Below are positions 1-64,000 of a stretch of DNA of 64,000 nucleotides, one piece after another. The notes beneath the pieces are model-generated. The model did not search any database. It was not told the origin of the DNA and worked only from the letters and a program-made list of their open reading frames with translations. Source of the DNA: a virus. The stretch is from IMG/VR virus record IMGVR_UViG_3300012205_000277, positions 27,830 through 91,829 of that record; one strand, written 5' to 3'. A program made the position numbers and the translations under genes. Positions within the stretch are counted from its first letter, which is position 1, and the number at the start of each line of letters is the position of its first letter.

Positions 1-872
1 GCCGGAGCGATCGTCGCGAGCGCGGTAACGATTCTCTGCCAGTCTTCTTTGGTGAGGTGCCCGGTCCTGAATTTATGCGCATTGATTTTGGCTAGAGACG
101 CAAGCAAGCGCAGGAGGAGCGAATCGGCGCTCATTTCGAGGGAAAACAGCGCGACCGGCTGGTGGCTCCGGATGGCCACGTTTTCCGCGATGTTCACGGC
201 CAAAGACGATTTCCCGCAACTGGGGCGCGCCGCGAGGATCGTTAGTTCCCCGGGCTGGAGGCCGGCAAGGGCTTTATCGAGTTCGCCGTAGCCGGTAGGG
301 AGTCCGGTAACGTTTTTGCCTTCTTTATAGATTTTCTCCAGCCGCTCGAAATTCCCTTTGACGATGCCCATGACCGGCCGGAGGCTTCCGGCCGACTGCA
401 GTTGCTGCAGCTGGTTCAGCCGGCTGCGGGCTTCTTCGAGGACGGCGGCCGAGGTTTCTCCTTCAAATGCATGGAGCTGGACGGCTTCGGCCATGCGGAT
501 GATCTGCCGCAATACGGCTTTTTCCTTGACGATTTTCGCGTAATGCTCGACGTTCGAAATTTTCGGCATGCCGTCGACCAGGCTCGCGAGGTAGGCGGTG
601 CCGCCGATGGCCTCGAGTTCCTGTTCCTGGGCCAGGCGGTCGTTGACGGTAACGAGATCGACGGGGATCCCGGCGGTGTGCAGGGCCAGGAAATGCCCGA
701 AGATATGCACGTGCGGGGCATAGTGGAAATCTTCGGGCTCGAGGAGCTCCTGGGCGGCGAGCAAGGCTTGGTTGTTGGCCAAAATGCCGCCTAGGACAGA
801 ACGTTCGGCTTCATGGTTGTTCGGCAAAGCCGGAGCGATCGCTTTGGCCTGCGTCATTTTTGGGCTAGCCAT
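1..872 (-). CDS. dnaB: Replicative DNA helicase DnaB (runs off the left edge)
   Basis: Manual translation gives ...LPNNHEAERSVLGGIL...TGLPTGYGELDKALAGLQPGELTILAARPSCGKSSLAVNIA...LFSLEMS, i.e. DnaB N-domain, Walker A and FSLEM motif. Start is ATG 872 or 857. Confidence 0.95.
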   Translation of the reverse strand, partial: MASPKMTQAKAIAPALPNNHEAERSVLGGILANNQALLAAQELLEPEDFHYAPHVHIFGHFLALHTAGIPVDLVTVNDRLAQEQELEAIGGTAYLASLVDGMPKISNVEHYAKIVKEKAVLRQIIRMAEAVQLHAFEGETSAAVLEEARSRLNQLQQLQSAGSLRPVMGIVKGNFERLEKIYKEGKNVTGLPTGYGELDKALAGLQPGELTILAARPSCGKSSLAVNIAENVAIRSHQPVALFSLEMSADSLLLRLLASLAKINAHKFRTGHLTKEDWQRIVTALATIAP

Positions 873-1479
873 GCTTCTCCCTGAATTTTTTCATGGCCTT
901 CTCGAGCAACGGCCGCATTTCCGGAGAGAGGAATCCCCCCGGCTGGGAATATTTTTCTAGTGCGATATGGAGCAAATAGGCTTCCATGTAGGTTTTTTTG
1001 GCCCACACAAGCTGTTCGCGCGTGGCCGTGGCGAGATAAGCGACGCCGCCGGCGGAGCGGATAGCGTATGCGCTTCTGGGAGTGAATTTCGGTCCGCGGC
1101 CGAGATCGGGATAATAATTCTTGTCGATCGCTTTGAGGGCTTCCTGCCAGGAATCTTCGTTTTCCTCCCTGTCGGCGGTTTCTTCTATCCCCTTCAAAAT
1201 ATCCCAGACATGGGTGGGTGCCGGGAAAGGGCAGGCCATGCTAGGAATGAACGTTTTCATCAATTGCCCGAAAGCGAGTTCCAGGAGCGGCGGATCCACG
1301 TCCGCCAGACTTTCCAGCCATAGCGGCTCCCAAGCTTCATTCACCTCGCGATCGAATAGCACGGCGAGGCGGAAAAGCCCTTCACGGATGGTCAAGTCTA
1401 AGGGTTTTGGCGGCTTTCTGGGCACGATTTCGGTATTCTTCGGTGGTACGGCCGGCAGGTCCGATGATTCGTCGGGCAT
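865..1479 (-). CDS. Probable helicase loader (lambda P / SPP1 G39P-like)
   Basis: Lies between initiator and dnaB; helical N-terminus W..SLADV...FP.P resembles phage loaders. Confidence 0.55.
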   Translation of the reverse strand: MPDESSDLPAVPPKNTEIVPRKPPKPLDLTIREGLFRLAVLFDREVNEAWEPLWLESLADVDPPLLELAFGQLMKTFIPSMACPFPAPTHVWDILKGIEETADREENEDSWQEALKAIDKNYYPDLGRGPKFTPRSAYAIRSAGGVAYLATATREQLVWAKKTYMEAYLLHIALEKYSQPGGFLSPEMRPLLEKAMKKFREKHG

Positions 1480-2215
1480 TGGTATTCTCCTTTGGAGGTG
1501 ATTTTTTCCAGTTTTCTTCCTGCAACCACTTCCTGGCTTTCTGGATGAATCCTTGCTGCCATTGCGGCGAAGCTTTGTAGACGAGTACGGCGGCGATCAC
1601 GTCGTCCAGGACGGCGACGGGCAAATACAGGAAAATGGTTTTTGCCGATTGCTCGTCCTGTTTATTCGGATACAGCTCCCAGAACAGTTCCCACTTGGCC
1701 TGTTTGAATTTTTGGGATTCATCGCCGTTTCCCTCGGCGCGCCCGGCATATTCTTTGCCGATGGCCGCGGCTTCGGCCTGGAGGGCTGCCGGAGCGGGGA
1801 ATAAGCGAAGCGTCTCCGGGTCGGCTTTGAGGCCGTTCCAGTATTTTTCTATGGCTTTATCGCTGGGGGTCGTAACGTCCAGTTTCGGGTAATGGTTGCG
1901 CTGGGATTTGGGCGGCAGCCGCCCGGGCTTGTTGCTGCCGGTCCAGTGCCCGTATTTCTTCCCGTGCTCTTCCCAGATATAGAGCAAGCCGTGACGATGG
2001 AAATCGTCCAAGACTTGCCGCAACGTATCGATACCGAAATGCGGCCGGATGGCGGCGACTTTGCCGTGGATCACCCGCAAATCGCCGATTTCGAAATTGC
2101 CGTTGGCGTCCGCCAGCGCGTACAGCCAGGTATATTCCGGAATGAATTCCTCCTTGCAGTTCGCCAGTTTCGAACTGCCCCAGACCGCATCGCCGTCGAT
2201 GATTCTTTTTGCCGT
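1382..2215 (-). CDS. Phage replication initiator protein
   Basis: N-terminus AKRIIDGDAVW...LYALADANG; C-terminus WELFWELYPNK...FIQKARKWLQEENW typical of phage initiators; upstream of loader and dnaB. Probable ACG start at 2215 after GGGAGG. Confidence 0.75.
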   Translation of the reverse strand, partial: TAKRIIDGDAVWGSSKLANCKEEFIPEYTWLYALADANGNFEIGDLRVIHGKVAAIRPHFGIDTLRQVLDDFHRHGLLYIWEEHGKKYGHWTGSNKPGRLPPKSQRNHYPKLDVTTPSDKAIEKYWNGLKADPETLRLFPAPAALQAEAAAIGKEYAGRAEGNGDESQKFKQAKWELFWELYPNKQDEQSAKTIFLYLPVAVLDDVIAAVLVYKASPQWQQGFIQKARKWLQEENWKKSPPKENTNARRIIGPAGRTTEEYRNRAQKAAKTLRLDHP

Positions 2216-2235
2216 AGCCCCTCCCGGTCTTTTTT

Positions 2236-2484
2236 TTAGCGCAGCCCCGGCAGGGCCGCGTTCGCTTCTTTCAGCAAGGTCATGCGGCTTCGCCAGCCTT
2301 CGTATTCGGGTGCCGTGTGTCCCGGCCGGTAGGCGCAATTCCCCTGGACGCACCCGTGCGCTTCGGCTCCCGCCAGCGGCCACCCGCAACACATGCAGCG
2401 CCGGACGGAAGCGAGCGCCACCATTTCCTGCAACGCCATCAGCTTCGCTTCGAGAAAAGCATTGGTGAATTGCTGTTCGTTCAT
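2236..2484 (-). CDS. Small Cys-containing hypothetical protein
   Basis: ATG after AGGA; CMCC...GCVQGNC; packed in the replication operon. Confidence 0.55.
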   Translation of the reverse strand: MNEQQFTNAFLEAKLMALQEMVALASVRRCMCCGWPLAGAEAHGCVQGNCAYRPGHTAPEYEGWRSRMTLLKEANAALPGLR

Positions 2485-2590
2485 TTCTTTCCTGTAAAGA
2501 TTTTCTTCAGGAGCAAAATCAGGAGGACGGAAAAGCAAACCGCCAAAACCAAAGCCGCGAATTGTTCCATTTCCCCGGGCCCCCTGGATC

Positions 2591-2821
2591 TTAAAAATGT
2601 TTGGGACAAAAATCCTTGCCGGCCGTCGAACGCGCGCAGTACCGGCAAACCGGGCGGTCGCAGGTGAAGATTGCGCCCCCGAGCGAACGCCCTATTTCGT
2701 AATCGCAAACAAGCGTGGCGGGCTGGGACCCGGAACAGAATTTGCACCGCGGCGCACGCCGGGCGGCATGCTTCACGATCGCCACTACGCCGTCCGGGAA
2801 CTTGACATGCGAGCAGGGCAT
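2591..2821 (-). CDS. Small zinc-finger phage protein
   Basis: CKFC..LVCDY..TCDRPVCRYC..DFCPKH. Confidence 0.7.
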   Translation of the reverse strand: MPCSHVKFPDGVVAIVKHAARRAPRCKFCSGSQPATLVCDYEIGRSLGGAIFTCDRPVCRYCARSTAGKDFCPKHF

Positions 2822-2987
2822 GAACGACCTAAAAAAAGAGCTGCAGGAAGGAAGGAAAACCTAGGGAGAACGGGCTGCGGATAGAGGGAGAAAAAGATGG
2901 ACGGTTTAGCCGGTTTTACCCGGCCTAGCGCTTCACCGATTTCGTTCTAAACCGTTCACCGGTTCTCCTTCCCCCCGCAGGAGCCGT

Positions 2988-3016
2988 ACACTAGTACTAT
3001 GGTCCTAGCGTGTCAA
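2988..3016 (-). promoter_or_regulatory. Sigma70-type promoter for the replication operon
   Basis: TTGACA-17 nt-TAGTGT. Confidence 0.6.
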
Positions 3017-3095
3017 GTTTCATTTCTGTTTTCTCCAAAATCCGTCCGTGGATTGCTGTGGGAAACCACTAAAAACCATGGGAAAAAGTTTTCTG

Positions 3096-3224
3096 TCTAG
3101 GCAATGCCTAGCTGTTGCGTAGGCAGCCAATTTGGTTGCCTAGATAGGTTTGGGTTTGGTTTGGGTTTGGTTTAGGTGTAGGTAACACATACTATCTAGG
3201 CGCGGTCCTTTTTGCCTAGGCAAG
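3096..3224. repeat. TAGGCA/TGCCTA repeats around a (GGTTT)n tract; candidate origin iterons
   Basis: About 6 TAGGCA or TGCCTA copies; inverted repeat GCCTAGATAG/CTATCTAGGC flanks ggtttgggtttggtttgggtttggttt. Confidence 0.5.
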
Positions 3225-3689
3225 GATGCCAAGTCGTCTCATTGTGAGATTTCCTGTGCTCCTACAATCCAACCCGAAATGAAACCCACAAGACCAAACT
3301 AATTTCTTTCCCCGAGTAGTACTACCCCCCCCCTCGGAGTTTACCTGATTGACTTCCACTCCTCCCTTGCCACACTCAATTCTGGCCTGCTCTTAGGCCT
3401 AAAGAAAAAGGCAAATTTTTGCCCGCGGATCCCGTCCCCATGACCCGTGAACGTAAAACCGATTCCGCCCTCAAATCCGCCTGGTTCTCCGGCCTCCTCT
3501 CCCCCTCCCTCGCCGCCGATTCCTCCCTCCTCGATTCCTTCCCCGATGGCCATTCCGCCGACCGCTCCCTCTCCCGCTTCCTACGGAGAAAAAAACTCAG
3601 AATCCTGCCCCAAAAATTCCTCGAGTCCAAACGCGCCTGAAAGTCCCGAATTTTACCCAAAAATTTTCGCGGGGCTAGAAGAGCCCTGG

Positions 3690-3806
3690 CGCGCATCGCA
3701 TCCCAGAAGTTATGAGCCGCATCGCATCGCAGATCGTCGCGCCTTGCGGCTCTGTGTCGCATGAGCGCGCATCCTAGGACGCATCGCAACCGCATCGCAT
3801 CGCAGG
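3690..3806. repeat. Clustered GCATC short repeats
   Basis: gcatcgcatc, gcatcgcatcgca and gcatcgcaaccgcatcgcatcgca in non-coding DNA. Confidence 0.6.
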
Positions 3807-3936
3807 CTAGGGCGCATGCTGGCCGCACTGGGAGAGAGGCGCGCAAAATAAAAAAGCGCAATAGGGGCGCATTAGGGCGCATTTAGAATCTAGGGCAAGT
3901 TAGGTAGTAGGTTGCTGGCTGGGAGTCTGTAGGAGC

Positions 3937-3966
3937 AAAAAAAAAGGCCGGGCTCGCGGCCCGGCC
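3937..3966 (-). terminator. Rho-independent terminator
   Basis: GGCCGGGC-cgcga-GCCCGGCC hairpin followed by a T run. Confidence 0.85.
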
Positions 3967-3983
3967 AGTTAGGGTTAGTGTGT

Positions 3984-4172
3984 TCAGAGTTTGCCTGACC
4001 GGAGGGTCCGCACCGATGGAAGTGCGCGCAAGGAACTATGGGCTATCTTGTGCGCGGTACTCTCTGCGATGCTGAGGCGCGTTGCAATAGTGCGGAGAGA
4101 CAATCCGTACTCTTGTAGCGCGCGCACCCTAGCGGCTAGGCTAGGGGTAATTTGAAACGGTTTGCCAATCAT
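3984..4172 (-). CDS. Small helix-turn-helix protein
   Basis: GLSLRTIATRLSIAESTAHKI; GGAGG RBS. Confidence 0.75.
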   Translation of the reverse strand: MIGKPFQITPSLAARVRALQEYGLSLRTIATRLSIAESTAHKIAHSSLRALPSVRTLRSGKL

Positions 4173-4301
4173 GCTTTCCTCCCGGGATAGAGACAGGCAT
4201 CCCATACCGTTTGGTCCCGCGAATCATCCCGCAAAAAAGTATCGCGGAATAGATCCCCGAGAAGGAACAGCACCAAAAATACTTCGAAGAATGGGAGCAT
4301 G

Positions 4302-4544
4302 TTAGATGCTCTGTTTCTTGGCGGCTAAGTAAGACTCAAGCGCCGCCTGTAGGTTGTTATGGCGAAGGAAAGATTCTAGGTCCGCATCCGTTTGGAACAT
4401 GTAGCAGGGATTCGGCAATTCGGCGAACGGAATCAGAATGCGCGCGCCGTTTGCTTTTTTGCAAAAGCGCATTGCGGCGAGGCGGATTCTCTCCGATCGT
4501 TCGCGCACTGTCCGCTGAACGGTTTGCTTTGTAATCATAGGCAT
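4302..4544 (-). CDS. Hypothetical protein
   Basis: ATG after a leader hairpin and GAAAAGAGAATC. Confidence 0.6.
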   Translation of the reverse strand: MPMITKQTVQRTVRERSERIRLAAMRFCKKANGARILIPFAELPNPCYMFQTDADLESFLRHNNLQAALESYLAAKKQSI

Positions 4545-4602
4545 GGATTCTCTTTTCTTAACTGGCCGTCTAGTTTGGTTCATGCTCACTAGGCGGCCAG
4601 CT

Positions 4603-4637
4603 AAAAAAAATGGGAGCGGAAAAATAATCCGCTCCCA
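4603..4637 (-). terminator. Rho-independent terminator
   Basis: TGGGAGCGGA-loop-TCCGCTCCCA followed by a T run. Confidence 0.85.
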
Positions 4638-4649
4638 GGCCGGAAGAAA

Positions 4650-4799
4650 TTACCGATTGTCCAGAAAAGACTCGACCGCCTTGCGGCCCTTTTTGGCGGC
4701 GCGGAGATACGCTTGAGATTTCATCGTTTTCCAAGCGGCAAATGCCGCCTTGCGCGCACTGGCTGACCGACGCGATGCTGACTTGGATTGCTTGCTCAT
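4650..4799 (-). CDS. 49-aa basic protein (not in the ORF track)
   Basis: MSKQSKSASRRSASARKAAFAAWKTMKSQAYLRAAKKGRKAVESFLDNR; bounded by a promoter and a terminator. Confidence 0.7.
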   Translation of the reverse strand: MSKQSKSASRRSASARKAAFAAWKTMKSQAYLRAAKKGRKAVESFLDNR

Positions 4800-4863
4800 G
4801 GAGTGATTCTCTTTTCCGACTGGCCTAGCTTTGGTCGGGCTCGCTTGTGGCCAATCTGTAAGA

Positions 4864-4892
4864 AGTATGAACCTAGCCTATAAGATTGTCAA
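4864..4892 (-). promoter_or_regulatory. Sigma70-type promoter
   Basis: TTGACA-17 nt-CATACT. Confidence 0.75.
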
Positions 4893-5633
4893 CACAATTC
4901 GGAGTTAGGGCCAAAGAATAATTTGAATACAAGATTGGCCGATGCATGCAAAATACGGATACATACCGATGTATCAACGTTCGCTTTAGTTACGCTTTAG
5001 TTACGCTTTCCGCGCATACCATTTTCGGCATTCGATACCATTTATCATTTCGCGCATTCCATTTTCCATTTTTCCGCATATGCATTCCCATACGGAAAAC
5101 CCTGACCCTCCAAAATCTCTCTGGCGCAAAATACCGGGAAAGTATTTTCCAGTCCAGGAAATCAAAACGGATTTGAAAGGGGGGTCAATCGGCCATCTTG
5201 GGATCGCCGGCATTCTTGGGATTTAATGTTTGGTGAGTAGAACCTACCGGGCAACTTTATTGCTTGGACCGTGGTAAACTTGCGGCCATGAATCAACAGC
5301 AACAACACTGGCGAGATCCAAAAGAAAAAGTATTTTATATCGCGTGGATGACTAGCAAGAATGTGCCATGTATCTTAACCGGGCCGTTCGAAAATACCGA
5401 TCAAGCAAAACAGGCGATTGATGCGCTGCAACCACTGCATCGCAATAGACGCCTGGTCTATGTCGGGGGAGAACTCTGGCGCAGAATCGGATGGTAGACT
5501 TTCGCCTGTCGTCGCACGCCACAGTCTGATAAGACCTAAAAGGTTAACCTGGGGTCCATGTATCGTGGTGTGTGTTCAATAACTTACAGGGTAGCAGTAA
5601 TTATGCGGACCTTCGCCACTACTAATTGCGGTA

Positions 5634-6092
5634 CTACTCGCCAGTTTTGCTCGATTCTTCATCTTCGAGCTGCTGCGTAACGCTCTCGACCACCGCGGCT
5701 TCGATCACTTTGTTTTCGATCTTCTCTTCGAGCATGCGTGTTTTCGCCGGCGCTTCAAAAGAAATTTGTACTTGCCAGCCACGATCTTCAGGTGAATGAA
5801 TTTCTACGCGCTGCGTGGGCTTGCCTTCAATGCGATCCGCAATTTCTTTTGCCGCGAGCGTTCCTCCGCGTGTTAATGCTTCGCGTGCGCGAGCAAGCGC
5901 CATCGCGCGGCCCCACGTTGTTCCAACCGGCAATCCCAAAGCCTTGCGTTCTTTCTCCGGCAAATCTTCTCGCACCAATTCGTCGTACTCTTCAGTCATC
6001 GGCCGTTTACGCGGCCGGCCAGGGCTTATTGGCGGCGGATTATTCGGGCCCCAAGGCTTCAGGGTGGAAGGATTTCCGTTGGGATTTGGCAT
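5634..6092 (-). CDS. Terminase small subunit-like protein (DUF5681-like)
   Basis: GNPSTLKPW...SPGRPRK N-terminus and AAKEIADRIEGKPTQRVE, typical of TerS. Confidence 0.7.
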   Translation of the reverse strand: MPNPNGNPSTLKPWGPNNPPPISPGRPRKRPMTEEYDELVREDLPEKERKALGLPVGTTWGRAMALARAREALTRGGTLAAKEIADRIEGKPTQRVEIHSPEDRGWQVQISFEAPAKTRMLEEKIENKVIEAAVVESVTQQLEDEESSKTGE

Positions 6093-6267
6093 TTCAGCTT
6101 TGAAGCAGCAATACCGGGTGCTTCAATCGACAGGATAGCCGCGCAAGGATTTTTCCGCAAGAGCAAGTTAGCAACCATGTGCGGAAAGGATATTTTCCGC
6201 TTTTTATTTCCTTTGGAAAAACTTAGACTCAATTCGTGTCGAAGCCTGGCGAAGGGAGAAGCGAAAA

Positions 6268-6654
6268 ATGGCCGACGAGCCCACCGCAGCGAAACCTACA
6301 GGGAAAGTAAAGATATCGAAAGTGGTGGAACCGCCGGCGCCTCCGCCGGAAACATTCGGGTTGGTGGTGAGCGCGGTTTTTGATATTCAGAGCAAATTGG
6401 GCGAGCAAACAAAAACGGTGGAGACGCTGAACACGCGGTACATGGAGCAGCGGGAGGACATCCGCATCCTGGAAAAATTAATCGAAACGAAAGTTTTGGA
6501 GTTGACGACGGCGATGACTTTGATGAACAGGACACTTTATGCCGGGTGGATATTGCTGGTGACGATCGGGGGGATAGCGGCATGGACGATTTACCGGGTA
6601 TGGGAAGTGATCCTACCCCTAATCCAGAGCAAGCTAGGGATACCGGTGAGGTAA
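6268..6654 (+). CDS. Coiled-coil protein with a C-terminal transmembrane helix
   Basis: GGGAG RBS; hydrophobic LYAGWILLVTIGGIAAWTIY. Confidence 0.7.
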   Translation: MADEPTAAKPTGKVKISKVVEPPAPPPETFGLVVSAVFDIQSKLGEQTKTVETLNTRYMEQREDIRILEKLIETKVLELTTAMTLMNRTLYAGWILLVTIGGIAAWTIYRVWEVILPLIQSKLGIPVR

Positions 6655-6669
6655 GGCAAGGAGGCCGAA

Positions 6670-7053
6670 ATGGAAATTTCATCCGAGAACCAAGTCAACC
6701 GCGGCATGGAAGTTTTCGCCGTATCTACTGAAGAACCAACGCCATGCAGTTCATGTGGGAACTGGAGGATTGGGAAATACCGCGTCCCGGGAATATCGGG
6801 AGTGTTCTGTTCGGTGGGTTGCCTGGAAACCGAGCTATTCGGGCAGAAGCACTGCCGGTGGTGCGGAAGGCCGATGGAGAACCCTTACACGAGCATCGAA
6901 GCGCGGCTGTGTTCAGAGAACTGCAGCGTAAGTTATTGGAAACACGTGAAGGGCGACCGAAGTGCCGCATTGGGATCTGGTAAGCGCTTCGTCGGCTGGC
7001 TCCAGGAAAACTCCCCAAGAGCGTTTGCCATGCTCATGGGCAATAGAGCGTAA
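6670..7053 (+). CDS. Tandem treble-clef (TRASH-like) zinc-finger protein
   Basis: CSSC...FCSVGC and CRWC...LCSENC; GGAGG RBS. Confidence 0.7.
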   Translation: MEISSENQVNRGMEVFAVSTEEPTPCSSCGNWRIGKYRVPGISGVFCSVGCLETELFGQKHCRWCGRPMENPYTSIEARLCSENCSVSYWKHVKGDRSAALGSGKRFVGWLQENSPRAFAMLMGNRA

Positions 7054-7156
7054 TGGGTGTTTTCACCAAGAATCCGTTTTTGCCTGTGGAAAACGTTCCT
7101 GCGCAGCCTGGAACTGCCAGCATTGGCATGTTTGAACAGATTTCGCAAAGTCTCCC

Positions 7157-7345
7157 ATGAAACCGGGCTTCACAACTGAGCGGTGTTCCTGCGGGGGCAA
7201 AGACCCGTTTTGCGGCAAATGCTCCGGGTTGGGCCGGGTGATGGTGGAGAGAACACCAGAGCCTACGCATTGGCATAGACTAGGCTGGGTAGTGTTTTGG
7301 GTAGTGGTGTTATTCTTGCTGACGATTCTGGTTACGGTGAAGTGA
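7157..7345 (+). CDS. Small zinc-ribbon plus TM protein
   Basis: CSC...CGKCSGLG, then a hydrophobic helix. Confidence 0.55.
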   Translation: MKPGFTTERCSCGGKDPFCGKCSGLGRVMVERTPEPTHWHRLGWVVFWVVVLFLLTILVTVK

Positions 7346-7929
7346 ATGGGGTGGCTGAAACCAAAGCGCGGGAACCTGGGGCCGGGCTGGCTCTCGCAGC
7401 ATGGCGCGGAAGTTTGCCGGCAATGCGGGACGTGTGTCGCGGCGATGGTCGGCGGCCCGAAAACCATGCGACTAGGGAAGCCATGAACCGGCGTTACTTC
7501 GCTAGTAAACTTCTGGGCGCGATCGCGGTGTGGCCCTGGCATTTTCGCGGCGCCCCGATCGACTGCGCCGAAGGGAAAGACTTGTGCCCGCTGGGGCATT
7601 GCCAAGTCAGTGAAGATTTCCTGCAGTTGCCGGCCGAGCCCCACCAGCGGATCCTCGCGGAAATGGTAGCGAGCTGGACACTCAAAGCCAAAGTCTGCAC
7701 GCACGCAGGTTGCGGGATCGTGTACGTGCCGCGCGCGGGGCTTAAAACATGAAAATCTGTTTCCTGGCCCTGGCACTGGCGTTTTGCGGGTGTTCGGCGC
7801 GGCGCGCGGGCTCGTTGCGCTCCCCGTGCCGGCCGGGCTTCTGGAATCCGGAGACGCGCTCTTGCCAGCAGTGGCATTACTGCTTGGAGAATTGCCGCTG
7901 GGACCCTACGGTTACTACGGAATAAAATT

Positions 7930-9561
7930 ATGCCGGCAGCCAAACCCACCACCCCCGAGCCGGACATCCCCCAGGAGCTGATCGACAAGTTCACGCCCAA
8001 AAGGTTAATCACTGTCAAACTCCGGAATCCCGCCGGGCATCCGGGGCAGGAACGGATCTGCTATTCCACCAAGAAACGCATCATCGTAAGGGCCGGAAGA
8101 CGTGGAGGCAAAACTTCCGCCAGTGCCATCAAGGCGGTGATGTCGTTTTTAGGGGACCCCGATAGAGGCATTCCACCGAAACGCGTCCTTTATGCCGCGC
8201 CGACCATCGACCAGGTGCGTAAATTCTGGGAAGAAGTCAAACGCGCCTTGCACGAAGGCCTGGCCTACAAGGTGTATTACAAAAACGAGACCAACCATAT
8301 TATCGAGCCCTTCGGAACTCCGCCGGTGATGCCCGGAGAACGTCCCCGGCACCCACGGATCCGCGCCAAAACCGCCTTCAACGCGGAGAGTTTGCGTGGA
8401 GATTTCGCCGACGTTTTGATCCTCGATGAATACCAACTGATGGATGAAACCGCCTGGACGGAAGTCGGCGCGCCGATGCTGATGGACAATAACGGGGATG
8501 TGATTTTCATATACACGCCACCCAGCCTCGAAAGCCGCTCGGCATCGAAGGCGCGCGACCCGCAGCATGCCGCGAAAATGTACCGCGAACATAAAGACGA
8601 TCCGTTGTGGGAATGCATCCATTTCGCGAGCAGAGAAAACCCGCACATCTCTGAAGAAGGGATCGAAGAAGCCAGTAAGAACATGACGGCGCTCGCCTAC
8701 CGCCAGGAGATTCTCGCCGAAGATACCGAAGAAATTCCGGGAGCCTTGTGGACGCGGAAAATCATCGAAGAGTCCAGAGTGAAATCGATTCCGTGCGAAC
8801 TGCGGCGGGTGGTGGTGGCGGTCGATCCGAGCGGCGGAAACCTTACCGAAGTCGGGATCATGGCGGCCGGCGAAGGCGCCGACGGGCATTACTATGTGCT
8901 GCGCGACGCTTCGATGAAAGCCAGCCGGCCGAAAGAATGGGCGCAGCGCGCGGTGAACCTGTATTACGAGCTCCTCGCCGACCGGGTAATCGCGGAACGC
9001 AACTACGGCGGGGACATGGTCGAAGAAACGCTACGTAACGTGGATGAAAACGTGTCTTACCACGACGTTGTTTCTTCGCGCGGGAAACTGGTGCGCGCCG
9101 AGCCCATCCTGGCGCTGTTCCAGCAAAACAAGATGCACCTGGTATGCCGCTGCGGGCAATCGCCCTGCCGCGAATTCGCGGAACTGGAAGAAGAACTCGT
9201 CACGTACACGGCCGAAGCCGGCCAGAAATCGCCGAACCGCTTAGACGCCATGGTCTTTGCAGGAACGGAACTTTCCGGCATGGGCAGCCTCGGCCTGCTC
9301 GACCTGTTCAAGTCCGGGCGCGCCGGGAAAATGGCGGAACGGGAAATCGCGAAGATCAAGACGTCGACCTCGCTGGCCGCGATCGCGACAAACGACAAGA
9401 CCCCGCGGTGCACGAATTGCGGAAGCTTGACGCTAAGCGTGCTCAGCCGCGGGCCGCAATTCGACGGCGGGATCGAGTACCGCTGCCAGGCTTGCGGAAA
9501 CCAGCAACCCAAGCCCACCATTTTGGGAATCGGCAGCCGACGAATCCAATTGGAAAAATAA
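7930..9561 (+). CDS. terL: Terminase large subunit
   Basis: Walker A AGRRGGKT, YAAPT, LRG..DVLILDE (Walker B), nuclease VVAVDPSG, SPNRLDAM; extra C-terminal zinc ribbon. Confidence 0.95.
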   Translation: MPAAKPTTPEPDIPQELIDKFTPKRLITVKLRNPAGHPGQERICYSTKKRIIVRAGRRGGKTSASAIKAVMSFLGDPDRGIPPKRVLYAAPTIDQVRKFWEEVKRALHEGLAYKVYYKNETNHIIEPFGTPPVMPGERPRHPRIRAKTAFNAESLRGDFADVLILDEYQLMDETAWTEVGAPMLMDNNGDVIFIYTPPSLESRSASKARDPQHAAKMYREHKDDPLWECIHFASRENPHISEEGIEEASKNMTALAYRQEILAEDTEEIPGALWTRKIIEESRVKSIPCELRRVVVAVDPSGGNLTEVGIMAAGEGADGHYYVLRDASMKASRPKEWAQRAVNLYYELLADRVIAERNYGGDMVEETLRNVDENVSYHDVVSSRGKLVRAEPILALFQQNKMHLVCRCGQSPCREFAELEEELVTYTAEAGQKSPNRLDAMVFAGTELSGMGSLGLLDLFKSGRAGKMAEREIAKIKTSTSLAAIATNDKTPRCTNCGSLTLSVLSRGPQFDGGIEYRCQACGNQQPKPTILGIGSRRIQLEK

Positions 9562-9676
9562 TGCAATGCCTGCCCTGCCTCGTTCGCGCCGTTTCTAACC
9601 CTGTTCGTGCCAATGCTCAACTCTCCTCGCCTGATTCCAAGTCTACTATCTTACCCGGCAGGTTGTCAAGGATTGC

Positions 9677-10444
9677 TTGACCTGGGGAAACAAAGGCGGT
9701 AAGTTGATGGGTATGCAGTTCTCGACCGCCGGCGTGATCCAGTATTTATCGATGCGGCTGGACTTCGTGCGCGACATCGACCATGAAGTGATCCGGCGGG
9801 TGGCGAACTACGTCGTCAAAGGCGACTGGACGATGGCCGAAGCGGAAGAATTTTTAAGGCAAGTCCAGGCGCAAGATGTGCGCTTGAAAAGAGGCAATCC
9901 CCCGAGAAAGGCGGTTCCCTCTTTGACCCGCACGGCCACGCAAATGCTGCAGCAGCAGGAAGCCGCCAGGGAGCGAATGAAAACGGTTTTTAATGACATG
10001 ATGGGGCCAGGCTATTGGGAAAGCTGCGAGGACCAGCGGCGGGCGCGGTTAGCCGCATTGGACACGTTCGGAATCCCGCCGGAGAGGGTGCCACCAGACG
10101 GTGCGAACCGGGCGACGGCGGAAGTCTTGCAACAGGAACAGGAATCGGCCACCGAGCAAATGATTATAGCTTTCAATGAACTGATGGGAGAAAACTATTT
10201 ACAAATCCCCTCTGCGCTCCGCACGGCCGAGCAGCAAGGCCAGATTGCGAGAGCCGAACTGCAGCGCCAGGATGAGGAGAATCGCTATCGGCTCGAATTG
10301 CTGAAAGACATGCCTTTTATCGTGCCGGGAGAAACTGTCGATGAATTGCGTGCTAGAAAGTCGAGTCCAAGTTCACCGGGAATCATACAGACCGAGCCGG
10401 AAACCTCTTTTCTTACCGGCAAGCGCAAAATTGTTTTGGAGTGA
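9677..10444 (+). CDS. Hypothetical helical protein
   Basis: Long ORF with internal repeat RTATQMLQQQE / RATAEVLQQEQE; ends KRKIVLE; start uncertain. Confidence 0.65.
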   Translation: MTWGNKGGKLMGMQFSTAGVIQYLSMRLDFVRDIDHEVIRRVANYVVKGDWTMAEAEEFLRQVQAQDVRLKRGNPPRKAVPSLTRTATQMLQQQEAARERMKTVFNDMMGPGYWESCEDQRRARLAALDTFGIPPERVPPDGANRATAEVLQQEQESATEQMIIAFNELMGENYLQIPSALRTAEQQGQIARAELQRQDEENRYRLELLKDMPFIVPGETVDELRARKSSPSSPGIIQTEPETSFLTGKRKIVLE

Positions 10445-10527
10445 ATCATGACACGCTGGCTGAAAAATGAATGGCGATTCATTAAATATATTTTCCGGTA
10501 TGCGGAGTTTAAGCCAAAGGAATAATC

Positions 10528-10980
10528 ATGTGCTTCCCGATGAAAGATGCCATCGAAAAAGAATGGCGCTACGCTGGCCTCGATTGCGTGGTGGCACGCG
10601 CCGACCTGGCGCACGCCGTGGGTGGCTGGGAAGGTGTGATGAAGCATCGCTGCGGCTATGTGCGCGTTCCGGCCGGACACCGCTTCCATGGACAACCGTA
10701 CGACGATATCGATGTGGACGTGCATGGCGGACTGACGTTTGCCGAAATCGAGCCGTGCGCCCATGAAGACGGCATCGGCTATTGGATTGGATTCGATTGC
10801 GCCCATTCCGGAGATGCCAACTGCCCGCCAGGCGATCCGGACGCCGTGCGTCTTGGACTACGCAGTATGCTCCAGGGCCATTACTGGACGCTCGATGAGG
10901 TCCAGGCGGAAACCGAACGCTTGGCGGAACAAGTCCTCGCGGCTGCCGCTCTTGGCGGCCGGCACATCGTTGTGGCATAA
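10528..10980 (+). CDS. Conserved phage protein (CGYV..HGGLT..GFDCAH family)
   Basis: HRCGYVRVP..H, VHGGLTF and WIGFDCAHSGD motifs; AAGGA RBS. Confidence 0.85.
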   Translation: MCFPMKDAIEKEWRYAGLDCVVARADLAHAVGGWEGVMKHRCGYVRVPAGHRFHGQPYDDIDVDVHGGLTFAEIEPCAHEDGIGYWIGFDCAHSGDANCPPGDPDAVRLGLRSMLQGHYWTLDEVQAETERLAEQVLAAAALGGRHIVVA

Positions 10981-11175
10981 ATGAAAGAAAAAGGGTGGCT
11001 TGGCCGGGTTATCTGTTTCCTGCATCTGTGCACGCTCGATCAGATCAGATACGACTGGGATCCGTTCATTCAGCACAAGCGGCGGAAATTCGGGATTTGC
11101 TCGCGGTGTTTGCGCAGTAAACGCCTGCCGGCACCTTGGCTTTGCCCGCATTGCCACGCCTTCCACTGGAGATAA
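10981..11175 (+). CDS. Small Cys/His-rich protein
   Basis: Starts directly after the previous stop; CSRC, CPHC. Confidence 0.5.
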   Translation: MKEKGWLGRVICFLHLCTLDQIRYDWDPFIQHKRRKFGICSRCLRSKRLPAPWLCPHCHAFHWR

Positions 11176-11181
11176 TTCGGC

Positions 11182-11211
11182 TTGACAGCGCGGGCGGAGT
11201 TCTGGCAAAGT
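11182..11211 (+). promoter_or_regulatory. Promoter of the Pth / amber-tRNA unit
   Basis: TTGACA at 11182 and TGgCAAAGT extended -10; predicted start is close to ATG 11221, so probably leaderless. Confidence 0.55.
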
Positions 11212-11220
11212 CTTCGCATC

Positions 11221-11658
11221 ATGACCTAGATTCCACAAGAAGAATCTTACGTTTTTTGTTTCATCCGCACTAACCTCCCGACCGAACATCAATTTGTGCA
11301 AGCCCTTCATTCCGTCTATCATCTGGCACAACTCCGCCGCGAAGATGGCACGCCCAACATCGTCCTGATCGGGTTGCCGGATGCGGCGGCGCTCCGGCGC
11401 GCGGAACAGAAGCTGATTGCCGCGAAGATCCCGCATTTTGTTTGGGAAGAGCCGGATTATAATTTTGGGCTTACGAGCATTGCGACGGCGCCGATCCGCG
11501 GCGATGAGCGCAAGGCTTTGGCCAATTATCGAGTTTACAAAGCACCGGTGGTGTCAAGTAGCACGTCGCCCTCTAAAGGTGAAAGTGTCTGCTCAATACA
11601 GACCCGGTGCGCCAATTCCAGTGGGGCAGGCACGGTTGCTAGCGCTGTGCGGGTTTGA
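11221..11658 (+). CDS. Peptidyl-tRNA hydrolase, PTH2/PTRHD1-like, with in-frame TAG at codon 3
   Basis: MT*IPQEESYVFCFIRTNLPTEHQFVQALHS...IVLIGL...IPHFVWEEPDYNFGLTSIATAP...LANYRVYK. The track ORF from 11296 lacks the first beta-strand. Confidence 0.8.
11542..11614 (+). tRNA. Non-canonical tRNA, anticodon CUA (amber suppressor-like)
   Basis: GCACCGG/CCGGTGC-G-CCA acceptor; D stem GTGT/GCAC; TCGCC-CTCTAAA-GGTGA; T arm GTCTG-CTCAATA-CAGAC. Confidence 0.8.
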
Positions 11659-11675
11659 GTACCACTGCCCCACCA
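11623..11675 (+). ncRNA. 53-nt D-armless tRNA-like RNA, loop centred on CUA (or GCU)
   Basis: GGGGCAG/CTGCCCC-A-CCA; GCACGGT-TGCTAGC-GCTGTGC; short GGT-TTGAGT-ACC arm. Confidence 0.6.
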
Positions 11676-11681
11676 GTTTGA

Positions 11682-11756
11682 CCGCGTGTAGCTCAGTGGC
11701 AGAGCAGGGACTTCTAAACTCCTTGGGCGCGAGTTCGATTCTCGCCACGCGGTCCA
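11682..11756 (+). tRNA. tRNA, anticodon CUA (amber suppressor; Arg-UCU reading less likely)
   Basis: CCGCGTG/CACGCGG-T-CCA; GCTC/GAGC D stem; GGGAC-TTCTAAA-CTCCT; canonical GTTCGATTC. Confidence 0.8.
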
Positions 11757-11781
11757 AATGTCAAGTTTCCGGCGCAAAAAC

Positions 11782-11809
11782 TTGACATTTAGAAACGGAA
11801 TCTTATACT
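11782..11809 (+). promoter_or_regulatory. Sigma70-type promoter
   Basis: TTGACA-16 nt-TATACT. Confidence 0.75.
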
Positions 11810-11858
11810 CTTCGACGGAACTACCTGCGGAAGAATCCGCATCGAAAAGGAGAACCTG

Positions 11859-12965
11859 ATGCCAAACCTCGAGCTATCCGTCAATTCCATTTGTAAAATC
11901 GTTTCCGAAGAAAAATACGGTTTCAAATTCGGCAAGCCCGATCGTCCGTCGGCCGAATCGTTGTCTTGCATCCTCCCGATCCTGCGCAAGACGGCGCAAG
12001 TCCGCCAATACGTGACGTATCCGGAAAGCGATCAAGTCCTCGTCCACGACTCCGGCAGCATCAACAAAGTCAACCTGCTCAATTCCTCGAAAGAAAATGT
12101 TTTCGTCCGCAGCGGAACGATTTTCGAGGGCAAAGGCACGCAAAGCCGCGCGTTGACGCGCAGTGCGGTGCTCTTTCCCGGCCAGGCGGTGGCGCTCGAT
12201 GTGCGCTGCGTGCATGCCTCGCACGGGATCCGCAGCGGGTCGGCATTCGTTTACGGCGGGATCACCCCGCTGAGCGTCGATACGGCTTTCTATCGTTCCG
12301 GGTACACTCCGGGCGATCAGCACACCATGTGGAATACGGTAACGGCCAGCACCACTTCGATGAGCGGCATGTCGGCTGGCGAGGTCCCCGAACCGGTCCG
12401 CGGCAGCTTTGAAAAATGGGCTGGCGCCCCAAGGCGCGGAAGCCGTCGCAGCCTCATGGCTTCCGGCGGAAGCGTCGTCCAGGACTTCGGCAGAGCCGTC
12501 ATTGGCGAAGCCGGCCATGAAACGTACCTGCCCAACGCTGACAACCTCAAAGAGAACTTCGATGCGTTCGCCAAGAACTTTGACGAGATCCTGTCGAAAG
12601 CGCGGCTGCATGACAACCAGGTCGGTCTCGGGCTGATTACCGACAAAGGATGCAAAACCGTTGAACTTTTTGATATAGGCAAATCCTGGGAAGCGGTCCA
12701 CAAGGATTCTGTAAAACGCGTGGGCGCAGAATTGCTTCGCGGCGAGGACAAAACGAATGTGTTCGAATACAAGCCGGAGCATGCGGTCAATGCGGTTCGC
12801 GCGGTCCTTGGATTGCCGTTCAAAACCAACCTGATCTACCAACATAAGCCGTCGAACGGCGAGCCGCCGGTATCGATCTTTGGATTGACGGCCGAGCGCT
12901 TCGTCGGCGAAGTGGTCGAGTTGGATTCGCGAGTGATCCACCTGGTCATTATTGAGACGGTGTAA
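11859..12965 (+). CDS. ARPP-1 / DUF6569-like protein
   Basis: DSGSINKVNLLNSSKENVFVRSGTIFEGKGTQSR..VRCVH pattern; AAGGAG RBS. Confidence 0.7.
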   Translation: MPNLELSVNSICKIVSEEKYGFKFGKPDRPSAESLSCILPILRKTAQVRQYVTYPESDQVLVHDSGSINKVNLLNSSKENVFVRSGTIFEGKGTQSRALTRSAVLFPGQAVALDVRCVHASHGIRSGSAFVYGGITPLSVDTAFYRSGYTPGDQHTMWNTVTASTTSMSGMSAGEVPEPVRGSFEKWAGAPRRGSRRSLMASGGSVVQDFGRAVIGEAGHETYLPNADNLKENFDAFAKNFDEILSKARLHDNQVGLGLITDKGCKTVELFDIGKSWEAVHKDSVKRVGAELLRGEDKTNVFEYKPEHAVNAVRAVLGLPFKTNLIYQHKPSNGEPPVSIFGLTAERFVGEVVELDSRVIHLVIIETV

Positions 12966-12974
12966 ACTCATGGA

Positions 12975-13172
12975 ATGGGTCTTACCGCCGAAGAACGCGA
13001 GAAATTCGCGGCCTATCTCGAGCAAAACGCCAGGGACACCGAGAAACTGGTGCAGCAACTGCTGAATCTCCCGGCAGGCCGGCAACTGGCCGCACGATTC
13101 GAGAAAGAAGCGGAGGCTTCCCGGATCATCGCGGAGAAATTGCGGAACACCCTGAGGCAGGAAATCAAATAA
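12975..13172 (+). CDS. Small helical hypothetical protein
   Basis: Follows the ARPP-1-like gene closely. Confidence 0.6.
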   Translation: MGLTAEEREKFAAYLEQNARDTEKLVQQLLNLPAGRQLAARFEKEAEASRIIAEKLRNTLRQEIK

Positions 13173-13229
13173 TCAAGGGTACTCGCTTGCTGTGGGACGC
13201 CCCAAGCTTTCCCCTTGATTATTTTTCCT

Positions 13230-13565
13230 CTATCCGACCGGAACGCCAAGCCCGAAGGAAATCTGTGCCGCCGGCCCGCTCACGATATCGATCGAGACCG
13301 CCCCGGTTGGACCCGGCGTCCCGTCCGTATTCGTCACCGCGGCATTGATCTGCACGGTCCCGAGCTTCGCTCCGCCGGCAATCACCCCGCTCGCGACCGT
13401 TCCGCTGGCAGGAGTGGCATCCGGCAACACCGTGGCACTGGCCGGGTCGCTCGAACTGACCGTGATCGTGCCGCCCGGCGCCAGCTGCGCCGGGTTTCCG
13501 TCCGCATCCACGGCGGTCAACTGGTAAGGCACCTTCTGAACGTCTTGCAATTGGAAATTGGACAT
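13230..13565 (-). CDS. Ig-like beta-sandwich protein, possibly virion decoration
   Basis: LTAVDADGNP..TVSSSDPASATV..GTVQINA; AGGAGG RBS. Confidence 0.7.
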   Translation of the reverse strand: MSNFQLQDVQKVPYQLTAVDADGNPAQLAPGGTITVSSSDPASATVLPDATPASGTVASGVIAGGAKLGTVQINAAVTNTDGTPGPTGAVSIDIVSGPAAQISFGLGVPVG

Positions 13566-13780
13566 TTTGTAAATTTCCTCCTTTTTATTTCGGTAGTCCC
13601 AAAGAAAATTTCAATACCACTGCTGTACGCCCGTGTAAAGCATCCAGGATTTTCTGTTGCAAGACCAGGGACTCTTTTTGCAGGTGCAGCGATAGCGCCA
13701 ACTGGTTTCTGAGCAAAGCCAGGTTGTCTTCGATCTCGGTCAGCAACCGCCGGTCTTCCTTGCCGTAGAACGTGAGCATT

Positions 13781-14047
13781 TTATTCGGCCTCGAGCCGGA
13801 TGGCGCGAATGCCATCGAGCGGGAAACGGTCTACGGGGATTTCCGGGTCGGGAGTTGCGGCGAGATCCGCGCGGAGTCCGCGGTAATCCAATTCGGCGAT
13901 CAGGCTGTCTCTCAGCCAGCGCCATTCCGGGGAAGTCATCACAAAGGTGGTCGTGAGAAAAGATAAATAAGAATCGGACAACAAGCGGATACGGGTGCCT
14001 TTATGCTTTCCGAATGGGATCACCGCCCTGCCATGCCGCCGTGCCAT
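13781..14047 (-). CDS. DUF3820-like protein
   Basis: IPFGKHKG...SYLSFL motif. Confidence 0.7.
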   Translation of the reverse strand: MARRHGRAVIPFGKHKGTRIRLLSDSYLSFLTTTFVMTSPEWRWLRDSLIAELDYRGLRADLAATPDPEIPVDRFPLDGIRAIRLEAE

Positions 14048-14286
14048 GACGGTTATTCTGGCACGAGCGTCACGATTTGGATATCGTTTTCAACGCGGAC
14101 TTCGCTAACTTTCCACCAGACGGATCTTTCACAGATCGGATCGCCAACGGCATAAAGCCGGCTGTATAGCATGGGCTCTTCCCAGAGAACATCACCGTCG
14201 TGGATATAGCGAATCGTGTTGATAACATCGGCCATGGAGAGTTCTCCTCGGGCGGAGTCTAACATATTTAGGGTGTAAGAAAGTAG

Positions 14287-14315
14287 TTGCAATCCGCCAT
14301 GAGGTTACCTAGACT
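14287..14315 (+). promoter_or_regulatory. Sigma70-type promoter
   Basis: TTGCAA-17 nt-TAGACT. Confidence 0.65.
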
Positions 14316-14323
14316 CTAGGCCA

Positions 14324-14396
14324 CGTGCCGGTTGCTGCGAGCCGGAAAGGGTGAAACCCTCGCCCTCAAGGGCCCGCGCGGGGACAGGCCGGCACG
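14324..14396 (+). ncRNA. Structured 5' leader RNA candidate
   Basis: CGTGCCGG/CCGGCACG closing stem with inner AGGGT-GAA-ACCCT and GCCC-TCAA-GGGC hairpins. Confidence 0.5.
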
Positions 14397-14420
14397 ATTG
14401 ATTTTGGGGAGGAATCGGAA

Positions 14421-14858
14421 ATGGCGCGATGGGTGAAATGGTCGATTGGCGGTACCGCCGGCCTGGTCATAGCCTTCTTGTTCTATCTGGCCTTGTTTAA
14501 TCATATCGCCATCAACGAAATCGGCGTAGCTTACAATTCCATCGGCGGCAAAGTCTGGGTGCAGGATCATCCCGGGTGGTATGTGACCGCGCCAACCGTG
14601 GAAGTGGCGGTCATCCCGACAGTCCCTTTGCGGGTAACGATACCTTCCGAAGCCAAGGTGATCAACACGAAAATCGTCCGGTTCAATCCCAAAGGCGTCG
14701 ATGAATTTATCCGCCTGCAAGGCTTCAGTTATTTTTCAAATCAAGGAATCGAAAATATCCTGATGGGCTACGCGTTTTCCGGACAGAAGTATCCTTTCCT
14801 GGATGTGCTGCAGGAAAGCGGCGGCGAGAACGCCACTTCCGCTCCGCTCCGGCAATGA
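14421..14858 (+). CDS. Membrane-anchored SPFH/Band-7-like protein
   Basis: N-terminal TM helix, then HIAINEIGVAYN...PGWYVTAP; GGAGG RBS. Confidence 0.6.
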   Translation: MARWVKWSIGGTAGLVIAFLFYLALFNHIAINEIGVAYNSIGGKVWVQDHPGWYVTAPTVEVAVIPTVPLRVTIPSEAKVINTKIVRFNPKGVDEFIRLQGFSYFSNQGIENILMGYAFSGQKYPFLDVLQESGGENATSAPLRQ

Positions 14859-15281
14859 AATGGCGCATCGCGATGACGCTAAGCCTCGCGGCTGTTGCGG
14901 TGCGACTGCTGTATGGCTGGAGGCAACTCACGTTCCTCGTATGGACGGTTGCGGCGGTCATCAACCATGCGCATCCGCTTCTGACCGTATCGGCGATCGA
15001 AGGGACAGTGATTCTTGGCATCGTCAAGGCCTCGTGGTTGGCGGCAGGAAGGATTCTTGATTTTTGGATGGAGCTAAAATGGAAGTGCGTATCTCGCTAT
15101 CGGAAGAGCAATTCAAGAAACTAGTTGCCGGCGAAATCGTGGACACCGAACTGCCCCATCCAGAGACTTATGGTCTTGTCCCCATCAAGCTGGCGCTCCA
15201 GGATATCGGTTTCAAAGTCATGCTGCGCGCTGTTTATGATGCTATGGCCGCACAAGCCAAGAAGAACCGGGAAGCAGCCCG

Positions 15282-15476
15282 ATGAGACGCCGCTGGCTTA
15301 CCGCCGAAGAGTACTCGCGGATCAAGGCGCTGCGCGGGCAAGGATTGACCTACCAACAGATTGCGTCGCGCTTTGGGATTCCGTTGCCGACGATCGAGAC
15401 GATCGCGAGAGGCCGGTCGAAGCCGCATGTTTATGCCAAACTGAAACCGAGCGATACCCGGAGCGCGACCCGATGA
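15282..15476 (+). CDS. HTH DNA-binding protein
   Basis: GLTYQQIASRFGIPLPTIETI. Confidence 0.8.
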   Translation: MRRRWLTAEEYSRIKALRGQGLTYQQIASRFGIPLPTIETIARGRSKPHVYAKLKPSDTRSATR

Positions 15477-15763
15477 AAACGTATTTCCGCAAAGTGAATG
15501 GTATGTACCATGTCGATGAGGAGGGTTATTTGGTCAAGACCAGCAATGGCGAGCGCGTGCCGCCAGAAGAGCCGCTGTTCATTTTGCGCGGCCGCGATGC
15601 GCTTGCTGTTGAAACCATTCATCATTACGTGGGATTGCTCGCTGGCAATGGAGGAGATCCGCAGAGAATGTTCGAACTTGGCGGCGTGGTTCACGATTTT
15701 TTGATGTTCAGGAAAGACCATCCCGAACGCATGAAACTGCCAGGGAGCACCAAAGGCAAATGA
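15473..15763 (+). CDS. Conserved small phage protein (EPxFxLRxxD family)
   Basis: VPPEEPLFILRGRDALA; ATGA overlap. Confidence 0.7.
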   Translation: MKTYFRKVNGMYHVDEEGYLVKTSNGERVPPEEPLFILRGRDALAVETIHHYVGLLAGNGGDPQRMFELGGVVHDFLMFRKDHPERMKLPGSTKGK

Positions 15764-16050
15764 TTGTCAAAGTCAAGATCGCGCCGTTTGAAAAATGGTG
15801 TGAGCCGATGCGGCAGGCCATGGCGCTTGCGCCGCCGCACCTTCTTCATAGATTTGGCCTTCCTATCGGCGTGGAAATTAGCATCGAAACGTCCTCAATG
15901 AGGACCACGCAAACGGTTATTCCCTGCGGTGGAAAAGAATGGCGCGTTGTGGAGTTGCCGGCCGAGATCACGCCGTTTGATGCGGAAACCGGCGAAGTGA
16001 AGAAGGGCGGACGCGGCTGGATTTGCGAGCATGTTCTCGAAATGGATTGA
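15760..16050 (+). CDS. Hypothetical protein
   Basis: ATGA coupling within the operon. Confidence 0.6.
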   Translation: MIVKVKIAPFEKWCEPMRQAMALAPPHLLHRFGLPIGVEISIETSSMRTTQTVIPCGGKEWRVVELPAEITPFDAETGEVKKGGRGWICEHVLEMD

Positions 16051-16400
16051 ACTGAAAAAAATGGACCAGCAAGAAAGACTTGAAGCCGTCAAAGCCTCGG
16101 TCGAACAAGTCCGCCAACTGACTTTGCAAAGCTGGCCTTCGACCCACTCGAATCCCCCGGATATCGAGAATTGGCGGACGACGATTGCCTGTCTGATTAA
16201 AAATTGCGATGAATTACAAAGGGCTCTGCGCCAGCAGCGTTGGATCGATGAGAATTTTGCTTCTTATGTGCTGGATCAATGCGAACGGGCAAAAATATCG
16301 ACGCGCGCCGGCCATCCCATGGATTGGATGGCGCTGATGGACAGCTTAATCGTTGCCTGCCGCGACGTTCTTGACCGATGATCTGCCCGAAGGAGTGACG

Positions 16401-16631
16401 ATGCCGCTATTTGAATGTGAGCAATGCCATTGCGTGGACAACACAGCGCTTACAAACTTCTGGCAAGCGCACATTGAGGAAAAGCCTCAGCTATGCAGCG
16501 CGTGCGACCCTGAAATTGGGAAGTGGCATGATAAGTTTCCGAGGATTCCAGCAGCCGAATACACGGAGAAGTATCCGAAGGCCAGAAAAGTTGAATATCC
16601 GGCTAAGGGCGCGGCGCAAAGCCGTGGGTGA
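16401..16631 (+). CDS. Small zinc-binding phage protein
   Basis: MPLFECEQCHCVDNTA...LCSAC..GKWHDKF; AAGGAG RBS. Confidence 0.75.
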   Translation: MPLFECEQCHCVDNTALTNFWQAHIEEKPQLCSACDPEIGKWHDKFPRIPAAEYTEKYPKARKVEYPAKGAAQSRG

Positions 16632-16828
16632 GGAGACGGCGGGCCGATGAAAAGACGAGCATTGCAGATGGAATTCGTACCCTAGCCCAAGCAGCCCATC
16701 CCGCTCGCTGCATTGGCTATCCTGATTGCGATGGTGACCTAGAAGGCGAGAAGCATAGTGAGAAGTGCAAGGCAGCCCATCCCAGAGTTTCAGGCGCAAC
16801 TAGCGCCGCGAAGGATGGTGATTGACAA

Positions 16829-17041
16829 ATGCTAAATCCGTTGTTTGAAGTCCATATGCTGAACGAGCAGGGCAAGGGACTGGCAAAGTCGTTGGCTGGG
16901 GAATTTCATGGCTTCCTGTGTTCTATCGAGGGCATGTGCGGCACGGAAGGCCGGGAAATGGCAATCGTGCGAACAAAGTTAGAGGAGGCGTCGTTTTTCG
17001 CAAAGAAGGCGATGGCAAATCAGAAGTGCAACCAGCAATAA
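16829..17041 (+). CDS. Acb2/Tad1-like helical-hairpin protein, candidate cyclic-nucleotide sponge
   Basis: GREMAIVRTKLEEASFFAKKAMA matches the RxxAxAxTKLEEAxMW core. Confidence 0.65.
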   Translation: MLNPLFEVHMLNEQGKGLAKSLAGEFHGFLCSIEGMCGTEGREMAIVRTKLEEASFFAKKAMANQKCNQQ

Positions 17042-17162
17042 ATAGCGGTGACTTGATGCGCGTGAGGACTTGGGGCTGCGGTGCGCAGTTAGCTTGAAAT
17101 CAGAAACCACAAGCAACAAGCGCAGGACAGCCACAGCCCCAAGATTTCAGGAGAAATGGGCC

Positions 17163-18152
17163 ATGAGCGAAGCCAAACGCGACTTTTATGGTGATCTGGT
17201 TGGTCCTGACCGGCAACCTGAGCAGGAGCGAGCCATGAGCGAAGTGGCAAAGCTAGTTGAGAAGTGGCGCAAAGAGCAATTTACATATTCAGGCATCCCA
17301 GACTGGATGGCCGTATTTCTGGCAGTTAGAACATGCGCCGACGAACTGGAATCCGCGCTACGAGCGGATGAACAAGCACCAGAAAGCACAGGAGGGATTT
17401 ACAAAGGAGGTACCCGCTACGAGGGCACGAACGAACGGGCCGCGAGTGAGACTGAAGACTATCCCGGCCAGGCTTTCTTCCATGAGAACAATCCGAATAT
17501 CAAACGGGCTGAGGAGCGAATTGTGAGCCGGGAAGAGTTCAATGGCAGTATCAGTGATGAGGCTGCGCAGTCCACCCTAGAGGAAAGAGCGAGGGAGTTT
17601 GCCGACAAAATAGCTGGCCTGCTTGACCCCCAGCAACTTGCGACAATTGGAAAAGGTGGCCGCGTTCCTTCTAGCACACTTCGGTATAACGTTCGACAGG
17701 CGAAGAAAGCAATAGAACCTTTGGCCTTAGAAATGCTCACCAGCGTCCAAGCCGAAGCGGAAGGCCATGTCGTCATCCGAATTAGGAACGTCCTCGCGGT
17801 GCTCGCAGGTGCTCCATTTGACAATCTCACGCCGGAAATTCAGGGACTAGTAAAACATTGGCAGCCAGCAATCCAAGCCAAGTTGGAAACGGCGCTCCAG
17901 CCCCAAGCCGCAAGTGCTGGGGCGCTGAGTGCTATAAAAGAGAAAATACACTGGTATGTCGGCAGTGATTCAATGAGTGACTGTTGGGCAGAGATCTTGC
18001 CGCTGCTCGCTGCCCACGATCAAAAGGTGCGAGAAGGGATGCTGGATTTGCTACGAAAATGTCCGGAGTGGGCCACACCAAAAGCAAATTGGCTAAAGGC
18101 CGCCCTGGCCTCCCGAACAGAGGAGAAGGAGACGAGTCATGGCAAGACTTAG
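17163..18152 (+). CDS. Mosaic hypothetical protein
   Basis: AGGAG RBS before MSEAKR; several internal RBS-like points. Confidence 0.55.
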   Translation: MSEAKRDFYGDLVGPDRQPEQERAMSEVAKLVEKWRKEQFTYSGIPDWMAVFLAVRTCADELESALRADEQAPESTGGIYKGGTRYEGTNERAASETEDYPGQAFFHENNPNIKRAEERIVSREEFNGSISDEAAQSTLEERAREFADKIAGLLDPQQLATIGKGGRVPSSTLRYNVRQAKKAIEPLALEMLTSVQAEAEGHVVIRIRNVLAVLAGAPFDNLTPEIQGLVKHWQPAIQAKLETALQPQAASAGALSAIKEKIHWYVGSDSMSDCWAEILPLLAAHDQKVREGMLDLLRKCPEWATPKANWLKAALASRTEEKETSHGKT

Positions 18153-18336
18153 CCCAAGGTCCAGAGAGCTAGTCACGTTGCTGATCTGTGGGCTTACTAT
18201 CAAAGAAGCGGCATCCTACATGGACATTTGCCACGGCGCAGCCAGGAAACTCTTGATGAAAGCAAGAATCAAGCTCGGCTGTCGAACTGCCTGGCAACTG
18301 CTATACGAACTTGGGATGGAGTGTAATCTCAAATGA
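18139..18336 (+). CDS. LuxR-type HTH regulator
   Basis: LSPRSRELVTLLICGLTIKEAA...ARIKLG. Confidence 0.8.
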   Translation: MARLSPRSRELVTLLICGLTIKEAASYMDICHGAARKLLMKARIKLGCRTAWQLLYELGMECNLK

Positions 18337-19320
18337 GCGAAGCAACCGAAATAGTCCACTGGCCCGGCCAGGACACTCCGATGTGTGACCGTCATACGTT
18401 GCAAGCGAAGCGTATCGGTCAGGCTATGGGAATCACCGTCAGCTCTACTCCATGGCCGGTAGAAGGCACGATCTGCAAGAACTGCGAGAACGAAGCAAAG
18501 AAGGCAGCAGCCAAATAGTGAGGTAGCAATGGACGAACGACGCTCCGGAAAAAATAAATCACACTCGACTTTGGAGCAAAAGGTGGAATGGCTGCTGAGG
18601 CATCCTCTCTTCCTGAAAGAGATTCTGGACAAGAAGAAACTTGTGGCGGAGATGAAGAAGGACAAACTGATCGCGCCGTCCACCTATTGGAGAGATATCA
18701 ATCTGGAGGATGCGATTAAGCAGGCGAAGATTAGGACATGAGACTGGGGATGAAAAGAGGACTGCCCGGAATGCGCAGTCCTCAGCCCTAGCCCAGACAC
18801 CTGCCAAACCGAAGTTTACTTCGCGCCAGCGGATTTTTCAAGGATTGAACCAATGGTATTTTCTGCAAAAGAAAGAGGTTTGAGGTCGCCAAGTAAAAGC
18901 ATTTTTTTTTGGAGCAGCCGACAGACTTCGAGGCGCACCTCGAGCGGCCATGCCTCATCGTGGATTACATGGTTGTGGATATCCAGTAACATGTACCAGC
19001 GCCGCATACGGGAGCAGCCTCTGTTCTGTTACCTGTAAAATTGGTTTAATTCGTACGCTTAAACCACTACGATAGCAATAGTACCGGGAGGCAAGTACGG
19101 AAGTACTCTCCATGATCTCTCCCATTGACGTCCACACCATAGAATCAATTGATACCGACGTGAATAAATTCGCCGGTGGCTTCATCGTCGCGCGGGCCGA
19201 AGGGAATACTCTCGTCGAGGCCTATCATTGTGATACGCAGTCGGAAGCGGACAGTCTGGCCCGCAGCTTATTCGAGGACAAACTAGGATATGTGGAAGTC
19301 TTTATCAAGGAAACCATTCA

Positions 19321-19617
19321 TTGAGCGAAGAAAAACGCCCTTTCACGAAAGAGCAACCGCATTATGGAGAATCGATTCTTCATTGCGGCCATCCCAATAG
19401 CCGGCCGCAGCACTTCTACAGTTTTGGCCCAGGCATGCCGGAGAAAGAATGGAAATCGCCGGATGGAAGAGCAGTGATGTCGCGCTGGATGGTGTTGTGC
19501 GATGATTGCAACAAAATCTATGGCTTCACGCCGCATTTGGCAATTCAAGCGGATGCCACATGGAAAGCGCTCGATCCGGTGATCCAAATACCGGAAGTAA
19601 GGAAAAATAAAATATGA
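19321..19617 (+). CDS. Hypothetical protein
   Basis: Coupled to neighbours; HCGH, LCDDC. Confidence 0.55.
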   Translation: MSEEKRPFTKEQPHYGESILHCGHPNSRPQHFYSFGPGMPEKEWKSPDGRAVMSRWMVLCDDCNKIYGFTPHLAIQADATWKALDPVIQIPEVRKNKI

Positions 19618-19895
19618 GATCGATATCGCCAGTAATTCCCGGGATGGACCTGGAAGAAACTGTTTTTGCAAAGCATCAGCCGCAATACAATCCGTTGCCG
19701 GCCGTCATGGTCGATGGCCGCGTGATCAGCCGGTGGAAGCTGACCTGGCGTGAACGGTTCAAGCTGCTCGTAACCGGGAACCTTTGGCTGACGCTGTTGA
19801 CTTTCGGGCAGCCGCTCCAGCCGATTCTCATCGAGATAGACTCACCCAAACGTTATCTCGAAGAAGAGAAAGAAGAAACGCTGGCCGACGCTTAA
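19614..19895 (+). CDS. Conserved phage hypothetical protein
   Basis: FAKHQPQYNPLPA..ISRWKLTWRER..LWL..LTFGQPLQP pattern. Confidence 0.75.
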   Translation: MRSISPVIPGMDLEETVFAKHQPQYNPLPAVMVDGRVISRWKLTWRERFKLLVTGNLWLTLLTFGQPLQPILIEIDSPKRYLEEEKEETLADA

Positions 19896-20246
19896 AGTTT
19901 TCAATATCCGTGCACTGCACAGCCTCGGCTTCTAAAAAGCACGGTGCGTTCGCTTTTGTTACATCGAGTGCATGTCCACAAACAATCGAGGCACCCACAC
20001 CGAAGAGTGATATTTATTTTCTCCCACCGATGCCTGAAGATTTTACAAAGCAGGCCCAGCTTCATAGCGACACTCGATTGAGCAATGCAATTTCCGGAGG
20101 GGAAAGTTTGCCAGCGCACAGGAAACAGATCCAGGAATCCTCGAGTTTTTCCGTGCGCGCCGGGCAAAGTGGCCCGGGATCGCCAAGACGCCGCGGCAGC
20201 GTGCACGTTCGCAAGTGTCCGCATTTGGAGCAAAAATGAGTGTGGG

Positions 20247-21374
20247 TCATGGGCATTGGGATTCCTTCCGATCGTTGTAAGTCGGCCCATAGCCTTCGAT
20301 GCGAACCAGTTTCCGGAATTCGGCTGGCAGCGGGTTTGGCGCCTGGTCCAGATGGTTCAAGGCAATCCAGTCGACCCCGCCGCAAATAGCGAGTGCTTTG
20401 CGGAATAGCTGCTCGTCGAAACGGCCGTACCGGAATGCTCCGGGGAATCCTGGCTCGTTGTGCGGCTCGGGATAGCTCAGAGTCGGATCTTCGGTCGGGA
20501 ATGCTCCGAGGCCGTGCCGTGTGTAGTAGGTACGGATAATGCCGACGCGCGTGCGTTTGCCATCATAGCCGGATTCATTCAGGAGCGTATCCGCATTGTG
20601 GAATGTGCAATCCGTCCACGTATTGAATCCCGGCTCGCCATGATTCTCATCGAGCAGCACGCCCTGGGCCCCTTCGAAGATGGCGCAATCTGTCTCGGCG
20701 AGCAAGGTTTTCAGATGCCCGCGGTCGACCACCTTCGCCGGCCAGTTTTTGTACCAGCTCCAGCACACGTCGATCAGATCGTCTTTCTGCAGCGTTGGAT
20801 CGACATAGCGTACGAATGGCTTGGTCATAAACCCGGCGGCGCTCAATTCATCCGAGGCCCAGAGTTCGATAAACTTAAGTTTCTGGCGAACTAAAGTTTC
20901 ATTTTTTAGGTCGCCGGCGAACAGTGCCCGATCGCCAAACTCCAGATGGAATTGGCGGCACTTGCCGATGCCCTGGCCGCAAGTGTTCGTGCGGTTGCCT
21001 GGAAGAGTCAAGAGGCGGTTCAATTCTCTGTGGAAAGGGGTGACGATTAATGCTTCGGCGTCGACCGTTGTACGCTCCCAGGCGTCAGTGACGCCAAGTG
21101 ATGCCAAATGCTCAGCTTCTCTCATAGCATTTATTGGATTGTAAAGCATAAATCTTGAGATATGCGTGCGCACACCGGGATGGAAAGTGCCACTCCCGAA
21201 TTGCTGGAAGATATGATGCCGGCCGTCGGGTGTCACTACGGAATGCCCTGCTTGGCAGCCTCCGGAATAGCGGACGACAAGCCCGGCATTATGCCAAAAA
21301 GTAAGTGCGTCAACTGTACTGCCTTTGCCGCAGTCGCCAAAACCCAAGCCGCAGACGAGGAAACTTTGCTTCAC
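20247..21374 (-). CDS. purA: Adenylosuccinate synthetase-like (PurA family) protein
   Basis: GLGFGDCGKG, RYSGGCQAGHSV, FEGAQGVLLD, RTYYTRHGLGAFPTE, FRYGRFD, LNHLD. Confidence 0.85.
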   Translation of the reverse strand: MKQSFLVCGLGFGDCGKGSTVDALTFWHNAGLVVRYSGGCQAGHSVVTPDGRHHIFQQFGSGTFHPGVRTHISRFMLYNPINAMREAEHLASLGVTDAWERTTVDAEALIVTPFHRELNRLLTLPGNRTNTCGQGIGKCRQFHLEFGDRALFAGDLKNETLVRQKLKFIELWASDELSAAGFMTKPFVRYVDPTLQKDDLIDVCWSWYKNWPAKVVDRGHLKTLLAETDCAIFEGAQGVLLDENHGEPGFNTWTDCTFHNADTLLNESGYDGKRTRVGIIRTYYTRHGLGAFPTEDPTLSYPEPHNEPGFPGAFRYGRFDEQLFRKALAICGGVDWIALNHLDQAPNPLPAEFRKLVRIEGYGPTYNDRKESQCP

Positions 21375-21391
21375 AATCCCTCCTAAATTAA

Positions 21392-21418
21392 GATAGGGCC
21401 GCGATTAACGGCCCTATC
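21392..21418 (-). terminator. Hairpin, probable terminator
   Basis: GATAGGGCCG/CGGCCCTATC. Confidence 0.6.
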
Positions 21419-21420
21419 CA

Positions 21421-21502
21421 TTTGACGTGCCTGCCACACCCAGCCCTGGCTCGACCGGTCTTTCCATGCCTTTGCATTCCAAGGCCCGCCTGCAGCGTCA
21501 AA
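21421..21502 (-). repeat. 5-nt-period array closed by an inverted repeat
   Basis: + strand: accca gccct ggctc gaccg gtctt tccat gcctt tgcat tccaa ggccc gcctg; ends TTTGACG/CGTCAAA. Confidence 0.75.
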
Positions 21503-21944
21503 CTCTTATCGCAATTCTATCCATCTGTGTGCCGCGTTCTTGCGAAGCCACTCCCCGGCTTTTTGATAAAGCGGATTGTTCGGTTCGCGGCTGTAGCCGT
21601 AGCCGTCGGTCACACCGTTCCGGTAGGACCACTTCATGCAGAAGCTGGCTACGATGATCCATGTCAAATTCCCAATGAGTATCCAACCGAATATTTCAGT
21701 CATCGTCGTCCCTTTCATTTCTTGTCGAGGCAGGCTGTAGGATCGAGTCCGCAATTCGGGACCGGGACATGCCGCATGAGATAACCCCAAACCAAACCGG
21801 AAGCGATGATACAGAAATAGATCAGCAAAGCCTTCTTCGTCTCTTTCTTCATGGCTTACCCCCCCTTATCGCGTGTAGGCCAAAAGACCCAAACTATGGC
21901 GAGGTTCACAAAGCCTACGACCATCAGTATCGCCAATAGCCACT

Positions 21945-22136
21945 CTACCCCGCCCATTGTGGCCTTCGCTTTGCCAGAGCCTTCTGCACGGTCGTCGCAT
22001 GAATGCACAAGAGCTTCGCAATTTCCGGTTTGCTGACCCCGCGCGCGGCGAGACGGCGAATCTCGTCGGCGCGGGCATCGGCATTCTTCTTTTTGCGGGC
22101 TGCGACAGCGGTTCTCTTTGTGAGTTGATAGTCCAT
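21945..22136 (-). CDS. HTH protein
   Basis: GVSKPEIAKLLCIHATTVQKAL. Confidence 0.75.
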   Translation of the reverse strand: MDYQLTKRTAVAARKKKNADARADEIRRLAARGVSKPEIAKLLCIHATTVQKALAKRRPQWAG

Positions 22137-23068
22137 CAGGCTGTCGCGGAAGTTCCCAGATTGATCTTGCGGCCGCCCCAGAGGATTTTGCTGATGGCGG
22201 CAGCTTCGGCGGCGTCAGTGCCAGCGGCTACGAGGTCCGTGACGGCATCGGCTTCACTGTTCAGCCGGCCTTCGGTCATGCCGATGAGCGATCCGATTAC
22301 TTCGCAAATCAGGTTCGGATGCTGGAGCGTGATGACGCATTCGTTGCCGAACAGGCGCACGTACTGTTCCCTGGCATTATCGAAGCCGCCTACCGGCCAG
22401 AGCACGAAAACGTTGTAGAGCTGCTTGAGCGCCAGGATGGTTGTTTCAATCGGAATCGATCCAGGAAGGCTGTCGCCAAACACTGACCGGGCATGTTCCG
22501 CGCTGGTTGTCGAGAAAATGGGTTCATCGGCATACATGAAGAAGTAACCCTTCCGGTTGCGCTTCTCCATGCAATCGAGGATGGTCTTATTGGCGGCCGC
22601 ATACATGACGAGATCGTAGGACTCCCCCTGATTGCCGCCACCTTGTCCGACCAGCATCAGCTTGCGAATGTGCTCGTCGATCCGGTTGTCGGATTCGAAG
22701 TCTGAGATTTGTGTAGATTTGTCCCGGACCACGGTCCAATCGTCGTTGGCGGCAATCGCTACCTGGGGATCGGGAAGATAGCGCTCAAGCAGCGCCATGA
22801 GGTTCGGAAGTTTCTGCTGCGCTTCGCGCGCCCGCGAGATGTTCGATCCAGTGACGTCCAAGCAAAGCAGGACGGCATTCGATTCCGGGTGCTCCGTGCT
22901 GTCGCGGCTCTCGAGTTTCCCGAACGGCTTTGCTTTGATCCGTTTCGGATCGAGGTCCGGGTGGATGGTTGTCGCTGTTTGCGTGTATTCGAAATCATCC
23001 TTCCCGGTGAGTCTGCGCGTTGATGCCGCGCGTGAGTAGGTAGGTGCATCAAAACGTCCACTGCCCAT
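22136..23068 (-). CDS. von Willebrand factor A (vWA) domain protein
   Basis: MGSGRF start after AAGGAG; ESRDSTEHP, LDVTGS (MIDAS-like), GGGGNQGESY, GYFFMYADE. Confidence 0.85.
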   Translation of the reverse strand: MGSGRFDAPTYSRAASTRRLTGKDDFEYTQTATTIHPDLDPKRIKAKPFGKLESRDSTEHPESNAVLLCLDVTGSNISRAREAQQKLPNLMALLERYLPDPQVAIAANDDWTVVRDKSTQISDFESDNRIDEHIRKLMLVGQGGGNQGESYDLVMYAAANKTILDCMEKRNRKGYFFMYADEPIFSTTSAEHARSVFGDSLPGSIPIETTILALKQLYNVFVLWPVGGFDNAREQYVRLFGNECVITLQHPNLICEVIGSLIGMTEGRLNSEADAVTDLVAAGTDAAEAAAISKILWGGRKINLGTSATA

Positions 23069-23118
23069 GTGAATTCTCCTTTTAATTTTGGCCCGTTTGG
23101 CTACGCGACCGGAAAAAT

Positions 23119-23343
23119 TTATTCCAAGACAATTCTGCGTCCTGAGAAAAACGGTTCCACCGTCGGTGGCTGCTTGCTCAGCCAAATGCGGCTCCCTTCG
23201 GCAAGACAATCACAGTCGGGCGGGCCGATAACGGCCGGATGATAGTTCTCGCAATGCGCCGGCCCGCGCTCCCGGTGAAGCGCGAATCCAATGTCATTCA
23301 TTTCGTTGACTTCCTTGATGGTGAAATCGGAATACCGGATCAT
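23119..23343 (-). CDS. Small hypothetical protein ending in RRIVLE
   Basis: GAGG RBS; coupled to the upstream gene. Confidence 0.6.
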   Translation of the reverse strand: MIRYSDFTIKEVNEMNDIGFALHRERGPAHCENYHPAVIGPPDCDCLAEGSRIWLSKQPPTVEPFFSGRRIVLE

Positions 23344-23654
23344 TTCTCACCTCGTCCCGGTTTTGGCGCGTCCTTTCCAGGACATTTCCTTGCAGAGTTC
23401 CGCATACTTGATCCTGCACAATCGGTGCGGACAATACTCCGAATTTAGCCATGTCGAGATATGATCAGGCTCCAGGAGTGGCCAGTTGATCCAGCTTGGC
23501 TGCCCGCACATGCACAGAATTCGTTCATTTCCATCGGAATTGACCACACTGGCTTTCTGCCAGATCCAATCGTTCTTCTTACAGTGCGCGCAAACAATGG
23601 GCTTCGAATCCACGTTGACGGATCCAAACATCGGAACGTGGATAAAGAGAGCCG

Positions 23655-23945
23655 TCATTTCTCGCCGATGGCCCGGATAGGCGCTCCCAATTGCTTCCCG
23701 GTACCGAGCCCCTTCGATTCAAAGAAGGTCCCGGTCTTTTTAGGGTCGGCCAGCGCCGGCAACCGTTCCTGGCCGACTATGTTCAGGAATTGGAGCTCCA
23801 CCTTGGCCGAATTGATGATTTGCGCGGCCACGTGAGCTACCGCTTCGGCGCGCTCAACCGGCATGGGATTGTCTTTGTCTTTTAGCTTTTCGAGCGCGTC
23901 GAACAAATGATCGCGCAAGTCTGACATCTTCCTGTTGTTTTCCAT
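23655..23945 (-). CDS. Conserved phage protein, partner of the upstream HNH
   Basis: SDLRDHLFDALEKL..RAEAVAHVAAQIINSAKVE. Confidence 0.75.
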   Translation of the reverse strand: MENNRKMSDLRDHLFDALEKLKDKDNPMPVERAEAVAHVAAQIINSAKVELQFLNIVGQERLPALADPKKTGTFFESKGLGTGKQLGAPIRAIGEK

Positions 23946-24750
23946 ACTTTTCCTTTCTTTCTCGGATTTGCCGTTTCAGTGCTCCGGTCAAAAGAATCAC
24001 TTTCCTGAGTTCGGGAGGATAGCTTGGCCGGTGAATGGAATTGCGCCGCATCAGCTCCGCCCTGGTGATGCATTCCAGGTTCGTAAGAACGGTATTCTGT
24101 TTGTTGCCATCCTTGAAAACCACGGCATGCCCTGGAGGAACCTTTCCATGCGCCTCTTTCCATATGCGAAGATGCACAAATTCCCATACTTTCTGATTGC
24201 CGAATCCGCCCAGGACTCGATCGGCAATCTTCCTTCGCAGGTAGCCGTCGGAATCCGCCTTGATGGTTCCGACTGGAAACCAGTTGCGTGACCGCTGGCC
24301 TTTCTTGAAGGTTGTCTCCGCCATGCGGCCATGCGCCAAGGAATACCCTGGACGTCGCAAGCCTTTGTTATGAGGAACCTGCCCGGGCTTGAACCGCGTT
24401 TGAACGCTGCACCGGCGCAAGCGCGCGCTTTCGGCTGCGTGAAGAGTCTCTGTGTATGCTTTTGTTTTATGTAGATGCAATATGCCCGCTTGAGCATGGA
24501 CGCTATTGAGAGTGCGGCCCAAGAGGCCAGCCACTTCGGCACAAGGCAAGTGCGGATAGATTTTACGGAACTGTGCATGATCGGCAGCCGTCCAAGGCTT
24601 GCAGCCAAATCTTTTTCTGATTCCAAGTTTCTCCGCGCGGCTCTTGATCGAATCATCGGACCGGTGAAGTTTGGCGGCAAGTTCTTTCCGGGGATGATCG
24701 GGATAGAGCCGACATAAAATCAGGTCTTCACGTTTTGACCAGTATCGCAT
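23854..24750 (-). CDS. HNH endonuclease-domain protein
   Basis: WSKRED/WTAAD repeats, FKPGQVPHNKG, HLRIWKEAHG..VVFKDGNKQN..NLECITRAE. Confidence 0.85.
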   Translation of the reverse strand: MRYWSKREDLILCRLYPDHPRKELAAKLHRSDDSIKSRAEKLGIRKRFGCKPWTAADHAQFRKIYPHLPCAEVAGLLGRTLNSVHAQAGILHLHKTKAYTETLHAAESARLRRCSVQTRFKPGQVPHNKGLRRPGYSLAHGRMAETTFKKGQRSRNWFPVGTIKADSDGYLRRKIADRVLGGFGNQKVWEFVHLRIWKEAHGKVPPGHAVVFKDGNKQNTVLTNLECITRAELMRRNSIHRPSYPPELRKVILLTGALKRQIRERKEKYGKQQEDVRLARSFVRRARKAKRQRQSHAG

Positions 24751-25484
24751 GGTGCCTCCTTTCTTTTTTGAGCGCGGCTCGCGTTCGCTTCGACAACCAC
24801 CACATAGCGTCAATTTCAGCATCCGTACGCGGCGGTGGCGGCGGCGGCTTTGGCGGCCGGGGACCGCCAAGAGCACGCCAGAGAATTTCTTGATTCCGCG
24901 GACTGCGCCTGGTTCTCAATTTTTGAATCCTTCGAGGGCGGTCAAAGCCGCTTGGATCTGGCCTTGGAATCTACTGATAACTTCCAAATCGCCGGATGCC
25001 CTGGAATTCATGCAGGTAAATCGGTGCCAGGCTTGGCGTTCCGGCAAAGTTAATTTATCGAATATGGCTAGGATCAATTTCATTTCCGGGGAATCATCCG
25101 GCAGTCTTGCGCCTGTGGCGAGGTTGAGCATCGCTGGCTTGCATCCGGGACAGGCATCCTCGTAGGTTTCCCAGCTCATGATTGATTCCCTAGGGCCTCT
25201 AGTGCGCGAAGCACCACTTGCCCATATTCCGTGGCGGTGCCAAAGCCGCTTTCGACGCAGGCAATCCGTTTTTGCCAGTAGGGGTCGTCCAGTAAATCCC
25301 GCAGGGCTTTCTCTAGCGCTGATTGTTTCGAAAGCCAGCGTGCGATAATTGGCTCGATTCGGTCGATATCCTGGGCAATGATTTCATCGAGCTGGCCGAT
25401 GGCGTCTACGCTGGCTGCTTCTGGTAATTCTGGATCGCGCAATGCATTGAAGAGTTCCTGCCGTTGCTTGTCCGATAGTTTCAT

Positions 25485-25778
25485 TCATTGGCTCCGCACG
25501 GTTGTATCGATGGGAATCGAGCACGGAATCTTGATCGACCGCGGATCGTCCGGCCGGCCAGCCGTTGTCACGATGCCTGTCCATCCGCACCGCGAGCAGG
25601 AAATGAGATACTGCCCACAACGCGGCGCTGGATATGGCAAGGCCGTCTGGCAGGTAAACTGGAACGGATGGCCGTTTGAAACATCGATATCGATGCCATT
25701 CGGATATTTCGGGTCCGGAGCGTTTTGAGGCTCCCGGTGGCCGTCAATCCACTCTACCGTTAGATTTTCGCTGTTCAT
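25485..25778 (-). CDS. Conserved zinc-binding phage protein
   Basis: REPQNAPDPKYPNGIDID..LPYPAPRCG..CSRCG..TTAGRPDDPRS. Confidence 0.7.
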   Translation of the reverse strand: MNSENLTVEWIDGHREPQNAPDPKYPNGIDIDVSNGHPFQFTCQTALPYPAPRCGQYLISCSRCGWTGIVTTAGRPDDPRSIKIPCSIPIDTTVRSQ

Positions 25779-26367
25779 TGAGTTCCTTCGTTAGTTCTGA
25801 AATGACCCGAGCAATATCGAGAGCCGCAAAATATCCGGGCAAGCCAGCCGAACTGGTGGCTAAAAAGATGGCCTGTCACGTGGTAGAACCGTGCCCGCGC
25901 GCAATGGCTAGAATCTGTTCGCGTGTCAAACCGCATAAAAGGGCCTGGCCTATCGCGGCTTCGAGCCGTTCATATGCCGTCATGGATCTTTCCTCTTCTT
26001 GCGTCTGTGCGGCGCACCGGAAAGGTGAATTCGCTCCAACCCTTCTGCTTCGGGGACGCTCTTGATTGACGATAGCGGCACCTTGCATTCGTGAAGCGGG
26101 AAGCGCACTGACACTAATGCTTTGCAAACTGGACAACGAATTACGCTGCTCATCATTTTTTCCTCACTCTCTCAAGGGCATAGCAGCCGCTAACTCCTGT
26201 CAGCCAAATAACGGCAGTATGGCCACTAAGCATCTCCGCCTCGCTGCGCGTGGTCGTTTCTATTTCTGTGCCATCGTCTTTTTCAACGATCACCGGAGTC
26301 CCAATCGGAACCTGGCCCCAAGCGTCAAAGATTTTCTGCTGCTGCTTTACGTAGCCGGTTGGATGTC

Positions 26368-27174
26368 TCATGGGAACAATCCACTTTTCTCTTTGCCGTA
26401 CTGGAAGTAGGCAGATGGATATTCTTGAATTTTGCCTTCGCCTTCTAGCTCAATTTTCATTTCTGTTCTGGGAGCACTGCTTTGTTTGAACCAGAAAGCA
26501 ATATCATGCTTCCTACAAATCTTCAGGATGCGCCTGGCCCACTCATGATCCATGAAACGAAATAAGTCAGAATTGTTTCCGGATTCTCCGCCCACAATCA
26601 GTTGCGAGAAGCCGTCAACATATTCCTCTAGGTCCGGCGTAATGTCTTCGAGCAATGGCTCGGCGGATACAAACCGAACGTATGCGGGAATCGCGCGGAG
26701 CACTGCCATGCGTTTCAAATACTTTTTGCTTTCGACGCTCACTCCCATCCAACAATTCTTATAACCAATCCCCCAATCAGTAGGTAGGCGCCGCTCAATC
26801 AATTCCGGGCGCTTGGTCAATATCTGATAGACCAGGTTCGGAGTGTCTCGGATGATCTTCCATACTTCCGGACGCCATTGGTCGGCATCTTGAATGAAGA
26901 AATCACTCAAGCTGCAAGTAAAAACCAGATCGTAACGCTTGGCCTTTTCTGCTTCCCGTTGCCAGCGTTTTGGATCGTTCCAAGTTTTTGTGCGGACTAC
27001 CGTATCAAATGGATGAGGATTCGCCGGTGTGCCGCGCATCCGGTTAATCATTGCTCGGGCATAGCATGCGTGGCACCCTGGCGACACGGTCCTGCAGCCA
27101 ATAAATGGATTCCAAGTTTTTGAGGCCCAGCTAATACGCGTTGTATCGCCCAAATTTACTCCTTTCACCTTCAC
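26368..27174 (-). CDS. DUF5131 (Gp37/Gp68) family protein
   Basis: ISWASKTWNPFIGCRTVSPGCHACYA, VFTCSLSDFF, YQILTKRPE, RFVSAEPLL, IVGGESG, FWFKQ. Confidence 0.92.
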   Translation of the reverse strand: MKVKGVNLGDTTRISWASKTWNPFIGCRTVSPGCHACYARAMINRMRGTPANPHPFDTVVRTKTWNDPKRWQREAEKAKRYDLVFTCSLSDFFIQDADQWRPEVWKIIRDTPNLVYQILTKRPELIERRLPTDWGIGYKNCWMGVSVESKKYLKRMAVLRAIPAYVRFVSAEPLLEDITPDLEEYVDGFSQLIVGGESGNNSDLFRFMDHEWARRILKICRKHDIAFWFKQSSAPRTEMKIELEGEGKIQEYPSAYFQYGKEKSGLFP

Positions 27175-27175
27175 T

Positions 27176-27285
27176 GACTTACCTGTCCCTGCCGTACAAT
27201 TCCAAGAACGCGAACACCGCGCCTAACCCAAGCGGGCCAGTTCGTGTCTTGTCCCGCCGAGGCTGGACATGCCATGACTAACCGG
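27176..27285 (-). repeat. 5-nt-period array (about 22 units) between promoter and gene
   Basis: + strand: gactt acctg tccct gccgt ... gccta accca agcgg gccag ttcgt gtctt gtccc gccga ggctg gacat gccat gacta accgg. Confidence 0.75.
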
Positions 27286-27294
27286 TCCGGGTTA

Positions 27295-27323
27295 AGATTA
27301 TAACTTAGGGTCTAATTTGTCAA
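27295..27323 (-). promoter_or_regulatory. Sigma70-type promoter
   Basis: TTGACA-17 nt-TAATCT, with an overlapping TATAAT. Confidence 0.7.
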
Positions 27324-27329
27324 TGATTT

Positions 27330-28010
27330 TTACTGCGCTTCGACAAGCAAGCCGTAGTAATCGACTCTTCCTAGATTGATAACATAGCCTCTGGTAATAT
27401 GGGCCGTCGGGCACGGCATCGTCAGAAGACATTTGTCCGCGTAATCAAATACTTCTTTCTTTCCGGGAACATTCCAACTCTCAGGGATACCCATCACCCG
27501 CTTTGCCAACTTGCTGATCGGCATCTTGCCGCTTCCGGGTCCGTGTTGGCCATAAGATACAGTCCCGCGCGTCAAAAATACAACTGTGCGTTGCTTGATC
27601 CGGAATAGCAATTCATGCCAGATCTCCCATGGATCGCCGTAACAGTCCACGTCCACCGTGTTATACCTACCCAAGCCTGTGCCGGTGTATTCATCGACTT
27701 TCGTATCGCCATTCAAGGCCGCGATAAAGCGCGGCGTGATTTTAATTTGGAGCTGGCCGGCTTGCTTCGCGACTGCATCGACCGGCGTATACGTTTGGAC
27801 TTGCAAGGCCCGCGGCTGATCCTCGGGAGATAAGTCCGGATCGTAGCGCGGCTGGCGCCGGAGCTCCGACCAAACCATTCCCTCCCCGGCAAATAAATCA
27901 AGGACACGCAGCGGTTCCATCTGGGCTTCCTCAATCAGGAACCTTCGTAGGTAAACTTTATCGGCTAAAGAACGATTGTCGGTTTTTTTCTGCAGCGCCG
28001 AAGCACTCAT
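27330..28010 (-). CDS. SAM-dependent methyltransferase-like protein
   Basis: VLDLFAGEG motif I; VDVDCYGDPW motif IV-like. Confidence 0.7.
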   Translation of the reverse strand: MSASALQKKTDNRSLADKVYLRRFLIEEAQMEPLRVLDLFAGEGMVWSELRRQPRYDPDLSPEDQPRALQVQTYTPVDAVAKQAGQLQIKITPRFIAALNGDTKVDEYTGTGLGRYNTVDVDCYGDPWEIWHELLFRIKQRTVVFLTRGTVSYGQHGPGSGKMPISKLAKRVMGIPESWNVPGKKEVFDYADKCLLTMPCPTAHITRGYVINLGRVDYYGLLVEAQ

Positions 28011-28333
28011 AGCGGATCGAGCCCGATATCGAGCGCCTTGAAAATCCACTGGCTTATTTCTGTCGCCGTGGCCAAGTCGCGCGCGCTGATTCTCAGGTCT
28101 GCAAGTTCGGTTTGGAATTCCGGCTGGTCCCAACAGGGAGCGTTGATCCAATGGCAAAGATAGTCGCGCACCAAAGAAATCTGTTCGTCAGTAACCGTGG
28201 TTCCTTTGATCCGATTGTCCAGGTAAGCGTTGACGGCGCTGATCAATGTTCCGGAGACTTCATCGCGCCAAAAAAAAGGGAGCCCCAGCGGGGGCTTGTA
28301 CGCGGCCGGCATAATTGTCATGGGGATTTGTCT

Positions 28334-28528
28334 CTAGGCAACAGCAGCTTCAGATTCGGGTTCAGGCTTTTTCTTTTTGGAGCCGGGCGGTCTGCCGCCA
28401 AGTTTTGCCCATCTGGATAATTGCGCGGCGGAATGTCTTTTTGCGCGAGCGCGGCCGCCTTTGCTGCCAACTTTTTGGAAAAATTCCAAAGCCGGGCCGC
28501 TCAATTTCAATTTGTCTTTCTTTGCCAT
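28334..28528 (-). CDS. Small basic KGG-repeat protein
   Basis: GSKGGRARAK..RWAKLGGRPPG; GAGG RBS. Confidence 0.75.
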   Translation of the reverse strand: MAKKDKLKLSGPALEFFQKVGSKGGRARAKRHSAAQLSRWAKLGGRPPGSKKKKPEPESEAAVA

Positions 28529-28556
28529 TGGTTCCTCGTCTGGTCATAAGTATACA

Positions 28557-29153
28557 CTAGGTTTTTGCCAGGAAATCGTAAACTTCATTTAGAAGATTGG
28601 TCACTTCCTCGAAAGAAGGTTTGAGTCCTTTTTGTCTAAGATGCATCCATAACGCGACGCGGAGAACTTGCTCCGACCTAGAATCACCTTTTATCGTATT
28701 CGCCCTGCGGGAGATAACGGATACATTACCATTGACATACCCAAGCTGAGGATAGAACTTATCAATACTGGCACAGTCTGGGTCAGGCGAACCCTTCGTT
28801 TTCTTCTGCACAAACGGCGTTCCGAATACCGGGCACTTCATTGGAAGTACGAGTCCCAATAGGTCGCCATAGGCGATGTGAGATTGTCCGTGCTTTCTCG
28901 CATACGCCTTGGCTCGCGAGAGCATTGCCCTGGCAATAGCGGGAGCACCTCCGCATTCCATACATTTGCCACGGATTTTACCGTGAGTGCAAACATTGCT
29001 CCCGCCGCATTCTTTGCAGTTAGTGCGCCTCTTTTTATGTTTGCAGAAACGGTGAGGAGCGCACCTTGCACAGTTGGACGCAGCGTTGCCGTGTTTGCAT
29101 CTTTTACTCCTGTAAACTCGCGTCATGCCGCCGAATAAGTCTGGTGAGTTCAT
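28557..29153 (-). CDS. HNH-type endonuclease with N-terminal CxH..CxxCGG repeats
   Basis: CPVFG..ASIDKFYPQLGYVNGNVSVISRRANTIKGD. Confidence 0.8.
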   Translation of the reverse strand: MNSPDLFGGMTRVYRSKRCKHGNAASNCARCAPHRFCKHKKRRTNCKECGGSNVCTHGKIRGKCMECGGAPAIARAMLSRAKAYARKHGQSHIAYGDLLGLVLPMKCPVFGTPFVQKKTKGSPDPDCASIDKFYPQLGYVNGNVSVISRRANTIKGDSRSEQVLRVALWMHLRQKGLKPSFEEVTNLLNEVYDFLAKT

Positions 29154-29212
29154 GTGCTGTGATTATATCAATCTTTGTCTCTATGTTTCAAGCCAGCGAG
29201 GCATGTGCTGCC

Positions 29213-29725
29213 TTACGGCTGTAGCAACCGCTGGATATATAATTTTGCCTTATCGTAGCCCCAGGCATGAATCGAATGGTCAATCTTGGTGACGTCCTCA
29301 TTCGGGAACACAACGTCAGCCGGGCCAGCGACTGACGGTTCCCAATTTATTGCGATGACTCGCTTGCGCCAGCCCAAAGTGACTCGGCCTTTCCTTGTGG
29401 TTATGGTGTACCACGGCTTCTGGCTGCAACAAGGCTGGGAGCAATAGCCGTTGGGAATTTCCTCTACGAAAATTAGCCCGGTAAGCGAAAAGGGTTCAAA
29501 TAGGCCAACCAGTGCTTGGCGTTCAACTTCCCGTTCGACGGCAACATCGGGATCGAGCCGCGCTGTTTCCAGCTCCAATGCTTCTACCAGTTTGTCGGCT
29601 AAGTCCCTCGCGGCGCGTTCATCGGCTTCGGTTACCGGCCGATGCAAAGAAACGCGAACCTCGATGCCCAAAGCATGCTTGCCAATGATTTCCTGCTTGT
29701 AAAGTGTCTTGTATTCGAGATTCAT
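29213..29725 (-). CDS. Conserved phage hypothetical protein
   Basis: EEIPNGYC..PWY..GRVTLGWRKRVIAINW..DVTK..IHAWGY. Confidence 0.75.
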   Translation of the reverse strand: MNLEYKTLYKQEIIGKHALGIEVRVSLHRPVTEADERAARDLADKLVEALELETARLDPDVAVEREVERQALVGLFEPFSLTGLIFVEEIPNGYCSQPCCSQKPWYTITTRKGRVTLGWRKRVIAINWEPSVAGPADVVFPNEDVTKIDHSIHAWGYDKAKLYIQRLLQP

Positions 29726-30609
29726 GGTCGTCCTTTCTTTTTATGCTTCAAGTCCTCAGCAATATTGCGACGAATTGTTCGCCAAGCTTTTTGCGCGCGC
29801 AAACTGCCGATGCTCGAAGCACCGCCGCATGTCGGACAAATGGTCAGGTGTGGCAGTTTGCATTTCAACTCCGAACACTTCCACGGCTTGTGGCATTTCT
29901 CGCAATCGTGGGTGTGTACTGGAAGGATTTTCAAATCCCCATTTGGAAGACCTTCCCGTTTATCACCGAGGAGCAATTCCACTTGCAATTTGTTTAGCGC
30001 GTCCCGAACATTGAATTGAACGCTCTTGGCCAGATCGCAGAAATTTACAGGATATTTGCCGCCCTCTTTCTTGTAAATCGCGCCTAAGTAGGCTCCAAGT
30101 TCTTCTTCCAGGGTTTCGGCATCGAATTCGAGCACGCTGCACCTGGACATAAATCGAGGCTCCAGATTCAATCTGCTGTTGGCTGTGAAAATGAAAATGG
30201 TTTTCGGCGGCCATGCGGTCGAATCCATTTTGGACAGGAGAGAGATTTGGGCCGCTGGCGACATTTTATCGGCCTCGTGAATAGAGAGGATATGCCAGTC
30301 GCAGGTTTTGCCGGTATCGAAATTGAATGCGCCGTATCTGCACATTTCCGTCTCGCGCCTTACCCGGTCCAGGTCGCATTCAGCGCTCGGGACTTCGTGA
30401 AGTTCGGCATTGATTTCTTCGGCGATGGCCTGTACCAGGGCCGTTTTCCCAAGGCCAGATCCGCCGAGAAAGAACCAGCTATGTTCGAATGGTTTCTTGA
30501 CGAATGGTTCGATCGTGCGTTTCACCTTCATCAATCCGATGAATTCGCTCACTCGCCGCGGGCGGTATTTCTCCGTTAGTGGCTCGGGGAACGGCAAGCT
30601 TTTCGTCAC
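29722..30609 (-). CDS. Clamp-loader-like AAA+ ATPase (RFC/DnaX type)
   Basis: LTEKYRP, GGSGLGKT, IHEADKM, FIFTAN, SRC motif, VRDALNKLQ. Confidence 0.88.
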   Translation of the reverse strand: MTKSLPFPEPLTEKYRPRRVSEFIGLMKVKRTIEPFVKKPFEHSWFFLGGSGLGKTALVQAIAEEINAELHEVPSAECDLDRVRRETEMCRYGAFNFDTGKTCDWHILSIHEADKMSPAAQISLLSKMDSTAWPPKTIFIFTANSRLNLEPRFMSRCSVLEFDAETLEEELGAYLGAIYKKEGGKYPVNFCDLAKSVQFNVRDALNKLQVELLLGDKREGLPNGDLKILPVHTHDCEKCHKPWKCSELKCKLPHLTICPTCGGASSIGSLRAQKAWRTIRRNIAEDLKHKKKGRP

Positions 30610-30968
30610 TTGAGCTGCCCTCCCTGACCCCAAAGATTGACGAAGACGCGCTTGCCATGCTCATCTTTCATCATGTTTGGGTGGGCGATGTCCTGACCCT
30701 GACAGTCATAATCGTAGATTTCCACGGTCATGCCGGGCGGGATGTTGTGAATCCTATGAATGACACCGCCATTCATGACGACGCGGATTGGCTTCTGTGT
30801 AGGAACTTCATGGCCCTTGCAATGCGTCCATTGGCCGGATTGCACCTGTGGACAATTTTTGTTGTCGCCGTGATGCATGGTGGTCATGTGTTTCTCCCTT
30901 TGGACGCTTAGGCCGCGCCCTGGCTTGAATCTTAGACACTAACATAAGTCCCGGCAGGGCAGGCGCGG

Positions 30969-31394
30969 TTAATCCTGCAAGACAATTGATCGCGTCGTTT
31001 GCAATAAAAATATCGGCTCGATCGGAGCACTGCTTGTGATTTTGCGGCCGGCCCGGAGGAATGCCTGTTCCGCCGCAGGAGTCGTCCGGCTCTTATCCAC
31101 TGGTTCCTTGGACAAGATCAGGTCGATGTGCTTGCACGCGATCTTCGGCGCTTTGTGAAACTTCCAGAACGGGCAGGAACATGCCCAGGTCCCGTCCGCT
31201 TTCATGGAAACTACGTATTGGGCATCGGAAGTCATGCTGGTGACTTGCCAACGCGCGATGTACTGCGCACTCGGTTTCAGTTTCGTAACCATTTTGTTTC
31301 TCCCTTTTTTTGATTCCAACCACTGTTTCACTTCGGCTTTGATGGCTGCATCAATTGTCTGCATCGTCTTCGGGAAGATTTTGTGCTTCTTCAT
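30969..31394 (-). CDS. SWIM zinc-finger protein
   Basis: WACSCPFW..CKHI; second strong in-frame start at 31292. Confidence 0.8.
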   Translation of the reverse strand: MKKHKIFPKTMQTIDAAIKAEVKQWLESKKGRNKMVTKLKPSAQYIARWQVTSMTSDAQYVVSMKADGTWACSCPFWKFHKAPKIACKHIDLILSKEPVDKSRTTPAAEQAFLRAGRKITSSAPIEPIFLLQTTRSIVLQD

Positions 31395-31936
31395 TTTGTT
31401 TCCTCCATCAGTCGTATGCATTCCTCAAGGCGCCCGGCGCGCAATAATCGGAGACGCTCACTCGCCGCCGGGATCGCCATCTCTCCTTTCCATCGTTGTT
31501 TGAGAAGCGGAAATCCGCGATGCCAATCGTTGAGCACACAAGCATCGCCGTCCCACGTGGCCTCATCGGCACGCTCTAGGGAAAATTCCACACCCAAATA
31601 AGCGGAACCTTCATTGAACCAGGTTGAGTCGAGCAGAATATTCTGCGCGTCTGCGTTCCAGGCATGAGGAACTGGCAAGGCGGCCCCACCAAAACCGGGC
31701 AGCGCATAGCCTTCGACATATTTAAGGTTGTAGATCGCGCCTGCAAAAACGGAATTCCCGTAGCAGTGTTTTGGAAGGCCGCGATAACCGTCTGGCGGAT
31801 AAGCCACCGGCTCGTACCAGATCCCATGCTCGATGATGAAGTCGGCGGAACAGGAATAGACAAAGCCATCCGGCTTCGTCATGCATTCCCGTATCTGTTC
31901 GAGGGCACGCAACAAGCGGTTTCGTGCCTGGTTCAT
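31391..31936 (-). CDS. Conserved phage protein (papain/transglutaminase-like Cys-His pattern)
   Basis: KHCYGNS..YVEGYA..PHAWN..LDSTW..YLGVEF. Confidence 0.65.
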   Translation of the reverse strand: MNQARNRLLRALEQIRECMTKPDGFVYSCSADFIIEHGIWYEPVAYPPDGYRGLPKHCYGNSVFAGAIYNLKYVEGYALPGFGGAALPVPHAWNADAQNILLDSTWFNEGSAYLGVEFSLERADEATWDGDACVLNDWHRGFPLLKQRWKGEMAIPAASERLRLLRAGRLEECIRLMEETK

Positions 31937-32129
31937 TTCTTGACCCATGGGACGGTATGCCAAGTCCTCAAGAGGAGGACATGCGGGATGGGATATGGTG
32001 TCCCGGCTTTAACTGCCTTCATGATCTTGCGCATCCCGTTCTTTCCGAACATCAACTCCATGTCCTTATAGAAGGCCGCAAGATGCTTGATCGGCACGGT
32101 GATATCCAGGGTGACGACGACCTCTGATT

Positions 32130-33632
32130 TCATGCGACCTTCTTCGGCGCGGCCTTTGGCTTGGATTTCTTTTCGCTGGCTTGTTTGGCCAATTGGGCGA
32201 GTGGGACACCAGCTTGTTTTGCTTTAGCATCGAGCAGTTGCGCCTTGTTGGTGCTGCCGCTGTGGAACCACAGGTCGGATTCCGCCAGCATGAGCAGATA
32301 GAGCCACTGATAAACGGCGTCTGCGGTCAATTTGGCAAGGTTCTTCTTGACTGTGCCGTGATAGTCCTTCCCGCCATACTTCGCGGCTGCTGGCTGCCAT
32401 TCCATGGCGTCAGCGAGACTTTTGGCGTGATCGTGGCTGAGTCCTTCGATCGCGTGGCCCAAGATTACGCGGTAGTCTTTAGTGGCCATCGGGAAGGTAT
32501 CCGACGCCAGTTCTTTGAATACCAGTGCGCGGCGCCGCAGCTCGATCTTGCGCTTTCGATCGGCCTGCTTTGATGCATCACTGCGTTTATAGCCCGAGTC
32601 AGAAGCATAAGACTGATGCGTCTTGCATTTCTGGTTCGTGCAAATCTTCAATATTTGACCAAGTTTCGCTTCCTGGTTGTGATTGGCATAGTGGCTGATC
32701 TGTTCGACCACCACGCCTTGTTTCGTGTCCGGGCAATTCTTGTCGCCGGCTTTTACCCAGGTCGTCAGGTGTTTGGCTCTGGAAGATTCATACTGCGAGG
32801 CAATGCTCAGCAGGACCGCGTCCTTGTGGGTACCCACCTGAATCTTGATGAAGGCCCGGGTCTTTTCCTCGAAGCAGGCCGGATCGGTGCAGGTGTCGGC
32901 GCTTCGCACGTCTTCAAAAAGCGCCTTGTTGAATCCGGTGCGTTTCGGGCAAGTCACACAGGACCCCGCTTTGGCTACCAGCTTCGCGTCAGTCGTATCG
33001 AATGGAGCCTGCTTCAGCACCAGAAAGAAATGCCGTGCGATTTCATCCGCGAGGTTGCGCGCACTGTCGCCACGCTTCAGCCAAGGCACGATTTGTTTCT
33101 GCTGCTCCGGCTGGAGCCGCGCGGCCTGGTCGGCATGGCCAACGCCGATTTTGTTTTCGAGAAACAGCTTCCGGATTGGCTCGATGAGATCCGCGTATTT
33201 CAATCGTCGCTGCACATACGCAGTTGACTTCCCTAGCCGTGTTGCGAGCTGCTCCAAGGACAAATTCCCTTCCTTCTGCAATTGCTGGTAGCCGGTACAT
33301 TGTTCGAGTGGGTGAATATTTTCCCGTTGATCGTTTTCAAGAACCATCAGTTCGACGGCCTGCTGATCGGTCATTTCGCGGACGAGTACTGGCACTTCGA
33401 CCAAGCCAGCATCTTTTGCGGCGAGATATCGCCGATGACCGGAGACGATCTCCAAATGCTTGTAGACCGGGCCTACGCCATTTTGCACTGGTCTCGCGAG
33501 CAAGGGCGTAACGATTCCTTGCTCGCGGATACTGGCAACCAATTCGGTCATGGCCTTCTTATCGAAGAATCGACGCGGATTGTTTTTTGACTCTTGCAGA
33601 CTTCCGATTGGCACTTTTTGTAGTTCTGACAT
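32130..33632 (-). CDS. parB: ParB/Spo0J-family protein
   Basis: NPRR..ELVASIREQGIVTPLLAR..IVSGHRRYLAA..ENDQRENIHPLE, then HTH. Confidence 0.92.
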   Translation of the reverse strand: MSELQKVPIGSLQESKNNPRRFFDKKAMTELVASIREQGIVTPLLARPVQNGVGPVYKHLEIVSGHRRYLAAKDAGLVEVPVLVREMTDQQAVELMVLENDQRENIHPLEQCTGYQQLQKEGNLSLEQLATRLGKSTAYVQRRLKYADLIEPIRKLFLENKIGVGHADQAARLQPEQQKQIVPWLKRGDSARNLADEIARHFFLVLKQAPFDTTDAKLVAKAGSCVTCPKRTGFNKALFEDVRSADTCTDPACFEEKTRAFIKIQVGTHKDAVLLSIASQYESSRAKHLTTWVKAGDKNCPDTKQGVVVEQISHYANHNQEAKLGQILKICTNQKCKTHQSYASDSGYKRSDASKQADRKRKIELRRRALVFKELASDTFPMATKDYRVILGHAIEGLSHDHAKSLADAMEWQPAAAKYGGKDYHGTVKKNLAKLTADAVYQWLYLLMLAESDLWFHSGSTNKAQLLDAKAKQAGVPLAQLAKQASEKKSKPKAAPKKVA

Positions 33633-34242
33633 TTCGTTTCTCCCTTGCAAAACTTCCAGGCGTCTTGCTGCCCTTTAAATAACTTTCCCTTGCTTATTGA
33701 GGAAGGCTTTCCAAGTGAACCGCGTGCACTCGCATTGGAGGCATTCAAGATGATGCAGGTCTCCGCCATGCTGTGACCTCTTGTGGCCGCAGCAGCAGAG
33801 TTCTTCGATGACCTTTGACCAATCGCGTTTCTTCTTCTTCATCAGGCTAGTTTCCGGCCATTGCGATTGCGCGCTTGATTGTTCGGGTAGAAAGACGCAT
33901 TGTGAAATAGGTCCACTTCCGCCCCACTTTCGTGCTGAAAATCTTACCGCCTGCAAGTTGTGGCTTCAGATGAATCGCTTTCATTTGGTTTCTCCTTTTT
34001 GTTATCGAGCATGTGTTTCGATAAATTCAGCGGCCTTGATGGCCATTGCCCGCCGATCGTCCATCGATACGGCTGTCTGTGAATGGCTTGGCCCTATCAG
34101 CCATCCGGCCCAGAACGCCAGTGCCGGCCCGGCCTCGGAATCAGATACTTCTGGTACTTCTCCGGTAAGCTGATACTGCCGCAGCCATTCGCTCACTTTC
34201 ATGTTTGGTACCTCTTAAAATTAGCGGCGGTTCCCGGCCCGC

Positions 34243-34330
34243 GTTTGCCGTTCCTGCCTTGCCGGGCCAAGGCGGGCCTTTTCGCAACTTTGCCCGCCTC
34301 TCCTTCCTTTCCTAGCCTGCCACGGCAAAC
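34243..34330 (-). repeat. 5-nt-period array closed by a 9-bp inverted repeat
   Basis: GTTTGCCGT...ACGGCAAAC enclosing gcctt gccgg gccaa ggcgg gcctt ttcgc aactt tgccc gcctc tcctt. Confidence 0.75.
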
Positions 34331-35401
34331 TTAGGCTGCAATCCCTTCTTTGAAAGCTTTCTTTAGTTGAGAAAAAACACATTCCGATTCCGCTATATCG
34401 GTGCGCATTTCCTTGACCCGCGGCTGAAAAAGTCTTCCACCGGCGCCGACATATAAGAATGTGATTTCGAGAATTGAACCAATCCTAATTCGAGAATCTT
34501 TCCCGTTCAAACTAACGCGGCCAACTTCACGCCATTTGCCTTCGTCGAGCAGTGCGAGTGTCGCGGAATTGTGACCTTTATGACCCATTCCAATGACCTT
34601 GCAACTCGCGCTCTTTAAGAATTTGAATTTCTTGTGTTGGCCGTTCCGACCTGCACGGTAAGGTGCATCTTTGCATTTGAAGCAGACACCTTCAGCGCGT
34701 TTTTTCAGAAGCAATGCTAAGGCGGCTTGCTTTTGTGTCGTTGAAAGCCAGGTATCGACCGTGAATTCCGGAGCCTTCTCGTCAAGAAGTAGCCAGCGCT
34801 TTTCGTAAGGCATGGTTTTGATATTCGTTCCATCGGCAAAGAAAATATCGAAGGCGTAATACTTGTCGCCGATGATCTCGCCATCTATGAAAAAAGAATC
34901 AAGGGCGATGGCTTTGAGACTGTCGACCAATTCTGCCGGGAGTGCAACTGTTTCACCCTTTTTGTTATAGCCCACGAAATTGCTGGCCTTTGTCTTTTCA
35001 ATTTGGCGGCGATGTCCGTCGAGTTTGGTTTGCAGAATATAGCGGTCATCTTTGACTAATGCTTCCGCTTCTTCTCGCGTGATTTCTTCCAACAACTCGA
35101 CCGGGAACTGCGTCCGCGTGCTGTTGGCTGGCGGTTCAACTGGTGCGAGCGGTGCCGCGGTGCCAGCTTCCGCGCCGACGTAGCCCTTGCTTGTTTTTTC
35201 GCGGACCAGGCGTTCGTAAATCTTGGTTGCTTCTTCGAGCGAAACTGGCGTTGGCGTCTTAGTCCCCGCGGTCAAAGTCCCAGCGCGACGACCATATTGA
35301 AAAAGCACAACGTATGCAGTACCTTTTTTGACCAACTGAAGCCGATACTCCTTATCCGAGTTCTCTTCGAGGCTCTTGTAATACAAAATCGTTGCCTTCA
35401 T
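34331..35401 (-). CDS. WGR-domain ATP-dependent DNA ligase
   Basis: SDKEY..QYGRR WGR domain; TKLDGHR, IDGEI, YAFDI, EGVCFK, KKFK ligase motifs. Confidence 0.9.
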   Translation of the reverse strand: MKATILYYKSLEENSDKEYRLQLVKKGTAYVVLFQYGRRAGTLTAGTKTPTPVSLEEATKIYERLVREKTSKGYVGAEAGTAAPLAPVEPPANSTRTQFPVELLEEITREEAEALVKDDRYILQTKLDGHRRQIEKTKASNFVGYNKKGETVALPAELVDSLKAIALDSFFIDGEIIGDKYYAFDIFFADGTNIKTMPYEKRWLLLDEKAPEFTVDTWLSTTQKQAALALLLKKRAEGVCFKCKDAPYRAGRNGQHKKFKFLKSASCKVIGMGHKGHNSATLALLDEGKWREVGRVSLNGKDSRIRIGSILEITFLYVGAGGRLFQPRVKEMRTDIAESECVFSQLKKAFKEGIAA

Positions 35402-35630
35402 TTTGATTCTCCCTTTGCATCGGATTCCAGGCTCGATGTTGCCCACAAAAATCGTCAAACTGTCACGTCGAACTGTTCCAAGAGGTCGGCGATGGCTTCC
35501 TCTTCGGTCGCTCCTTTTCCAATGATTGCCTTCGAATCAGGATCTCCACCATCGATTGTGCCGTCCACATAGGCTTGCCAGTCGTAGTTGCGCGTTGGAA
35601 TTGGAGGACAGACGAATACGGTTTTGATGT

Positions 35631-36143
35631 TCATGGTTTCTCCATTCGCAGATAATCTTCGATATCTTCTTTCGTGACATCGCGGAGGTCGGCGGGCCGG
35701 CTTTCGTCATCCCATTTGCGCTGCCTCGCGCCAAGATCATAGCCACCTTCCGATACCCAGCGCTCGTTGTATCCAACGGGCCACTTCATGCCTTTGATAC
35801 TCCAAAGCGAAAATTCATTGGATGTATCCACTAATCTGGATTCGGCTGGAAAAAGTTCGATGGCTTCTTCCTCCGGGCCGAGCAATTCATTTTTGATTCT
35901 CTGGAAGTGCCGCCAATCGCGGCGTGTGCTGCGAGCGTGATCGTGTATGGAGAGTTGAATTACTGTCCCAACTTCGATTCCATCCTTGTCGAAGAGTGGT
36001 GTCTCGCGTTTGTGAACGGTGTATAAATTGTTTCTGTATATCGATGTCTCTCTCTCATTCTTCTGTTCCATGCGCTTTCCCAAGTCTGTGTCCGGGGCTC
36101 TGGATACGCCAAAAGCTGGCTGGAGCGGCTCCCATTTGATCAT
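35631..36143 (-). CDS. Conserved phage protein (DUF7694-like)
   Basis: LSIH..DWRHFQRIKNELLGPEEEAIELFPAESRLVD. Confidence 0.75.
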   Translation of the reverse strand: MIKWEPLQPAFGVSRAPDTDLGKRMEQKNERETSIYRNNLYTVHKRETPLFDKDGIEVGTVIQLSIHDHARSTRRDWRHFQRIKNELLGPEEEAIELFPAESRLVDTSNEFSLWSIKGMKWPVGYNERWVSEGGYDLGARQRKWDDESRPADLRDVTKEDIEDYLRMEKP

Positions 36144-36625
36144 TCGAGTTCCTTTCTCATTTTGGCGCGAAGCACTTCCGCGGCTTGCTGGACGAGCCCA
36201 CGTTCGGCCAAGTGCGTCCAAATCCTGCGATAAAGGCTGACCGGATTCACGAAGATGGCATGATAGACAGCATTCAAGCCGCTATGAGAGAGCTGGTTGC
36301 GCTCAGGGCCGCAATCGAACATTGCACAACCGAATGGGCTGATATCGTGGATGCTACAAAGACCTTCGGGCGTCAGATTGATGCAACTGCCATCGGCTTT
36401 TACGGCTGGCACAAGAGTCGGGATGCGGAAAGTCTGCAAGCCTTTCATGACCAGCGCGCCTGGCGAAGCCAAAAGATTCGTCTCGGCCCACACAAGCGGG
36501 TCCACCCCGGCTGGCAGCATGTAGTCTAAGTCGGTTGGAATAAGGAATCCTGGCATGTATAAACAATTCGTACGACATACTTTGCAATCGCATATCGTGC
36601 GTTCCAGTCCAAATTCAGTTCTCAT
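36140..36625 (-). CDS. YkgJ-like cysteine-cluster protein
   Basis: CDCKVCRTNC..SCINL..GLCSIHDISPFGCAMF. Confidence 0.7.
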   Translation of the reverse strand: MRTEFGLERTICDCKVCRTNCLYMPGFLIPTDLDYMLPAGVDPLVWAETNLLASPGALVMKGLQTFRIPTLVPAVKADGSCINLTPEGLCSIHDISPFGCAMFDCGPERNQLSHSGLNAVYHAIFVNPVSLYRRIWTHLAERGLVQQAAEVLRAKMRKELE

Positions 36626-36967
36626 TGTTCGACTCCGTTGAGAGCAAACCAAAGCCTCTCGCCTAAAAGAAATCCGCAAGCCGTACCGACGAGCACCAGA
36701 AAAGGGAATATGTTCGTCATCAGGGCCTCTCTATTGTGGGTTTTAGTTTTCTGTGGTCGTGATTCTGAATCAGGATGCTGATCTCGTCCACGTACTGTGG
36801 ATTCTCGTTCAGCCATTGCTGCGTACAGACCATGGAGCCGAGAATCACGGCCACGTCTCCCACGGGCTGATGGCAACAGGTCCACCCGAAAGTAAGTCTG
36901 CCGTTGCGCTCGATACCGAAGATAGCGGACTGGCCTTCTTCAAGTGGCTGCTGACAAGGTCCACAGA

Positions 36968-37255
36968 TCATTGAGCCCTCCAGTTTCTCGCCACCGGCGA
37001 TTCGTTCAGGTCGCAATCCGCAAGTAACAATCGCCACATCCACTCTTCGCGCTCTTGCTTGGCGAGAAGGCGAAGCGTGCCGTGGGGGAATGGCTTTGCC
37101 GGCTCCCGCAGTTCATAGCCTTGTTCTTTGAACGCAGCGCGGAGTTTCTTGAATGCCGACCGTTCAAGCTGAGATACCCGCATCGCGGTAAGTCCCATGG
37201 CGCGGCCAACTTCTTCTTGACTCATCACCGTGAGCTGTTGAAGCATTTTTGTCAT
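36968..37255 (-). CDS. Sigma70 region-4 HTH protein
   Basis: MSQEEVGRAMGLTAMRVSQLERSAFKKLR. Confidence 0.85.
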   Translation of the reverse strand: MTKMLQQLTVMSQEEVGRAMGLTAMRVSQLERSAFKKLRAAFKEQGYELREPAKPFPHGTLRLLAKQEREEWMWRLLLADCDLNESPVARNWRAQ

Positions 37256-38055
37256 AACACCCTTTCAATCTCGACCGTAAAAGCTGTTAACGGTCTGTTT
37301 GGGCGATTGTCATCGCGGTACGGACACCGTTTGCTTTGCTGCTTCCAGAAGTTCAGCGCTTCTTCGGCATCGGCAAACTTCTTGGCTTCATTGATATCTG
37401 CCGTGACGATGACTTTCCCGAGCCCGGCCTCGTCGGTGTCTGCATGAAATTCTTTGATGTACTGGCCATCTTCCGGACCGGGAATCAGCAAAGCGTTGCA
37501 GATGATTTTTATGCAGACCATAGTCTCCTTAGCGCTTCCTCCGCTTGAGGCGAATGTTGGAATAAATCACAAGTTGAATATTTTGCAATGGCCCGCACGG
37601 CCGGATATCGTCGCCGTGGCAGTTGGTTTGATTGCAATTCGTAATGTCACTGCCCTGGTATCCGGTATCGATTTGAATCTTCCCGCAAGATTTACATTGG
37701 TAGGGAATCCCGGTGACTTTGCTGAGTTTTGTCGGTTTTGGTCTCGGTTTCAGAATGTGTGCCACGGTCCCTCCAGGTTTTCCGGCTCGATGCCGTTGGC
37801 GCGCAGAATGTCACGCACGGAATCGAGCCAGCGCTGGCGCGGCCGGCCTGACAGTTCGTCCATGAACAAACTGTTCACGGGACTGCCGATGAAGGATTCG
37901 GCCTCGCGCAATCTTTCCAGGGCCTCTTCCTGCATTTCCATCTGTTTCTTCTTCGGCACTCGGCCATCAAAGTCGCGTTTCTGTTCAGTTCTTTTATGCA
38001 TGATTTTTCCTTCGTCACGCCTGAGATTTGGATGAATCTTCATTCCAATTCCTCT

Positions 38056-38553
38056 CTAAGCCAGCCAGATTGGCAAGCCGTACCAGCGAATGACTTCGAT
38101 CAGCGCGTAGCCCTGATAGTTTACGAGGCGGTATTTCTTGGTGCGGCGCATCCCGATCTTTTCACTGCGCGTGGGAGACACTAGCGGGACATCGCCACCT
38201 TCGATGGGAATGGGCCTAGTGCGATTGGTTTCCGTAACCTTGCCGCTCAAAAACGGGCAGATTTCGATGGCGAACCTGGCGCAATGTTCATGCTGTGGCG
38301 GGTCCATGAACAGGTTTGAAGCTTCAATGGATTTCGGGCCTCCGATGAACCAGGCATATTCGCTAAGTGCGTTGCCACAGATGGCGCAGAGTTTCTGCAG
38401 GACGCAGGCACTGCGTTTGGCGTGATCGATTACCCGGAAGTCCGGGACGCCCTTCACATAGAGCACGACGAACGGTACGGGAAGTCCTTGATGGACCGGC
38501 AAGTGCGAAAGGAACGATGGAATCGTTATTTTTCGATCGTGGATAGAGTGCAT
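38056..38553 (-). CDS. Conserved zinc-binding phage protein
   Basis: GLPVPFVV..PDFR..LCAICG..FIGGP..DPPQHEHCARFAIEICPFL. Confidence 0.75.
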   Translation of the reverse strand: MHSIHDRKITIPSFLSHLPVHQGLPVPFVVLYVKGVPDFRVIDHAKRSACVLQKLCAICGNALSEYAWFIGGPKSIEASNLFMDPPQHEHCARFAIEICPFLSGKVTETNRTRPIPIEGGDVPLVSPTRSEKIGMRRTKKYRLVNYQGYALIEVIRWYGLPIWLA

Positions 38554-38962
38554 AGGATTCCTTCGCTGCCTTCGCCCCAAACCGCTTCGAGTTTGGCTGG
38601 CATTGGCTGAATGATGGTGGTGCTCTTGCAGTTGAGGCATTCGACGATATATTTGGTGTAGGCTTTTATCGCCGACCGCGTGATGTAAACGGCGAATTCT
38701 CCCTTGCCGCAATTGCCACAGGCTTGCCGTTGAGCGTTCTCGATCATGGTCCGCACTCCTTACGCATCAGCTTAATGTAGGCTTTGACTTCACGCAGATC
38801 TTTGGCGCTTTTGATCTCCGTCTCGGGTTCACCTTCTTCGAATAGGCTTAATTCTGTCTCCGCCATGAACAGCAAATCGGCTGGAGTCTTTTGGTGGCCC
38901 AGGTCCACATTAGCCAATAGAATGTCCGGCAACGCATTGAGGGCCTTATCGAGAGTCATGGC

Positions 38963-39376
38963 TTATGCCGCCGCCCGGATTTGGATACTCACTTTGTCGG
39001 GAGTCAGATAGACGATGAAGTCCATGCCGGCGACAATCAGTTTCTCGGTCGATGGATTGATTGCCAGAGCCTCGGCAAAATCATCGCCGCCAACCGCCCG
39101 GCGGATTTTGTCATACTGCTCGCCGCGTGCATCTTGATCGTCCAGCTTGCTGGGAGGACCATATCCGGTTGCGTAGGCAATGAGCCCGGATTCCGATGGA
39201 GTTTGTTTCGTGACGGCGTTGGATATGAGATACACGCCATCGTCTTTGACAAGCAGCAGGCCCACGGGAACGTTCTTCTTCGAACCTACATAGGGGATCG
39301 AGCGTTCCGTCGCTTGCTTTGAATCGTCAATCAGCTTGCGTACTTCCGAGCCTTTGAATACCAGTTTCGTTTTCAT
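38963..39376 (-). CDS. DUF3085 family protein
   Basis: LLLVKDDGVYLISN..IAYATG..VGGDDFAE. Confidence 0.85.
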   Translation of the reverse strand: MKTKLVFKGSEVRKLIDDSKQATERSIPYVGSKKNVPVGLLLVKDDGVYLISNAVTKQTPSESGLIAYATGYGPPSKLDDQDARGEQYDKIRRAVGGDDFAEALAINPSTEKLIVAGMDFIVYLTPDKVSIQIRAAA

Positions 39377-39675
39377 GGTTTCTCCCTTTGCTCAAGTTGA
39401 ATTTGTAAAGCTGTCAGGTTCCGGCCATAGATCCAGAAAGTTTGAACGGCTGCTTGACCACGGACTCGCGCGCGAATGGCATGGTCGAAGAGTTGATATT
39501 TGACGTGAATCTGCCCTGGTGGGCACGGTTCGATGATGCCGATCGCGATTTTGGTGATCGCTGGCAGCGTCTTCCAGAAGATCAAATAAGAACGCGCCGC
39601 TTCGATATAGGTTTGGTGGCTGCCGGAAAATTTGACGCCGCGCAGCACACCTTTTGTTTTCGTCATTGGCGTTTC

Positions 39676-40401
39676 TCAGGCAGCGTCGCTTTTGATTTCC
39701 GGCTGTGGCAACGAACGCTTGTAGTTCTCCAAGTGCCCGTTGGCCATATGGCGGTACTGATAGGCTTGAATGAGATACCAGCAGGCTTCGTAGGCGTCGC
39801 GTAATTTCTGCGCGTCTTGATTGTCTTTCGACCACTTGAGGAAAATGCCCGGCAACTGCATATAACCGCGGTTGTCGCCCTCATGCACCCAATCGCGAAT
39901 GGCCGAGGCATAGCAGTATTTCTCGATGCCATCGGAATACTCGCGGACCAAGATGCGGAAGATCGCTTCCGGAGAACCGTCATAGACATCGGTGATTTCC
40001 TGATACCGCTTGTCGTGCCGCTTTTCCGGCGAGGAGGAAATTTTCTGTTCCGTCACGGAAAAGTAGCGAGGTTTTGACCAGGACTTATCATCCTTCGGCG
40101 CTTTCCATAGGATGGATGCGGCAAACTCGATTGATTTGTTGCTTGGCCTGTTCGCCAAGCTGTACTTAACCTGATCGAGCAGTTCTTCATCGGTTTGTAG
40201 CACCACGGCGAGCGAGGCCAAATAATCTGTGATCTGTTCAGAAGTCGCAGCCCAATCGCCCGAATGCTGGCACAAGCCGTCGCCATAGGTCTGGAACACC
40301 CGGAAATGGTCATGTATGGGTGCCTTCGTATCGAAAGCCTGCGAATCGAAGGCGTAGCCTAGTTCTTTTGGATTGCCTAGAGACAAGAATTTGCGGTACA
40401 T
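39676..40401 (-). CDS. Hypothetical protein
   Basis: 241 aa; GGGAGAAATAAAATG initiation motif. Confidence 0.75.
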   Translation of the reverse strand: MYRKFLSLGNPKELGYAFDSQAFDTKAPIHDHFRVFQTYGDGLCQHSGDWAATSEQITDYLASLAVVLQTDEELLDQVKYSLANRPSNKSIEFAASILWKAPKDDKSWSKPRYFSVTEQKISSSPEKRHDKRYQEITDVYDGSPEAIFRILVREYSDGIEKYCYASAIRDWVHEGDNRGYMQLPGIFLKWSKDNQDAQKLRDAYEACWYLIQAYQYRHMANGHLENYKRSLPQPEIKSDAA

Positions 40402-40402
40402 T

Positions 40403-40726
40403 TTATTTCTCCCTTTTGTGATGCGCTAAAAATTCTGCGTTGCTCGAAAAGCAAGTGACTTTATCGGCCGGAAGGCGAAAGCTTCCGGGGTCACGCGGCA
40501 CCTTGCAAACATTCGCCCGAAAAATGGCGAAGCCTGCGCAGAGTTTGTCGGTTGCATGGCATTCGCATATACCCTCACCGTGAGCGAGAGCCAGCCAATC
40601 TTCGGCAGACACTTGGCCGAGCCACCCGGGAAGAGAAACTCTCGCCCAGGGACAATCCGAGCAAGGCTTTGTATGCTGGATGCGGGTCTTCACCGCGTCG
40701 TGATAGGTCAATAGGCGTTTCATCAT
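40403..40726 (-). CDS. Cys-rich protein (DUF6283-like)
   Basis: KPCSDCPW..CECH..LCAG. Confidence 0.6.
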   Translation of the reverse strand: MMKRLLTYHDAVKTRIQHTKPCSDCPWARVSLPGWLGQVSAEDWLALAHGEGICECHATDKLCAGFAIFRANVCKVPRDPGSFRLPADKVTCFSSNAEFLAHHKREK

Positions 40727-41247
40727 TAGACCTTTGGCCAGGGCATGGACTTTGGACGATAGAAACTGTGGGGAACGTAGGGGGTGTGCATGTATTTTAA
40801 TGCACGGTCTTCCAATTCGTTCCACACTTTCTCGATGTCACCCACGGACTCGAAAATGTCTAGCGGATTTTCGGGATCGTCGCTCTGCAAAAACAAACGA
40901 GGGCCATCCTCAACAGTGAGAATAGACCCCCCAAAGATGGGTTGGGTTTTGCCGCTGGACGATAGGAACACTTTCGAATTGTCTTGAGCGTCAGCAATGG
41001 AATAAACGACGGGGCCGTCCTTCAACCAAAAGGTGAAGACGGGCCATGCCGCGTCAGGGCCGAACCCTCGGATTTGGTACGACGGTCCAAGGAATCCAAA
41101 GCTGCCTTCTTCGATTAAGAGGGCATGAATGTCCAAGCGAATCGCTGGAATGTCCAGGAGTTGGGCAAAGGCGATGTTCGTAAATAGCGTGTACTTTGCC
41201 TTGCTGGCTATTTCCTGAACCGTTTCATCGTTCATTCGTTCCTCCCT

Positions 41248-41430
41248 TTACTGTTTTGCAGGGACAGTTCCCTTTTTGATCAAGTCCTCGACGACCGATT
41301 CGCGGATTCGGACGCACCCTCCGATGCGTACAAATTCAATCTTGTGCTGCCAAACCCACGCACGGATGGTTGGCAGGGCAATCGATAATCGCTTGGCGAC
41401 GATATGCAACGGAAGCAATGTGTCCGGCAT
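41248..41430 (-). CDS. Excisionase-like HTH protein
   Basis: VAKRLSIALPTIRAWV..IEFVRIGGCVRI. Confidence 0.85.
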   Translation of the reverse strand: MPDTLLPLHIVAKRLSIALPTIRAWVWQHKIEFVRIGGCVRIRESVVEDLIKKGTVPAKQ

Positions 41431-41951
41431 ATCACCACTCCTGGGCCGGCGCATCTTCGTCCAGATGCAAACGGTTGTACCTGTCTAGGTGCGCCCACAT
41501 ATACCGCTTCATGCTTGAGCCGACGCGCCGGACCAGTTCTTCCCATGCATCGAATTGTTGAAGTATCGTGTGGTCTTTGTCATAGATCAGCGCTTGAGAA
41601 ACAGCCATTGTGGTCGTGCAACTGATTTGCACTTTGACGATGAAGCGCTTAGGCGGCATTGTGGTCCTTTCTCAGAATCTCTTGCAGATATTTATCCACA
41701 GTGAACCAGAGGATGCCGCCGCGATGCTTCACGCTGTAGATGGCGCACGGTCCGCACATGAAATAGGCCCGCGGATCATCGCCTTTGATCACAGCAATGG
41801 CAGGGTTGCCGCAACGAAGATACGCAAACCGTAGTTCTGGCTCATTGCGCATTCCTTCGCAAGGCTGCGCTCCTACCAATTCGGTGAGAAAGGCGATCGT
41901 GATTGTCTCTGATTCCATTGCATCTCCTTTGTGAGCCTTGCGGCCCAAGAA

Positions 41952-42785
41952 TTAAGCTGCTTTCTTGGATTTCTTTTTGCCTTTCGGAGCATCGTCCTCT
42001 TTTTCGGCGGCCTTGCGCCTCGGATTTTTCAAGCTGGCTTCGAGCGCAGCGGAAATGTCCACGGTTGCCGCCCGTGTCGGCATATTGATCGGTGCTGGCG
42101 CGGCGACCTTGCTATCCAGCTTCGAAGCAATCAACGTGTTCAGCCGTTGCAGGTAGCCATCTTCGTATTGCGATGGATTGAAGTCCGCAGCCAGGCTTTC
42201 GACGAGTTGCTTCGCTAGCTTTGTCTCCGCTGCGCTGAGGGCGATTGGTTGCAGGTTCTCAAATTCGGAAACCTGGGCGATTTCATTCGGATACCAAAGA
42301 TAATTCAAAACAAGGCCGTGACCTTTCGGGCGAAGAATCGCCACATGCTCGCGCGATGATTTCGTCAACTGCACGACAGCCACACGGCCGGTTTCCATCA
42401 GCGTCTTGGTCAAGAGGCCGTATGCTTTTCGGCCCGCATCATCCGGCAAAACATAAAATGATTCGGCCAGATAAAGTGGGTCCACGTCTTTCCATTCGAC
42501 GCATTCGCTGATCTCCATCACCTTTTCGGTAGTCGGCGTGATGCTTTCCATTTCTTCGTCCGTCAGTTTGACAATCCCACTGCCGGAATCATATCCGCGG
42601 TATGTTTCTGTCGGTTCAAGCATTACCGAACAACTGGGACACCACTTGGGCATTTTGATTCGACCATTGCAGGCGGTGTGAAAAGTATTCAGTTCAAGTT
42701 TTTTGTCGCGCGCGCCGACATTCAAATAAACCGGAATCGAGAGCAGACCAAAATTCAGAAAACCTTTCCAAACTTTTGTACTCAT
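41952..42785 (-). CDS. ku: Ku (NHEJ DNA end-binding) protein
   Basis: VWKGFLNFGLLSIPV, VDPLYLAESFYVLPD, AYGLL, FNPSQYEDGY, VDISAALEASL, basic tail. Confidence 0.95.
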   Translation of the reverse strand: MSTKVWKGFLNFGLLSIPVYLNVGARDKKLELNTFHTACNGRIKMPKWCPSCSVMLEPTETYRGYDSGSGIVKLTDEEMESITPTTEKVMEISECVEWKDVDPLYLAESFYVLPDDAGRKAYGLLTKTLMETGRVAVVQLTKSSREHVAILRPKGHGLVLNYLWYPNEIAQVSEFENLQPIALSAAETKLAKQLVESLAADFNPSQYEDGYLQRLNTLIASKLDSKVAAPAPINMPTRAATVDISAALEASLKNPRRKAAEKEDDAPKGKKKSKKAA

Positions 42786-42810
42786 TTTGTTTCTCCCTTG
42801 TAAAGAATTT

Positions 42811-42885
42811 GGGCGGACTTTTCGGCGTCCGCCCTAGCCGTTCCTGCGCTGCCATTCCTTACCCCATCGAATCGGGCCCGGTCTA
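42811..42885 (-). repeat. Hairpin plus 5-nt-period array upstream of ku
   Basis: GGGCGGAC/GTCCGCCC, then gccgttcct gcgct gccat tcctt acccc atcga atcgg gcccg gtcta. Confidence 0.65.
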
Positions 42886-43239
42886 AACGCTCCGTGCCTG
42901 CCGCGCCTGTGTTTCAACTTCGCTATACAGCTTTTTTGCTACTTCTGGCTTTTCCTGAATCGCCATAACTGCGGACCGGATCGCGGCCACTTGTTCTGGC
43001 GTCCAAGTGAGCTGAAACTTCCGGTGAATCTGCAAGTCTCCGGCATCAGTCAGAAATGCAAAAGCGCACCACTTGCCCTTTCGCAATTTGTAATACACGA
43101 GCCGCTTGCCAAACATTCCTTTATCTACTTCTCCCAAATCCCCGACGACGGTTTTCAGCCAAAGCAGCCGATAGATATCGGGTCCGCAGGGTACGGCGTA
43201 ATAACCATCAGGCAACACGATGGCTCCTTTTCCTTTAGG

Positions 43240-43268
43240 ATTGTATCTTAGGGTCTACGAATAAGCAA
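43240..43268 (-). promoter_or_regulatory. Sigma70-type promoter
   Basis: TTGCTT-17 nt-TACAAT. Confidence 0.65.
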
Positions 43269-43270
43269 GG

Positions 43271-44362
43271 TTAATCTTCGAGGCGGATGGAGCGATGCGG
43301 CTTGTCGGTGACCATGCCGCTTAGTAGAGTTTGAATAGTTTCAAACCCGTGCCGGACGTAGTCGCGAACGGTTTTGTCCGTACGGAGCATGTCGGCATCT
43401 GCTGTCTTGATTAAGCCCTTGGCCTTGTCGACCAGGACTTTCATTGCCGTATCATTCGTGATGTTTCGCGAATCGAAAGTCTGCAAAAATTCCTGCAGCT
43501 TGTTGGTTGAATCGTCGCGAATGATTTTCTTCTTGCCACTTTCGTCCGGTTCCAATCGAGTGACCAAATGATCGACCATTTCCGATAACTGCGTACGAAG
43601 CAGTTGCTTGATGGTTTCGCGGGTTTCGGCCCAAGCGGCCTCGGCCTTGGCGCGTTCTTCTTCGTAGACTTCCTTGCTGACCGCTTCGAGATTCTTCGCG
43701 CTGTCCACATAGACGAAGCGCCAGGTCAGCTTGAATGCTGCGCGCAGTTCTTTGCCGGTTGGGTAATCGTCCTCGTTGAAGAAGTTTTTGACTTCATTGC
43801 CGACTTTCACTTTCGACAGCCGGGCCTTGGCTTCGGAAATGTAGGTGTTGAGTTTCTTGACCATGCTCTCAACCAGCGGTTCGAGATCCTTCTCACCCTG
43901 TTTCAGCCGAGCATTCACTTCCTCGACGAAATCCAGCGGAAGAAGGTAGACGCCTTTTTTGATCATGGAGGGCAGCGCCCGGCTCTCGACAAAGCGCCGG
44001 TGCTCTCCATAAAGCGAAGTAATCTTTTCCAGTTCTTCGGCATCGAGGAGTTTCTTGGTGGTGTTGAACCAGTTGTCGTCCTTTGCGTTCGGTGCCGAGG
44101 CGACCTGGAATTCATCGGATTGCACTTTGCGGCGGTTGCCGATGCCGTTGAAAGTCAAAACCAAAACGACGGTTTTCAACATCATTTCGCCGGCCGATAC
44201 CGACTTGTCCTGCTTTGGCAATACGATTTTTTTGTGCGGCTCCATCTTCGGTCGGGGCCTTGGTTTCGGTTTTACTATGCCGCGTCGCGCTCGAATTGTG
44301 TCCCACGCTTTCAATGCCGCTAAACGTCGCATGGACTTCTGCGCTGCTGTTGCTGCTTTCAT
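43271..44362 (-). CDS. DUF3150-like protein
   Basis: KKLLD..RALPS..GVYLLP..FNEDDYP pattern; near the AAA/DUF1257/DUF2997 genes. Confidence 0.65.
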   Translation of the reverse strand: MKAATAAQKSMRRLAALKAWDTIRARRGIVKPKPRPRPKMEPHKKIVLPKQDKSVSAGEMMLKTVVLVLTFNGIGNRRKVQSDEFQVASAPNAKDDNWFNTTKKLLDAEELEKITSLYGEHRRFVESRALPSMIKKGVYLLPLDFVEEVNARLKQGEKDLEPLVESMVKKLNTYISEAKARLSKVKVGNEVKNFFNEDDYPTGKELRAAFKLTWRFVYVDSAKNLEAVSKEVYEEERAKAEAAWAETRETIKQLLRTQLSEMVDHLVTRLEPDESGKKKIIRDDSTNKLQEFLQTFDSRNITNDTAMKVLVDKAKGLIKTADADMLRTDKTVRDYVRHGFETIQTLLSGMVTDKPHRSIRLED

Positions 44363-44977
44363 TTTGTTTCTCCCTTTTTTTTGTTGTTTGGAATTCGGAC
44401 CAGGAATTACGCTTCTCTTGGGACTTCGCCGACGCCTACTTCAGTGACGCGTTTGCATGGCCAGCAGATCCAGAACATGACCAAATGGACTTTGGTCAGG
44501 CTGTTCTCGCAGAGAAGATCAAGATAGCCGTTGCAGATTCCACAGTGGGATTTTTCTGTGGTTTGAATCGTGAATTTCCTGCTTTGCGGCGTAGTTCGAA
44601 GTATTTCTTGCCCCGGCAAATCGGGCATTTCGCCATCTGCTATCCAGGTAAGTCGGCCTTTCTGTTTACGGGGAGTGTGAACTACGCCTTTCCACCCAGG
44701 TACATGCCCTTCGGTTTGCCGTTCGATCAACTGAACCGTTTGCGTGATCGGCAGATCGTAACAATTCAGCCGGTTGACCGTCACAATGTCGCCGGCTTTG
44801 AATTCGATCATCAGGTCCTCCATTCGATTCGTCCGACGCCAACTGCGCCTTTCCGTACATGGCGCTTGAAATATCGTTTGGCGGCGGCCTCCACTTGAGA
44901 TCTGCTCCAGAAGAATTCTGTTATTCCGTTTGGAAATATCACAATCCAACTGTTGGATAGCTTGTGATATTCGGCAA

Positions 44978-45658
44978 CTACTTTGCCCTGTTCGTGAACG
45001 GCAGCCTTGATGCCGCCGACGGTGATCGATTGGTGCACTTAGTCTCCTTTCGATATTGCTTGCGTGGCACTGATAGATAGACCACTTTATCGACGATGGC
45101 GTTTTGCCAGTTTGGAGCACAATAAATATTGAAGTCTCCGTGAATGTTTATTGCGTTCCGAATTTCGATGATAAGCTGCGATGCTTTCATCGGAATACGG
45201 CGGGAACGTCGTTGATTTAGGGTCTGTTCAAATTGCGTCGCCCAGCGACAATTGCCAGGTTCATAATCACCATTAGTATTTGGATAGCGGTCTAGTGAGT
45301 ATTTAGAAGAAGGTTTCGGCCCCATGTCAGCAAGAAAATTTGCGAAGGAATTCAACCATCGTTCGCAGATTTTTATGCCGCCATAGTTACTGAATTTTTC
45401 AGTATGGGCTCTATAGTAGCAACGGTCCTTCATGCACGCCCAAGCTCTATATTCCGGGCTAAATACACGGCCAATTGTATGGCCATGGGTTTTGTGACCA
45501 CCCAAATGACCGGTTATAAATCGGCGTGGCTGTCCCTTAACGACGCCAGGTCGTGATGGACGGGTTTTAATATAAGGTAGTGTATATTGTCCACAACCAC
45601 ATTCGCATTTGCGATTCTTAAGCAAAGAGATGATCCGAGAGCCAGCGATATTCTTCAT
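44978..45658 (-). CDS. HNH homing endonuclease-like protein
   Basis: CECGCG; EYRAWACMKDRC..YGGIKICERW..FLADMG..SLDRYPNTNGDYEPGNCRWAT. Confidence 0.85.
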   Translation of the reverse strand: MKNIAGSRIISLLKNRKCECGCGQYTLPYIKTRPSRPGVVKGQPRRFITGHLGGHKTHGHTIGRVFSPEYRAWACMKDRCYYRAHTEKFSNYGGIKICERWLNSFANFLADMGPKPSSKYSLDRYPNTNGDYEPGNCRWATQFEQTLNQRRSRRIPMKASQLIIEIRNAINIHGDFNIYCAPNWQNAIVDKVVYLSVPRKQYRKETKCTNRSPSAASRLPFTNRAK

Positions 45659-45887
45659 CCAGTGCCATCGTTCTGGACGGGAATGGCCCTAGAATTTTGT
45701 TTGGAATATTTAAGTGCGAGCATATGGGCGCCATATCTGCGGTCCAGCCACCGCTAGGGTGCGGTTCCACGAAACTCGCGCGGCGGATCGTGACATGGCC
45801 CTGGCCGAGTAGGTCGACCAGGGCATCGTCATAAATCATCCGCATGGTTCCGTCGGGCGATACATCGATTGTGAATGTATTTTGCAT
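45618..45887 (-). CDS. Conserved protein of the AAA cluster
   Basis: IDVSPDG..IYDD..IRRASFVEP..WTADM..LGPF..AL..E..WL. Confidence 0.75.
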   Translation of the reverse strand: MQNTFTIDVSPDGTMRMIYDDALVDLLGQGHVTIRRASFVEPHPSGGWTADMAPICSHLNIPNKILGPFPSRTMALDEEYRWLSDHLFA

Positions 45888-45888
45888 G

Positions 45889-46074
45889 TCAGCCTCGGGC
45901 CTTGGCCTGGACTGGTTCCGTCAAATGCATTTCAGGGCTGTCCACATCTTTCGTGACAATCCCGAGTGCTTCTTCGAGCGGTTTTGTCGCGGCTTTGCAT
46001 GCTTTCCCACGAAAACCTTTCGTGGTGATTTTGACGCTGCCATCCGGTGCCACATCAATCAGTATTTCTTCCAT
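45889..46074 (-). CDS. DUF2997 family protein
   Basis: IDVAPDGSVKITTKGFRGKACKAATKPLEEALG. Confidence 0.88.
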   Translation of the reverse strand: MEEILIDVAPDGSVKITTKGFRGKACKAATKPLEEALGIVTKDVDSPEMHLTEPVQAKARG

Positions 46075-46121
46075 TGCGTTTTCTCCCTTCGAATTTTTGG
46101 AATCGATCGTGACCTGGCACA

Positions 46122-46511
46122 TCAACGGGAACAACGAAGTTGGACATGGCCATTGGCTTCGAGAACACGATGCATGCGGAAGCCACGCGGAATTTTCTTG
46201 GCAGCAACCTGCAAGGAATATTCTTGGCGTAAACGATTTGCGGTCGTGCCACCAATCGCATCCATCAAGCCATAACCGCCGCCAAAGCTGTCGGCACGCA
46301 AAGTCCAGCCGCGGCCTAGTGGATTCTTAATGACGCCGACTTCGTAACTGTGCGAATTGCCCTTGACGGCAATCGCATGTTCACAAGCTTCGGTGTAATA
46401 AGATTTGTGGGTTTTCTGATTCTCCCGAAACTCCAGGCCAAGTGGTTCGCACGATGCCTTCAAACATTCCAAATCCAAAATTTCAACTTTCAAGTCCGCT
46501 GTATGTGACAT
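46122..46511 (-). CDS. DUF1257 (Ycf35-like) family protein
   Basis: MSHTADLKVEILDLECLKASC..YEVGV..RLRQEY..GHVQL. Confidence 0.85.
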   Translation of the reverse strand: MSHTADLKVEILDLECLKASCEPLGLEFRENQKTHKSYYTEACEHAIAVKGNSHSYEVGVIKNPLGRGWTLRADSFGGGYGLMDAIGGTTANRLRQEYSLQVAAKKIPRGFRMHRVLEANGHVQLRCSR

Positions 46512-46535
46512 CGATTCTCCTTTGTTTACGAATTT

Positions 46536-46560
46536 AAAAGGGCGAACCGAAGTCCGCCCT
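46536..46560 (-). terminator. Terminator with UUCG loop
   Basis: GGGCGGAC-TTCG-GTTCGCCC-TTTT. Confidence 0.75.
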
Positions 46561-46562
46561 GT

Positions 46563-46627
46563 GCCCTGCCCTGTGACGCCCAGCCATAACGCACCCGTGC
46601 GCGCCTATGCTTGCCTAGCCCAGCCGA
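46563..46627 (-). repeat. 5-nt-period array (13 units) between promoter and terminator
   Basis: + strand: gccct gccct gtgac gccca gccat aacgc acccg tgcgc gccta tgctt gccta gccca gccga. Confidence 0.8.
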
Positions 46628-46631
46628 CTGG

Positions 46632-46660
46632 ATTATACCCCGGATTAAGTTATAGGGCAA
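46632..46660 (-). promoter_or_regulatory. Sigma70-type promoter
   Basis: TTGCCC-17 nt-TATAAT. Confidence 0.7.
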
Positions 46661-46897
46661 GTTTAATGAATTCCCCGGACTTGCTGTTCTAACGCTGCGT
46701 ATTGCTGATTGACCCAGGCCACCATCCTTTCAAATTGCGCCTTGTCGAGCAGCGCGGTTTGCGGGAAGCGCGAGCCGGGAATCCAGAATTCGACAACATC
46801 CGTATTGCCGGCATGGACCATGTGGATGATCAATTCCGTCACTGGTTCCCCGGGCATTTCGATGCCCCGGAATTTCGTCATTTTGTAAGAGAGCATA

Positions 46898-47284
46898 TTA
46901 GTCCTTGAGCGTGATCTTCCTTTTTTTGGTTTCAAGCAGCGGCGTGCTTGGGCTGGCCGCAGCCTTTTTAGTTTGTTTCGAGGCCTCGGCCATGGTCTTG
47001 ACCTGTTGTTTCATCTCCTCGGCGCGTTTGAGCATGTTCCGGTGATAGAAATACGCCCTTTGAACATGAGGACAAGGGGATTCTTGTGACCCTTCGACCC
47101 ATACGGTCGTACCGGTGACGCCATCGCCATACTCTGTGGTATCGCAAGGGCAATGCCATTCGGTGCCCTTGCGATAGACGGTGAATCGGGCGGCGGTATT
47201 CTTTATGGAGACAACCAGAAAAGCGGTTCTGCCGTTTTTCTCTTGCTCCACATGCTTGACGTACCACTCAAGATAAACGGACAT
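46898..47284 (-). CDS. SWIM-like zinc-finger protein
   Basis: FTVYR..WHCPC...PCPHV; ends KRKITLKD. Confidence 0.65.
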   Translation of the reverse strand: MSVYLEWYVKHVEQEKNGRTAFLVVSIKNTAARFTVYRKGTEWHCPCDTTEYGDGVTGTTVWVEGSQESPCPHVQRAYFYHRNMLKRAEEMKQQVKTMAEASKQTKKAAASPSTPLLETKKRKITLKD

Positions 47285-47285
47285 T

Positions 47286-48839
47286 TTAGTTGACGCTTCC
47301 GCTGCCTTTGCCGCCACTGCCAGTGCTGATTTTGCGCTTCGGCGCGTTCATGATGCCGACAGCGACAACCATCCTCTCGGGCTCGGTTTCATCCATGCCT
47401 TCGGGCGCTTTGTAGGGCCCGGGATAGGCGGCGGAGATATAGCGGCCATCGGCTTCCTTGCGCAGGGAAGTGATGCGCTCGGCGGCGCTCGTGGATAGAG
47501 GGACGATGTAGTCGGCCGCTTCCCGGAGCGGGATATTCAACCGGTGGGCCAAGAGACAGCAATTCTTGATTTCCCTTCCGTTCCATCCGGTGTCGGGTGG
47601 CCGGTCGGTATCCTTCAAGTCGAACTTTGCGAAATAGATGTTCCAGATCAGGTTGCGTTCGGAAGGCGTCGGCAAGTCATAGAAGAACGTGCCAAAGGTG
47701 TACCGGCTGCGTAGTTCTGCCGGCAATCCTTGGATGTTATTGCAGGTAGCGATCCACAGGGCCCGTCCCTGCGACACGGCTTCGATGACCTTGAGAATCG
47801 CTCGCATGTTGGCGTTGCTTTCCCCGACCAGCGACCCTTTGGCATTTCCGAGATCCAGCTGTATGGTTGGCACGCCAGCTTCATTTCCAAAGGCTTTGGC
47901 GATATCGGATTTGGCGACGCCGGGATGTCCGATCGACATGATGCCGGTCGAATCGTGGTCCTGCATGAAGGATAGCTGGTTGCCGAGGAGCTCCTGGGTC
48001 GTGCCGCTCAAGTCGCCGCCTTCGCCGCCGGCAAATTGCTTTTCGATTTCATCCTGGAAGACGATGGCGCGCGGGCGATCCTTGCCATTCATCACGCTGG
48101 TCAGGAATTTCTTGATGTTCTCGCAGCCGCCAATATCCTTGAAACGTTGCTGGCCGCGCCACACTTTGAGGCCGGGAGTCTGTTCGATCTGCTGGCGCTT
48201 ACGTTCCCAGAGCTGTTCGAGGTCCATGCCGTTCTTCCGGATGCTCATCGCGCACACTTGCTCGGCCGGGAAGGCCGCCAGGCCGCAAAGAGCGTCCACA
48301 GCCCGTGACATGGTTTCGGCAGCCGGGTTTGGCTGCTTTACGGCCGAATAGGTTTCCGCGACGATCGCTTCCAGGCGATTGGCATCCGGCAAAGGCTCGT
48401 CCAGGACAAGAACATCCTGGGCAATCTCCGGAGGAAGCGTAACGTCCGGGCAAACAATAACCAAAGTGCGTGTATTGGTTTTGAAGGCTCCGCGCAGGTT
48501 CCAGATGGCTTGTACGACCGCCGGGTCTTGAAAGAACCGATGCAGATTCGCCATGAAAAGAATCGACTCTTTGGGCATCTGCATTGCCTTGACCAGCATT
48601 TCAACGGGATTTGCCAGGGCGGCTGGTTCGCCAAGTGCCCGCACAAGCGCTTTGCCCTGGGGATCGTTTACGGCCGTCAATCCGCGGACGCAATCGTGCA
48701 GAACCATCGGCGAATTGGCATTGTCTTTGTTGAGCGCGATCGTCTTGATGGTCGCTTCGATGTCCGGAGTGCGGACGGCAATCAATGGAGCGGATGCGCG
48801 CCGCGCTAGGTTGAACTGTTCAATAAAACTTAGAGCCAT
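47286..48839 (-). CDS. AAA+ ATPase (Ycf46-like) with degenerate Walker motifs
   Basis: PLIAVRT, FKDIGGCENIK, QDEIEK, GHPGVAKS, GSLVGES, IATCN..LPAELRSR, FFYDLP, WNGREI. Confidence 0.88.
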   Translation of the reverse strand: MALSFIEQFNLARRASAPLIAVRTPDIEATIKTIALNKDNANSPMVLHDCVRGLTAVNDPQGKALVRALGEPAALANPVEMLVKAMQMPKESILFMANLHRFFQDPAVVQAIWNLRGAFKTNTRTLVIVCPDVTLPPEIAQDVLVLDEPLPDANRLEAIVAETYSAVKQPNPAAETMSRAVDALCGLAAFPAEQVCAMSIRKNGMDLEQLWERKRQQIEQTPGLKVWRGQQRFKDIGGCENIKKFLTSVMNGKDRPRAIVFQDEIEKQFAGGEGGDLSGTTQELLGNQLSFMQDHDSTGIMSIGHPGVAKSDIAKAFGNEAGVPTIQLDLGNAKGSLVGESNANMRAILKVIEAVSQGRALWIATCNNIQGLPAELRSRYTFGTFFYDLPTPSERNLIWNIYFAKFDLKDTDRPPDTGWNGREIKNCCLLAHRLNIPLREAADYIVPLSTSAAERITSLRKEADGRYISAAYPGPYKAPEGMDETEPERMVVAVGIMNAPKRKISTGSGGKGSGSVN

Positions 48840-49318
48840 TTTGTTTCTCCCTTTTTTGTTTGATTTTTAGTAGCCGACGCTATCGGCTACCGATTTCACA
48901 ATCCACCAGGTCTCTAGCAACAACACTCCTATCACGCAAAGAACTTGCCAGCCACGGATGCGAATTTCGTTCATGCCTTCGGTCATTGGTTAGCCCCCTA
49001 TTTTAAAATGTGGACTTGGAACAACCAATTCACCTCGCAAGGCCCGATCTTGAGTTTGGCCAGTTTCATCAGCGCTAACTTAGACTCTTGCTCGGCTGGT
49101 GGAGTATCGCACGTTCCGAAGGCATCTTCGACTAATCCTTTGAGATAGGCAGGTTCCAAATGGTGCCGTACGGCCAGCGCCCGCAGCCGCGATTCATAGG
49201 TGTCGAAAAACGTCTGCATCTTCGGCGGTTCTTCTTCCGGCTCTGGTTCAGGATTGTTGCCTGATAGAATCTGCTGTTCATCTGGAGGAATATTGACCAT
49301 TTGTGATTCATCCTTTCT

Positions 49319-49780
49319 TTAATTTAACCCTGGAATTATATTTCGGCATTGCGTCAACGCCCCGTGGACATCGATGCCGGCATTGCAAGCAGCAAGCTGC
49401 GCATGGTTTGTAATCGTCGAACCCAACCACACGCGGCCGGTCCACCGAACCCATGCGTGATGATTACGTTCTGTCAAGTAGAAGACAGCAGATTGCGCCG
49501 CGAACATTGCAGCAGCATGCCCGGCCAATCGGATGCTTGAAGGATGCCGGCCAATTTGCGGGTTGTTCTCCCATCCCCCGCGATCGAGAAGTTGGCGCGT
49601 GGTGATGGCATCGGCCGTCTTTGCGGCCGCCAGTAAACCAATACCGGCGAAGAAGATGCGCTTATTGAACCGGTGTCCTTCGATAGCCACCTTCGGCTTT
49701 GGCGCAATGACATAATGCTGCGCCAAAGCTGTTTGGGCACAAAGAGACACAATCGCGGCGATCCGCAGAATGAATTTCAT
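49319..49780 (-). CDS. Signal-peptide membrane protein (DUF5658-like)
   Basis: Signal peptide; ADAITT..GGWENNP. Confidence 0.6.
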   Translation of the reverse strand: MKFILRIAAIVSLCAQTALAQHYVIAPKPKVAIEGHRFNKRIFFAGIGLLAAAKTADAITTRQLLDRGGWENNPQIGRHPSSIRLAGHAAAMFAAQSAVFYLTERNHHAWVRWTGRVWLGSTITNHAQLAACNAGIDVHGALTQCRNIIPGLN

Positions 49781-50092
49781 GGGAGTCCTTTTTGTTTAGA
49801 GTTTTTACCGGTGCTTCACTATTTTATAACGTCAGGCAGGTTTCAAAGTCCTTTTCCGTCATGCGATGTTCTTTGCCCGCGAGGGAAAACGACCACATCC
49901 ATTTCAACGCAGCTTTGTGCTTGGCTCCAGTCAGCTTACCGATATGACTGGCGCAAGACTCTTCGCGTTGTCTGATCGTGAAGTCCTTCACCCATTGGAT
50001 ATCGGCTTTGCGGGCATTTCCTTTTCTTTGTTCCACCACACCGACAGTGACGGCGAGCAGTACAAAAACAAACATCCCAGCCAAGAAGGATT

Positions 50093-50470
50093 TCATAGGT
50101 CCCTCGGATCTTTTGCCTGGCAATAGGCTTCCAAGGTGACGGGAACCAACTTGCTATAATCCAGCTGATCGAATTCGTTGCGCGGATGGTGAAACGTTAT
50201 CCATTGGCTTTGCTTATAACCTTTAGCGAGAGCCTCTTGCGCATCGGTCAGATATTTGACCAGCACTCCAAAGGAAAGCCAGCGGCCATGGGTGATCGTG
50301 CCGCCCAGGTTGCCATCCTTGGTCTGGAAAACAGGGAAGGCGATCAAGTGCGGGTCGGCCTGGCACTGAAACGCTACGTCATAGCGCAGCATGTCGGCCA
50401 GTTTCGGCAGATCATCGCCAAGCCCAATGCGGTTATCGACGCGCATGAAACTGATTCGTTTGAGTTTCAT
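50093..50470 (-). CDS. Hypothetical protein
   Basis: ATGA coupling; DMLRYD..T.GRWLSFG. Confidence 0.65.
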   Translation of the reverse strand: MKLKRISFMRVDNRIGLGDDLPKLADMLRYDVAFQCQADPHLIAFPVFQTKDGNLGGTITHGRWLSFGVLVKYLTDAQEALAKGYKQSQWITFHHPRNEFDQLDYSKLVPVTLEAYCQAKDPRDL

Positions 50471-50930
50471 ATTTTCCTCAACCCACGGACAGATACTACT
50501 GTGCCGGCCAGCGGATGCGGCGAATGCTTGTGCAGTTTTGTTTTGCGGTCAGGCGGCAGCCAGCAACGGCAAGTGCGCTTAGAACAGAGCATGCACCGAT
50601 CGACCAAGCGCAGACGGCCGCTCGGCAATCGATAGGCGGGGAATCTGCGATCGAGACGCTGTTCCAGTAAATCGTCGGTGAGCCGGCCAGTCGCCACCGC
50701 ATACATAACGTGCTTCAGATGCGGCACAACGGCGTACCGGCGCCGGAACCGTTCCATTTGAACGCCATCGATCCCGGCGATGGTGACGTGGCCATCGAGC
50801 ATCAGCTTTGCCAAAGACCGCCCCGCAGTTATGGCGTTCTCGATCTGCGCCTTCCGGCAACCGGCGATCATGCGGCGGAATTCGCCGAGGCACGCATTGC
50901 GTTTTTGGTTGTTCCAATTCGATATTCGTC

Positions 50931-51479
50931 TCACCATACCACCACTTTCTTGAGCCCACGGCGCGTGAGCCCGGCAAGAATGGGAATGCCGCAAAGAGCA
51001 TCGATCACATCGAAACGATTCCTCTGGCGATAGACGTTGACGCGGTGACCGCCGAGGAATGTATCCATCGGGCGGTAGGGATAAACTGCGACGGGCTTGG
51101 AGAGGAAACCCTGGCCATGTATCTGTGGCAAAGATGCCCGCAGTGCAGGTACCGTCGCCTTGATAAAGACTTGCACTGTGTCTTTATATTGGACGCGGCG
51201 AACGTGGCGCTTGGCGCGCCGGAAAGTTTGCAAGTCTTTCGTGGGAGTTTTCGCATTGCGTACCCATTTCTGCGAAACCTTGGCGATTAACTTTTGAATG
51301 ATGGCGCTCGTCTCTTGGGGACTATCGAACACCTGGCAATCTTTCAGGCCGGAGTTTTTTAGATGGCGCTGTACCCTATCGAGAAGAAAGAAAGTGTCTT
51401 GCTTCGTCTTCGGGATATTGGCGAGGATATTTTCAGGGAGAATCCCTGGAACCAAACTGCGTACCATAGGATTTGTCAT
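50931..51479 (-). CDS. Hypothetical basic protein
   Basis: GGAG RBS; packed in the operon. Confidence 0.6.
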   Translation of the reverse strand: MTNPMVRSLVPGILPENILANIPKTKQDTFFLLDRVQRHLKNSGLKDCQVFDSPQETSAIIQKLIAKVSQKWVRNAKTPTKDLQTFRRAKRHVRRVQYKDTVQVFIKATVPALRASLPQIHGQGFLSKPVAVYPYRPMDTFLGGHRVNVYRQRNRFDVIDALCGIPILAGLTRRGLKKVVVW

Positions 51480-51700
51480 ACCATCTCCCGGACCGCAAGG
51501 ATGTGTTTGCACGATTCGCGGCGGCGCGTCCCATCGGCTTGTTTCACGCCATAAATCCAGCGCGGGCAGGAGCATTGCCATTTATTGGTTGCCCGGCGGG
51601 TAATGATGTAATGGCGGCGCGCATCGGTCAGGGATTGAACCGTGAATTTCCGCACGCCATTTTCCAGCTTCGATTGCAGGATGTTCATGCCGCCCTCCAT
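51476..51700 (-). CDS. SWIM zinc-finger protein
   Basis: WQCSCPRW..SCKHILAV. Confidence 0.8.
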   Translation of the reverse strand: MEGGMNILQSKLENGVRKFTVQSLTDARRHYIITRRATNKWQCSCPRWIYGVKQADGTRRRESCKHILAVREMV

Positions 51701-51987
51701 GCCCGGAATACTTCATTCGCATGATGAGTCTTGTGGCAGGACTCATGGGACAGCTTGATGTTCTTGCGGTTCCCAAACTTGCCATTGTTCGCATGGTTCC
51801 CATCTTTGTGATGCAAGGTGATGTTCAAATCCAAGGGCGGCGCAGTGGAATTCCCGAAACGAATTCTTGTCCCAGGAGATTCCAGCAGCAGTTCTTTGCA
51901 GAAGATGCATTTCTTTCCATCGAGCAAAAACCAGAGCAATTCCCGGCTCTTGCCTAATTCCCGTCGAATTCTTTTTGCCATCGCCAT
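51685..51987 (-). CDS. HNH-motif protein
   Basis: CIFC..TLHHKDGNHANN..LSHESCHKTHH. Confidence 0.75.
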   Translation of the reverse strand: MAMAKRIRRELGKSRELLWFLLDGKKCIFCKELLLESPGTRIRFGNSTAPPLDLNITLHHKDGNHANNGKFGNRKNIKLSHESCHKTHHANEVFRAWRAA

Positions 51988-52062
51988 TTCTTTTCTCCAT
52001 CTCCCTGTAAATGCTTTGGTCTTGCTCGCATTGATGGGAGGTAAACTCTTACTTTGGAGTCT

Positions 52063-52091
52063 ATTATAACCTAGCCTGTAGGTTAAGACAA
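52063..52091 (-). promoter_or_regulatory. Sigma70-type promoter heading the long leftward operons
   Basis: TTGTCT-17 nt-TATAAT. Confidence 0.7.
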
Positions 52092-52621
52092 GAGGGAAGA
52101 TGGGAGAGGCTGGAGAAGGAAAAGCGAAGATAGCTAGAGGGTAGGTTAATGACAATGATGCTTAGTTGTAACTAGATAGTACTTAATGTACGGGTATTAC
52201 CAAACTTGCGTACCATGGGAATTTAACTCTTATCGTACAAAAAACCGAGGGTCTTGGCCTCCGGGCGCGCCAGGATCTGCGCGATGAGTTCGCTTTTTGT
52301 CTGGAAAGCTTCCCGCTCTCTTTTGATCAATTTCTCGCGCAAGTTATAGAAGTCCGTCAAACAGAGAACGCGTTCCTGGTGCCGGGCATCCAGGACCTCG
52401 AGCTGTACATAGGGCGATAATATTGCGGCCACTTCGGTCATTGTCAAAGCATGAAACTCGGGAGTATCCGCCAAGATCATCACTAGCCTGGCGATGCGCT
52501 CTTCGGGGAGAACTTCTTTGAAAATGAGCTCTTTGCTGTCCCCGGTGCCCTCAGCGTTCATAGATTCATATCCCGGCTCAGAACGCTGGGATTCTCCTTA
52601 ATTTGAAAGTTCACGTTTGTT

Positions 52622-52894
52622 CTATGCCCAGGAATTGCCGCACTGGTTGCAGCGCCGCATGCCTCCGGCGATTCCCACGGCGGAACTGCCGCATGCTTGA
52701 CAGAATAGCCCGACCCTTGGAGTTGGGGGAGACGCAGGAGTTTGGTCGACGACCGGGATAACTTCCGGTTGTGGCGAGGCTGGCACTGACCATGGCGGTG
52801 TTGCCGCTTCCTTTTGCAAGGCTGGAGCAGGAGTGGCCGGCGAATCTTCTTCATCTTCTTCTTGTGGCCGCAATGAACGTGAGCGTGTTCCCAT
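52622..52894 (-). CDS. Pro-rich protein with a C-terminal zinc ribbon
   Basis: FCQACGS..RCNQCGNSW. Confidence 0.6.
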   Translation of the reverse strand: MGTRSRSLRPQEEDEEDSPATPAPALQKEAATPPWSVPASPQPEVIPVVDQTPASPPTPRVGLFCQACGSSAVGIAGGMRRCNQCGNSWA

Positions 52895-52905
52895 GATACT
52901 TCCCC

Positions 52906-53499
52906 CTATTCATTTCGTGCTGATTGCACAGATATTTCTGCTTCACTTTCGAGTGCCGCGAGATTTTCTTGCACCAAATCGAATCGATTGAAAGGAATGC
53001 CGAGTAGAACCCAAACCATTTTCGGCGGTGGCTGTAAATCAATCGCCTCGGGCTCCCGGGTGTTCTTTCCTCCATTCAAAAGCTTCTCGAGCTCCAAAGG
53101 CTCGAACAATTCCGTCAAGTCGGCTTCTGTTTGGCTTAATATCTCCGGATCCCAGGCCAAGTCGACGGAGGCAACCTGATTGTCTGCCACGGCAAGTTCT
53201 TGGGCTCTCTTGTCATCAATTTGAAGATCCGTTCGGCGCACAGCGACAAGCGTTTCCCCATCGGAATCCACAACAACAACGCGTTTGAAACCTTGTTTCT
53301 TGGCTTCCTCTAAAGTTTTCGAACCAGCTACCGCTGTAAAGTTTTTGTCGACCAGGATCGAACGGCCGGCACCGAGTTTTTTTAGGGAATGTTTGAGAAG
53401 TTTCCGCCCGCGCGGGGTGCCTCGATTGGCATTGGAAGGGTCCGAGGCAAGATCGCCAATCGGAATCGTTCTCACCGTTGCCGGTTTTTCAATGTCCAT
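52906..53499 (-). CDS. ParB/Srx-like N-terminal domain protein
   Basis: DLASDPSNAN..SLKKLGAGRSILVD..AG..LAVADN..WD. Confidence 0.8.
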   Translation of the reverse strand: MDIEKPATVRTIPIGDLASDPSNANRGTPRGRKLLKHSLKKLGAGRSILVDKNFTAVAGSKTLEEAKKQGFKRVVVVDSDGETLVAVRRTDLQIDDKRAQELAVADNQVASVDLAWDPEILSQTEADLTELFEPLELEKLLNGGKNTREPEAIDLQPPPKMVWVLLGIPFNRFDLVQENLAALESEAEISVQSARNE

Positions 53500-53785
53500 G
53501 GTCGGTCCTTCGCTCCATTTTCTCACAATAAGCGGTTTGAATCCTCCGAATAGTGGTGCGGCCAACACCAAAACGGCGAGCTACCGTGTCTACACTCAAT
53601 TCCTGCACGAAGAGCAAATGGATAATTTTAGCTTGGCTCTCCGGCGAGACCAGCGTGCGGTGAATATCGAAGCTGAGGTTGGGCGCTACTTGCGCCATGA
53701 ACGCCATCATCAAGCAGTTGTAGTTCTGCTGTCAACTATCCTCAACCGGTAGTATGGCAGTTTATAACTAGGCCGTTGGGAATTT

Positions 53786-53871
53786 TGGAGGAGGATGGAA
53801 GAATCGAACTTCCGTGCTTTCACACGCCCTGGGTTTCGAGTCCAGTTGCGGGCCGTTCCGCAGCACCCTCC
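53786..53871 (-). tRNA. tRNA-Ser(CGA)
   Basis: Cloverleaf, long variable arm, loop CTCGAAA, CCA. Confidence 0.85.
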
Positions 53872-53921
53872 GATGGAGAGTGCGATGATGATCCGCGTGT
53901 CATGACTTGATTATAACAGAT

Positions 53922-54008
53922 TGGCGGAGACGGAGAGACTTGAACTCTCACAACCTTGCGGTCGCCGGTTTAGCAAACCGGTGCGTTTACCAATTCCGCC
54001 ACGTCTCC
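53922..54008 (-). tRNA. tRNA-Ser(GCT)
   Basis: Loop TTGCTAA, long variable arm, CCA. Confidence 0.92.
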
Positions 54009-54015
54009 TCCAACT

Positions 54016-54094
54016 TGGTCGGTCCGGTTGGATTTGAACCAACGACCTACGGTTTATGAGACCGTTGCTCTAAACCGGTCTGAGCTACGGACCG
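54016..54094 (-). tRNA. tRNA-Met or Ile2 (CAT)
   Basis: Loop CTCATAA, CCA. Confidence 0.9.
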
Positions 54095-54098
54095 AAAC

Positions 54099-54177
54099 TG
54101 GTGGGTGCGGTGAGATTTGAACTCACAGCCTTCTCCTTAAGAGGGAGCTGCTCTGCGCAATTAGGAGCTACGCACCC
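54099..54177 (-). tRNA. tRNA-Lys(CTT)
   Basis: Loop CTCTTAA, CCA. Confidence 0.88.
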
Positions 54178-54182
54178 AAATC

Positions 54183-54272
54183 TGGTGGGGAAGGCCGGAA
54201 TCGAACCGGCATAGCCGCCAGGGCTAGCAGTTTTACAGACTGCCGAGCTCAGCCAATTCGCTCATCTTCCCC
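54183..54272 (-). tRNA. tRNA-Tyr(GTA)
   Basis: Loop CTGTAAA, long variable arm, CCA. Confidence 0.9.
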
Positions 54273-54403
54273 GAAACTTTTCACAGTCACGCGAATCGTA
54301 CTTCCGAATTGCTTGCGCTCAGCTTTCCGGTTGGCACGCTTACGCGCCGCAATTTCTTTTCTGATTTCTATCTTGCTCTGCGTCTTCATATCACCACCAA
54401 TCT

Positions 54404-54479
54404 TAGCGGCCCTGGCAGGATTCGAACCCGCATATCTTGATTAGAACTCAAGACCGTTATCCGTTACGGTAACAGGGCC
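54404..54479 (-). tRNA. tRNA-Arg(TCT)
   Basis: CTTGA-GTTCTAA-TCAAG; 3' end is CTA rather than CCA. Confidence 0.85.
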
Positions 54480-54489
54480 ACAAAGCTTT

Positions 54490-54564
54490 TGGTCCCGCTT
54501 CGCGGAATCGAACCGCGGTCACTGGCTTTTCAGACCAGGGCTGCTTCCACTGAGCTAAAGCGGG
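54490..54564 (-). tRNA. tRNA-Phe(GAA)
   Basis: Loop CTGAAAA, CCA. Confidence 0.88.
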
Positions 54565-54574
54565 CCGTAAATTG

Positions 54575-54674
54575 TTCTAGGAGTGCCTAAGCCTTGTCCG
54601 CTGCGCTATTGGTTCGGACGCATATGCCTCACCATCCTAGCTGGTCAGCCACGCGCTACCCACCACTCCTAGAA
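54575..54674 (-). ncRNA. Non-tRNA structured RNA candidate inside the tRNA array
   Basis: 11-bp terminal stem TTCTAGGAGTG/CACTCCTAGAA with internal hairpins; no cloverleaf or CCA. Confidence 0.5.
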
Positions 54675-54676
54675 AC

Positions 54677-54753
54677 TGGCGGACCTGATGGGTTTCGAAC
54701 CCACGATCTCCACATAGACAGTGTGGCGAGGACAGCCGCTCCTCTACAGGTCC
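54677..54753 (-). tRNA. tRNA-Asp(GTC)
   Basis: CCACA-CTGTCTA-TGTGG, CCA. Confidence 0.9.
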
Positions 54754-54757
54754 AAAC

Positions 54758-54833
54758 TGGCTGGGGCGGAAGGACTCGAACCTTCAAATACCGCGTTAAC
54801 GGCGCGGCCCTGTACCGATTGAGGCACACCCCA
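54758..54833 (-). tRNA. tRNA-Asn(GTT)
   Basis: CCGCG-CCGTTAA-CGCGG, CCA. Confidence 0.88.
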
Positions 54834-55167
54834 AAACTTTTATCAATTCCGGATGATGTTCTTCTGCATGACAATTCAAACAAAGGAGCTCACACTTCTT
54901 AAGCTCCTTTTCAATCTTCGCCCAAGCCAAAATATGGCCACCGCCAACACCAAAAGATTTCTCTCCGGGATGATGGAAAATTAAAGCAGCAAAGCATTTG
55001 TCATATCCGCATCGTTGACATTTTCCACCAAGGAATTCAACGGCTTTTTGTTTCGTCCGCCGCCTCCATTCAGTAACGTAAAATATGGTGCCATGTCCTC
55101 TACAGCAAAATCTATTGTTCGCTCTTTTTCCGGATAGCTCCTTATCGCACCATTCACATTTTTTCAT
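54796..55167 (-). CDS. HNH endonuclease in the tRNA array
   Basis: LGGKCQRCGY..ALIFHH..ELKKCELLCLNCHAEEH. Confidence 0.85.
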   Translation of the reverse strand: MKKCEWCDKELSGKRANNRFCCRGHGTIFYVTEWRRRTKQKAVEFLGGKCQRCGYDKCFAALIFHHPGEKSFGVGGGHILAWAKIEKELKKCELLCLNCHAEEHHPELIKVLGCASIGTGPRR

Positions 55168-55198
55168 GGCGGCATATATTAACACATGCCGTTAATTC

Positions 55199-55282
55199 TG
55201 GTGCGCGCGAAAGGATTTGAACCTCCACGCCCGAAGGCGCTGCGTCCTAAGCGCAGTGCGTCTGCCGTTCCGCCACGCGCGC
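55199..55282 (-). tRNA. tRNA-Leu(TAG)
   Basis: CTGCG-CTTAGGA-CGCAG, variable arm, CCA. Confidence 0.92.
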
Positions 55283-55494
55283 AATCTTTTTTATGCGACT
55301 TCGCTTTGCCTTGCCGCCGCTTGCTCGTCAAATCGTTCGTCCAGGGCTCTTGTTTCTTTCCGGAATCGGCTCACGCATTTATAACAGAACCAACCGAGCG
55401 TTGTGAGTATTCCGTTGCCTGGCAATCTGTCTGTCCTGCAAAGTTTACATTTTTTAGCCGGCATCGTTCCTCAATTCTGGCCTGGGCCTATTCT

Positions 55495-55569
55495 TGGTAC
55501 CCAGCTAAGGACTCGAACCCTAATCCCTTCGGTGTAGGCGAAGTATCCTGACCGTTAGACGAGCCGGGC
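55495..55569 (-). tRNA. tRNA-Val(TAC)
   Basis: CTTCG-CCTACAC-CGAAG, CCA. Confidence 0.85.
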
Positions 55570-55576
55570 ACAAACT

Positions 55577-55771
55577 CTATTTAAAATTGGCGATGCGGTC
55601 AGTAAGGATTTTCGCATATTCACCCATCACCGCGTGCTGACGCGTCAATCTCGCGTGTTCCTCAACATCAAGAGATTTGAATGTGGCTCCCTGGAGGAAC
55701 ACGCCAAGCTTAGCGTGCTTCTCGGTCAATTCATTCAATTCCGTTACGACCCGTTCTTGATGTGGCTGCAT
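55577..55771 (-). CDS. crAss001_48-like helical-hairpin protein, candidate immune-signal sponge
   Basis: MQPHQERVVTELNEL..KL..F...RLTRQHAVMGEYAKILTDRI; AAGGAG RBS. Confidence 0.75.
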   Translation of the reverse strand: MQPHQERVVTELNELTEKHAKLGVFLQGATFKSLDVEEHARLTRQHAVMGEYAKILTDRIANFK

Positions 55772-55789
55772 ACTTTCTCCTTCAAAATC

Positions 55790-55867
55790 TGGTGAGGGCG
55801 AGAGGACTTGAACCTCCATATCATTCACGTTCGTAGCGTGAGCCGTTATCCATTACGGGACGCCCTC
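55790..55867 (-). tRNA. tRNA-Arg(ACG)
   Basis: TCACG-CTACGAA-CGTGA, CCA. Confidence 0.88.
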
Positions 55868-56076
55868 AGAAAACTTTTTTGTCCGCTTCAAATACATATC
55901 ATAAAACTTTGCCGCCGTTGGTCCATGCCAACCGATGGCATCGCCTATTTCATTCCAAGTTTTGCCCTCTGCGAGCATCCGTTCCACGGTCGGAATATGT
56001 CCTTGTTGCTCAAGGCCGAATTGAATCTGTACTCCATCAAAAACCTTGAGCAAACTCTTCAACGATTCTTTCATCC

Positions 56077-56152
56077 TGGTGGTCCCGCGCGGATTCGAAC
56101 CGCGATCGCCAGTTCCGGAAACTGGTGTCCTGTCCGGTTGGACGACGGAACC
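56077..56152 (-). tRNA. tRNA-Arg(CCG)
   Basis: CCAGT-TTCCGGA-ACTGG, CCA. Confidence 0.9.
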
Positions 56153-56260
56153 AAACTCTTAGAATATCTTGCTGGCTAAAACCAGCAGACATTCGAGCGC
56201 AATGCCAACTGCTGCGATGTACCAATAGATGTTGGCGCTACGCCATCTACTCATAAACTT

Positions 56261-56346
56261 TGGTGCGCGGTAAGAGACTCGAACTCTTACGGGTCATGCC
56301 CAACAGATTTTAAGTCTGTCGCGTCTACCACTTCCGCCAACCGCGC
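56261..56346 (-). tRNA. tRNA-Leu(TAA)
   Basis: ACAGA-CTTAAAA-TCTGT, variable arm, CCA. Confidence 0.92.
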
Positions 56347-56350
56347 ATTC

Positions 56351-56436
56351 TGGTGCCGGAGGAGAGATTCCCACTCTCACGCCGCTAAGGCGTCCGCTTT
56401 TGAAGCGGATGCGTCTGGTAGTTCCGCCACTCCGGC
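56351..56436 (-). tRNA. tRNA-Leu(CAA)
   Basis: TCCGC-TTCAAAA-GCGGA; atypical T loop TGGGAAT; CCA. Confidence 0.82.
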
Positions 56437-56910
56437 AAATCTGTTTTTAATGCCAAAATTATCCGTCTGTGAATGACAGTTCGGACATGCAAATCGTAAA
56501 TTTTCGGGACGGTCATCCCATTTCCATCCGTTCTTATGGTCAACATGGAGCGTCAATGGCTTGTTGTTCCAAACTGGAAGTTGACCACAAATTTCACATT
56601 TATATTCTCGTCCACTATCCCTCAGTGCGCGTCTTCGTCGCGGTGCTCGTACGGGCTCAGCATTTTGGTCATGTAATATCAAAATTTCTTGCCAAGGTTG
56701 TTTTGGAGAACCACCTTTATATCTCAGCCCGCAATTGGCGGCTTGTCCTAAAAAATGAGTTGTGTCAATTTCCAGTCGCGCGATGCGTCGTTTTAGATAT
56801 AAGTATGAACCGCCAGCAATTCGTAGACCAAGCCGAACCATAACCTGTGCCATTGACGTACTCGGTTTTACGGCATCTTGAAGCATTTCCTTACTGTATT
56901 TTGAATGCAT
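56377..56910 (-). CDS. HNH endonuclease in the tRNA array
   Basis: YKCEICG..WNNKPLTLHVDHKNG..DDRPENLRFACPNCHSQT. Confidence 0.92.
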   Translation of the reverse strand: MHSKYSKEMLQDAVKPSTSMAQVMVRLGLRIAGGSYLYLKRRIARLEIDTTHFLGQAANCGLRYKGGSPKQPWQEILILHDQNAEPVRAPRRRRALRDSGREYKCEICGQLPVWNNKPLTLHVDHKNGWKWDDRPENLRFACPNCHSQTDNFGIKNRFAGVAELPDASASKADALAA

Positions 56911-56944
56911 TTTAAATCTCCATTCCGTCAAGGGCCCGAACTCT

Positions 56945-57020
56945 TGGTGGGCGGAGTTGGTCTCGAACCAACCGCCGCAGCCTTATCAAGACTGTGCTCT
57001 ACCTGATGAGCTATCCGCCC
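56945..57020 (-). tRNA. tRNA-Ile(GAT)
   Basis: Loop TTGATAA, CCA. Confidence 0.9.
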
Positions 57021-57031
57021 ACAAAATCTTT

Positions 57032-57106
57032 TGGCAGGCCCGGAGAGACTCGAACTCTCGTTAACGGGTTTGGAGGCCGTTGTCCTAGCCGCTAGACGAC
57101 AGACCT
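57032..57106 (-). tRNA. tRNA-Trp(CCA)
   Basis: Loop CTCCAAA, CCA. Confidence 0.88.
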
Positions 57107-57113
57107 GCCGAAC

Positions 57114-57187
57114 TGGAGCGGACGCGGAGGATCGAACTCCGTTGTTCACCTTGGAAGAGTGATACCCAACCAATGGGCCACGCCCGC
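57114..57187 (-). tRNA. tRNA-Gly(TCC)
   Basis: GCGGGCG acceptor, loop CTTCCAA, TCCA end. Confidence 0.88.
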
Positions 57188-57191
57188 AAAC

Positions 57192-57265
57192 TGGAGCGGA
57201 TGAGCGGAATCGAACCGCTGTACCGAGAATGGCGTTCTCGGGTCTTTCCACTAGACGACACCCGC
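57192..57265 (-). tRNA. tRNA-Gly(GCC)
   Basis: CGAGA-ACGCCAT-TCTCG, TCCA end. Confidence 0.85.
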
Positions 57266-57329
57266 CAAGATCTTCACCGGATTGCCGCTGTCGCGCCTCC
57301 TTAACGCCGCCGATCCGGTTACTGCAACT

Positions 57330-57404
57330 TGGGGCCGAGTGAGAGATTCGAACTCCCGACGCGCAGTTTACAGAACTGCCGTTCTACCGCTGAACTAACC
57401 CGGC
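57330..57404 (-). tRNA. tRNA-Thr(TGT)
   Basis: GCAGT-TCTGTAA-ACTGC, CCA. Confidence 0.82.
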
Positions 57405-57410
57405 GAAATT

Positions 57411-57487
57411 TGGGGCCAGGAGAGAGAGTCGAACTCTCGTCTTCGCATTACCAATGCGATGCTCTAAACCGACTGAGCTATCCCGGC
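57411..57487 (-). tRNA. tRNA-Thr(GGT)
   Basis: TCGCA-TTGGTAA-TGCGA, CCA. Confidence 0.92.
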
Positions 57488-57672
57488 AAACTAGTACGGC
57501 CCTATGCTGCCAGCAGCTACTCTGCCGGCAACCGGCTCGCGCTCCTCGATCCAGAGCAGGATATCGCCAAGAACAGCAAGCAACATCTTCTCGCGCTCCG
57601 GTCCCGCTGGCAGATCGTGGATCCGATTGTATTTCTCCCGGATGTCTTTTGCCGTCATGGTTGCCTCCAATT

Positions 57673-57747
57673 TGGAGCTGGCTCGCGGACTCGAACCGCG
57701 GTCCTGGCGTTACGAGTGCCGAACTCTGCCCGTTGAGCTAAGCCAGC
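57673..57747 (-). tRNA. tRNA-Thr(CGT)
   Basis: Loop CTCGTAA, CCA. Confidence 0.85.
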
Positions 57748-57757
57748 AAAAAACTTT

Positions 57758-57833
57758 TGGTTCCCCGGGTTGGCCTCGAACCAACATTTCAAGATCCAGA
57801 ATCTCGCGTCCTGCCTACTTGAACGACCGGGGA
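57758..57833 (-). tRNA. tRNA-Gln(CTG)
   Basis: Loop TTCTGGA, CCA. Confidence 0.88.
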
Positions 57834-57846
57834 AGTGACGCAAACA

Positions 57847-57920
57847 TGGATGGGAGGCAGGGATTCGAACCCCGATACTGAGATCCAAAATCTCAAGTCC
57901 TGCCGTTGGACGACCTCCCA
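57847..57920 (-). tRNA. tRNA-Gln(TTG)
   Basis: TGAGA-TTTTGGA-TCTCA, CCA. Confidence 0.9.
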
Positions 57921-57925
57921 AAACT

Positions 57926-58001
57926 TGGTGGGACCGGCGAGACTCGAACTCGCGCTAGTCCGCTTAAAAGGCGGATGCTTTACCATCTAAGCTACGGTCC
58001 C
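57926..58001 (-). tRNA. tRNA-Lys(TTT)
   Basis: TCCGC-CTTTTAA-GCGGA, CCA. Confidence 0.92.
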
Positions 58002-58002
58002 G

Positions 58003-58076
58003 TACCCCGAATCAGAATCGAACTGACATCTCAGCCTTGAAAGGGCCGTGTGCTAAACCGTTTGCACCATCGGGGC
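58003..58076 (-). tRNA. tRNA-Glu(TTC)
   Basis: Loop CTTTCAA; no encoded CCA; abuts tRNA-Lys. Confidence 0.88.
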
Positions 58077-58088
58077 ATTGCACAAAAT

Positions 58089-58164
58089 TGGTCGCCGCGG
58101 TGGGATTTTAACCCACGATCCCTTCTACCCGAAAGAAGTGCCTTGAACGCTAGGCCACGCGGCG
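58089..58164 (-). tRNA. tRNA-Pro(CGG)
   Basis: CTTCT-TTCGGGT-AGAAG, CCA. Confidence 0.85.
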
Positions 58165-58168
58165 GAAC

Positions 58169-58245
58169 TGGTGGCATCGGTCGGATTCGAACCGACAATC
58201 TCTTGCTCCCAAAGCAAGCGGGTTGAACCGTTTCCCTACGACGCC
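58169..58245 (-). tRNA. tRNA-Pro(TGG)
   Basis: CTTGC-TTTGGGA-GCAAG, CCA. Confidence 0.88.
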
Positions 58246-58254
58246 AATAAATTT

Positions 58255-58330
58255 TGGGGCGACGGATGAGAGTCGAACTCACTAGAAGATGCTCCACAGG
58301 CATCCGCCTCACCGTTTGGCTTCCGTCACC
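58255..58330 (-). tRNA. tRNA-His(GTG)
   Basis: GATGC-CTGTGGA-GCATC; G-1/C73; CCA. Confidence 0.9.
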
Positions 58331-58368
58331 ACAGAAACTCCATTCCGCTCAACACAACTTTAAAAATC

Positions 58369-58444
58369 TGGTGGACGCGATCGGATTCGAACCGACTGCC
58401 TCGGGGATGCAAAGCCCGCGCTCTCCCAAGTGAGCTACGCGCCC
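58369..58444 (-). tRNA. tRNA-Ala(TGC)
   Basis: G3:U70 pair, loop TTTGCAT, CCA. Confidence 0.92.
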
Positions 58445-58486
58445 AAACTAGACTAGCACGACTGGGAACTTATGGGGAAAGTTTAT

Positions 58487-58741
58487 TTATATTTTCCCTG
58501 ACGGGAATTCTTTCGAGGACGTCGGCTGGACATATCGGGTGAGTGGGTAAGCTATGAGCAGTTCATTCCGGCCAACGGAGAAGTTGGCGCCATGCCGATT
58601 GGCATCGGGATTGGGATTCGGCTGAATATGATTCGCCGGCGAGACCGGGCCGTTCACAAAAGCGTTGCCGGCCACAGCAATGACGCCAACGCGTGAATCC
58701 AAAACTGGATTTCGGAAATCTGGTTGACTGTAATTCGGCAT
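58487..58741 (-). CDS. Small NxxQxDxR-repeat protein
   Basis: MPNYSQPDFR...LLIAYPLTRYVQP; GGAGG RBS. Confidence 0.75.
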   Translation of the reverse strand: MPNYSQPDFRNPVLDSRVGVIAVAGNAFVNGPVSPANHIQPNPNPDANRHGANFSVGRNELLIAYPLTRYVQPTSSKEFPSGKI

Positions 58742-58750
58742 TTCATCCTC

Positions 58751-59023
58751 CTAATGGGGATTGTTGCTTGTTCCCATCGGCCCTTTTAGCCCGCTGACGT
58801 TTGTCTGAATATTTGGCTGAACGTACGCAGGCAGCGGCCATGTCAAAGCGATCGGGTTTTTCGTTGCCGTTCCCGGCGTTGGCACGATCGTCGGCTTTCG
58901 GTAATCGACTTGCGAATGATTGCCGGCGTGTGCAGGTCCTGGTATCAACGCATTGATGCCTGTCTGAACCGTTATTTGCGAATTTTTTCGAGTATCAGTA
59001 TCGGGTTGAATGTAATTTCCCAT
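58751..59023 (-). CDS. Small NxxQxDxR-repeat protein
   Basis: MGNYIQPD..NHSQVDYR..LTWPLPAYVQP. Confidence 0.75.
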   Translation of the reverse strand: MGNYIQPDTDTRKNSQITVQTGINALIPGPAHAGNHSQVDYRKPTIVPTPGTATKNPIALTWPLPAYVQPNIQTNVSGLKGPMGTSNNPH

Positions 59024-59031
59024 GCGACCCT

Positions 59032-59301
59032 CTATGGTTGATTGTATCGCGGGATCGGCCAGCTCAAAAGCAATACGTTCGTGCCGACAGGATAAGTCGC
59101 TACTAGAGGACTTGTATCCGGATCGCGGTAATCGTTTTGCGTGTAATTTGGCGGTCGGCTGGAATCGAGAATCTCCAACGGATTTAATTTTGCCGGATGA
59201 TCCTCTGTCAGCGGGCTTAAAGGGGCGCGATAATCGGTCTGTGTGCTATTGCCGGACCAGGTCCCACTGTTCAAGCCCATTGGATTTAAATTGAAGGACA
59301 C
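59032..59301 (-). CDS. Small NxxQxDxR-repeat protein
   Basis: NSTQTDYR..PPNYTQNDYR..SPLVATYPVGTNVLLLSWPIPRYNQP; GTG start after GGAG. Confidence 0.75.
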   Translation of the reverse strand: MSFNLNPMGLNSGTWSGNSTQTDYRAPLSPLTEDHPAKLNPLEILDSSRPPNYTQNDYRDPDTSPLVATYPVGTNVLLLSWPIPRYNQP

Positions 59302-59314
59302 GTATCTCCACTAT

Positions 59315-59389
59315 GCCGTTCCTGCCTTGCCACGTTCGGGACTTACCCTGCCAATGCTCGTCGGGACTGGCCGTGCCTAGACTTGCCGT
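59315..59389 (-). repeat. 5-nt-period array upstream of the 59301 start
   Basis: gccgttcctgccttgcc head, then ttcgg gactt accct gccaa tgctc gtcgg gactg gccgt gccta gactt gccgt. Confidence 0.75.
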
Positions 59390-59458
59390 ATTTAGGCTCA
59401 CACATTAACCGAACACTGTCAACACTTTCTTGCGGCCTAAGTTTATAGTTAAGAGTGT

Positions 59459-60205
59459 TTATTTCGGCTCTTCATGCTTGGGAAGTGGCCAGGTCAATAG
59501 CAACATGTTTGAGCCAACCGGATAAGTTGCAACTAATGGAGAAATTTGGGGTGAACGATAATCTGGCTGTTGAAAATTTGGCGGCCAGCGCGGCGCTGCT
59601 ATAGGTGCCGTGCCAATCACGAATGAAGCTGCCAGGTCCGCCACCAGGCCGCTGAGACTGACCTCGCCGCTATAAGGGTTACCGCCGGTGCTCGCGGATC
59701 CGGCGGTTCCTACGATGGCGGCCGATGCGCTCATGCTGATGATATTGGAAGGTGCAAGATCCGCGTTCCCGGCGAATGTCCCCGAGACTGGCATTGTGCT
59801 GGAAGTGGAGTGCGCGACTACAGCAGCGCCGGTTAGCGTCGACAGACTAGCGATCGTGTTTGCAGCTGCATCGGTAAGAGCAGCGGCGCCGTCTAGGGAC
59901 ATGGAACAAAATAAAAGATCGCCGGCGAATTCACTGAATGCGGCATTGGCACCAAGAGCCTCTGAAATCGGCATCGTGAGAACCACGGAAGGAGTGACTC
60001 CAGCCGCGCCTGTCAGCGCCAGGGAGACAACCTCAGTCATTATTGTTGTATTGGAGACGTCGACTGCTCCGGCAAGTGTTTCGGTAACCGGAATCGTGGA
60101 GACGCCAAGATCAGAAATGTCCGAGGTCCCGGCGAGATAGATCGAGGCAGAGTAATATCTTGCCCAGCGTTCACGCTGTTGATTCAGGATTGCTGCAGTA
60201 GGCAA
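59459..60205 (-). CDS. Ala/Ser/Thr-rich repetitive, probably virion, protein with a C-terminal QPDYR module
   Basis: Periodic L.G.A repeats; C-terminus PPNFQQPDYRSPQISPLVATYPVGSNMLLLTWPLP. Confidence 0.65.
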   Translation of the reverse strand: MPTAAILNQQRERWARYYSASIYLAGTSDISDLGVSTIPVTETLAGAVDVSNTTIMTEVVSLALTGAAGVTPSVVLTMPISEALGANAAFSEFAGDLLFCSMSLDGAAALTDAAANTIASLSTLTGAAVVAHSTSSTMPVSGTFAGNADLAPSNIISMSASAAIVGTAGSASTGGNPYSGEVSLSGLVADLAASFVIGTAPIAAPRWPPNFQQPDYRSPQISPLVATYPVGSNMLLLTWPLPKHEEPK

Positions 60206-60208
60206 ATT

Positions 60209-60979
60209 TTAGCGCTCAAACCAACCAATCTCAGGCAAATACTGAGGTGCCGGAGATACCGAAGTGCAGTTTGGAAACCAGATGTAAAACAATGCAGAAT
60301 GTCCTGGTCCAATCACTACTGGTGGCAATGGAACAGGAATGACATTCGCATTGGCTACTACGATGTTCCCTTGCGAACCGCCTTCCACCCCGCCGAAGTT
60401 AAAGAATTTCTGTTCCCCTACCACATCTACAACCGTGGCCGATACGACCGGGCGAACTGTCCTTTGGCCAACTAGGAGCCGGGCCTTAGCAGAAGCGCCT
60501 ATAGCGGTTAAAGCTCCAAAATAAACTACCGCAACAGATGCAAGAGGCAAATCCATGTTTGGAGATACTGCGGCTGCTAATTGGCTACCACCTGAGGACC
60601 ACCTTAGAATGTTATCGATCGCAAGCCCAACCGCTATTTGCCCGGCAGCGGTATCTGTTCCGGCGGCAGTTGTAATCAAGTTAATATAATCCAAATATAA
60701 TCTTTTCCCGCCAGGAGAATCCTGATTTTGAACGATGATGACAGGCGCCGTAGCGGAATAGGCCACACCCGTGTTAGTCAAAGCCCCGGTCTGTGCGTTA
60801 TTCGCGATGAAGTAAGAACCTTCATCGGCCAACAAATGCGACTTGCGAATGTAGGATAAGACCGTGCCTTCACCATACCGGCCAAATCGCTGTGCAACGT
60901 CTACGTTTTGCGAATCCGGATTCATGGCCGGCATGATCCGGCTGACTAGTCCTCTGAGTAGAGCTTGCGGTGAAAGCAT
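60209..60979 (-). CDS. Probable virion structural beta-protein
   Basis: G/A/T/V-rich; SPGGKRLYLDYI, PVVIGPGHS, EIGWFER end; AAGGA RBS. Confidence 0.6.
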   Translation of the reverse strand: MLSPQALLRGLVSRIMPAMNPDSQNVDVAQRFGRYGEGTVLSYIRKSHLLADEGSYFIANNAQTGALTNTGVAYSATAPVIIVQNQDSPGGKRLYLDYINLITTAAGTDTAAGQIAVGLAIDNILRWSSGGSQLAAAVSPNMDLPLASVAVVYFGALTAIGASAKARLLVGQRTVRPVVSATVVDVVGEQKFFNFGGVEGGSQGNIVVANANVIPVPLPPVVIGPGHSALFYIWFPNCTSVSPAPQYLPEIGWFER

Positions 60980-60989
60980 GGCTATCCTT

Positions 60990-61238
60990 TCAGAACGCTA
61001 AGAAATTGGGAATCTCCGGCAGCGGGATGAATCCGCCTGTTTGCATCATGTGTTGCCCCATGATGGCGTAGTTCTGCGCCCGGATTTCCCGTAAAAGATT
61101 TGCGAGCGGCATCAGGGAATCCTGGATGTCCATTGTCTCGCGGCGCAAGTCCTGTTGGGTTGCGTAATCGGTGCCGAGCAACACTGAATCGAGGACCGCA
61201 TCGACTGTTGCAGGATTTTGATATTTAAGATTTGCCAT
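60990..61238 (-). CDS. Hypothetical protein in the structural block
   Basis: AGGAG RBS; tight packing. Confidence 0.65.
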   Translation of the reverse strand: MANLKYQNPATVDAVLDSVLLGTDYATQQDLRRETMDIQDSLMPLANLLREIRAQNYAIMGQHMMQTGGFIPLPEIPNFLAF

Positions 61239-61246
61239 TCAAACTC

Positions 61247-61900
61247 CTATACAGTCGCCGTTATGGTCGCATTGAGCGTGTCACCGCTCAACACCGATCG
61301 CGCAGCAGCAAAATCAGCCTCGCCATAGAGCTTCCCGGCCGTGCCGCTCTTGACGTTGCTGGTGCTCAAGAACGCCCCACGCACGGTAAGCGTGGCATTG
61401 ATATTGAAGATGGCCGGCGAAGCGGAATTATCGATCGACCCACCCGCCGCGGTTCCACCAGTCCAGGTTACGCGATTGGCGTTCGAATAAGGGACGCCCT
61501 CAAGCCAACCATTCGTGCCGTTGATTTGTGCGGCCACGTCGCCGGCCGCATAGGCGGTAAACGATGCATTGTTCACGAGGCCCACATAGAACGCAGCCGT
61601 ATAGCCCGAGCCCTTGAGGTAGTTTGTCAGCAGGTCGTTCTTGCCTTCGGTCGTGACCAGATTCTCAATGGCCACTTCCCAGGCCACGAATGCATTGCGG
61701 CAGCGGATTTGGTCCTGCGCATCCGCGTGGAGAGATTCCGGCAGCAGTCGATACATCCGGCAGCCGGCACAATCGCAGCCTTCGGGCCTGCGCATGTTTA
61801 CGACATGCCAGAAATTTTCCGCTATTGTTTGGATTCGTGCAGCAGTGCCAATGATTAATCTAGAGCTGGTTGAGGCTTCCGACTTTCCGCTGATATCCAT
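61247..61900 (-). CDS. Probable tail-associated structural protein
   Basis: ENLVTTEGKNDLL..FYVGL..YSNANRVTW..FNINAT..GAFL..GKLY..RSVLSGDTLN; AGGAGG RBS. Confidence 0.7.
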   Translation of the reverse strand: MDISGKSEASTSSRLIIGTAARIQTIAENFWHVVNMRRPEGCDCAGCRMYRLLPESLHADAQDQIRCRNAFVAWEVAIENLVTTEGKNDLLTNYLKGSGYTAAFYVGLVNNASFTAYAAGDVAAQINGTNGWLEGVPYSNANRVTWTGGTAAGGSIDNSASPAIFNINATLTVRGAFLSTSNVKSGTAGKLYGEADFAAARSVLSGDTLNATITATV

Positions 61901-62047
61901 GCCCCTCCTGCAGGAGGGATGGGCCGCTGGCGCTGAGGCCCAGCCCGCTCGGCGCCGCAGAACGATCGGTACCGGAAATACCGACGCCTCTCTCCATCCC
62001 CTGTTCCAGTTTCCGGTGGCCCCGTTCACATTGCAAGCGAATCTTGA

Positions 62048-62299
62048 TTAGCCGCCAGCACCAACCGCTTGTGGCACTTCGCTGAAATCCACATAGAAGA
62101 ACTTGCCAAGCTGGAGGAATTCTACCGCAAGTGGATTGTCGATCGTCAAGGAGATGGACCCGGAAGGCGTCGCTTTGGCGAAGCGTTGATCCTCTGGAAT
62201 CGAGGTGTCGTATTGCGGCTGAAGCTCGATGACCGTTCCGCCCCAGGATGTCTTTTTCACGCCTTGCACTTGGAACTTTGCGCGGACTTTCTGGCCCAT
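62048..62299 (-). CDS. Conserved small phage protein
   Basis: VRAKF..EDQRFAKATPSGSISLTIDNP..GKFFYVDF; GGAGG RBS. Confidence 0.8.
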   Translation of the reverse strand: MGQKVRAKFQVQGVKKTSWGGTVIELQPQYDTSIPEDQRFAKATPSGSISLTIDNPLAVEFLQLGKFFYVDFSEVPQAVGAGG

Positions 62300-62318
62300 G
62301 GTGGACCTCCAGGAAATT

Positions 62319-62390
62319 TTGCGGGGAAGCGAATTGAACGCTTTATCTTTGGGTTATGAGCCCAACGGATTACCGTTTTCCCGCCCCGCA
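62319..62390 (-). tRNA. Initiator-type tRNA-fMet(CAT)
   Basis: TTGGG-CTCATAA-CCCAA (three G-C pairs); TGCGGGG/CCCCGCA acceptor; no encoded CCA. Confidence 0.8.
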
Positions 62391-62684
62391 GCAGAAGTTT
62401 AGCACATTATAAATAGTTTCAATCTGTTTTCTTCCTATCGGTGCGCCGCGCTTCGTCTTGCGCTTTCAAGACCGGGCAGCCAGCGGGAATGTTCATAACC
62501 ATACCCATGTGCTTTTCGCACGATTTGCGCCGATAGAATTGCCATTTGCAGTAAGGACATTGCCAGCAGGTTCGCGCTGCTCCAGTTGAATCGTTGCCGA
62601 GGAATATATGAATCGGCCGTACATCGGCATCCGTCCATGGCTTTGCTGGCTTGCACGGAATCGTGATGCAGAGCTCTTCGGCCA

Positions 62685-63068
62685 TTATTGCATCGCTTGC
62701 CACGGAAATTTGTGCGGGTCTTCCTGGAGAACATGGGCGGCGGCTTCGCAAAGCGCCATGCCGGCCAGTTGGTTCGTGGGAGGCTCCCAGAGCGCATCTG
62801 CTCCCCATTCGGCATAGGTCTCAACGGCTACGCCGCGCCAACTCAATTGGCTGCGCAGTTCGCGAATCCGTAGCGCGCGCTGATAGCTCATGCCGGCACA
62901 GGCGATCACGTCAAATTCCAGCTTCCGTTCGCGAGCGAGGGCGGCGAGTTCTTTCAACTTTTCCAGTGTAACGATCGTGCCGGGAGCTTCGATCAGGGTA
63001 CGGTGTTCCGCTTCTCCCATACGGGTATCGTTGGTGATTAAGGTTCTCTTTTCTTCGTGGTCGATCAT
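62685..63068 (-). CDS. Hypothetical protein
   Basis: ATGA coupling; SWRGVA..W.PPTNQLAGMALCEAAA. Confidence 0.65.
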   Translation of the reverse strand: MIDHEEKRTLITNDTRMGEAEHRTLIEAPGTIVTLEKLKELAALARERKLEFDVIACAGMSYQRALRIRELRSQLSWRGVAVETYAEWGADALWEPPTNQLAGMALCEAAAHVLQEDPHKFPWQAMQ

Positions 63069-63302
63069 GGGGATGCTTGACCAGCCCTCTCAGGAAGTAA
63101 TTTTGGCAGGTCGTTTGGAGCATAGCGGCTGTTCCAGAGGTAATGCTGAAGTTCGTTTTTAAGATATGGCGCATGGCCAGTGAACATGATCGAGGCCACG
63201 CAACCTAGAGCTTCATCAAGGCACAAGCGGTCTTCCCAGAATTCGCCGTATCGGACCAGCCAGCCATTGTCCTGCTTCTCAAGTACTATGCGGATGCCCA
63301 TG

Positions 63303-63815
63303 CTATTTGCCATCCCATCCCGGTACCGGGATTTCCCCGCGGACTTCATGCTTGGCGACGCTCATGCCGGTTGCCGGATGCTCTTTCATGGCCCGATCGT
63401 ACAGCACGACGTTGACCGCGGCGGAAAGATTCAGGCAATGAAATGACGGGATATGGACAAAGGAGAAACACAGGCGGCGAATTACCTGCGGGACGCTCCC
63501 ATCCTCCGGGCCGAAGACGTAAACCGCGTTGTCCGGGTGCACAAAATCAGGCAGCGCAATCGAGTCCGGATGAATCTCGATGCACACCGGGAAAGCATTC
63601 TTGAAATGATCGAAGGGCCGGTCGCTGTGAATCCAGGTTACATCGCGGTAACCTTTCATTCTCTCTTCGCGCGGCAAACGATCGTACTGCGATGGATCCA
63701 CCCGCGAACCGGTCCAGAACAAGGTAGGAACGCCAAAGCAGGAACACGCCCGGATCGTCGCCGCCACATTGTGGGGATGCCGAGGATTGATCAGAATGAT
63801 GCCAGGAGGATTCAT
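63303..63815 (-). CDS. SpoU/TrmH-family (SPOUT) RNA 2'-O-methyltransferase
   Basis: NPRHPHNVAATIRACSCFG (motif 1), VFGPEDGS (motif 2), IPSFHCLNLSAAVNVVLYDR (motif 3). Confidence 0.92.
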   Translation of the reverse strand: MNPPGIILINPRHPHNVAATIRACSCFGVPTLFWTGSRVDPSQYDRLPREERMKGYRDVTWIHSDRPFDHFKNAFPVCIEIHPDSIALPDFVHPDNAVYVFGPEDGSVPQVIRRLCFSFVHIPSFHCLNLSAAVNVVLYDRAMKEHPATGMSVAKHEVRGEIPVPGWDGK

Positions 63816-64000
63816 ACCGAACTATGCGATTCCTTTACGCGATCAGCGTTAAGTTTTTTGAAAGACTCGAACATCTCTTCGCCCCAAAAAAGCAATGCCA
63901 ATTGCCGTAGGGCGTAATCAAATCCTGGACGCGACAACGCTAGTTCAGCAAGCGCCAAGAGAATCAACTGACGACCTTCTTCGCTGAGTTCAACTTTCAT

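Follow-up and report, generated by a model that had tools for sequence, protein, structure and literature searches.

A shared C-terminal tail on unrelated phage proteins and its association with an AAA+/DUF3150 gene module

In phage T4, shared docking tails make one clamp the organising centre of replication and late transcription and, indirectly, of packaging. Clamp-binding motifs in general (QL[SD]LF, the PIP box and the gp45 tails) are built on a Gln and a hydrophobic or aromatic core. C-terminal peptides also serve as entry tags of AAA+ motors, as with ssrA and ClpX or the Rlp24 tail and Drg1, and as anchors of small heat-shock proteins (sHSPs), IbpA ending in RRIEIN and Hsp16.5 in GINIE. 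Here we analyse a window of 64,000 nucleotides of viral DNA (IMGVR_UViG_3300012205_000277:27830-91829), in which unrelated proteins encoded between positions 7930 and 48839 end alike. An earlier note on this DNA had described seven strong and three weaker copies of the ending and had read it as a phage-wide signal that addresses proteins to one hub. In the literature searched, we found no published account of the tail or of the phage gene module with which it is associated; the gene set that bears it is widespread but unstudied.

The tail motif and its carriers

The 92-kb phage genome carries 7 proteins ending in [RK]-x-I-x-[LIV]-[EDQK] among 167 called genes, and 0.25 would be expected from the internal frequency of the motif (Poisson P about 9e-9 with lambda 0.25). 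Residue shuffles (n=1000) gave a mean of 0.24 matches and a maximum of 3. All seven strong tails were recovered at the ORF ends given in the earlier note, and the excess over background that it had proposed to look for is present. With a position matrix built from 15 tails, scores were bimodal, the seven strong tails having values of 16.5-22.4 and all other proteins having values of at most 5.3. The linker before the tail is enriched in Pro (8.9% vs 5.4%) and has fewer hydrophobic residues; closer to the motif, Leu or another hydrophobic residue is found at -6 and -8 and Gly or Pro at -4, in agreement with the hydrophobic residues and flexible linker noted earlier.

Codons vary synonymously from one copy of the tail to another and the DNA downstream of the tails is unrelated, which identifies a protein motif rather than a DNA repeat; selection acts on its amino-acid sequence. 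That the tails match by chance, or that a DNA element common to the genes (a terminator, a ribosome-binding site, a repeat) produced them as a side effect, would be suggested by the shortness of the motif and by nothing else. The enrichment statistics and the codon differences reject this explanation, and together with the unrelated downstream DNA and the retention of the tail in orthologues they leave it hardly credible. Recoding of TAG as a source of false C-termini was ruled out, since the stop codons of all seven tails are TAA or TGA. As a separate observation, the phage encodes a tRNA(CUA), and a conserved in-frame TAG is present only in a PTH-like ORF.

Two of the strong tails are on the plus strand. 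The large terminase (TerL; 7930-9561; Pfam Terminase_6N/6C, phrog_2) has a C-terminal Zn-ribbon extension and ends in GSRRIQLEK; this tail is retained in the related phages G001, G002, G003 and G004, and more distant TerL relatives end near residue 450, without the extension. A 255-aa protein without a family match (9677-10444) has GKRKIVLE at its ORF end, and its orthologue in G002 ends in SKRKIVLE. The remaining strong tails are on the minus strand. Two of them, on small proteins, were located by their ORF ends: the protein of 80-88 aa at 13781-14047 ends in GIRAIRLEAE, with an R-x-I-x-[LV] tail retained by its orthologues in G001, G002 and G003, and the one at 46898-47317, which adjoins the gene of an AAA ATPase, ends in KKRKITLKD, a tail that orthologues in G001, G003 and G004 retain. 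A 74-aa protein (23119-23343) ending in SGRRIVLE has a matrix score of 19.2. A small SWIM-like protein (30969-31421; weak SWIM match), encoded upstream of a clamp loader, ends in TRSIVLQD; its tail is retained in G001, G003 and G004, and tagged relatives were found in about 15 other viral loci. Finally, a DUF3150-like protein (43271-44362) ends in KPHRSIRLED. Overall, tails are kept in orthologues from related phages down to 45-60% identity, and the conservation in relatives on which the earlier note had made its proposal depend was found in four related phages.

The three weaker matches of the earlier note had different outcomes. A protein on the minus strand (22136-23209, probable start 23068) has a vWA fold with a MIDAS-like DVTGS motif (AF2 pLDDT 92; Foldseek matches to integrin beta-I, Ku80 vWA and NorD vWA) and carries a sub-terminal tail, GGRKINLGTSATA. 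Its orthologues in G003 and G004 end in RRRITLP; most of the wider family ends in GKAARL instead, a tail that in other phages is not common to neighbouring genes. The second match, PKRKIST, belongs to the AAA ATPase described below. Given the endings of the vWA orthologues and an invariant Arg in the AAA family, these two tails are real, looser and internal members of the motif. The third, the ending GGRHIVVA of 10528-10980, has a score of 1.2 and no orthologue and was left out of the count. Tail-bearing unrelated proteins in this phage are thus seven to nine, including the DNA-packaging enzyme. In both AF2 models, those of the vWA protein and the AAA ATPase, the tails sit on disordered ends.

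The AAA+ module and its tails in other genomes

The AAA ATPase (47286-48839, minus strand; Pfam AAA) is a two-tier p97/Cdc48-like AAA+ protein, with an AF2 pLDDT of 91 and Foldseek matches to p97, Rix7, NVL and Drg1 (E about 1e-11), those to p97, Rix7 and NVL covering both tiers. It is 49-78% identical to 77 homologues in a family of AAA proteins of about 500 aa, whose tails take the form G-R-x-[IFLM]-x. The Arg of the tail (R502) is invariant in 78 homologues. The tail is degenerate in this clade, where KRKIST precedes a Gly-rich stretch ending in VN, and many members of the family have half of the motif only. In the AF2 monomer the protein's own tail was disordered and did not dock in cis.

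Several partners are encoded on the same strand. A DUF1257-like protein (46122-46511), untagged, has no Pfam match itself and was assigned by its BLAST cluster, in which a G003 protein scores 26.4 bits for DUF1257 (cut-off 22.2). The DUF2997 protein (45889-46134; PF11211, 51.9 bits vs a cut-off of 24.1) and an 89-aa protein recognised by sequence conservation (45618-45887) are also untagged; the latter is conserved in G000, G001, G003 and G004 and was found in 39/80 viral loci. The tagged DUF3150-like protein scores 19.5 bits for DUF3150, below the cut-off of 24.9, and three of its database homologues carry PF11348. Its tail is retained by 33 of 38 database homologues, down to 40% identity, and with a family HMM a DUF3150-like partner was detected at most 10 kb from the AAA gene in 78/80 viral loci. 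Downstream of the module lies a bacterial-type Ku (41952-42785, minus strand; TIGR02772 Ku_bact, 210.8 bits; Pfam Ku).

In 78 other viral loci we counted 87 tail-ending genes, compared to 5.9 expected: 43 were DUF3150 genes, 17 were AAA genes and 27 were others, every one of these 27 being on the strand of the module. Variants of the tail are lineage-specific and common to several genes per locus (e.g. RKFNF-type, RLISLE-type), and in bacterial chromosomal and ICE copies of the module the tail is present on both the AAA and the DUF3150 proteins. The covariation between AAA and DUF3150 tails is weak, with p from 0.008 to 0.12 over 51 locus pairs in statistics that ignore phylogeny. The module and the tails are both missing from the TerL relative G005, a contrast of absent module and absent tail that consists of one genome. 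From this distribution, the tail is the family-wide ending of a mobile-element module, made up of the two-tier AAA+ ATPase with DUF1257, DUF2997 and DUF3150 partners, and not a signal private to this phage, a point on which the earlier reading needs correction. This clade has extended the tail to the large terminase, the vWA protein and the small proteins.

The closest cellular copies of the module are in Acidobacteriota and Nitrospirota. Together with DnaB and Ku_bact, they favour a bacterial host. An archaeal host, considered for the 45% identity of TerL to that of the Methanosarcina virus MetMV and for the tRNA(CUA), was not supported.

What the tail may do

The ending [KR]-R-x-I-x-[LIV]-[ED] may be a short linear docking motif, placed usually after a Pro-rich linker and a hydrophobic pair. 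The ATPase and the DUF3150 protein of the module both end in R-x-hydrophobic-x-hydrophobic-acid as a signature tail, and in this clade the tail has been copied onto at least five more proteins (TerL, the vWA protein, the SWIM-like protein and small proteins). The alternating pattern suggests one beta-strand, which would add to a single receptor site of the AAA+ assembly; this site could be part of the ATPase ring or of a small partner of the ATPase. Tagged proteins, as cofactors or clients of the motor, could in this way be tethered to it. We give this explanation as a whole a probability of roughly one half. The shared tail probably plugs all carriers into one partner. The receptor that we favour is a site on the AAA+ assembly, the AAA ATPase being the best-supported candidate for the hub, by association; a reader outside the module, e.g. 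a host protein needed by the module, would give the same pattern of co-occurrence. The earlier idea of an address to one hub is partly supported: its core accounts best for a tail that is selected, conserved, located on disordered ends of unrelated folds and tied to one gene set, and the hubs that were proposed are candidates.

The fold of the ATPase also allows for a different role, in which the tail marks proteins for degradation or unfolding, to be engaged by the phage AAA+ unfoldase at its pore or by a host protease (ClpXP, Lon), and provides timed turnover in place of stable docking. p97, Rix7 and Drg1 are substrate-threading unfoldases, motors of this kind usually engage proteins by a C-terminal tag, and the tails are terminal and disordered. 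Both the ATPase itself and its obligate partner DUF3150 bear the tail, however, an odd property if it were purely a degron. In the vWA and AAA proteins as many as 13-15 residues follow the motif, and the acidic ending does not resemble the known signals of ClpX, Lon and Tsp. No module-linked protease gene was found in the loci examined, the exception being an M50 peptidase close to the ICE copy of Nitrospira. We consider turnover a quite unlikely function of the tail.

Two other candidate readers of the tail were suggested by single features. Close to the C-terminus, R-x-I-x-[LIV] looks similar to the anchors of sHSPs, and the tail could mimic their I-x-I/V motif and dock in the groove of an alpha-crystallin domain, the sHSP hub being among those proposed in the earlier note. 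The HSP20 domain (PF00011) was absent from G000, G001, G003 and G004 in a search that was positive in 13/14 control genomes, and the tail follows the AAA/DUF3150 module and not any chaperone gene, both of which make such a hub very improbable. Similarly, the phage vWA protein might read the tail, with the MIDAS metal coordinating the Glu or Asp after Leu as in integrin I-domains and their LDV/IET-type ligands. The confident vWA fold of 22136-23068, its DVTGS motif and the acid directly after the second hydrophobic residue of the tail would fit this. But the family is present in only 2/50 module-bearing viral records (1/26 among those at least 90% complete), the vWA protein is itself tailed, and most of its family ends differently. 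With the family missing from 48/50 records, the vWA protein as a general reader is largely refuted, and we see only a very slight chance of it.

A hub of another kind is suggested by a clamp loader (29722-30633, minus strand; phrog_168, DNA_pol3_delta2), which resembles RFC-small and T4 gp44 and whose best solved relatives are RFC subunits and gp44. Through the tail, the carriers could dock on a DNA sliding clamp, which would be the beta clamp of the host or a phage clamp that has escaped recognition, and DNA-handling proteins including the terminase would be gathered on DNA. A tagged gene is directly upstream of the loader in G000 and G003, the carriers and their neighbours include TerL, Ku, ligase, ParB and DnaB, and three module-bearing phages have a beta-clamp gene within about 10 kb of the module. 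In addition, p21 forms a beta-strand that pairs with PCNA through the flank of its PIP box (KRRLIF). On the other hand, beta-clamp, PCNA and gp45 domains (PF00712, PF02767, PF00705, PF02916) had no match in G000, G001, G003 and G004, and just 4/32 module-bearing records encode a beta clamp. The Gln and the aromatic residues that define known clamp-binding motifs are also missing from the tail: set against the generally known consensus, the 15-tail matrix has neither a Gln nor an aromatic pair in constant positions. Docking on a clamp is thus unlikely. As for individual candidates, the product of 27330-28010, conserved near the loader, proved to be SAM-methyltransferase-like (VLDxCAGxG and DIDTYG motifs) and was rejected as a clamp.

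If the tail system is real, it would be a second docking-tail system, unrelated to that of T4 and tied to a p97-like ATPase that is found in hundreds of phages, in integrative elements and in Acidobacteriota/Nitrospirota chromosomes. It would make a large set of genes annotated without function directly accessible to experiment, as the peptide could be used as bait for the receptor, and as a marker it would allow the clients of the machine to be listed genome by genome. Tunturiibacter phage Tunturi_3 and Nitrospira moscoviensis are cultured systems for such bench tests. An ending of this kind is unusual in a terminase, and it suggests a link between packaging and the AAA+ machine.

Comparison with described systems

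The docking tails of T4 gp45 partners (gp43 polymerase, gp33, gp55) and the bacterial beta-clamp motifs resemble the present case in that unrelated proteins, DNA-handling ones among them, share one short ending for a single hub, and in that this phage encodes a gp44/RFC-like loader. They differ in sequence, the present tail being unrelated to them and without a Gln/aromatic core; no clamp was found, and the tail tracks the AAA+/DUF3150 module. The sHSP I-x-I/V anchors and BAG3 IPV motifs likewise place an I-x-[ILV] strand near the C-terminus, as an oligomerisation peptide that clients could use, but these phages are without an alpha-crystallin domain and their tail is linked to the AAA+ module.

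Other likenesses are to tails connected with motors and chaperones. p97/Cdc48 has a disordered C-terminal peptide on the motor, bound by PUB/PUL cofactors, and the EEVD tails of Hsp70/Hsp90 have an acidic ending on unrelated proteins that is read by one type of domain (TPR). Compared to both, the present tail is basic, then alternates hydrophobic residues and then ends in an acid, the cofactors share the tail of the motor, and no PUB, PUL or TPR reader was identified. The XB tail of SspB, which binds the ClpX N-domain, and ssrA-type tags have the same arrangement of folded body, flexible linker and C-terminal peptide directed to an AAA+ machine; here the ATPase is two-tier and p97-like instead of ClpX, the tail ends in acidic residues and the machine is tailed too. 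In ESCRT-III, many proteins have a C-terminal MIM motif read by the MIT domain of Vps4, a classic-clade AAA ATPase. MIM1, however, is helical and its carriers are paralogues, whereas the present tail has a strand-like pattern and unrelated carriers, and an MIT-like N-domain is absent from the model.

The gene set itself is comparable to the Ycf46 (AAA), Ycf35 (DUF1257) and DUF2997 set of cyanobacteria and plastids, for which a cyanobacterial gene cluster of DUF2997 and ycf35 has been recorded (PMC4284462). In both, DUF2997 and a DUF1257 protein, here a putative one, adjoin an AAA ATPase, a likeness of the partner families, whereas the cellular set is not described as having DUF3150 or the shared tail. 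A tentative and rather doubtful extension of the docking explanation is that the tail serves to address proteins to an AAA+ machine not described before and present in hundreds of phages, ICEs and bacterial chromosomes. In this machine a p97-like motor with DUF1257/DUF2997 reader subunits would collect tagged proteins; in this clade the terminase and DNA-end proteins would have been recruited, and packaging or end processing would be coupled to an ATP-driven remodeller. If this were true, the orphan ycf46/ycf35 genes in cyanobacteria and plastids could be accounted for along the same lines.

A C-terminal peptide on unrelated proteins

The earlier note had described a shared C-terminal tail, and its seven strong cases were all found at the ends of the ORFs it named, i.e. 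the large terminase TerL (7930-9561), the ORFs at 9677, 13781 and 23119, a SWIM-like protein (30969), a DUF3150-like protein (43271-44362) and the ORF at 46898. We counted as tailed those of the 167 called genes whose product ends with [RK]-x-I-x-[LIV]-[EDQK] and at most three further residues before the stop codon. The proposed excess over shuffled sequences was confirmed: seven genes carry the tail, compared to a mean of 0.24 and a maximum of 3 in 1000 shuffles, and to 0.25 expected from the internal frequency of the pattern (Poisson P 9e-9). Tail codons vary between copies and the DNA past each stop codon is unrelated, so the tail is selected as a peptide.

We then used a position matrix derived from the tails of four genomes, under which the seven carriers score 16.5-22.4 and the best remaining protein 5.3. 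With the first Ile as position 0, the core has R at position -2, then R or K (-1), I (0), L (+2) and E (+3); the R is invariant, but the seed pattern had already fixed it for this set. Upstream, the matrix adds K at -3, G or P at -4 and hydrophobic positions at -6 and -8 (Leu in 8 of 15). The claim of a preceding linker also held: compared with untagged proteins over the same stretch, the 23 residues ahead of the motif contain more proline and fewer hydrophobic residues. In both AF2 models, those of the vWA protein (22136-23068) and the AAA+ ATPase (47286-48839), the tails are on disordered ends.

Related phages, genome and host

Relatives were obtained by a terminase search of viral contigs, and five were fetched whole or nearly whole. 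Terminase identity to the window is 48-61% for G001 (179 kb), G003 (124 kb) and G004 (165 kb), and G002 is a fragmentary contig from a near-identical phage. Conservation among orthologues, on which the earlier note had made its proposal depend, was found for TerL, the SWIM-like and DUF3150-like proteins, the 13781 and 46898 families, the vWA protein and the ATPase. The flavour of the tail is KR[RK]-I-x-L-E in the window phage and G001, and [RK]-R-x-I-x-[LF]-D in G003 and G004; strict tails number seven in G001 and six in G003, with about 0.2 expected. Among 38 homologues of the DUF3150-like protein in the database, 33 end in the motif, down to 40% identity. The smaller G005, related by terminase, has no ATPase, no DUF3150 and no tail. 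The G003 terminase (46149-49052, L071) has 967 aa, with an insertion of about 300 aa, a possible intein or inserted domain, between the segments that align with the window TerL at residue 448 and at 442-543.

The window comes from one viral contig of 91,829 bp (bases 27830-91829), with a CheckV completeness of 60% and a G+C content of 52-57%. Its DNA-related genes encode the large terminase, a DnaB-type helicase, a bacterial-type Ku, an ATP-dependent ligase, a ParB-like protein and an RFC/gp44-like clamp loader. The G003 contig is a binned member of an Acidobacteria MAG, in line with a bacterial and probably acidobacterial host. The auxiliary metabolic genes (window 20247-21374; L045:3164-4372) encode adenylosuccinate synthetase (PurA), UDP-glucose/GDP-mannose dehydrogenase and several glycosyltransferases. 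A 1114-aa protein (L046:726-4070; genome 18726-22070, minus strand) groups with portal/MuF-type proteins and has a C-terminal 2H phosphoesterase/Acb1-like domain and a weak LAGLIDADG match mid-protein.

Two of the 33 tRNA genes on the contig have a CUA anticodon. These two (11542-11614 and 11682-11756) are directly downstream of a peptidyl-tRNA-hydrolase-like ORF, all within 11182-11756. Codon 16 of this ORF is an in-frame TAG, conserved at the same position in G001 and G002. Other apparent TAG read-throughs had no support from orthologues. Upstream of Ku (42785-43046, minus strand), similarity to the G001 and G003 Ku begins about 20 codons before the Ku ATG, and a TAG within it aligns with Lys in both orthologues; this may point to another codon that depends on a suppressor, or to a start placed wrongly.

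The ATPase gene set

The ATPase gene adjoins a DUF2997 gene (51.9 bits) and another neighbour whose G003 orthologue is DUF1257; the genes for a conserved 89-aa protein and the DUF3150-like partner come after these. At about 50% identity or above, the ATPase family numbers more than 1100 members, nearly all with G-R-x-[IFLM]-x-x-x-E-like endings, and the tail arginine of the window ATPase, R502, is invariant across a 78-sequence alignment. In the clade and its nearest relatives the R-K-I motif of the ATPase is followed by a Gly-rich spacer and a conserved ..[VA]-N ending, which could be a second terminal motif.

We fetched 80 viral loci with an ATPase profile, and 78 of them have a DUF3150-like gene no more than 10 kb from the ATPase gene. 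With the pattern terminal R-x-[IFVM]-x-[LIVFM]-[DE], 87 of 2328 called genes are tailed in the 78 loci outside the clade, compared to 5.9 expected. These consist of 43 DUF3150 genes, 17 ATPase genes and 27 others, the last all on the strand of the gene set and spread across 21 loci. Tail variants such as RRIxLE, RKFRFDE and RxYxLE differ between lineages, and a variant is often common to several genes of one locus. Cells of the Acidobacteriota, Nitrospirota and Armatimonadota have copies too, among them the one on the chromosome of Nitrospira moscoviensis NSP M-1. In Nitrospira, one copy has an ICE-like setting with TraG, ParB, UvrD and a primase. The ATPase/DUF3150 pair is present in one cultured phage, Tunturiibacter phage Tunturi_3 (gp103 and gp96); our literature searches found neither the tail nor the phage gene set described. 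Taken together, the results show that the tail is a C-terminal peptide under selection, disordered and strand-like, and that its distribution tracks one gene set.

Candidate readers of the tail

The suggestion of a small heat-shock protein as a phage hub was not sustained, since the HSP20 domain is absent from all four genomes. The tail could instead address a hub of the host, with the beta clamp as leading candidate because the phage encodes a loader, of RFC-small/gp44-like type (29722-30633). No clamp domains were detectable alongside this loader, and the annotated parts of the genome contain no recognisable clamp or DNA polymerase. A beta clamp is encoded in only 4 of 32 records bearing the gene set, close to it when present. 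The one clamp candidate followed, the product of 27330-28010, was rejected on its SAM-methyltransferase-like motifs (VLDxCAGxG, DIDTYG). Its family is conserved, with a length of about 200 aa, gave 282 matches in the representative library and is unnamed in Pfam and PHROG.

The vWA fold was borne out (pLDDT 92; matches to integrin beta-I, Ku80 vWA and NorD; DVTGS motif). As the general reader the protein was rejected, its family being present in only 2 of 50 records with the gene set and having a different tail elsewhere. The family is highly conserved (most of the best 120 hits share 54-60% identity), and most members end in ..G-x-G-K-A-A-R-L, which the RR-I-x-L tail replaces in this clade only; the KAARL ending is absent from neighbouring genes.

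The most economical reading is that the tail docks on a common site of the AAA+ assembly. The clade would then have widened the set of tagged proteins, the terminase included. The tail may otherwise be a substrate tag or degron. Disorder of the ATPase tail in the monomer model speaks neither for nor against binding in trans. Over its two tiers the ATPase model (AF2, pLDDT 91) matched p97, Rix7, NVL and Drg1.

What the first reader, a model, noticed from the sequence alone, without database searches (positions are those of the whole stretch)
11182..11756. Amber-gated peptidyl-tRNA hydrolase co-transcribed with three CUA tRNA-like genes: candidate new translation sensing/rescue system
Seen: a TTGACA promoter, then an ATG at 11221 with no nearby SD, reading ATG ACC TAG ATT. 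After the TAG the same frame continues into a complete PTH2/PTRHD1-like domain (YVFCFIRTNL..QALH..IVL..HFVWEEPD..TSIATAP). No ATG/GTG/TTG start lies between the TAG and the first beta-strand. Directly downstream are three tandem CCA-ending tRNA folds (11542, 11623, 11682), each with CTA at the loop centre, and a new promoter at 11782 closes the unit. Known: suppressor tRNAs compete with RF1 at UAG; two-codon minigenes (lambda bar type) cause peptidyl-tRNA drop-off that Pth recycles; prfB uses an in-frame stop to sense release-factor activity. Inference: Pth is made only when amber is read through, either by the adjacent tRNAs or when RF1 is impaired. That would form a self-contained feedback module, perhaps countering host defences that attack translation. 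Other genes in the window use TAG as a normal stop, so the recoding is local.
Basis: partly seen in the sequence, partly recalled or inferred. Interest (0 to 1): 0.95.

Follow-up and report, generated by a model that had tools for sequence, protein, structure and literature searches.

The report
Suppressor-tRNA-gated phage PTH2-like operon
A soil phage with the normal genetic code puts a UAG stop at codon 3 of a small tRNA-hydrolase-like gene and encodes two UAG-reading tRNAs right behind it, a layout kept in dozens of distant phages, so the enzyme is probably made only when those tRNAs override the stop.

Summary
ATG(11221)-ACC-TAG(11227) opens a frame that encodes a PTH2-fold domain, and no start codon lies between the TAG and strand beta1. 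Two genuine tRNA-CUA genes follow. The "third tRNA" is a conserved, non-decoding tRNA-like minihelix ending in CCA.

The early TAG is not an error. Independent soil runs and a diverged strain keep it. Of 71 distinct homologous phage loci, 50 have the same design: ATG, 0-7 codons, TAG, then a codon starting with a purine. These include the cultured phages GAP32, Arash, RsoM2USA and ME3.

All five cultured genomes considered carry a tRNA-CUA (three found here, ME3 annotated, XacN1 published). Two relatives gated by TGA carry a tRNA-UCA instead. The genome otherwise uses TAG as a stop.

Best reading: programmed read-through by the phage's own suppressor tRNAs couples synthesis of a tRNA-ester hydrolase to suppressor activity. 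The enzyme's substrate and the sign of the feedback are unknown.

Features specific to this clade are a near-leaderless start, an ORF with no stop before it runs into the tRNA, and the minihelix.

I found no published description. Earlier notes of this scan report the same module on many other genomes.

The parts
11182..11211 (+). Promoter-like site: TTGACA (-35) at 11182-11187 and a weak -10 (GCAAAG/CAAAGT) about 17-18 nt later. The ATG lies 9-10 nt after the -10, so the mRNA is near-leaderless.
   Evidence: Sequence. TTGACA/TTGACT sits 45-52 nt before the TAG in most loci of this clade, with better -10 boxes in relatives such as TATATT and GATAAT. The simple scan did not score this site.
11221..11229 (+). 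Two-codon leader ATG ACC followed by the in-frame amber gate TAG (11227-11229).
   Evidence: Conserved as ATG + 0-7 codons + TAG in 50 of 71 distinct loci. Kept in independent soil runs and in a diverged strain.
11230..11538 (+). PTH2-fold domain (103 codons) with motifs RTNL, VQxxH and EPD...GLT...TAP.
   Evidence: AF2 and Foldseek. Family profile against a PDB peptidyl-tRNA hydrolase gives E 4e-4. Pfam PTH2 matches only weakly in 5 of 7 close relatives. The XacN1 relative passes the Pfam cut-off. The representative search found 1478 proteins at E<=1e-3.
11539..11658 (+). In-frame extension of the ORF (39 sense codons plus the stop) through tRNA 1 to a TGA inside the T-like loop of the minihelix. 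The ORF has no stop of its own before the tRNA.
   Evidence: In the 16 informative loci where a tRNA follows within about 90 nt, the ORF frame stays open for at least 30 codons. The other two frames do so in 8 of 34 cases.
11542..11614 (+). tRNA-CUA number 1: G73, encoded CCA, atypical D and T loops.
   Evidence: ARAGORN. Rfam tRNA 44.6 bits against a 29-bit cut-off. A G73 class recurs at this position in relatives.
11623..11675 (+). tRNA-like minihelix without a D arm: 7-bp acceptor stem, 7-bp hairpin, 3-bp T-like hairpin with loop UUUGAGU, A73 and CCA. It does not decode.
   Evidence: MFE -29.4 kcal/mol, z -2.6. In 9 orthologues, 14 of 15 pairs show compensatory changes. Model R1 finds one copy per locus, only in this clade, including the untrained L019. 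No Rfam family matches.
11682..11756 (+). tRNA-CUA number 2: U73, encoded CCA, canonical D and T loops, C31-C39 mismatch in the anticodon stem.
   Evidence: ARAGORN. Rfam tRNA 59.9 bits. A U73 class recurs at this position in relatives.
11753..11809 (+). 16-nt inverted repeat (11753-11768 / 11778-11793) directly after tRNA 2. It overlaps the -35 of the next promoter (TTGACA-16-TATACT, 11782-11809), which marks the end of the unit.

Best explanation
This is a phage operon transcribed from a TTGACA promoter as a near-leaderless mRNA that begins AUG-ACC-UAG.

Ribosomes that start at the AUG make the full PTH2-fold protein only if the UAG at codon 3 is decoded by an amber-suppressor tRNA. Two such tRNAs, one with G73 and one with U73, are encoded directly downstream on the same transcript, together with a non-decoding tRNA-like minihelix. 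Otherwise RF1 releases a dipeptide.

Synthesis of an enzyme whose fold acts on the acyl or peptidyl ester at the tRNA 3' end is therefore coupled to the activity of the phage's own suppressor tRNAs. It works as a translational gate and very likely as a feedback loop on tRNA function.

Shown here:
- the anatomy;
- the fold;
- conservation of the gate;
- linkage and codon-anticodon covariation with suppressor tRNAs;
- a standard genetic code elsewhere in the genome.

Inferred:
- that read-through actually happens;
- that the enzyme hydrolyses tRNA esters;
- which tRNA species it acts on;
- whether the loop supports or restrains suppression.
For: The gate is conserved.
- Of 71 distinct homologous loci, 50 have ATG/GTG + 0-7 codons + TAG 5-15 codons before beta1, with no ATG in between. 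Three more read TAG-ATG.
- Further cases turned up in metagenome contigs.

Initiation is at the upstream ATG.
- Many relatives have a good SD at the right distance from that ATG, for example L040, L046, L048, L076 and L081.

Re-initiation after the TAG does not fit.
- The codon after the TAG starts with a purine in 50 of 50 cases.
- In 12 of these it is AAT, AAC, GAT, GAA, GCG or GGC, none of which is a start codon.

The gate is linked to suppressor tRNAs.
- A tRNA-CUA lies on the same strand within the short locus in 27 of 50 cases.
- GAP32, Arash and RsoM2USA all carry one. ME3 has one annotated 450 nt upstream.
- The two TGA-gated relatives, from complete 172-kb and 229-kb genomes, have a tRNA-UCA 115-266 nt upstream. 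No tRNA-CUA was found among the tRNAs scanned.

The TAG is real.
- Independent runs and a diverged strain keep it.

The code is otherwise standard.
- The 91.8-kb record has no other gated start, and TAG ends 16 of 76 crude ORFs.

The protein has the PTH2 fold with conserved motifs.
Against: - There is no expression, proteomic or biochemical evidence of any kind.
- The charging identity of the tRNAs is unknown.
- The Lys of the canonical Pth2 GK motif is H/Q here, so hydrolase activity or substrate may differ.
- The window protein itself does not reach Pfam PTH2.
- In this clade the codon after the TAG is always ATT, ATC or ATG, which leaves room for some re-initiation.
- A strong suppressor should be costly, because TAG also ends ordinary phage genes.
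- In 23 of 50 loci no tRNA-CUA lies within the short stretch examined.
Confidence: 0.65

Rival explanations
1. Termination followed by re-initiation. The two-codon ORF only loads 70S ribosomes on the leaderless AUG. They terminate at UAG and restart at the adjacent AUU, so no suppressor is needed. The tRNAs are merely neighbours.
For: In this clade the codon after the TAG is always ATT, ATC or ATG. Across all gated loci it is ATT/ATC in 23 and GTN in 15 of 50. L006, L012 and L019 have TAG-ATG.
Against: Twelve of 50 loci have AAT, AAC, GAT, GAA, GCG or GGC after the TAG and no other start. TAA or TGA would serve re-initiation equally well, yet the stop is TAG in 50 of 53 cases. The exceptions carry the matching suppressor, TGA with tRNA-UCA. 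Linkage to tRNA-CUA is always on the same strand.
Confidence: 0.1
2. The ORF acts mainly as a cis-regulatory leader for the tRNA genes. With an amber at codon 3, the 310-nt ORF is ribosome-free unless suppressor is present. Translation that runs into tRNA 1 would then control Rho-dependent polarity or RNase P access. The operon would tune output of its own suppressor tRNA, and the protein would be secondary.
For: The amber is always at the extreme 5' end. In this clade the ORF has no stop before the tRNA and stays open for at least 30 codons in 16 of 16 loci, against 8 of 34 for the other frames. All parts are co-transcribed, with no promoter predicted between them.
Against: The protein is under clear purifying selection, with a large family and invariant motifs. 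In other clades the gene has its own stop 1-13 codons after the domain, and the tRNA-CUA lies upstream or kilobases away. This can therefore be at most a clade-specific extra layer.
Confidence: 0.1
3. The gate senses release factor 1 rather than the tRNAs. Read-through rises when host RF1 is depleted or inhibited, and the phage tRNAs serve other purposes.
For: A purine after UAG occurs in 50 of 50 cases. From my memory of the E. coli context literature, this fits a weak-termination, high-suppression context.
Against: Without a cognate tRNA, near-cognate read-through of UAG is normally very low (general knowledge). Gate codon and suppressor anticodon covary. The tRNAs are in cis.
Confidence: 0.05
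4. Artefact or decay: the TAG is a sequencing error, the gene is a pseudogene, or the phage uses code 15 throughout.
For: Gene callers truncate or miss the gene.
Against: The TAG is identical in independent runs and in a diverged strain. It is conserved across phages sharing only 27-66% identity. There is no other in-frame TAG start, and TAG is used as a terminator.
Confidence: 0.02

Closest known systems
Stop-codon-recoded phages (code 15, TAG read as Gln) with their own suppressor tRNAs (Borges et al., bioRxiv 10.1101/2021.08.26.457843; PMC9523058)
   Same: A phage-encoded tRNA-CUA decodes in-frame TAG. The proposed role is to make expression of certain genes depend on the suppressor.
   Different: Here the genome uses the standard code and TAG ends ordinary genes. 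Only one gene is gated, always at codons 2-9, and that gene encodes a tRNA-acting enzyme next to the tRNAs. The preprint does not mention peptidyl-tRNA hydrolase (0 occurrences).
prfB (RF2) autoregulation through an in-frame UGA, and infC AUU start-codon autoregulation
   Same: A translation factor's own synthesis depends on a recoding event that reports the activity of the translation component it belongs to.
   Different: The mechanism is read-through by a dedicated tRNA encoded in cis, not a +1 frameshift. That the product acts back on the event is not shown.
PTH2 genes of jumbo phages (Iyer et al. 2021, PMC7824862)
   Same: The same protein family in group 2/3 jumbo phages, proposed there to hydrolyse peptidyl-tRNA during ribosome rescue after tRNA cleavage.
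   Different: That paper never uses the word suppressor, and amber appears only in a cited title. Several GenBank records miss or truncate the gene.
Orphan amber-suppressor tRNAs of standard-code jumbo phages, e.g. XacN1 (PMC5852040)
   Same: XacN1 has two tRNA-CUA genes. It also has a relative of this protein, ORF364, preceded by SD-ATG-AAG-TAG four codons before the annotated start.
   Different: The authors report that they could not find target genes for the suppressors. The gated PTH2-like gene offers a candidate target.
Lambda bar-type two-codon minigenes and peptidyl-tRNA drop-off (named from memory, not checked)
   Same: AUG-NNN-stop at the very 5' end of a message, and a link to peptidyl-tRNA hydrolase.
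   Different: Here the stop is in frame with a downstream ORF and is matched by a suppressor. Leaders of 1-8 codons occur. Drop-off is untested.
Acceptor/T-arm minihelices and irregular tRNA polycistrons (lead from earlier scan notes; papers not read here)
   Same: A CCA-ended acceptor stem plus a T-like arm without a decoding anticodon arm, lying in a tRNA polycistron.
   Different: This is a natural, conserved 53-nt element with a GGCA-capped hairpin, found once per locus and only behind this gene. Its function is unknown.

Membership tests
PTH2 peptidyl-tRNA hydrolase (Pfam PF01981) | Match to the Pfam model above the gathering score | tested here: not met
   The window protein has no Pfam hit. 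Five of 7 close relatives match only at E >= 0.04. A distant relative, XacN1 ORF364, does pass at 25.3 bits against a 23-bit cut-off.
PTH2 peptidyl-tRNA hydrolase (Pfam PF01981) | PTH2 alpha/beta fold | tested here: met
   The top 12 Foldseek PDB hits are Pth2 proteins (2zv3, 1wn2, 1q7s, 3erj, 1xty, 1rlk) plus DUF2000 (2gax). TM is 0.67-0.75 and probability 1.0. Model pLDDT is 78.6.
PTH2 peptidyl-tRNA hydrolase (Pfam PF01981) | Active-site Asp of the D-A-G..T motif and the RxDL / QxxHA motifs | tested here: met
   In the profile alignment to PDB 24bt (E 4e-4), EPD (D76) aligns with DAG, RTNL with RTDL and VQxxH with VQSCHA. R13 and H27 are invariant; D15, Q21, D76 and T86 are nearly so. The catalytic role of these residues is from memory.
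PTH2 peptidyl-tRNA hydrolase (Pfam PF01981) | Lys of the G-K motif, reported as essential in archaeal Pth2 (from memory) | tested here: not met
   The aligned positions are H20/Q21 in the window and Q-Q in the family consensus.
PTH2 peptidyl-tRNA hydrolase (Pfam PF01981) | Hydrolysis of peptidyl-tRNA | not testable with these tools
   Needs an enzyme assay.
Amber-suppressor tRNA | Cloverleaf scoring as a tRNA, with a 7-nt anticodon loop, U33 and CUA at positions 34-36 | tested here: met
   Met for 11542-11614 and 11682-11756. Not met for the middle element 11623-11675: it has no D arm, has G at position 33, and its orthologues carry a GGCA tetraloop.
Amber-suppressor tRNA | Processing, aminoacylation and decoding of UAG | not testable with these tools
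   No RNA run is listed. Similarity to the phage's other tRNAs is uninformative: best matches are 0.67 and 0.77 identity to unrelated isoacceptors.
Programmed stop-codon read-through gene | In-frame stop conserved among homologues, with coding sequence conserved on both sides or no alternative start | tested here: met
Programmed stop-codon read-through gene | Full-length product detected | not testable with these tools
   No proteomics available.
Code-15 (TAG-recoded) phage | In-frame TAG in many genes, and TAG not used as a terminator | tested here: not met
   There is only one gated start in 91.8 kb. TAG ends 16 of 76 crude ORFs. Making TAG a sense codon gives no meaningful merging of ORFs.
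Initiator tRNA with CUA anticodon (start at UAG) | C1xA72 mismatch and three G-C pairs in the anticodon stem | tested here: not met
   Both tRNAs pair positions 1-72 and lack the 3 G-C stem (sequences). The upstream ATG, with an SD in relatives, is conserved.

The most novel reading that the evidence does not exclude
The operon is a self-setting homeostat for stop-codon suppression. The PTH2-like enzyme acts specifically on the ester of the phage's own suppressor tRNAs (aminoacyl- or peptidyl-tRNA-CUA, perhaps with the CCA minihelix as decoy or cofactor). Because it can be made only by suppression, UAG read-through would be held at a set level in a standard-code phage. In this clade, ribosomes that read through also run into tRNA 1, because the ORF has no stop, and so would damp maturation of that tRNA.
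Probability: 0.15. Interest if true: 0.9.

Novelty: new variant of a known kind. Interest (0 to 1): 0.8.

Why it matters
Suppressor tRNAs in phages that use the standard code have had no known targets; the XacN1 authors say so explicitly. A conserved gene that needs exactly such a tRNA, and that encodes a tRNA-acting enzyme, supplies a concrete and testable target.

It also points to a natural tRNA-operated translational switch, a design so far known mainly from synthetic biology.

The design occurs in cultured phages of Cronobacter, Salmonella, Ralstonia, Acinetobacter and Xanthomonas, so it can be tested directly.

It also exposes a systematic annotation error: the gene is truncated, split or missed in GenBank records.

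The CCA minihelix and the stop-less ORF that abuts a tRNA add two unexplained RNA-level features.

Tried and rejected
- The genome-contig scan with A3 failed because no stretch was conserved enough. With A2 it gave only two MAG contigs, Gemmatimonadetes and Ca. Angelobacter, which say little about the host.
- Sequencing runs: no RNA holder is listed, so nothing can be said about expression.
- I tried to learn the inserted residue from database proteins that start MTQ (P0011, P0013, P0022). Their DNA was not found in viral or metagenome contigs, so the Q may simply be a TAG translated under code 15 by the source.
- tRNA identity by similarity to the phage's 31 other tRNAs was inconclusive.
- The idea of a CUA initiator tRNA starting at UAG was rejected. 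The tRNAs lack initiator features, and the upstream ATG/SD is conserved.
- I looked for a second gated gene, such as the HD hydrolase reported in earlier scan notes. There is none in this window or in the rest of the record.
- Rfam has no family for the minihelix.
- For the TAA-gated L054, no tRNA-UUA was seen, but the record is a 21%-complete fragment.
- Complex prediction was not used, because no protein-protein claim is made.

Full report
**Context**

The window is the last 64 kb of a 91.8-kb IMG/VR virus record from soil. It carries a large terminase at 7930-9561 and 33 tRNA genes. G+C is 53%.

**Check of the observation**

The sequence reads TTGACA (11182-87), then a weak -10, then ATG(11221) ACC TAG(11227) ATT. 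The frame stays open from 11230 to TGA at 11656-58. No ATG, GTG or TTG lies between the TAG and the first strand. The first is GTG 11296, inside helix 1.

ARAGORN and Rfam both call two tRNA-CUA genes, at 11542-11614 and 11682-11756.

The fold between them (11623-11675) ends in A-CCA and has CUA in a 7-nt loop. It has no D arm, has G at position 33, and is called by neither program.

A site matching the sigma-70 consensus at 11 of 12 positions lies at 11782-11809.

Contigs from three other soil runs are identical over ATG-ACC-TAG. A strain with 9 differences in 233 nt keeps it too. The TAG is therefore not an error.

**What the protein is**

Pfam gives nothing for the window protein. Its close relatives match PTH2 only weakly.

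An AF2 model (pLDDT 78.6) matches Pth2 structures and DUF2000 as its 12 best PDB hits, with TM about 0.7. A 56-sequence family profile hits a PDB peptidyl-tRNA hydrolase at E 4e-4. In that alignment RTDL, VQxxHA and the Asp of DAG (here EPD, D76) line up, but the Lys of the GK motif is H/Q here.

A distant relative, XacN1 ORF364, passes the Pfam PTH2 cut-off.

The family is large: 1478 representatives at E<=1e-3. Many are called with truncated N-termini.

**Comparative test of the gate**

Scans of IMG/VR gave 82 loci, of which 71 are distinct.

In 50 of them, the nearest in-frame stop upstream of beta1 is TAG, 5-15 codons before the motif. No ATG lies in between, and an ATG (47 cases) or GTG (3 cases) lies 1-8 codons upstream. 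The leader is two codons in 28 loci and three in 13. Three more loci read TAG-ATG.

Many relatives have a good SD in front of the upstream ATG. This window's clade instead has TTGACA/TTGACT 45-52 nt before the TAG and the ATG 8-10 nt after the -10, which makes the message near-leaderless.

The codon after the TAG starts with A (31 loci) or G (19 loci), never with a pyrimidine. In 12 loci it is not a possible start codon. This argues against re-initiation as the general mechanism.

More cases appeared in metagenome contigs, including a subclade with a conserved leader, MRKAIGDL.

The cultured phages GAP32, Arash, RsoM2USA and ME3 show the same design. XacN1 has SD-ATG-AAG-TAG four codons before its annotated start.

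**Link to suppressor tRNAs**

A tRNA-CUA lies on the same strand within the short locus in 27 of 50 gated loci.

GAP32, Arash and RsoM2USA each encode one near the gene, inside their tRNA regions. ME3 has one annotated 450 nt upstream. XacN1 is reported to have two, with no known targets.

Following a lead from an earlier scan note, I tested covariation between gate codon and anticodon. Two relatives gated by TGA (L056, ATG GAA TCG TGA; L064, ATG GAA CAT TGA) come from complete 172-kb and 229-kb genomes. Each has a tRNA-UCA 115-266 nt upstream, and no tRNA-CUA was found among the tRNAs scanned. These loci show high ORF coverage under the standard code.

One TAA-gated locus lies on a fragment, and no tRNA-UUA was seen there.

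**The code is otherwise standard**

Neither the window nor the rest of the record holds another gated start. TAG ends 16 of 76 crude ORFs.

**Features specific to this clade**

1. No stop before the tRNA. The domain ends 4 nt before tRNA 1 and has no stop of its own. The frame runs 39 codons through tRNA 1 to a TGA in the minihelix. In the 16 informative loci where a tRNA follows within about 90 nt, this frame is open for at least 30 codons, against 8 of 34 for the other two frames. Shared ancestry inflates this figure, but the loci differ in the number and spacing of their tRNAs.
2. The minihelix is a real structured RNA. Nine orthologues give three helices, and 14 of 15 pairs show compensatory changes. 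A covariance model finds exactly one copy per locus, only in this clade, including an untrained locus. Its hairpin loop is GGCA in eight of nine, so the CUA here is not a conserved anticodon.
3. The two suppressors form two classes. One has G73 and sits first; the other has U73 and sits last. Both recur in relatives, and 35 of 40 distinct CUA tRNAs encode CCA. This suggests two amino-acid identities, which remain unknown.

**Mechanism**

The best-supported reading is programmed amber read-through by the cis-encoded suppressors. This makes synthesis of a tRNA-ester hydrolase-like enzyme depend on suppressor activity.

Still open:
- whether the enzyme recycles dropped-off peptidyl-tRNA, removes blocked aminoacyl-tRNA, or restrains the suppressor itself;
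- whether translation into tRNA 1 affects tRNA maturation or transcriptional polarity.

**Literature and earlier notes**

Jumbo-phage PTH2 is known (PMC7824862), as is suppressor-dependent recoding in code-15 phages. Four full-text searches found no paper that connects the two or describes the gate.

Earlier notes of this scan describe the same module on many other genomes. I treat these as leads, not as support.

Noticed in passing
window 53786-62390 (- strand): An array of 31 tRNA genes covering most amino acids, far from the two CUA tRNAs and on the opposite strand. The suppressors are kept apart from the general tRNA set.
   Followed up: partly
window 11859-12965 (+): The gene directly downstream, behind the strong promoter at 11782, carries an ARPP-1 domain (PF20208, E 5e-16), a domain described from conflict systems. 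Relation to the operon unknown.
   Followed up: no
window 11539-11611: In soil run X7 (a 90-95% identical strain), one contig joins 11539 to 11611. That variant lacks tRNA-CUA number 1 (71 nt). The side is only 35 nt and likeness was set at 90, so this is weak.
   Followed up: no
L026, L028, L151, L168-L172 (leaders before the TAG): A subclade has a longer, conserved leader peptide before the gate: MRKAIGDL, MRKALGDINDL or MKLQLEGL. This hints that the leader sequence itself matters there.
   Followed up: no
L086 (Salmonella phage Arash, OQ632216.1 49173-49247 and 50233-50729): GenBank annotates the tRNA at 49176-49247 as tRNA-Phe, whereas ARAGORN reads a CUA anticodon. The gated gene is annotated as two pieces, gp85c and gp84c ('peptidyl-tRNA hydrolase').
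   Followed up: partly
L084 (XacN1 AP018399.1, locus 640-670): ORF364 has a ~175-aa N-terminal domain fused to PTH2. It is preceded by AGAGGA-N8-ATG AAG TAG ACC ATT AAA GCG ATG, so its real start may be the gated ATG, four codons upstream of the annotated one.
   Followed up: partly
L002 4536-4632; L003 4440-4542: The last tRNA of the operon in these relatives has a CUA loop (C33 in L002) followed by a ~25-30-nt insertion after the anticodon stem. This could be a long variable arm or an intron. ARAGORN miscalls or misses them.
   Followed up: no
window about 3900-5630: This stretch has almost no ORF of 80 aa or more on either strand under the standard code.
   Followed up: no
window 10981-11175 (+): A 64-aa Cys-rich (CxxC...CxxC) ORF ends 7 nt before the TTGACA. 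It is conserved in L002 but not in the other loci.
   Followed up: no

Follow-up and report, generated by a model that had tools for sequence, protein, structure and literature searches.

A stop-less phage gene with a predicted Pth2 fold that runs into an amber-suppressor tRNA

A phage open reading frame (ORF) of 107 codons with a predicted Pth2 fold was found to end, with no terminator codon of its own, at the first nucleotide of a tRNA gene with the anticodon CUA, and its frame stays open into that tRNA. Comparison of related sequences showed this stop-less layout to be a family trait, inherited across a large and diverse part of the family. The ORF lies in the 64,000-nucleotide stretch of DNA analysed here (hereafter the window; positions 27,830 to 91,829 of IMG/VR record IMGVR_UViG_3300012205_000277), which also carries a terminase gene and belongs to a phage record of 91.8 kb that is 60% complete. 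In bacteria and phages a protein gene should normally close with a stop codon; the known exceptions are a few regulated genes, arfA among them, and the tRNA-bounded mRNAs of organelles. Here a whole lineage of soil-phage genes is stop-less, ends at a tRNA and keeps its frame open into it, and the abutting tRNA is the very suppressor required for reading beyond the gene's third codon. We propose, with an even chance of being right, that a suppressor-tRNA precursor has the Pth2-fold gene as its 5' leader, and that the output of this gene is conditional, short-lived and tied in both directions to the suppressor. If this coupling is functional it would be a new link among tRNA maturation, stop-codon suppression and ribosome rescue, and would hint at a role for the 'orphan' suppressor tRNAs and mini-tRNAs of phages. 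What is new is the conserved absence of the stop, the abutment to RNase P-type substrates, mini-tRNAs included, and the signs that the open frame is under selection.

The Pth2-fold reading frame and its junction with the tRNA

The cassette lies on the plus strand, and all coordinates are those of the window unless a related locus is named. The ORF (11221-11541) runs from ATG at 11221 to its last codon, AAA, at 11539-11541. In the frame from 11221 to 11658 the sole internal stop is a TAG at codon 3 (11227-11229), here called the amber gate, followed by 143 sense codons up to a TGA at 11656-11658. The triplets ATG-ACC-TAG were taken as the real start because the fold needs residues encoded 5' of the first code-11 start, and they are kept in L002, a relative 89% identical to the window ORF. 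An early in-frame TAG was present in 87 of 91 unique related loci and was codon 3 in 66 of 82; glutamine takes its position in homologues P0008, P0018 and P0054. The start was almost always ATG-ACN-TAG-RTY (window 11221-11229 and 82 related loci), with a threonine codon (ACN) second in 51 of the 82 and ATT, GTT or ATC after the TAG. Without suppression such a start is a two-codon minigene, the type that causes peptidyl-tRNA drop-off. General recoding of TAG (code 15) was considered and rejected: PHROG homology never required read-through (in 10 TAG-extended ORFs it stayed within the code-11 ORF, save for a 15-residue overhang in one ParB-like match), and 12 of 49 long ORFs in the window end in TAG.

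The product had been labelled hydrolase-like from its sequence, and this label stood by fold and profile but not by Pfam. An AF2 model of the ORF, built from 56 homologues, had a pLDDT of 95.3, and in a Foldseek search of the PDB its best 11 matches were all Pth2-family structures (probability 1.0, TM 0.69-0.79), with TM 0.75-0.79 to 2zv3, 1wn2, 3erj, 1q7s and 1xty; the best structural matches were MJ0051, PH1539, AF2095, human Bit1 and Sulfolobus Pth2. The family profile matched a solved peptidyl-tRNA hydrolase, PDB 24bt, at E 2e-4. A Pfam search of the ORF gave nothing even at E 10, the gathering score of PF01981 (Pth2) not being reached, and single-sequence phmmer against the PDB gave chance matches only. 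Among PHROGs the ORF matched only PHROG 34073, of unknown function (E 2e-5), and, weakly, one described as 'hydrolase'. Residues R13, D15, H27 and D76 were invariant or near-invariant among the homologues, and the R-x-D-L and Q..HA motifs aligned with solved Pth2 in the family profile. The ORF product is modelled as a Pth2 alpha/beta fold. Compared with the archaeal and eukaryotic Pth2 / PTRH2 (Bit1) proteins, it has the alpha/beta fold and the RxDL...Q..HA motifs of solved Pth2 in common, but is only 12-15% identical, has no PF01981 match and is shorter (about 104 residues).

An exhaustive search gave 617 representative homologues. A dN/dS of 0.21 was obtained for the window ORF against L002, and by this measure the coding region is under purifying selection. 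Residues Y103 and R104 are near-invariant and are encoded 3-4 codons 5' of the tRNA, so close to the junction that a ribosome must decode right up to it.

The tRNA that follows, tRNA1 (11542-11614; anticodon CUA, encoded CCA), was called by ARAGORN and by Rfam (11542-11611, 44.6 bits), and its G1 comes directly after the last ORF codon. A second, canonical tRNA, tRNA2 (11682-11756; anticodon CUA, encoded CCA), was called by ARAGORN and by Rfam (11682-11753, 59.9 bits). Both are predicted cloverleaf tRNAs with an amber-suppressor anticodon. The original prediction had stated that the Pth ORF has no stop of its own, AAA being followed at a codon boundary by G1 of the tRNA, and that the frame continues through the first CUA tRNA to the TGA at 11656-11658 in a second tRNA-like element; the sequence, ARAGORN and Rfam agree on the former, and the sequence and its translation bear out the latter. 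The extension (11542-11658), which passes through tRNA1 into a mini-tRNA-like element, comprises 38 codons and the TGA, and its tail was predicted to be disordered (pLDDT below 50, residues 110-145). The missing stop is not an assembly error, because three other soil runs carry the junction unchanged: contigs of soil metagenome runs X3, X4 and X5, from three different studies, span 11541/11542 with 0 differences.

Two ways of supplying a stop near the junction were examined and rejected. Completion of a stop by polyadenylation does not fit a leader whose last three nucleotides are a whole codon, AAA, with no T or TA. A frameshift would lack a slippery site; in the -1 frame the only stop close by is a TAG six codons further, and the +1 frame is open for 80 codons.

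The second tRNA-like element also proved to be real. It is a D-armless mini-tRNA-like element of 53 nt (11623-11675), with a 7-bp acceptor stem (11623-29 / 11665-71), an A-CCA 3' end, a hairpin with a 7-bp stem and a 7-nt loop that contains CUA (11639-41), and a hairpin with a 3-bp T-like stem and the loop UUGAGU. The TGA that ends the extended ORF (11656-11658) falls in this conserved T-like 6-nt loop. RNAalifold predicted 16 pairs from 10 copies of the element, and 8 of the 16 had compensatory changes. The abutting tRNAs and the NCCA-ended mini-tRNAs are likely RNase P substrates. In the minimum free energy (MFE) fold tRNA1, the mini-tRNA and tRNA2 form separate acceptor-stem units.

Elements of the mini-tRNA family are 50-60 nt long and D-armless, with a 7-8-bp acceptor stem, two hairpins and an NCCA end; CUA occupies a 7-nt loop in some, others have a tetraloop, and at times two stand in tandem. 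They were found just 3' of the ORF in L018, L055, L056, L060, L067, L069, L074 and L075, and likewise in L078, L082, L084, L085 and L093. The MFE fold of the window also paired UUGGC in the last ORF codons (11518-11522) with GCCAA at the CCA end of tRNA1 (11611-11615), a leader-trailer helix that stacks beneath the acceptor stem of tRNA1.

A -35-like box, TTGACA (11182-11187), is a consensus match 39 nt 5' of the ATG, and no Shine-Dalgarno sequence lies between the two, as in a leaderless-type start. A strict promoter scan omits this box, the -10 of which is weak. The box is present in L002 as well, and a TTGACA-like box occurs 32-44 nt (mostly 34-41) 5' of the ATG in 44 of 82 loci, most of them stop-less; in the own-stop clade GGAGG stands in its place. 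Judged from sequence, the TTGACA-ATG spacing in the stop-less clade is that of a leaderless mRNA. The consensus promoter scan found no sigma-70-type promoter-like site from the ORF start to the tRNAs. A strong promoter-like site (11782-11809; TTGACA-16 nt-TATACT, by consensus match) was assigned to the next gene, ARPP-1, and to the end of the unit. The simplest reading is one transcript that would carry AUG-ACC-UAG, the Pth2-fold ORF, tRNA1(CUA), the mini-tRNA and tRNA2(CUA). The gene downstream of the cassette (11859-12965) encodes an ARPP-1 domain protein (Pfam PF20208, E 5e-16), and the upstream flank holds a conserved ORF of 64 residues that is Cys-rich and zinc-ribbon-like (10981-11175).

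Distribution of the layout and stop content of the frame

The layout was compared in 120 related loci, which came from metagenomes of soil and peat, from contigs of viruses and from two MAG contigs of Candidatus Angelobacter. A tRNA begins -3 to +9 nt from the last fold codon in 25 unique loci, and 22 of these tRNAs have CUA as their anticodon; in about 18 more the ORF end adjoins a mini-tRNA-like element of 50-60 nt with an NCCA end. The gap between ORF end and tRNA is 0 nt in the window and commonly -3, 0 or +3 elsewhere, and the overall range of -4 to +9 nt holds across lineages that are only 44-60% identical in amino acid sequence. The junction is in phase 0, at a codon boundary between sense codons, in 19 of the 25 tRNA loci, a bias on which no argument was built because the independent events are too few. 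The tails of database proteins of the family read as translated tRNA genes, and only about 14 of 152 end within 3 residues of the fold. Gene callers thus mis-annotate stop-less loci, and more than 100 database proteins of the Pth2-like family carry tails that are translated tRNA genes.

In the domain tree the stop-less state occupied 49 of the 54 rows of one large, diverse part, and own stops were found in a 32-row clade and a 4-row outgroup. That homologues would likewise lack a stop before the tRNA was one way in which the original prediction could be checked, and about 50 loci in the same part of the tree have none before their tRNA or mini-tRNA. Three lineages of cultured jumbo phages, RsoM2USA, CBB and ME3, were checked among 25 INPHARED matches; they have the early TAG and their own stops, and the stop-less layout was found in 0 of these 3. 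Since distant members have their own stops, the stop-less state was added in one part of the family, which as a whole does not require it; the trait is not essential to the Pth2-like protein, which works with its own stop in distant relatives, cultured phages included.

The stop content of the frame past the fold pointed to selection. Outside the own-stop clades, the ORF frame of 50 of 51 unique loci stayed free of stops over the 18 codons that follow the fold, and over the same stretch a stop occurred in 27 and 34 of the 51 in the remaining two frames; the depletion is less significant than such raw counts would imply, because the loci are related by descent. When the junctions (60 nt) were clustered at 70% identity, a stop was found in the ORF frame of 1 of 26 clusters, as against 13 and 19 of 26 in the other frames. 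Within the own-stop clades all three frames were alike in stop content. The ORF frame is open through the abutting tRNA in 24 of 25 loci, the lone exception being a TAG, and the other frames have a stop inside the abutting tRNA in 36 of 50 cases. Close relatives (81-93% amino acid identity) have identical flanks and different tRNAs directly after the ORF, and all remain in frame to the same TGA (L003, L041, L044), with tails of 38, 38, 39 and 69 codons. This pattern is hard to reconcile with neutral drift. The layout is inherited and the first RNA element leaves the ORF frame open throughout, which suggests selection against ordinary termination where the fold ends. The frame is also kept clear of stops over at least 18 codons of the RNA element, from which it would seem that reading of unprocessed transcripts on into the tRNA matters as well.

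The same data bear on the plainest alternative, a tolerated accident of compaction in which a single deletion removed spacer and stop, the disordered tail was harmless and the state was merely inherited. The stop-less loci fall in one part of the tree and could go back to a single origin or a few; the tail shows no sequence conservation and no structure, and relatives with own stops exist. Neutrality, however, predicts the stop rate of the other frames (53-67% in 18 codons), where 1 in 51 loci, or 1 in 26 junction clusters, was seen. Swaps of the tRNA and 3-nt junction indels among relatives preserve the frame, and abutment is held to within -4 to +9 nt at only 44-60% amino acid identity. We regard an accident of this kind as very unlikely, and it is the reading least consistent with the stop depletion.

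A natural deletion variant was observed in L043, L097 and protein P0003 (two or three contigs; relative to the window, about 11524-12075). In it a CAATT microhomology joins codon ~101 of the Pth2-like gene to the +1 frame of the ARPP-1 gene, with loss of all three CUA RNAs and of the ARPP-1 promoter and start.

Leader processing and read-through of the tRNA

RNase P cuts tRNA precursors at position +1. The ORF runs without a terminator into the +1 position of a predicted RNase P substrate, a tRNA(CUA) here and an NCCA mini-tRNA in some relatives, and a cut at +1 would give a leader whose 3' end coincides with that of the last fold codon. We infer co-transcription of the cassette and its cleavage by RNase P from this arrangement. 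Since a ribosome decoding Y103-K107 covers the 5' acceptor strand of tRNA1, decoding of the last conserved codons and folding or cleavage of the tRNA would be mutually exclusive on one RNA molecule. If RNase P came first, the leader would become a non-stop mRNA on which the complete 107-residue chain would stall, its fate then falling to tmRNA, Arf-type release or drop-off. Should the ribosome come first, it would read 38 extra codons through tRNA1 to the UGA in the mini-tRNA loop, melting tRNA1 and the mini-tRNA on its way and making a protein with a disordered tail. A ribosome melts a tRNA only briefly, so that the effect on tRNA yield may be small. The likely purpose would be to keep the Pth2-like protein conditional and short-lived, and tied in both directions to the suppressor tRNA, without which codon 3 would not be passed and which would come from that one transcript.

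The original prediction favoured a gate set by tmRNA. In its pure form RNase P cleavage would be fast, nearly all translation would end on the non-stop leader and tmRNA would tag the product, so that stable, untagged Pth2-like protein would appear only if trans-translation were saturated or blocked, for example by suppressor read-through of host genes. Such a gate finds backing in the RNase P substrate without a preceding stop, present in the window and in about 50 related loci, and in the position of the fold end exactly at the predicted cleavage site, where stop-independent release would yield a clean 107-residue protein. The arfA gene is a precedent for a regulatory non-stop transcript (PMC10107115, PMC8012679), and loading of the SsrA system by suppressor tRNAs has been reported (Ueda 2002, as cited in PMC8012679). 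The gate alone, however, leaves the open frame of at least 18 codons inside the RNA element unexplained and needs the assumption that the long tail is a degron. Against it also stands the record itself: no tmRNA above the cut-off and no gene for an RF-1/ArfB-type domain was found in its 91.8 kb (60% complete), so that rescue would all be the host's. The gate is compatible with the anatomy of the cassette and may be seen as one version of the proposed suppressor-precursor leader, but taken alone it seems an unlikely account.

A second version is a feedback on the suppressor tRNA itself. When tRNA(CUA) is scarce, ribosomes would stop at the UAG of codon 3, the leader would be bare and tRNA1 would mature; when it is ample, ribosomes would enter tRNA1 and the mini-tRNA, delaying or diverting their processing, and the level of a potentially harmful suppressor would limit itself. 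The amber codon 3 co-occurs with an abutting CUA tRNA (22 of 25 abutting tRNAs are CUA), and selection keeps the whole of the first RNA element open to ribosomes. TAG is still the ordinary stop of roughly a quarter of the long ORFs of the window (12 of 49), and unchecked suppression would therefore have a cost. The melting by ribosomes is transient, though, and the tRNA can refold and then be processed; tRNA2 lies outside the ORF; and some loci adjoin a non-CUA tRNA or a mini-tRNA without an anticodon-like loop. Feedback of this sort is a tentative suggestion, and we doubt that it is correct.

The proposed suppressor-precursor leader could be extended further, to a self-contained translation sensor. 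The suppressor would license ribosomes past the UAG of codon 3 into its own precursor, where normal termination is barred, and only a release that needs no stop codon, at the RNase P-cut end, would yield a clean, stable Pth2-like enzyme. That enzyme would both report and answer the state of ribosome rescue and the peptidyl-tRNA load that the suppressor brings about, and ribosome traffic would feed back on the maturation of tRNA and mini-tRNA. This fuller scheme is speculative and on balance improbable.

Known systems and other RNA genes

The layout recalls several known arrangements, the nearest of them mitochondrial, with secG-leuU and arfA the closest in bacteria, and in a search of the literature no paper was found on a Pth2-like gene joined to a suppressor tRNA. 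In plant mitochondria, stop-less mRNAs of ccmC and nad6 are reported to be defined by t-elements (PMC1920247; Raczynska 2006, as cited there; PMC12214727). [quoted passage not shown] The phage setting differs in that it is bacterial, where tmRNA and Arf rescue exist, and in that the leader has no partial T or TA stop and ends in a complete AAA codon. Unlike its mitochondrial counterparts, the phage frame is kept open into the tRNA, and that tRNA is the suppressor needed by the same ORF.

The arfA gene of E. coli is cleaved by RNase III to give a non-stop mRNA, and tmRNA tagging represses its product (PMC10107115, PMC8012679). In both cases an endonucleolytic cut would leave a stop-less coding RNA, the amount of product would depend on ribosome rescue, and the product has a connection with peptidyl-tRNA or ribosome rescue. 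The predicted nuclease here is RNase P at a tRNA, whereas that of arfA is RNase III at a hairpin, and the two proteins are related neither in sequence nor in fold. For arfA the tagging by tmRNA is known; for the phage gene it would be a prediction.

In secG-leuU of E. coli a co-transcript is separated by RNase P (PMC2241853, PMC7049720). [quoted passage not shown] Being an ordinary annotated gene, secG should carry a stop codon of its own, with a spacer separating it from the tRNA. The phage ORF, by comparison, has neither. Suppressor tRNAs of phages have also been described with recoding of TAG under code 15 (10.1101/2021.08.26.457843, PMC9523058), and theta ribozymes process suppressor tRNAs of phages (PMC10879173). 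As in those phages, a tRNA(CUA) here has an adjacent cis element that could control its maturation; this phage, however, is not generally recoded, and the cis element is a translated ORF and not a ribozyme.

Other RNA genes were noted in the window and in the related loci. On the minus strand of the window lie a 30-gene tRNA array that serves most amino acids (53786-58444) and one further tRNA-Met gene (62319-62390). Odd tRNAs were seen in the cassettes of L002 (3304-3381 and 3536-3635), L007, L013, L015, L017 and L024; some have insertions of 11-28 nt in the D-loop region, and one, of about 100 nt, has a duplicated segment of the anticodon arm. ARAGORN also called tRNAs with four-base anticodons (ccta, tcta, taaa, aata, ttta) beside CUA tRNAs. 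In L022 it called a phage-borne tmRNA (444-766) with the tag peptide VTAPKAMAMAAAA, about 0.7 kb 5' of a Pth2-like member that has its own stop.

What the first reader, a model, noticed from the sequence alone, without database searches (positions are those of the whole stretch)
21421..59389. Six intergenic arrays with 5-nt periodicity, several next to promoters or terminators
Seen at 21421-21502, 27176-27285, 34243-34330, 42837-42885, 46563-46627 and 59315-59389. Each has roughly 8-22 degenerate pentamers; on the transcribed minus strand nearly every fifth base is G (consensus NNGGC). Three share the + strand head GCCGTTCCTGC, and two are closed by terminal inverted repeats. At 46.6 kb the order is promoter, array, UUCG terminator, gene. 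At 27.2 kb it is promoter, array, start codon. At 21.4 and 42.8 kb the array directly precedes a hairpin. Known: Bacillus TRAP binds (G/U)AG triplets with 2-nt spacers, the same 5-nt period, to control attenuation. Inference: binding tracks for an oligomeric RNA- or DNA-binding protein that controls antitermination or translation.
Basis: partly seen in the sequence, partly recalled or inferred. Interest (0 to 1): 0.8.

Follow-up and report, generated by a model that had tools for sequence, protein, structure and literature searches.

The report
Dispersed VIPR guide-RNA genes in phage
The six five-base-periodic tracts are genes for VIPR guide RNAs (a CRISPR-like phage system first described in 2026), scattered across a soil phage genome, and each sits beside the gene whose version in a rival sister phage it spells out.

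Summary
All six tracts have G at every fifth base on one strand (79 of 94 units), far above shuffles. The 92-kb record holds at least nine such arrays.

They are not TRAP-like attenuators. They fit the vrRNAs of VIPR systems (bioRxiv 10.64898/2026.04.26.720920, .720927, 2026.10.15.759431):
- 10-22 GGY-NN pentamers
- a conserved 3' motif (GGCAGG-MAYGG)
- sigma-70 promoters or terminators at several arrays

The published code (NN read, every third target base skipped) holds here. Only the 1-nt skip gives 18-20 of 20 matches. These are wobble-aligned and fall on either strand.

A sister phage (G001, 75-91% nt identity) has a guide at the homologous position that matches a DUF2997 gene in this window 20/20. 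Another matches 25/28. Seven of ten guide-target pairs lie within about 650 nt of the guide gene or its homologous position.

No vipr gene is in this record or in G001. Close relatives carry a Cas7-like Vipr (phrog_4652) flanked by arrays, just upstream of the tail-tube gene, where the G001 contig breaks.

This scan has met VIPR in many other genomes. Verdict: a known kind in an unusual genome-wide dispersed layout, with each guide linked to its target locus.

The parts
It lies between terL and a 255-aa gene, antisense to both, and is preceded by TTGACA.
   Evidence: 3' motif GGCAGGGCAGGCAT
21421..21502 (-). vrRNA array A4 (site 1), 16 units, closed by TTTGACG/CGTCAAA. It is followed by hairpin 21419-21392 and then the PurA/PurZ-like gene.
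21136..21168 (+). Weak near-match of A4 (7 of 11 NN) inside the adenylosuccinate-synthetase-like gene, antisense and wobble-aligned.
   Evidence: local shuffle p = 0.10
27176..27296 (-). vrRNA array A5 (site 2), about 22 units, after TTGACA(27323-27318)-15-TATAAT(27302-27297). It runs into the SD/start of a DUF5131 gene. No target was found.
30739..30780 (+). Site in this window matched 25 of 28 nt by sister-phage guide B13 (G001 63736-63825). The only open frame is the wobble-aligned minus-strand one (ORF 30606-30887).
30911..30990 (+). Degenerate remnant array that keeps the tail CGGCAGGGCAGGCGCGG. It is positionally homologous to the intact B13 of G001.
34243..34330 (-). vrRNA array A6 (site 3), 17 units, closed by GTTTGCCG/CGGCAAAC. 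It starts right after the stop of the WGR/ATP-dependent ligase gene. The homologous array in G001 has the same ends and a different interior.
42833..42906 (-). vrRNA array A7 (site 4), 14 units. It overlaps the end of the upstream 111-aa gene.
42811..42834 (-). Terminator-like hairpin after A7, upstream of the Ku gene (41952-42785).
43193..43222 (+). Own-allele near-match of A7 (16 of 20 nt) in the 111-aa gene. The G001 allele matches better (8 consecutive NN, 17 of 20).
46563..46627 (-). vrRNA array A8 (site 5), 13 units. In other soil metagenome contigs this stretch is not colinear with the window (skipped, or possibly replaced) while the flanks fit.
   Evidence: joints 46560>46647 and 46559>46623
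46632..46660 (-). Sigma-70-type promoter TTGCCC-17-TATAAT driving A8.
46539..46560 (-). Intrinsic terminator (UUCG loop, U tract) ending the A8 transcript of about 90 nt.
46004..46033 (+). Site matched 20 of 20 nt (10 consecutive NN) by sister-phage guide B8 (G001 48897-48966). It lies in the DUF2997 gene 45889-46134 (-), wobble-aligned.
59315..59389 (-). vrRNA array A9 (site 6), 14-15 units. TTGACA lies at 59422-59417. It ends in GGCAAGGCAGGAACGGC.
58706..58735 (-). Near-match of A9 (18 of 20 nt over 10 units; 20 of 28 over the whole guide) at codons 3-12 of the 84-aa gene 58487-58741. Same sense, NN = codon positions 1-2.
   Evidence: (0 of 300 shuffles)

Best explanation
The arrays are genes for VIPR guide RNAs (vrRNAs).

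Expression: each is transcribed in the G-rich direction, some from their own sigma-70 promoters and some with the upstream operon. Several end at their own terminator hairpin.

Mechanism, taken from the published VIPR work and inferred here: a small Cas7-like Vipr protein polymerises on the RNA, one protomer per pentamer. It buries GGY and presents the two variable bases. The string of NN dinucleotides then pairs with double-stranded DNA while skipping every third base. The complex binds the target gene and blocks its transcription.

What this phage lineage adds:
- The guides are not clustered beside vipr. They are spread over the whole genome.
- Each lies within a few hundred bases of the gene whose allele in a sister phage it spells.
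- The resident allele carries mismatches.

The likely use is exclusion of closely related phages during co-infection or superinfection.

The vipr gene is not in this window or record. By synteny with relatives it should lie about 32 kb beyond the window's right end, next to the tail-tube gene.

Shown here: periodicity, conserved tail motif, the skip-1 code, cross-matches, linkage to targets, and a Cas7-fold Vipr in relatives. Inferred: expression, Vipr binding, silencing, and the presence of vipr in this very genome.
For: (1) Anatomy fits the published definition of 9-16 YNNGG repeats plus an invariant 3' part in an RNA of about 100 nt (10.64898/2026.04.26.720920). Here there are 10-22 units. 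A 3' motif with invariant CAGG (consensus GGCAnGGCAGGCACGG) occurs in all 15 arrays aligned from this phage and G001. Promoters and terminators are placed as expected.

(2) The code holds. For 275 ten-unit guide windows scanned against G000+G001, skip-1 gives best scores of 17-20 in 24 windows and 18 or more in 7. Skip-0 and skip-2 never exceed 16. Reversed or shuffled unit order gives 6 windows at 17 or more and at most one at 18.

(3) Individual matches:
- G001 guide B8 to this window: 20/20.
- G001 guide B13 to this window: 25/28.
- A7 to G001: 8 consecutive NN.
- A9 and A2 to nearby own genes: 18/20 and 17/20, with 0 of 300 local shuffles reaching these scores.

(4) In the eight matches whose frame was examined (A2, A4, A7 on both alleles, A8, A9, B8, B13), NN falls on codon positions 1-2. 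They occur on either strand, as published.

(5) Seven of ten distinct pairs scoring 17 or more lie within about 650 nt of the guide or its homologous position.

(6) The 17-mer at the 3' end of A6 and A9 finds unrelated viral contigs with long pentamer arrays. Each of these contigs has a protein of about 210 aa beside the arrays. That family (phrog_4652, more than 3,700 homologs) folds at pLDDT 82 and matches Csm3/Cmr4/Cas7-11 at Foldseek probability 1.0.

(7) Close relatives L143 and L144 carry this Vipr (E = 6.5e-83), flanked on both sides by arrays, about 1.8 kb upstream of the tail-tube gene. The G001 and L142 contigs start inside those arrays.

(8) Guide interiors vary while flanks are kept. 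A6 and its G001 counterpart share their ends only. Metagenome contigs are not colinear with the window across the A8 array, while the flanks fit.
Against: - No Vipr/RAMP gene was detected in the 92-kb record or in the 65-kb sister contig by PF03787, phrog_4652, my 24-sequence HMM, hhalign or motif search. Its presence in this genome rests on synteny with a third relative.
- No RNA data exist for this phage, so transcription and RNA ends are predictions.
- Four of the nine arrays (A1, A3, A4, A5) have no significant target in the sequence at hand, and A6 and A8 are only marginal.
- A9 matches its own genome better (18/20) than the sister's allele (16/20). This fits self-regulation as well as it fits rival targeting.
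- Two arrays (A5, A9) run straight into a start codon without a terminator.
Confidence: 0.85

Rival explanations
1. Orphan (solo) vrRNAs of a VIPR-null phage. The phage has no vipr and its guides hijack the Vipr protein of a co-infecting rival or a resident prophage, as published for satellites and for 346 vipr-deleted SUSP1-family phages.
For: No vipr was found in 92 kb of this record or in 65 kb of the sister contig. Solo vrRNAs are documented (10.64898/2026.10.15.759431).
Against: Relatives L143 and L144 carry vipr exactly where the G001 and L142 contigs break inside arrays. The gap in the assemblies therefore explains the absence. Nine or more guide genes with their own promoters seem a large investment without a dependable protein.
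Confidence: 0.2
2. Self-regulation. The guides bind the phage's own neighbouring genes through partial matches and tune their transcription in cis, as a temporal switch. They would not be aimed at rivals.
For: A9 (18/20) and A2 (17/20) have their genome-wide best matches in their own genome, 400-650 nt away. A4, A7 and A8 have weaker own-allele matches.
Against: Whole-guide identity to self is 69-71% (22/32 for A2, 20/28 for A9). This is below the 80% used in print to call a target. The best matches of all are across genomes: B8 scores 20/20 on G000 but at most 15/20 anywhere in its own G001, and B13 scores 25/28 on G000.
Confidence: 0.12
3. One reading: leader-RNA tracks for a TRAP-like ring protein that controls the adjacent terminators or translation starts.
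For: 5-nt period. Array-hairpin-gene order at 21.4, 42.8 and 46.6 kb.
Against: The commonest triplet is GGC (39 of 140 units), not (G/U)AG. Arrays A1, A2 and A3 lie antisense to their neighbouring genes and have no downstream gene to control. In the MFE folds the arrays and the hairpins fold apart. The NN code matches coding DNA, which this model does not predict.
Confidence: 0.02

Closest known systems
VIPR systems (Vipr + vrRNA), experimental reference type II of Escherichia phage SUSP1 and a Pseudomonas fulva prophage (bioRxiv 10.64898/2026.04.26.720920; structures in 10.64898/2026.04.26.720927)
   Same: GGY-NN pentamer repeats in the published range. A conserved 3' part. The 1-nt-skip code. 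Wobble-aligned targets on either strand. Phage-borne. A Cas7-like protein of about 210 aa beside arrays in relatives.
   Different: Here the guides are spread over more than 80 kb as single genes, in intergenic gaps of replication, repair and structural modules. In the published systems they flank vipr. The 3' part is a short GGCAGG-MAYGG motif, usually followed by a GC hairpin, and not the roughly 40-nt pseudoknot tail of the SUSP1 clade. The best targets are alleles of neighbouring genes in a sister phage, rather than satellites, prophage switches or vipr. Near-self matches exist.
Solo (orphan) vrRNAs of F5 satellites and of vipr-deleted SUSP1-family phages (bioRxiv 10.64898/2026.10.15.759431)
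   Same: Single vrRNA genes far from any vipr (more than 20 kb away or none on the contig). Self-match scores are lower than match scores to rivals.
   Different: The published solo guides sit at the former VIPR locus or in satellites, and they target vipr, other vrRNAs, satellites or host REP decoys. Here the lineage appears to be VIPR-positive, and the guides sit beside the loci they match.
Class 1 CRISPR crRNA-Cas7 backbones (Csm3/Cmr4)
   Same: A RAMP fold polymerising on a guide RNA with a fixed register. The fold match has Foldseek probability 1.0.
   Different: 5-nt rather than 6-nt register. Only 2 of 5 guide bases pair. No repeat-spacer array and no Cas1/Cas2. Each guide has its own promoter or terminator.
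Bacillus TRAP / trp leader
   Same: 5-nt spacing of a protein-bound triplet on single-stranded RNA next to a terminator.
   Different: Different triplet. No sign of alternative pairing between array and hairpin. Variable bases that carry a code. Arrays that have no downstream gene.

Membership tests
VIPR vrRNA | Tandem GGY-NN (YNNGG) pentamers, about 9-16 units, tolerating internal degeneracy | tested here: met
   10-22 units per array. G1 83%, G2 55%, C3 45% over 140 units. Period-5 excess over shuffles.
VIPR vrRNA | GGY kept while NN is hypervariable among related elements | tested here: met
   A6 and its G001 counterpart share both ends but differ inside. A9 and B7 differ mainly at NN. Arrays are present or absent between the two phages. 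Soil contigs are not colinear across the A8 array, with identical flanks. No formal per-column test was run.
VIPR vrRNA | Invariant 3' tail after the repeat tract | tested here: met
   Invariant CAGG within GGCAnGGCAGGCACGG in 15 of 15 arrays aligned. The same motif is visible in the arrays beside vipr in L143. No pseudoknot tail like that of SUSP1 was sought or seen.
VIPR vrRNA | Targets follow the 1-nt-skip rule, wobble-aligned, on either strand | tested here: met
   Only skip-1 gives scores of 18-20 out of 20. Skip-0 and skip-2 reach at most 16, and the unit-order controls give at most one window at 18. NN falls on codon positions 1-2 in A2, A4, A7, A8, A9, B8 and B13 matches.
VIPR vrRNA | Expressed as a discrete small RNA of about 100 nt that co-purifies with Vipr | not testable with these tools
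   Only predictions are available: promoters before A1, A2, A3, A5 and A8, and terminators after A1, A7 and A8. No RNA run holds this sequence.
VIPR system | A Vipr protein (minimal RAMP of about 20 kDa with G-loop and thumb) encoded by the same element | tested here: inconclusive
   Absent from G000 and G001. Both are incomplete (CheckV 60% and 43%). It is present in close relatives L143 and L144 (E = 6.5e-83), between arrays and about 1.8 kb upstream of the tail-tube gene, which is where G001 and L142 begin. The family has a Cas7 fold.
VIPR system | An accessory vap gene next to vipr | not tested
   In L143, about 600 nt between the arrays downstream of vipr (roughly 8310-8910) are not array-like. 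Their ORFs were not examined.
TRAP-type attenuation leader | About 11 (G/U)AG triplets separated by 2-3 nt | tested here: not met
   Commonest triplets are GGC (39), GGA (12), GCA (12) and GGT (10). GAG and TAG are not among the twelve commonest triplets.
TRAP-type attenuation leader | The binding track overlaps an antiterminator that competes with the terminator of a downstream gene | tested here: not met
   In the MFE folds the arrays and the hairpins fold separately, and z-scores outside the closing stems are close to 0. A1, A2 and A3 have no downstream gene in their orientation.

The most novel reading that the evidence does not exclude
In this lineage each guide gene is physically linked to the locus it attacks. 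The guide sits beside a resident allele that carries escape mismatches, while the sister phage's allele matches (20/20 and 25/28 in the two natural genomes compared). Such guide-plus-immune-allele pairs would behave as dozens of independent allelic-exclusion cassettes. They could spread between related phages by recombination, much as intron-less homing-endonuclease genes do. That would make VIPR a driver of mosaic phage evolution and not only a weapon against satellites.
Probability: 0.4. Interest if true: 0.7.

Novelty: new variant of a known kind. Interest (0 to 1): 0.55.

Why it matters
VIPR was described only in 2026, from loci where the guides flank the vipr gene and from solo guides at deleted VIPR loci.

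This soil phage shows a third layout: many single guide genes spread through the genome, each next to its target locus. A natural pair of sister phages has guides that hit each other's alleles but not their own.

This gives a ready-made test of VIPR as a weapon between siblings, with two natural genomes and defined guide-allele pairs.

It also warns annotators of two things:
- Five-base-periodic "leaders" far from any Cas7-like gene can be guide genes.
- Assemblies tend to break inside the array cluster that holds vipr.

Tried and rejected
Rfam and homology searches
- Rfam at gathering threshold finds only tRNAs in the window.
- There are no near or protein-level relatives among GenBank phages for the array-flanking genes. 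The exception is distant PurA-like genes of mycobacteriophages.
- Single-protein scans of viral contigs found nothing.
- The genome-contig scan gave only 44%-identical contigs from Nitrospira MAGs, without arrays or Vipr.

Alternative structural readings
- A G-quadruplex or R-loop reading was considered and dropped once the NN code proved informative.
- Beyond the closing stems of A4 and A6 and the terminators, the arrays have no significant fold.

Motif scan that failed
- A 16-mer tail pattern (GGCAGCGCAGGMACGG) gave 119+ hits in viral contigs. Of the 80 loci examined, all but G001 were chance.

Claims in earlier notes on this genome
- For A1 (own promoter) and A3 (terL allele), my local best matches lie elsewhere and are not significant against shuffles (p = 0.06 and 0.16; the sites those notes name were not scored separately).
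- A4 is weak (p = 0.10).
- A5 has no target (p = 0.77).
- A6's best hit is out of frame with the called gene.

Hunt for vipr in G000 and G001
- PF03787, phrog_4652, the 4- and 24-sequence HMMs, hhalign in global and local mode, and G-loop regexes were all negative.
- Pfam and PHROG scans of about 60 ORFs left most as orphans and none as a RAMP.

Other
- The genome search does not hold the metagenome records behind L142-L163.
- No RNA holder was listed among public runs.
- The paper's supplementary tables are not held.


Full report
**Observation.** I read the six sites and phased them on the minus strand. G occupies one phase in 13/16, 19/22, 13/18, 9/10, 12/13 and 13/15 units.

The window is the right-hand 64 kb of a 91,829-base IMG/VR record, G000. 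In that record, 12-unit windows with 11 or more in-phase C number 24, against 0.8 in dinucleotide shuffles. Periods 4 and 7 show no such excess.

A 9-of-10 scan returns exactly the six sites plus clear arrays at g9181-9250 and g18647-18730. A further array lies at window 9571-9646, and a degenerate one near window 30911-30990.

Over 140 units, position 1 is G in 83%, position 2 is G in 55%, position 3 is C in 45%, and positions 4 and 5 are free.

- The shared GCCGTTCCTGC occurs three times.
- Closing stems are present at 21.4 and 34.3 kb.
- The promoter lies at 46660-46632. The two best terminator-like hairpins of the 41-61 kb scan sit directly after the 46.6 and 42.8 kb arrays.

The arrays do not always share the strand of the neighbouring genes. 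Three are antisense, promoter-driven units.

**What it is.** I tested this.

With 11-unit windows, the genome-wide best NNx match lies within 650 nt of the array for A2, A4, A7 and A9. With nucleotide scoring, target period 3 puts four of nine best hits within 600 nt. Periods 2 and 4 put none there. Local shuffles give 0 of 300 for A2 and A9, and p = 0.013-0.047 for A7, A6 and A8. In the matches that fall in credible genes, NN or its complement sits on codon positions 1-2.

A literature search then found the explanation. VIPR systems have vrRNAs of 9-16 YNNGG repeats plus a 3' tail. They are bound by a small ancestral RAMP, Vipr. They read double-stranded DNA with the NN bases under a 1-nt-skip rule that aligns with wobble positions. 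Targets occur on either strand, and the system silences competing mobile elements (10.64898/2026.04.26.720920). Structures show Vipr protomers polymerising on the RNA and holding each GGY (10.64898/2026.04.26.720927). Solo vrRNAs without a nearby vipr are known from satellites and from vipr-deleted phages (10.64898/2026.10.15.759431).

**Independent tests of membership.**

*Shared 3' motif and the Vipr family.* The 17-mer GGCAAGGCAGGAACGGC at the 3' end of A6 and A9 occurs in 11 viral contigs. Five of them carry period-5 arrays.

In four unrelated contigs, a protein of about 210 aa lies directly beside long arrays. The family is phrog_4652, has more than 3,700 homologs and no Pfam domain. It folds with pLDDT 82 and matches Csm3, Cmr4, type VII Cas7 and Cas7-11 at Foldseek probability 1.0. 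I take it to be Vipr.

*The sister phage.* The fifth contig, G001 (65 kb), is a sister phage with 75-91% nucleotide identity and synteny over about 34 kb. It extends 32 kb beyond our record's right end and carries about 15 arrays.

All 15 arrays aligned from both phages share a 3' motif with invariant CAGG. The consensus is GGCAnGGCAGGCACGG.

*The skip rule.* I took 275 ten-unit guide windows from G000, G001 and L143 and scanned them against G000+G001. Only skip-1 yields scores of 18-20 out of 20. Skip-0 and skip-2 stop at 16. Reversed or shuffled unit order gives at most one window at 18.

**Cross-targeting and linkage.**
- G001's guide at the position homologous to A8 matches this window at 46004-46033 in 20 of 20 nt. 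The site lies in a DUF2997 gene and is wobble-aligned. The same guide's best score anywhere in its own genome is 15.
- G001's guide B13 matches window 30739-30780 in 25 of 28 nt. Its counterpart in our phage is a degenerate remnant.
- Our A7 matches the G001 allele of the upstream 111-aa gene over 8 consecutive NN, against 16 of 20 on its own allele.
- Of ten distinct guide-target pairs scoring 17 or more, seven lie within about 650 nt of the guide or its homologous position.
- In other soil metagenomes, contigs fit both flanks of A8 perfectly but are not colinear across the array itself. The joints are 46560>46647 in three runs and 46559>46623 in one, and whether other letters stand between them is not known.

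**Where is vipr?** No RAMP was found in G000 or G001 by any sequence method.

A metagenome scan with G001's tail-tube protein found 27 related loci. In the two that share 93% identity with it and reach upstream of the gene (L143, L144), a phrog_4652 Vipr (E = 6.5e-83) sits about 1.8 kb upstream of the tail-tube gene, with dense arrays on both sides. G001 and the 133-kb contig behind L142 begin inside those arrays. Assemblies evidently break in the array cluster.

By synteny, the vipr of our phage should lie about 32 kb beyond the window. This is an inference. Nothing links L143's upstream flank to G000.

**Mechanism.** Most likely (0.85 that these are vrRNAs), the arrays are transcribed as short RNAs and coated by Vipr. 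They then bind double-stranded DNA of matching genes through the NN code and repress them.

The targets seen here point to closely related phages as the opponents, with the resident alleles protected by mismatches. Whole-guide self identity is 69-71% for A2 and A9, below the 80% used in print.

Two rivals remain open. The guides may be orphans that rely on a foreign Vipr (0.2). Or partial self-matches may tune the phage's own genes (0.12). A9's better match to self keeps the second open. The TRAP-like attenuation model is not supported.

**Novelty.** The kind is known and has been met repeatedly by this scan: 499 notes in at least 368 genomes.

What I did not find in the three preprints' main texts is this layout: many single guide genes dispersed over more than 80 kb in a lineage that has vipr, each linked to the locus it matches in a sibling phage. 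Two other notes of this scan describe solo guides that spell a neighbouring gene as rivals carry it (e1-5727173, e1-5855545). I did not check them.

Noticed in passing
window 53786-58444 and 62319-62390 (-); window 11542-11756 (+): The window holds 33 tRNA genes. Thirty of them form one minus-strand cluster. Two further tRNAs have a CUA anticodon (amber suppressors, called tRNA-Pyl by ARAGORN), so the phage may read TAG as sense in some genes. TAG ends 19 of 86 long ORFs, so any recoding is not global.
   Followed up: partly
window 20247-21374 (-): Adenylosuccinate-synthetase-like gene (PF00709, E = 4e-43), 39% identical to the PurA-like/'2-aminooxy adenylosuccinate synthetase' genes of cluster C mycobacteriophages. 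It may be PurZ-type nucleotide metabolism. Companion genes were not sought.
   Followed up: partly
window 41952-42785 (-) and 34331-35458 (-): The phage encodes a Ku homologue (PF02735) and a WGR + ATP-dependent DNA ligase, i.e. a possible end-joining pair. Each lies next to a guide array.
   Followed up: no
window 59032-59301, 59459-60205 and 58487-58741 (-): Three neighbouring genes share an N-Y/F-x-Q-x-D-Y/F-R-x-P motif, seen by eye in the translations (and two of them a longer C-terminal stretch). Guide A9 spells this motif. The region homologous to 60-61 kb is too diverged from G001 for blastn.
   Followed up: no
L016:9509-11014 (G001 29509-31014): In the sister phage, a 501-aa protein and an 80-aa protein that looks by eye like an acyl carrier protein lie among three arrays (29043, 29409, 31157). 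I did not run the 501-aa protein against any family.
   Followed up: no
window 44978-45658 and 23854-24876 (-): Two HNH endonuclease genes (phrog_374 and others; PF13392) lie among the early genes. They may be free-standing homing endonucleases in the same genome that carries locus-linked guides.
   Followed up: no
L143:8310-8910: About 600 nt between the arrays downstream of vipr are not array-like and could hold the accessory (vap) gene of this VIPR clade. No ORF was called there.
   Followed up: no
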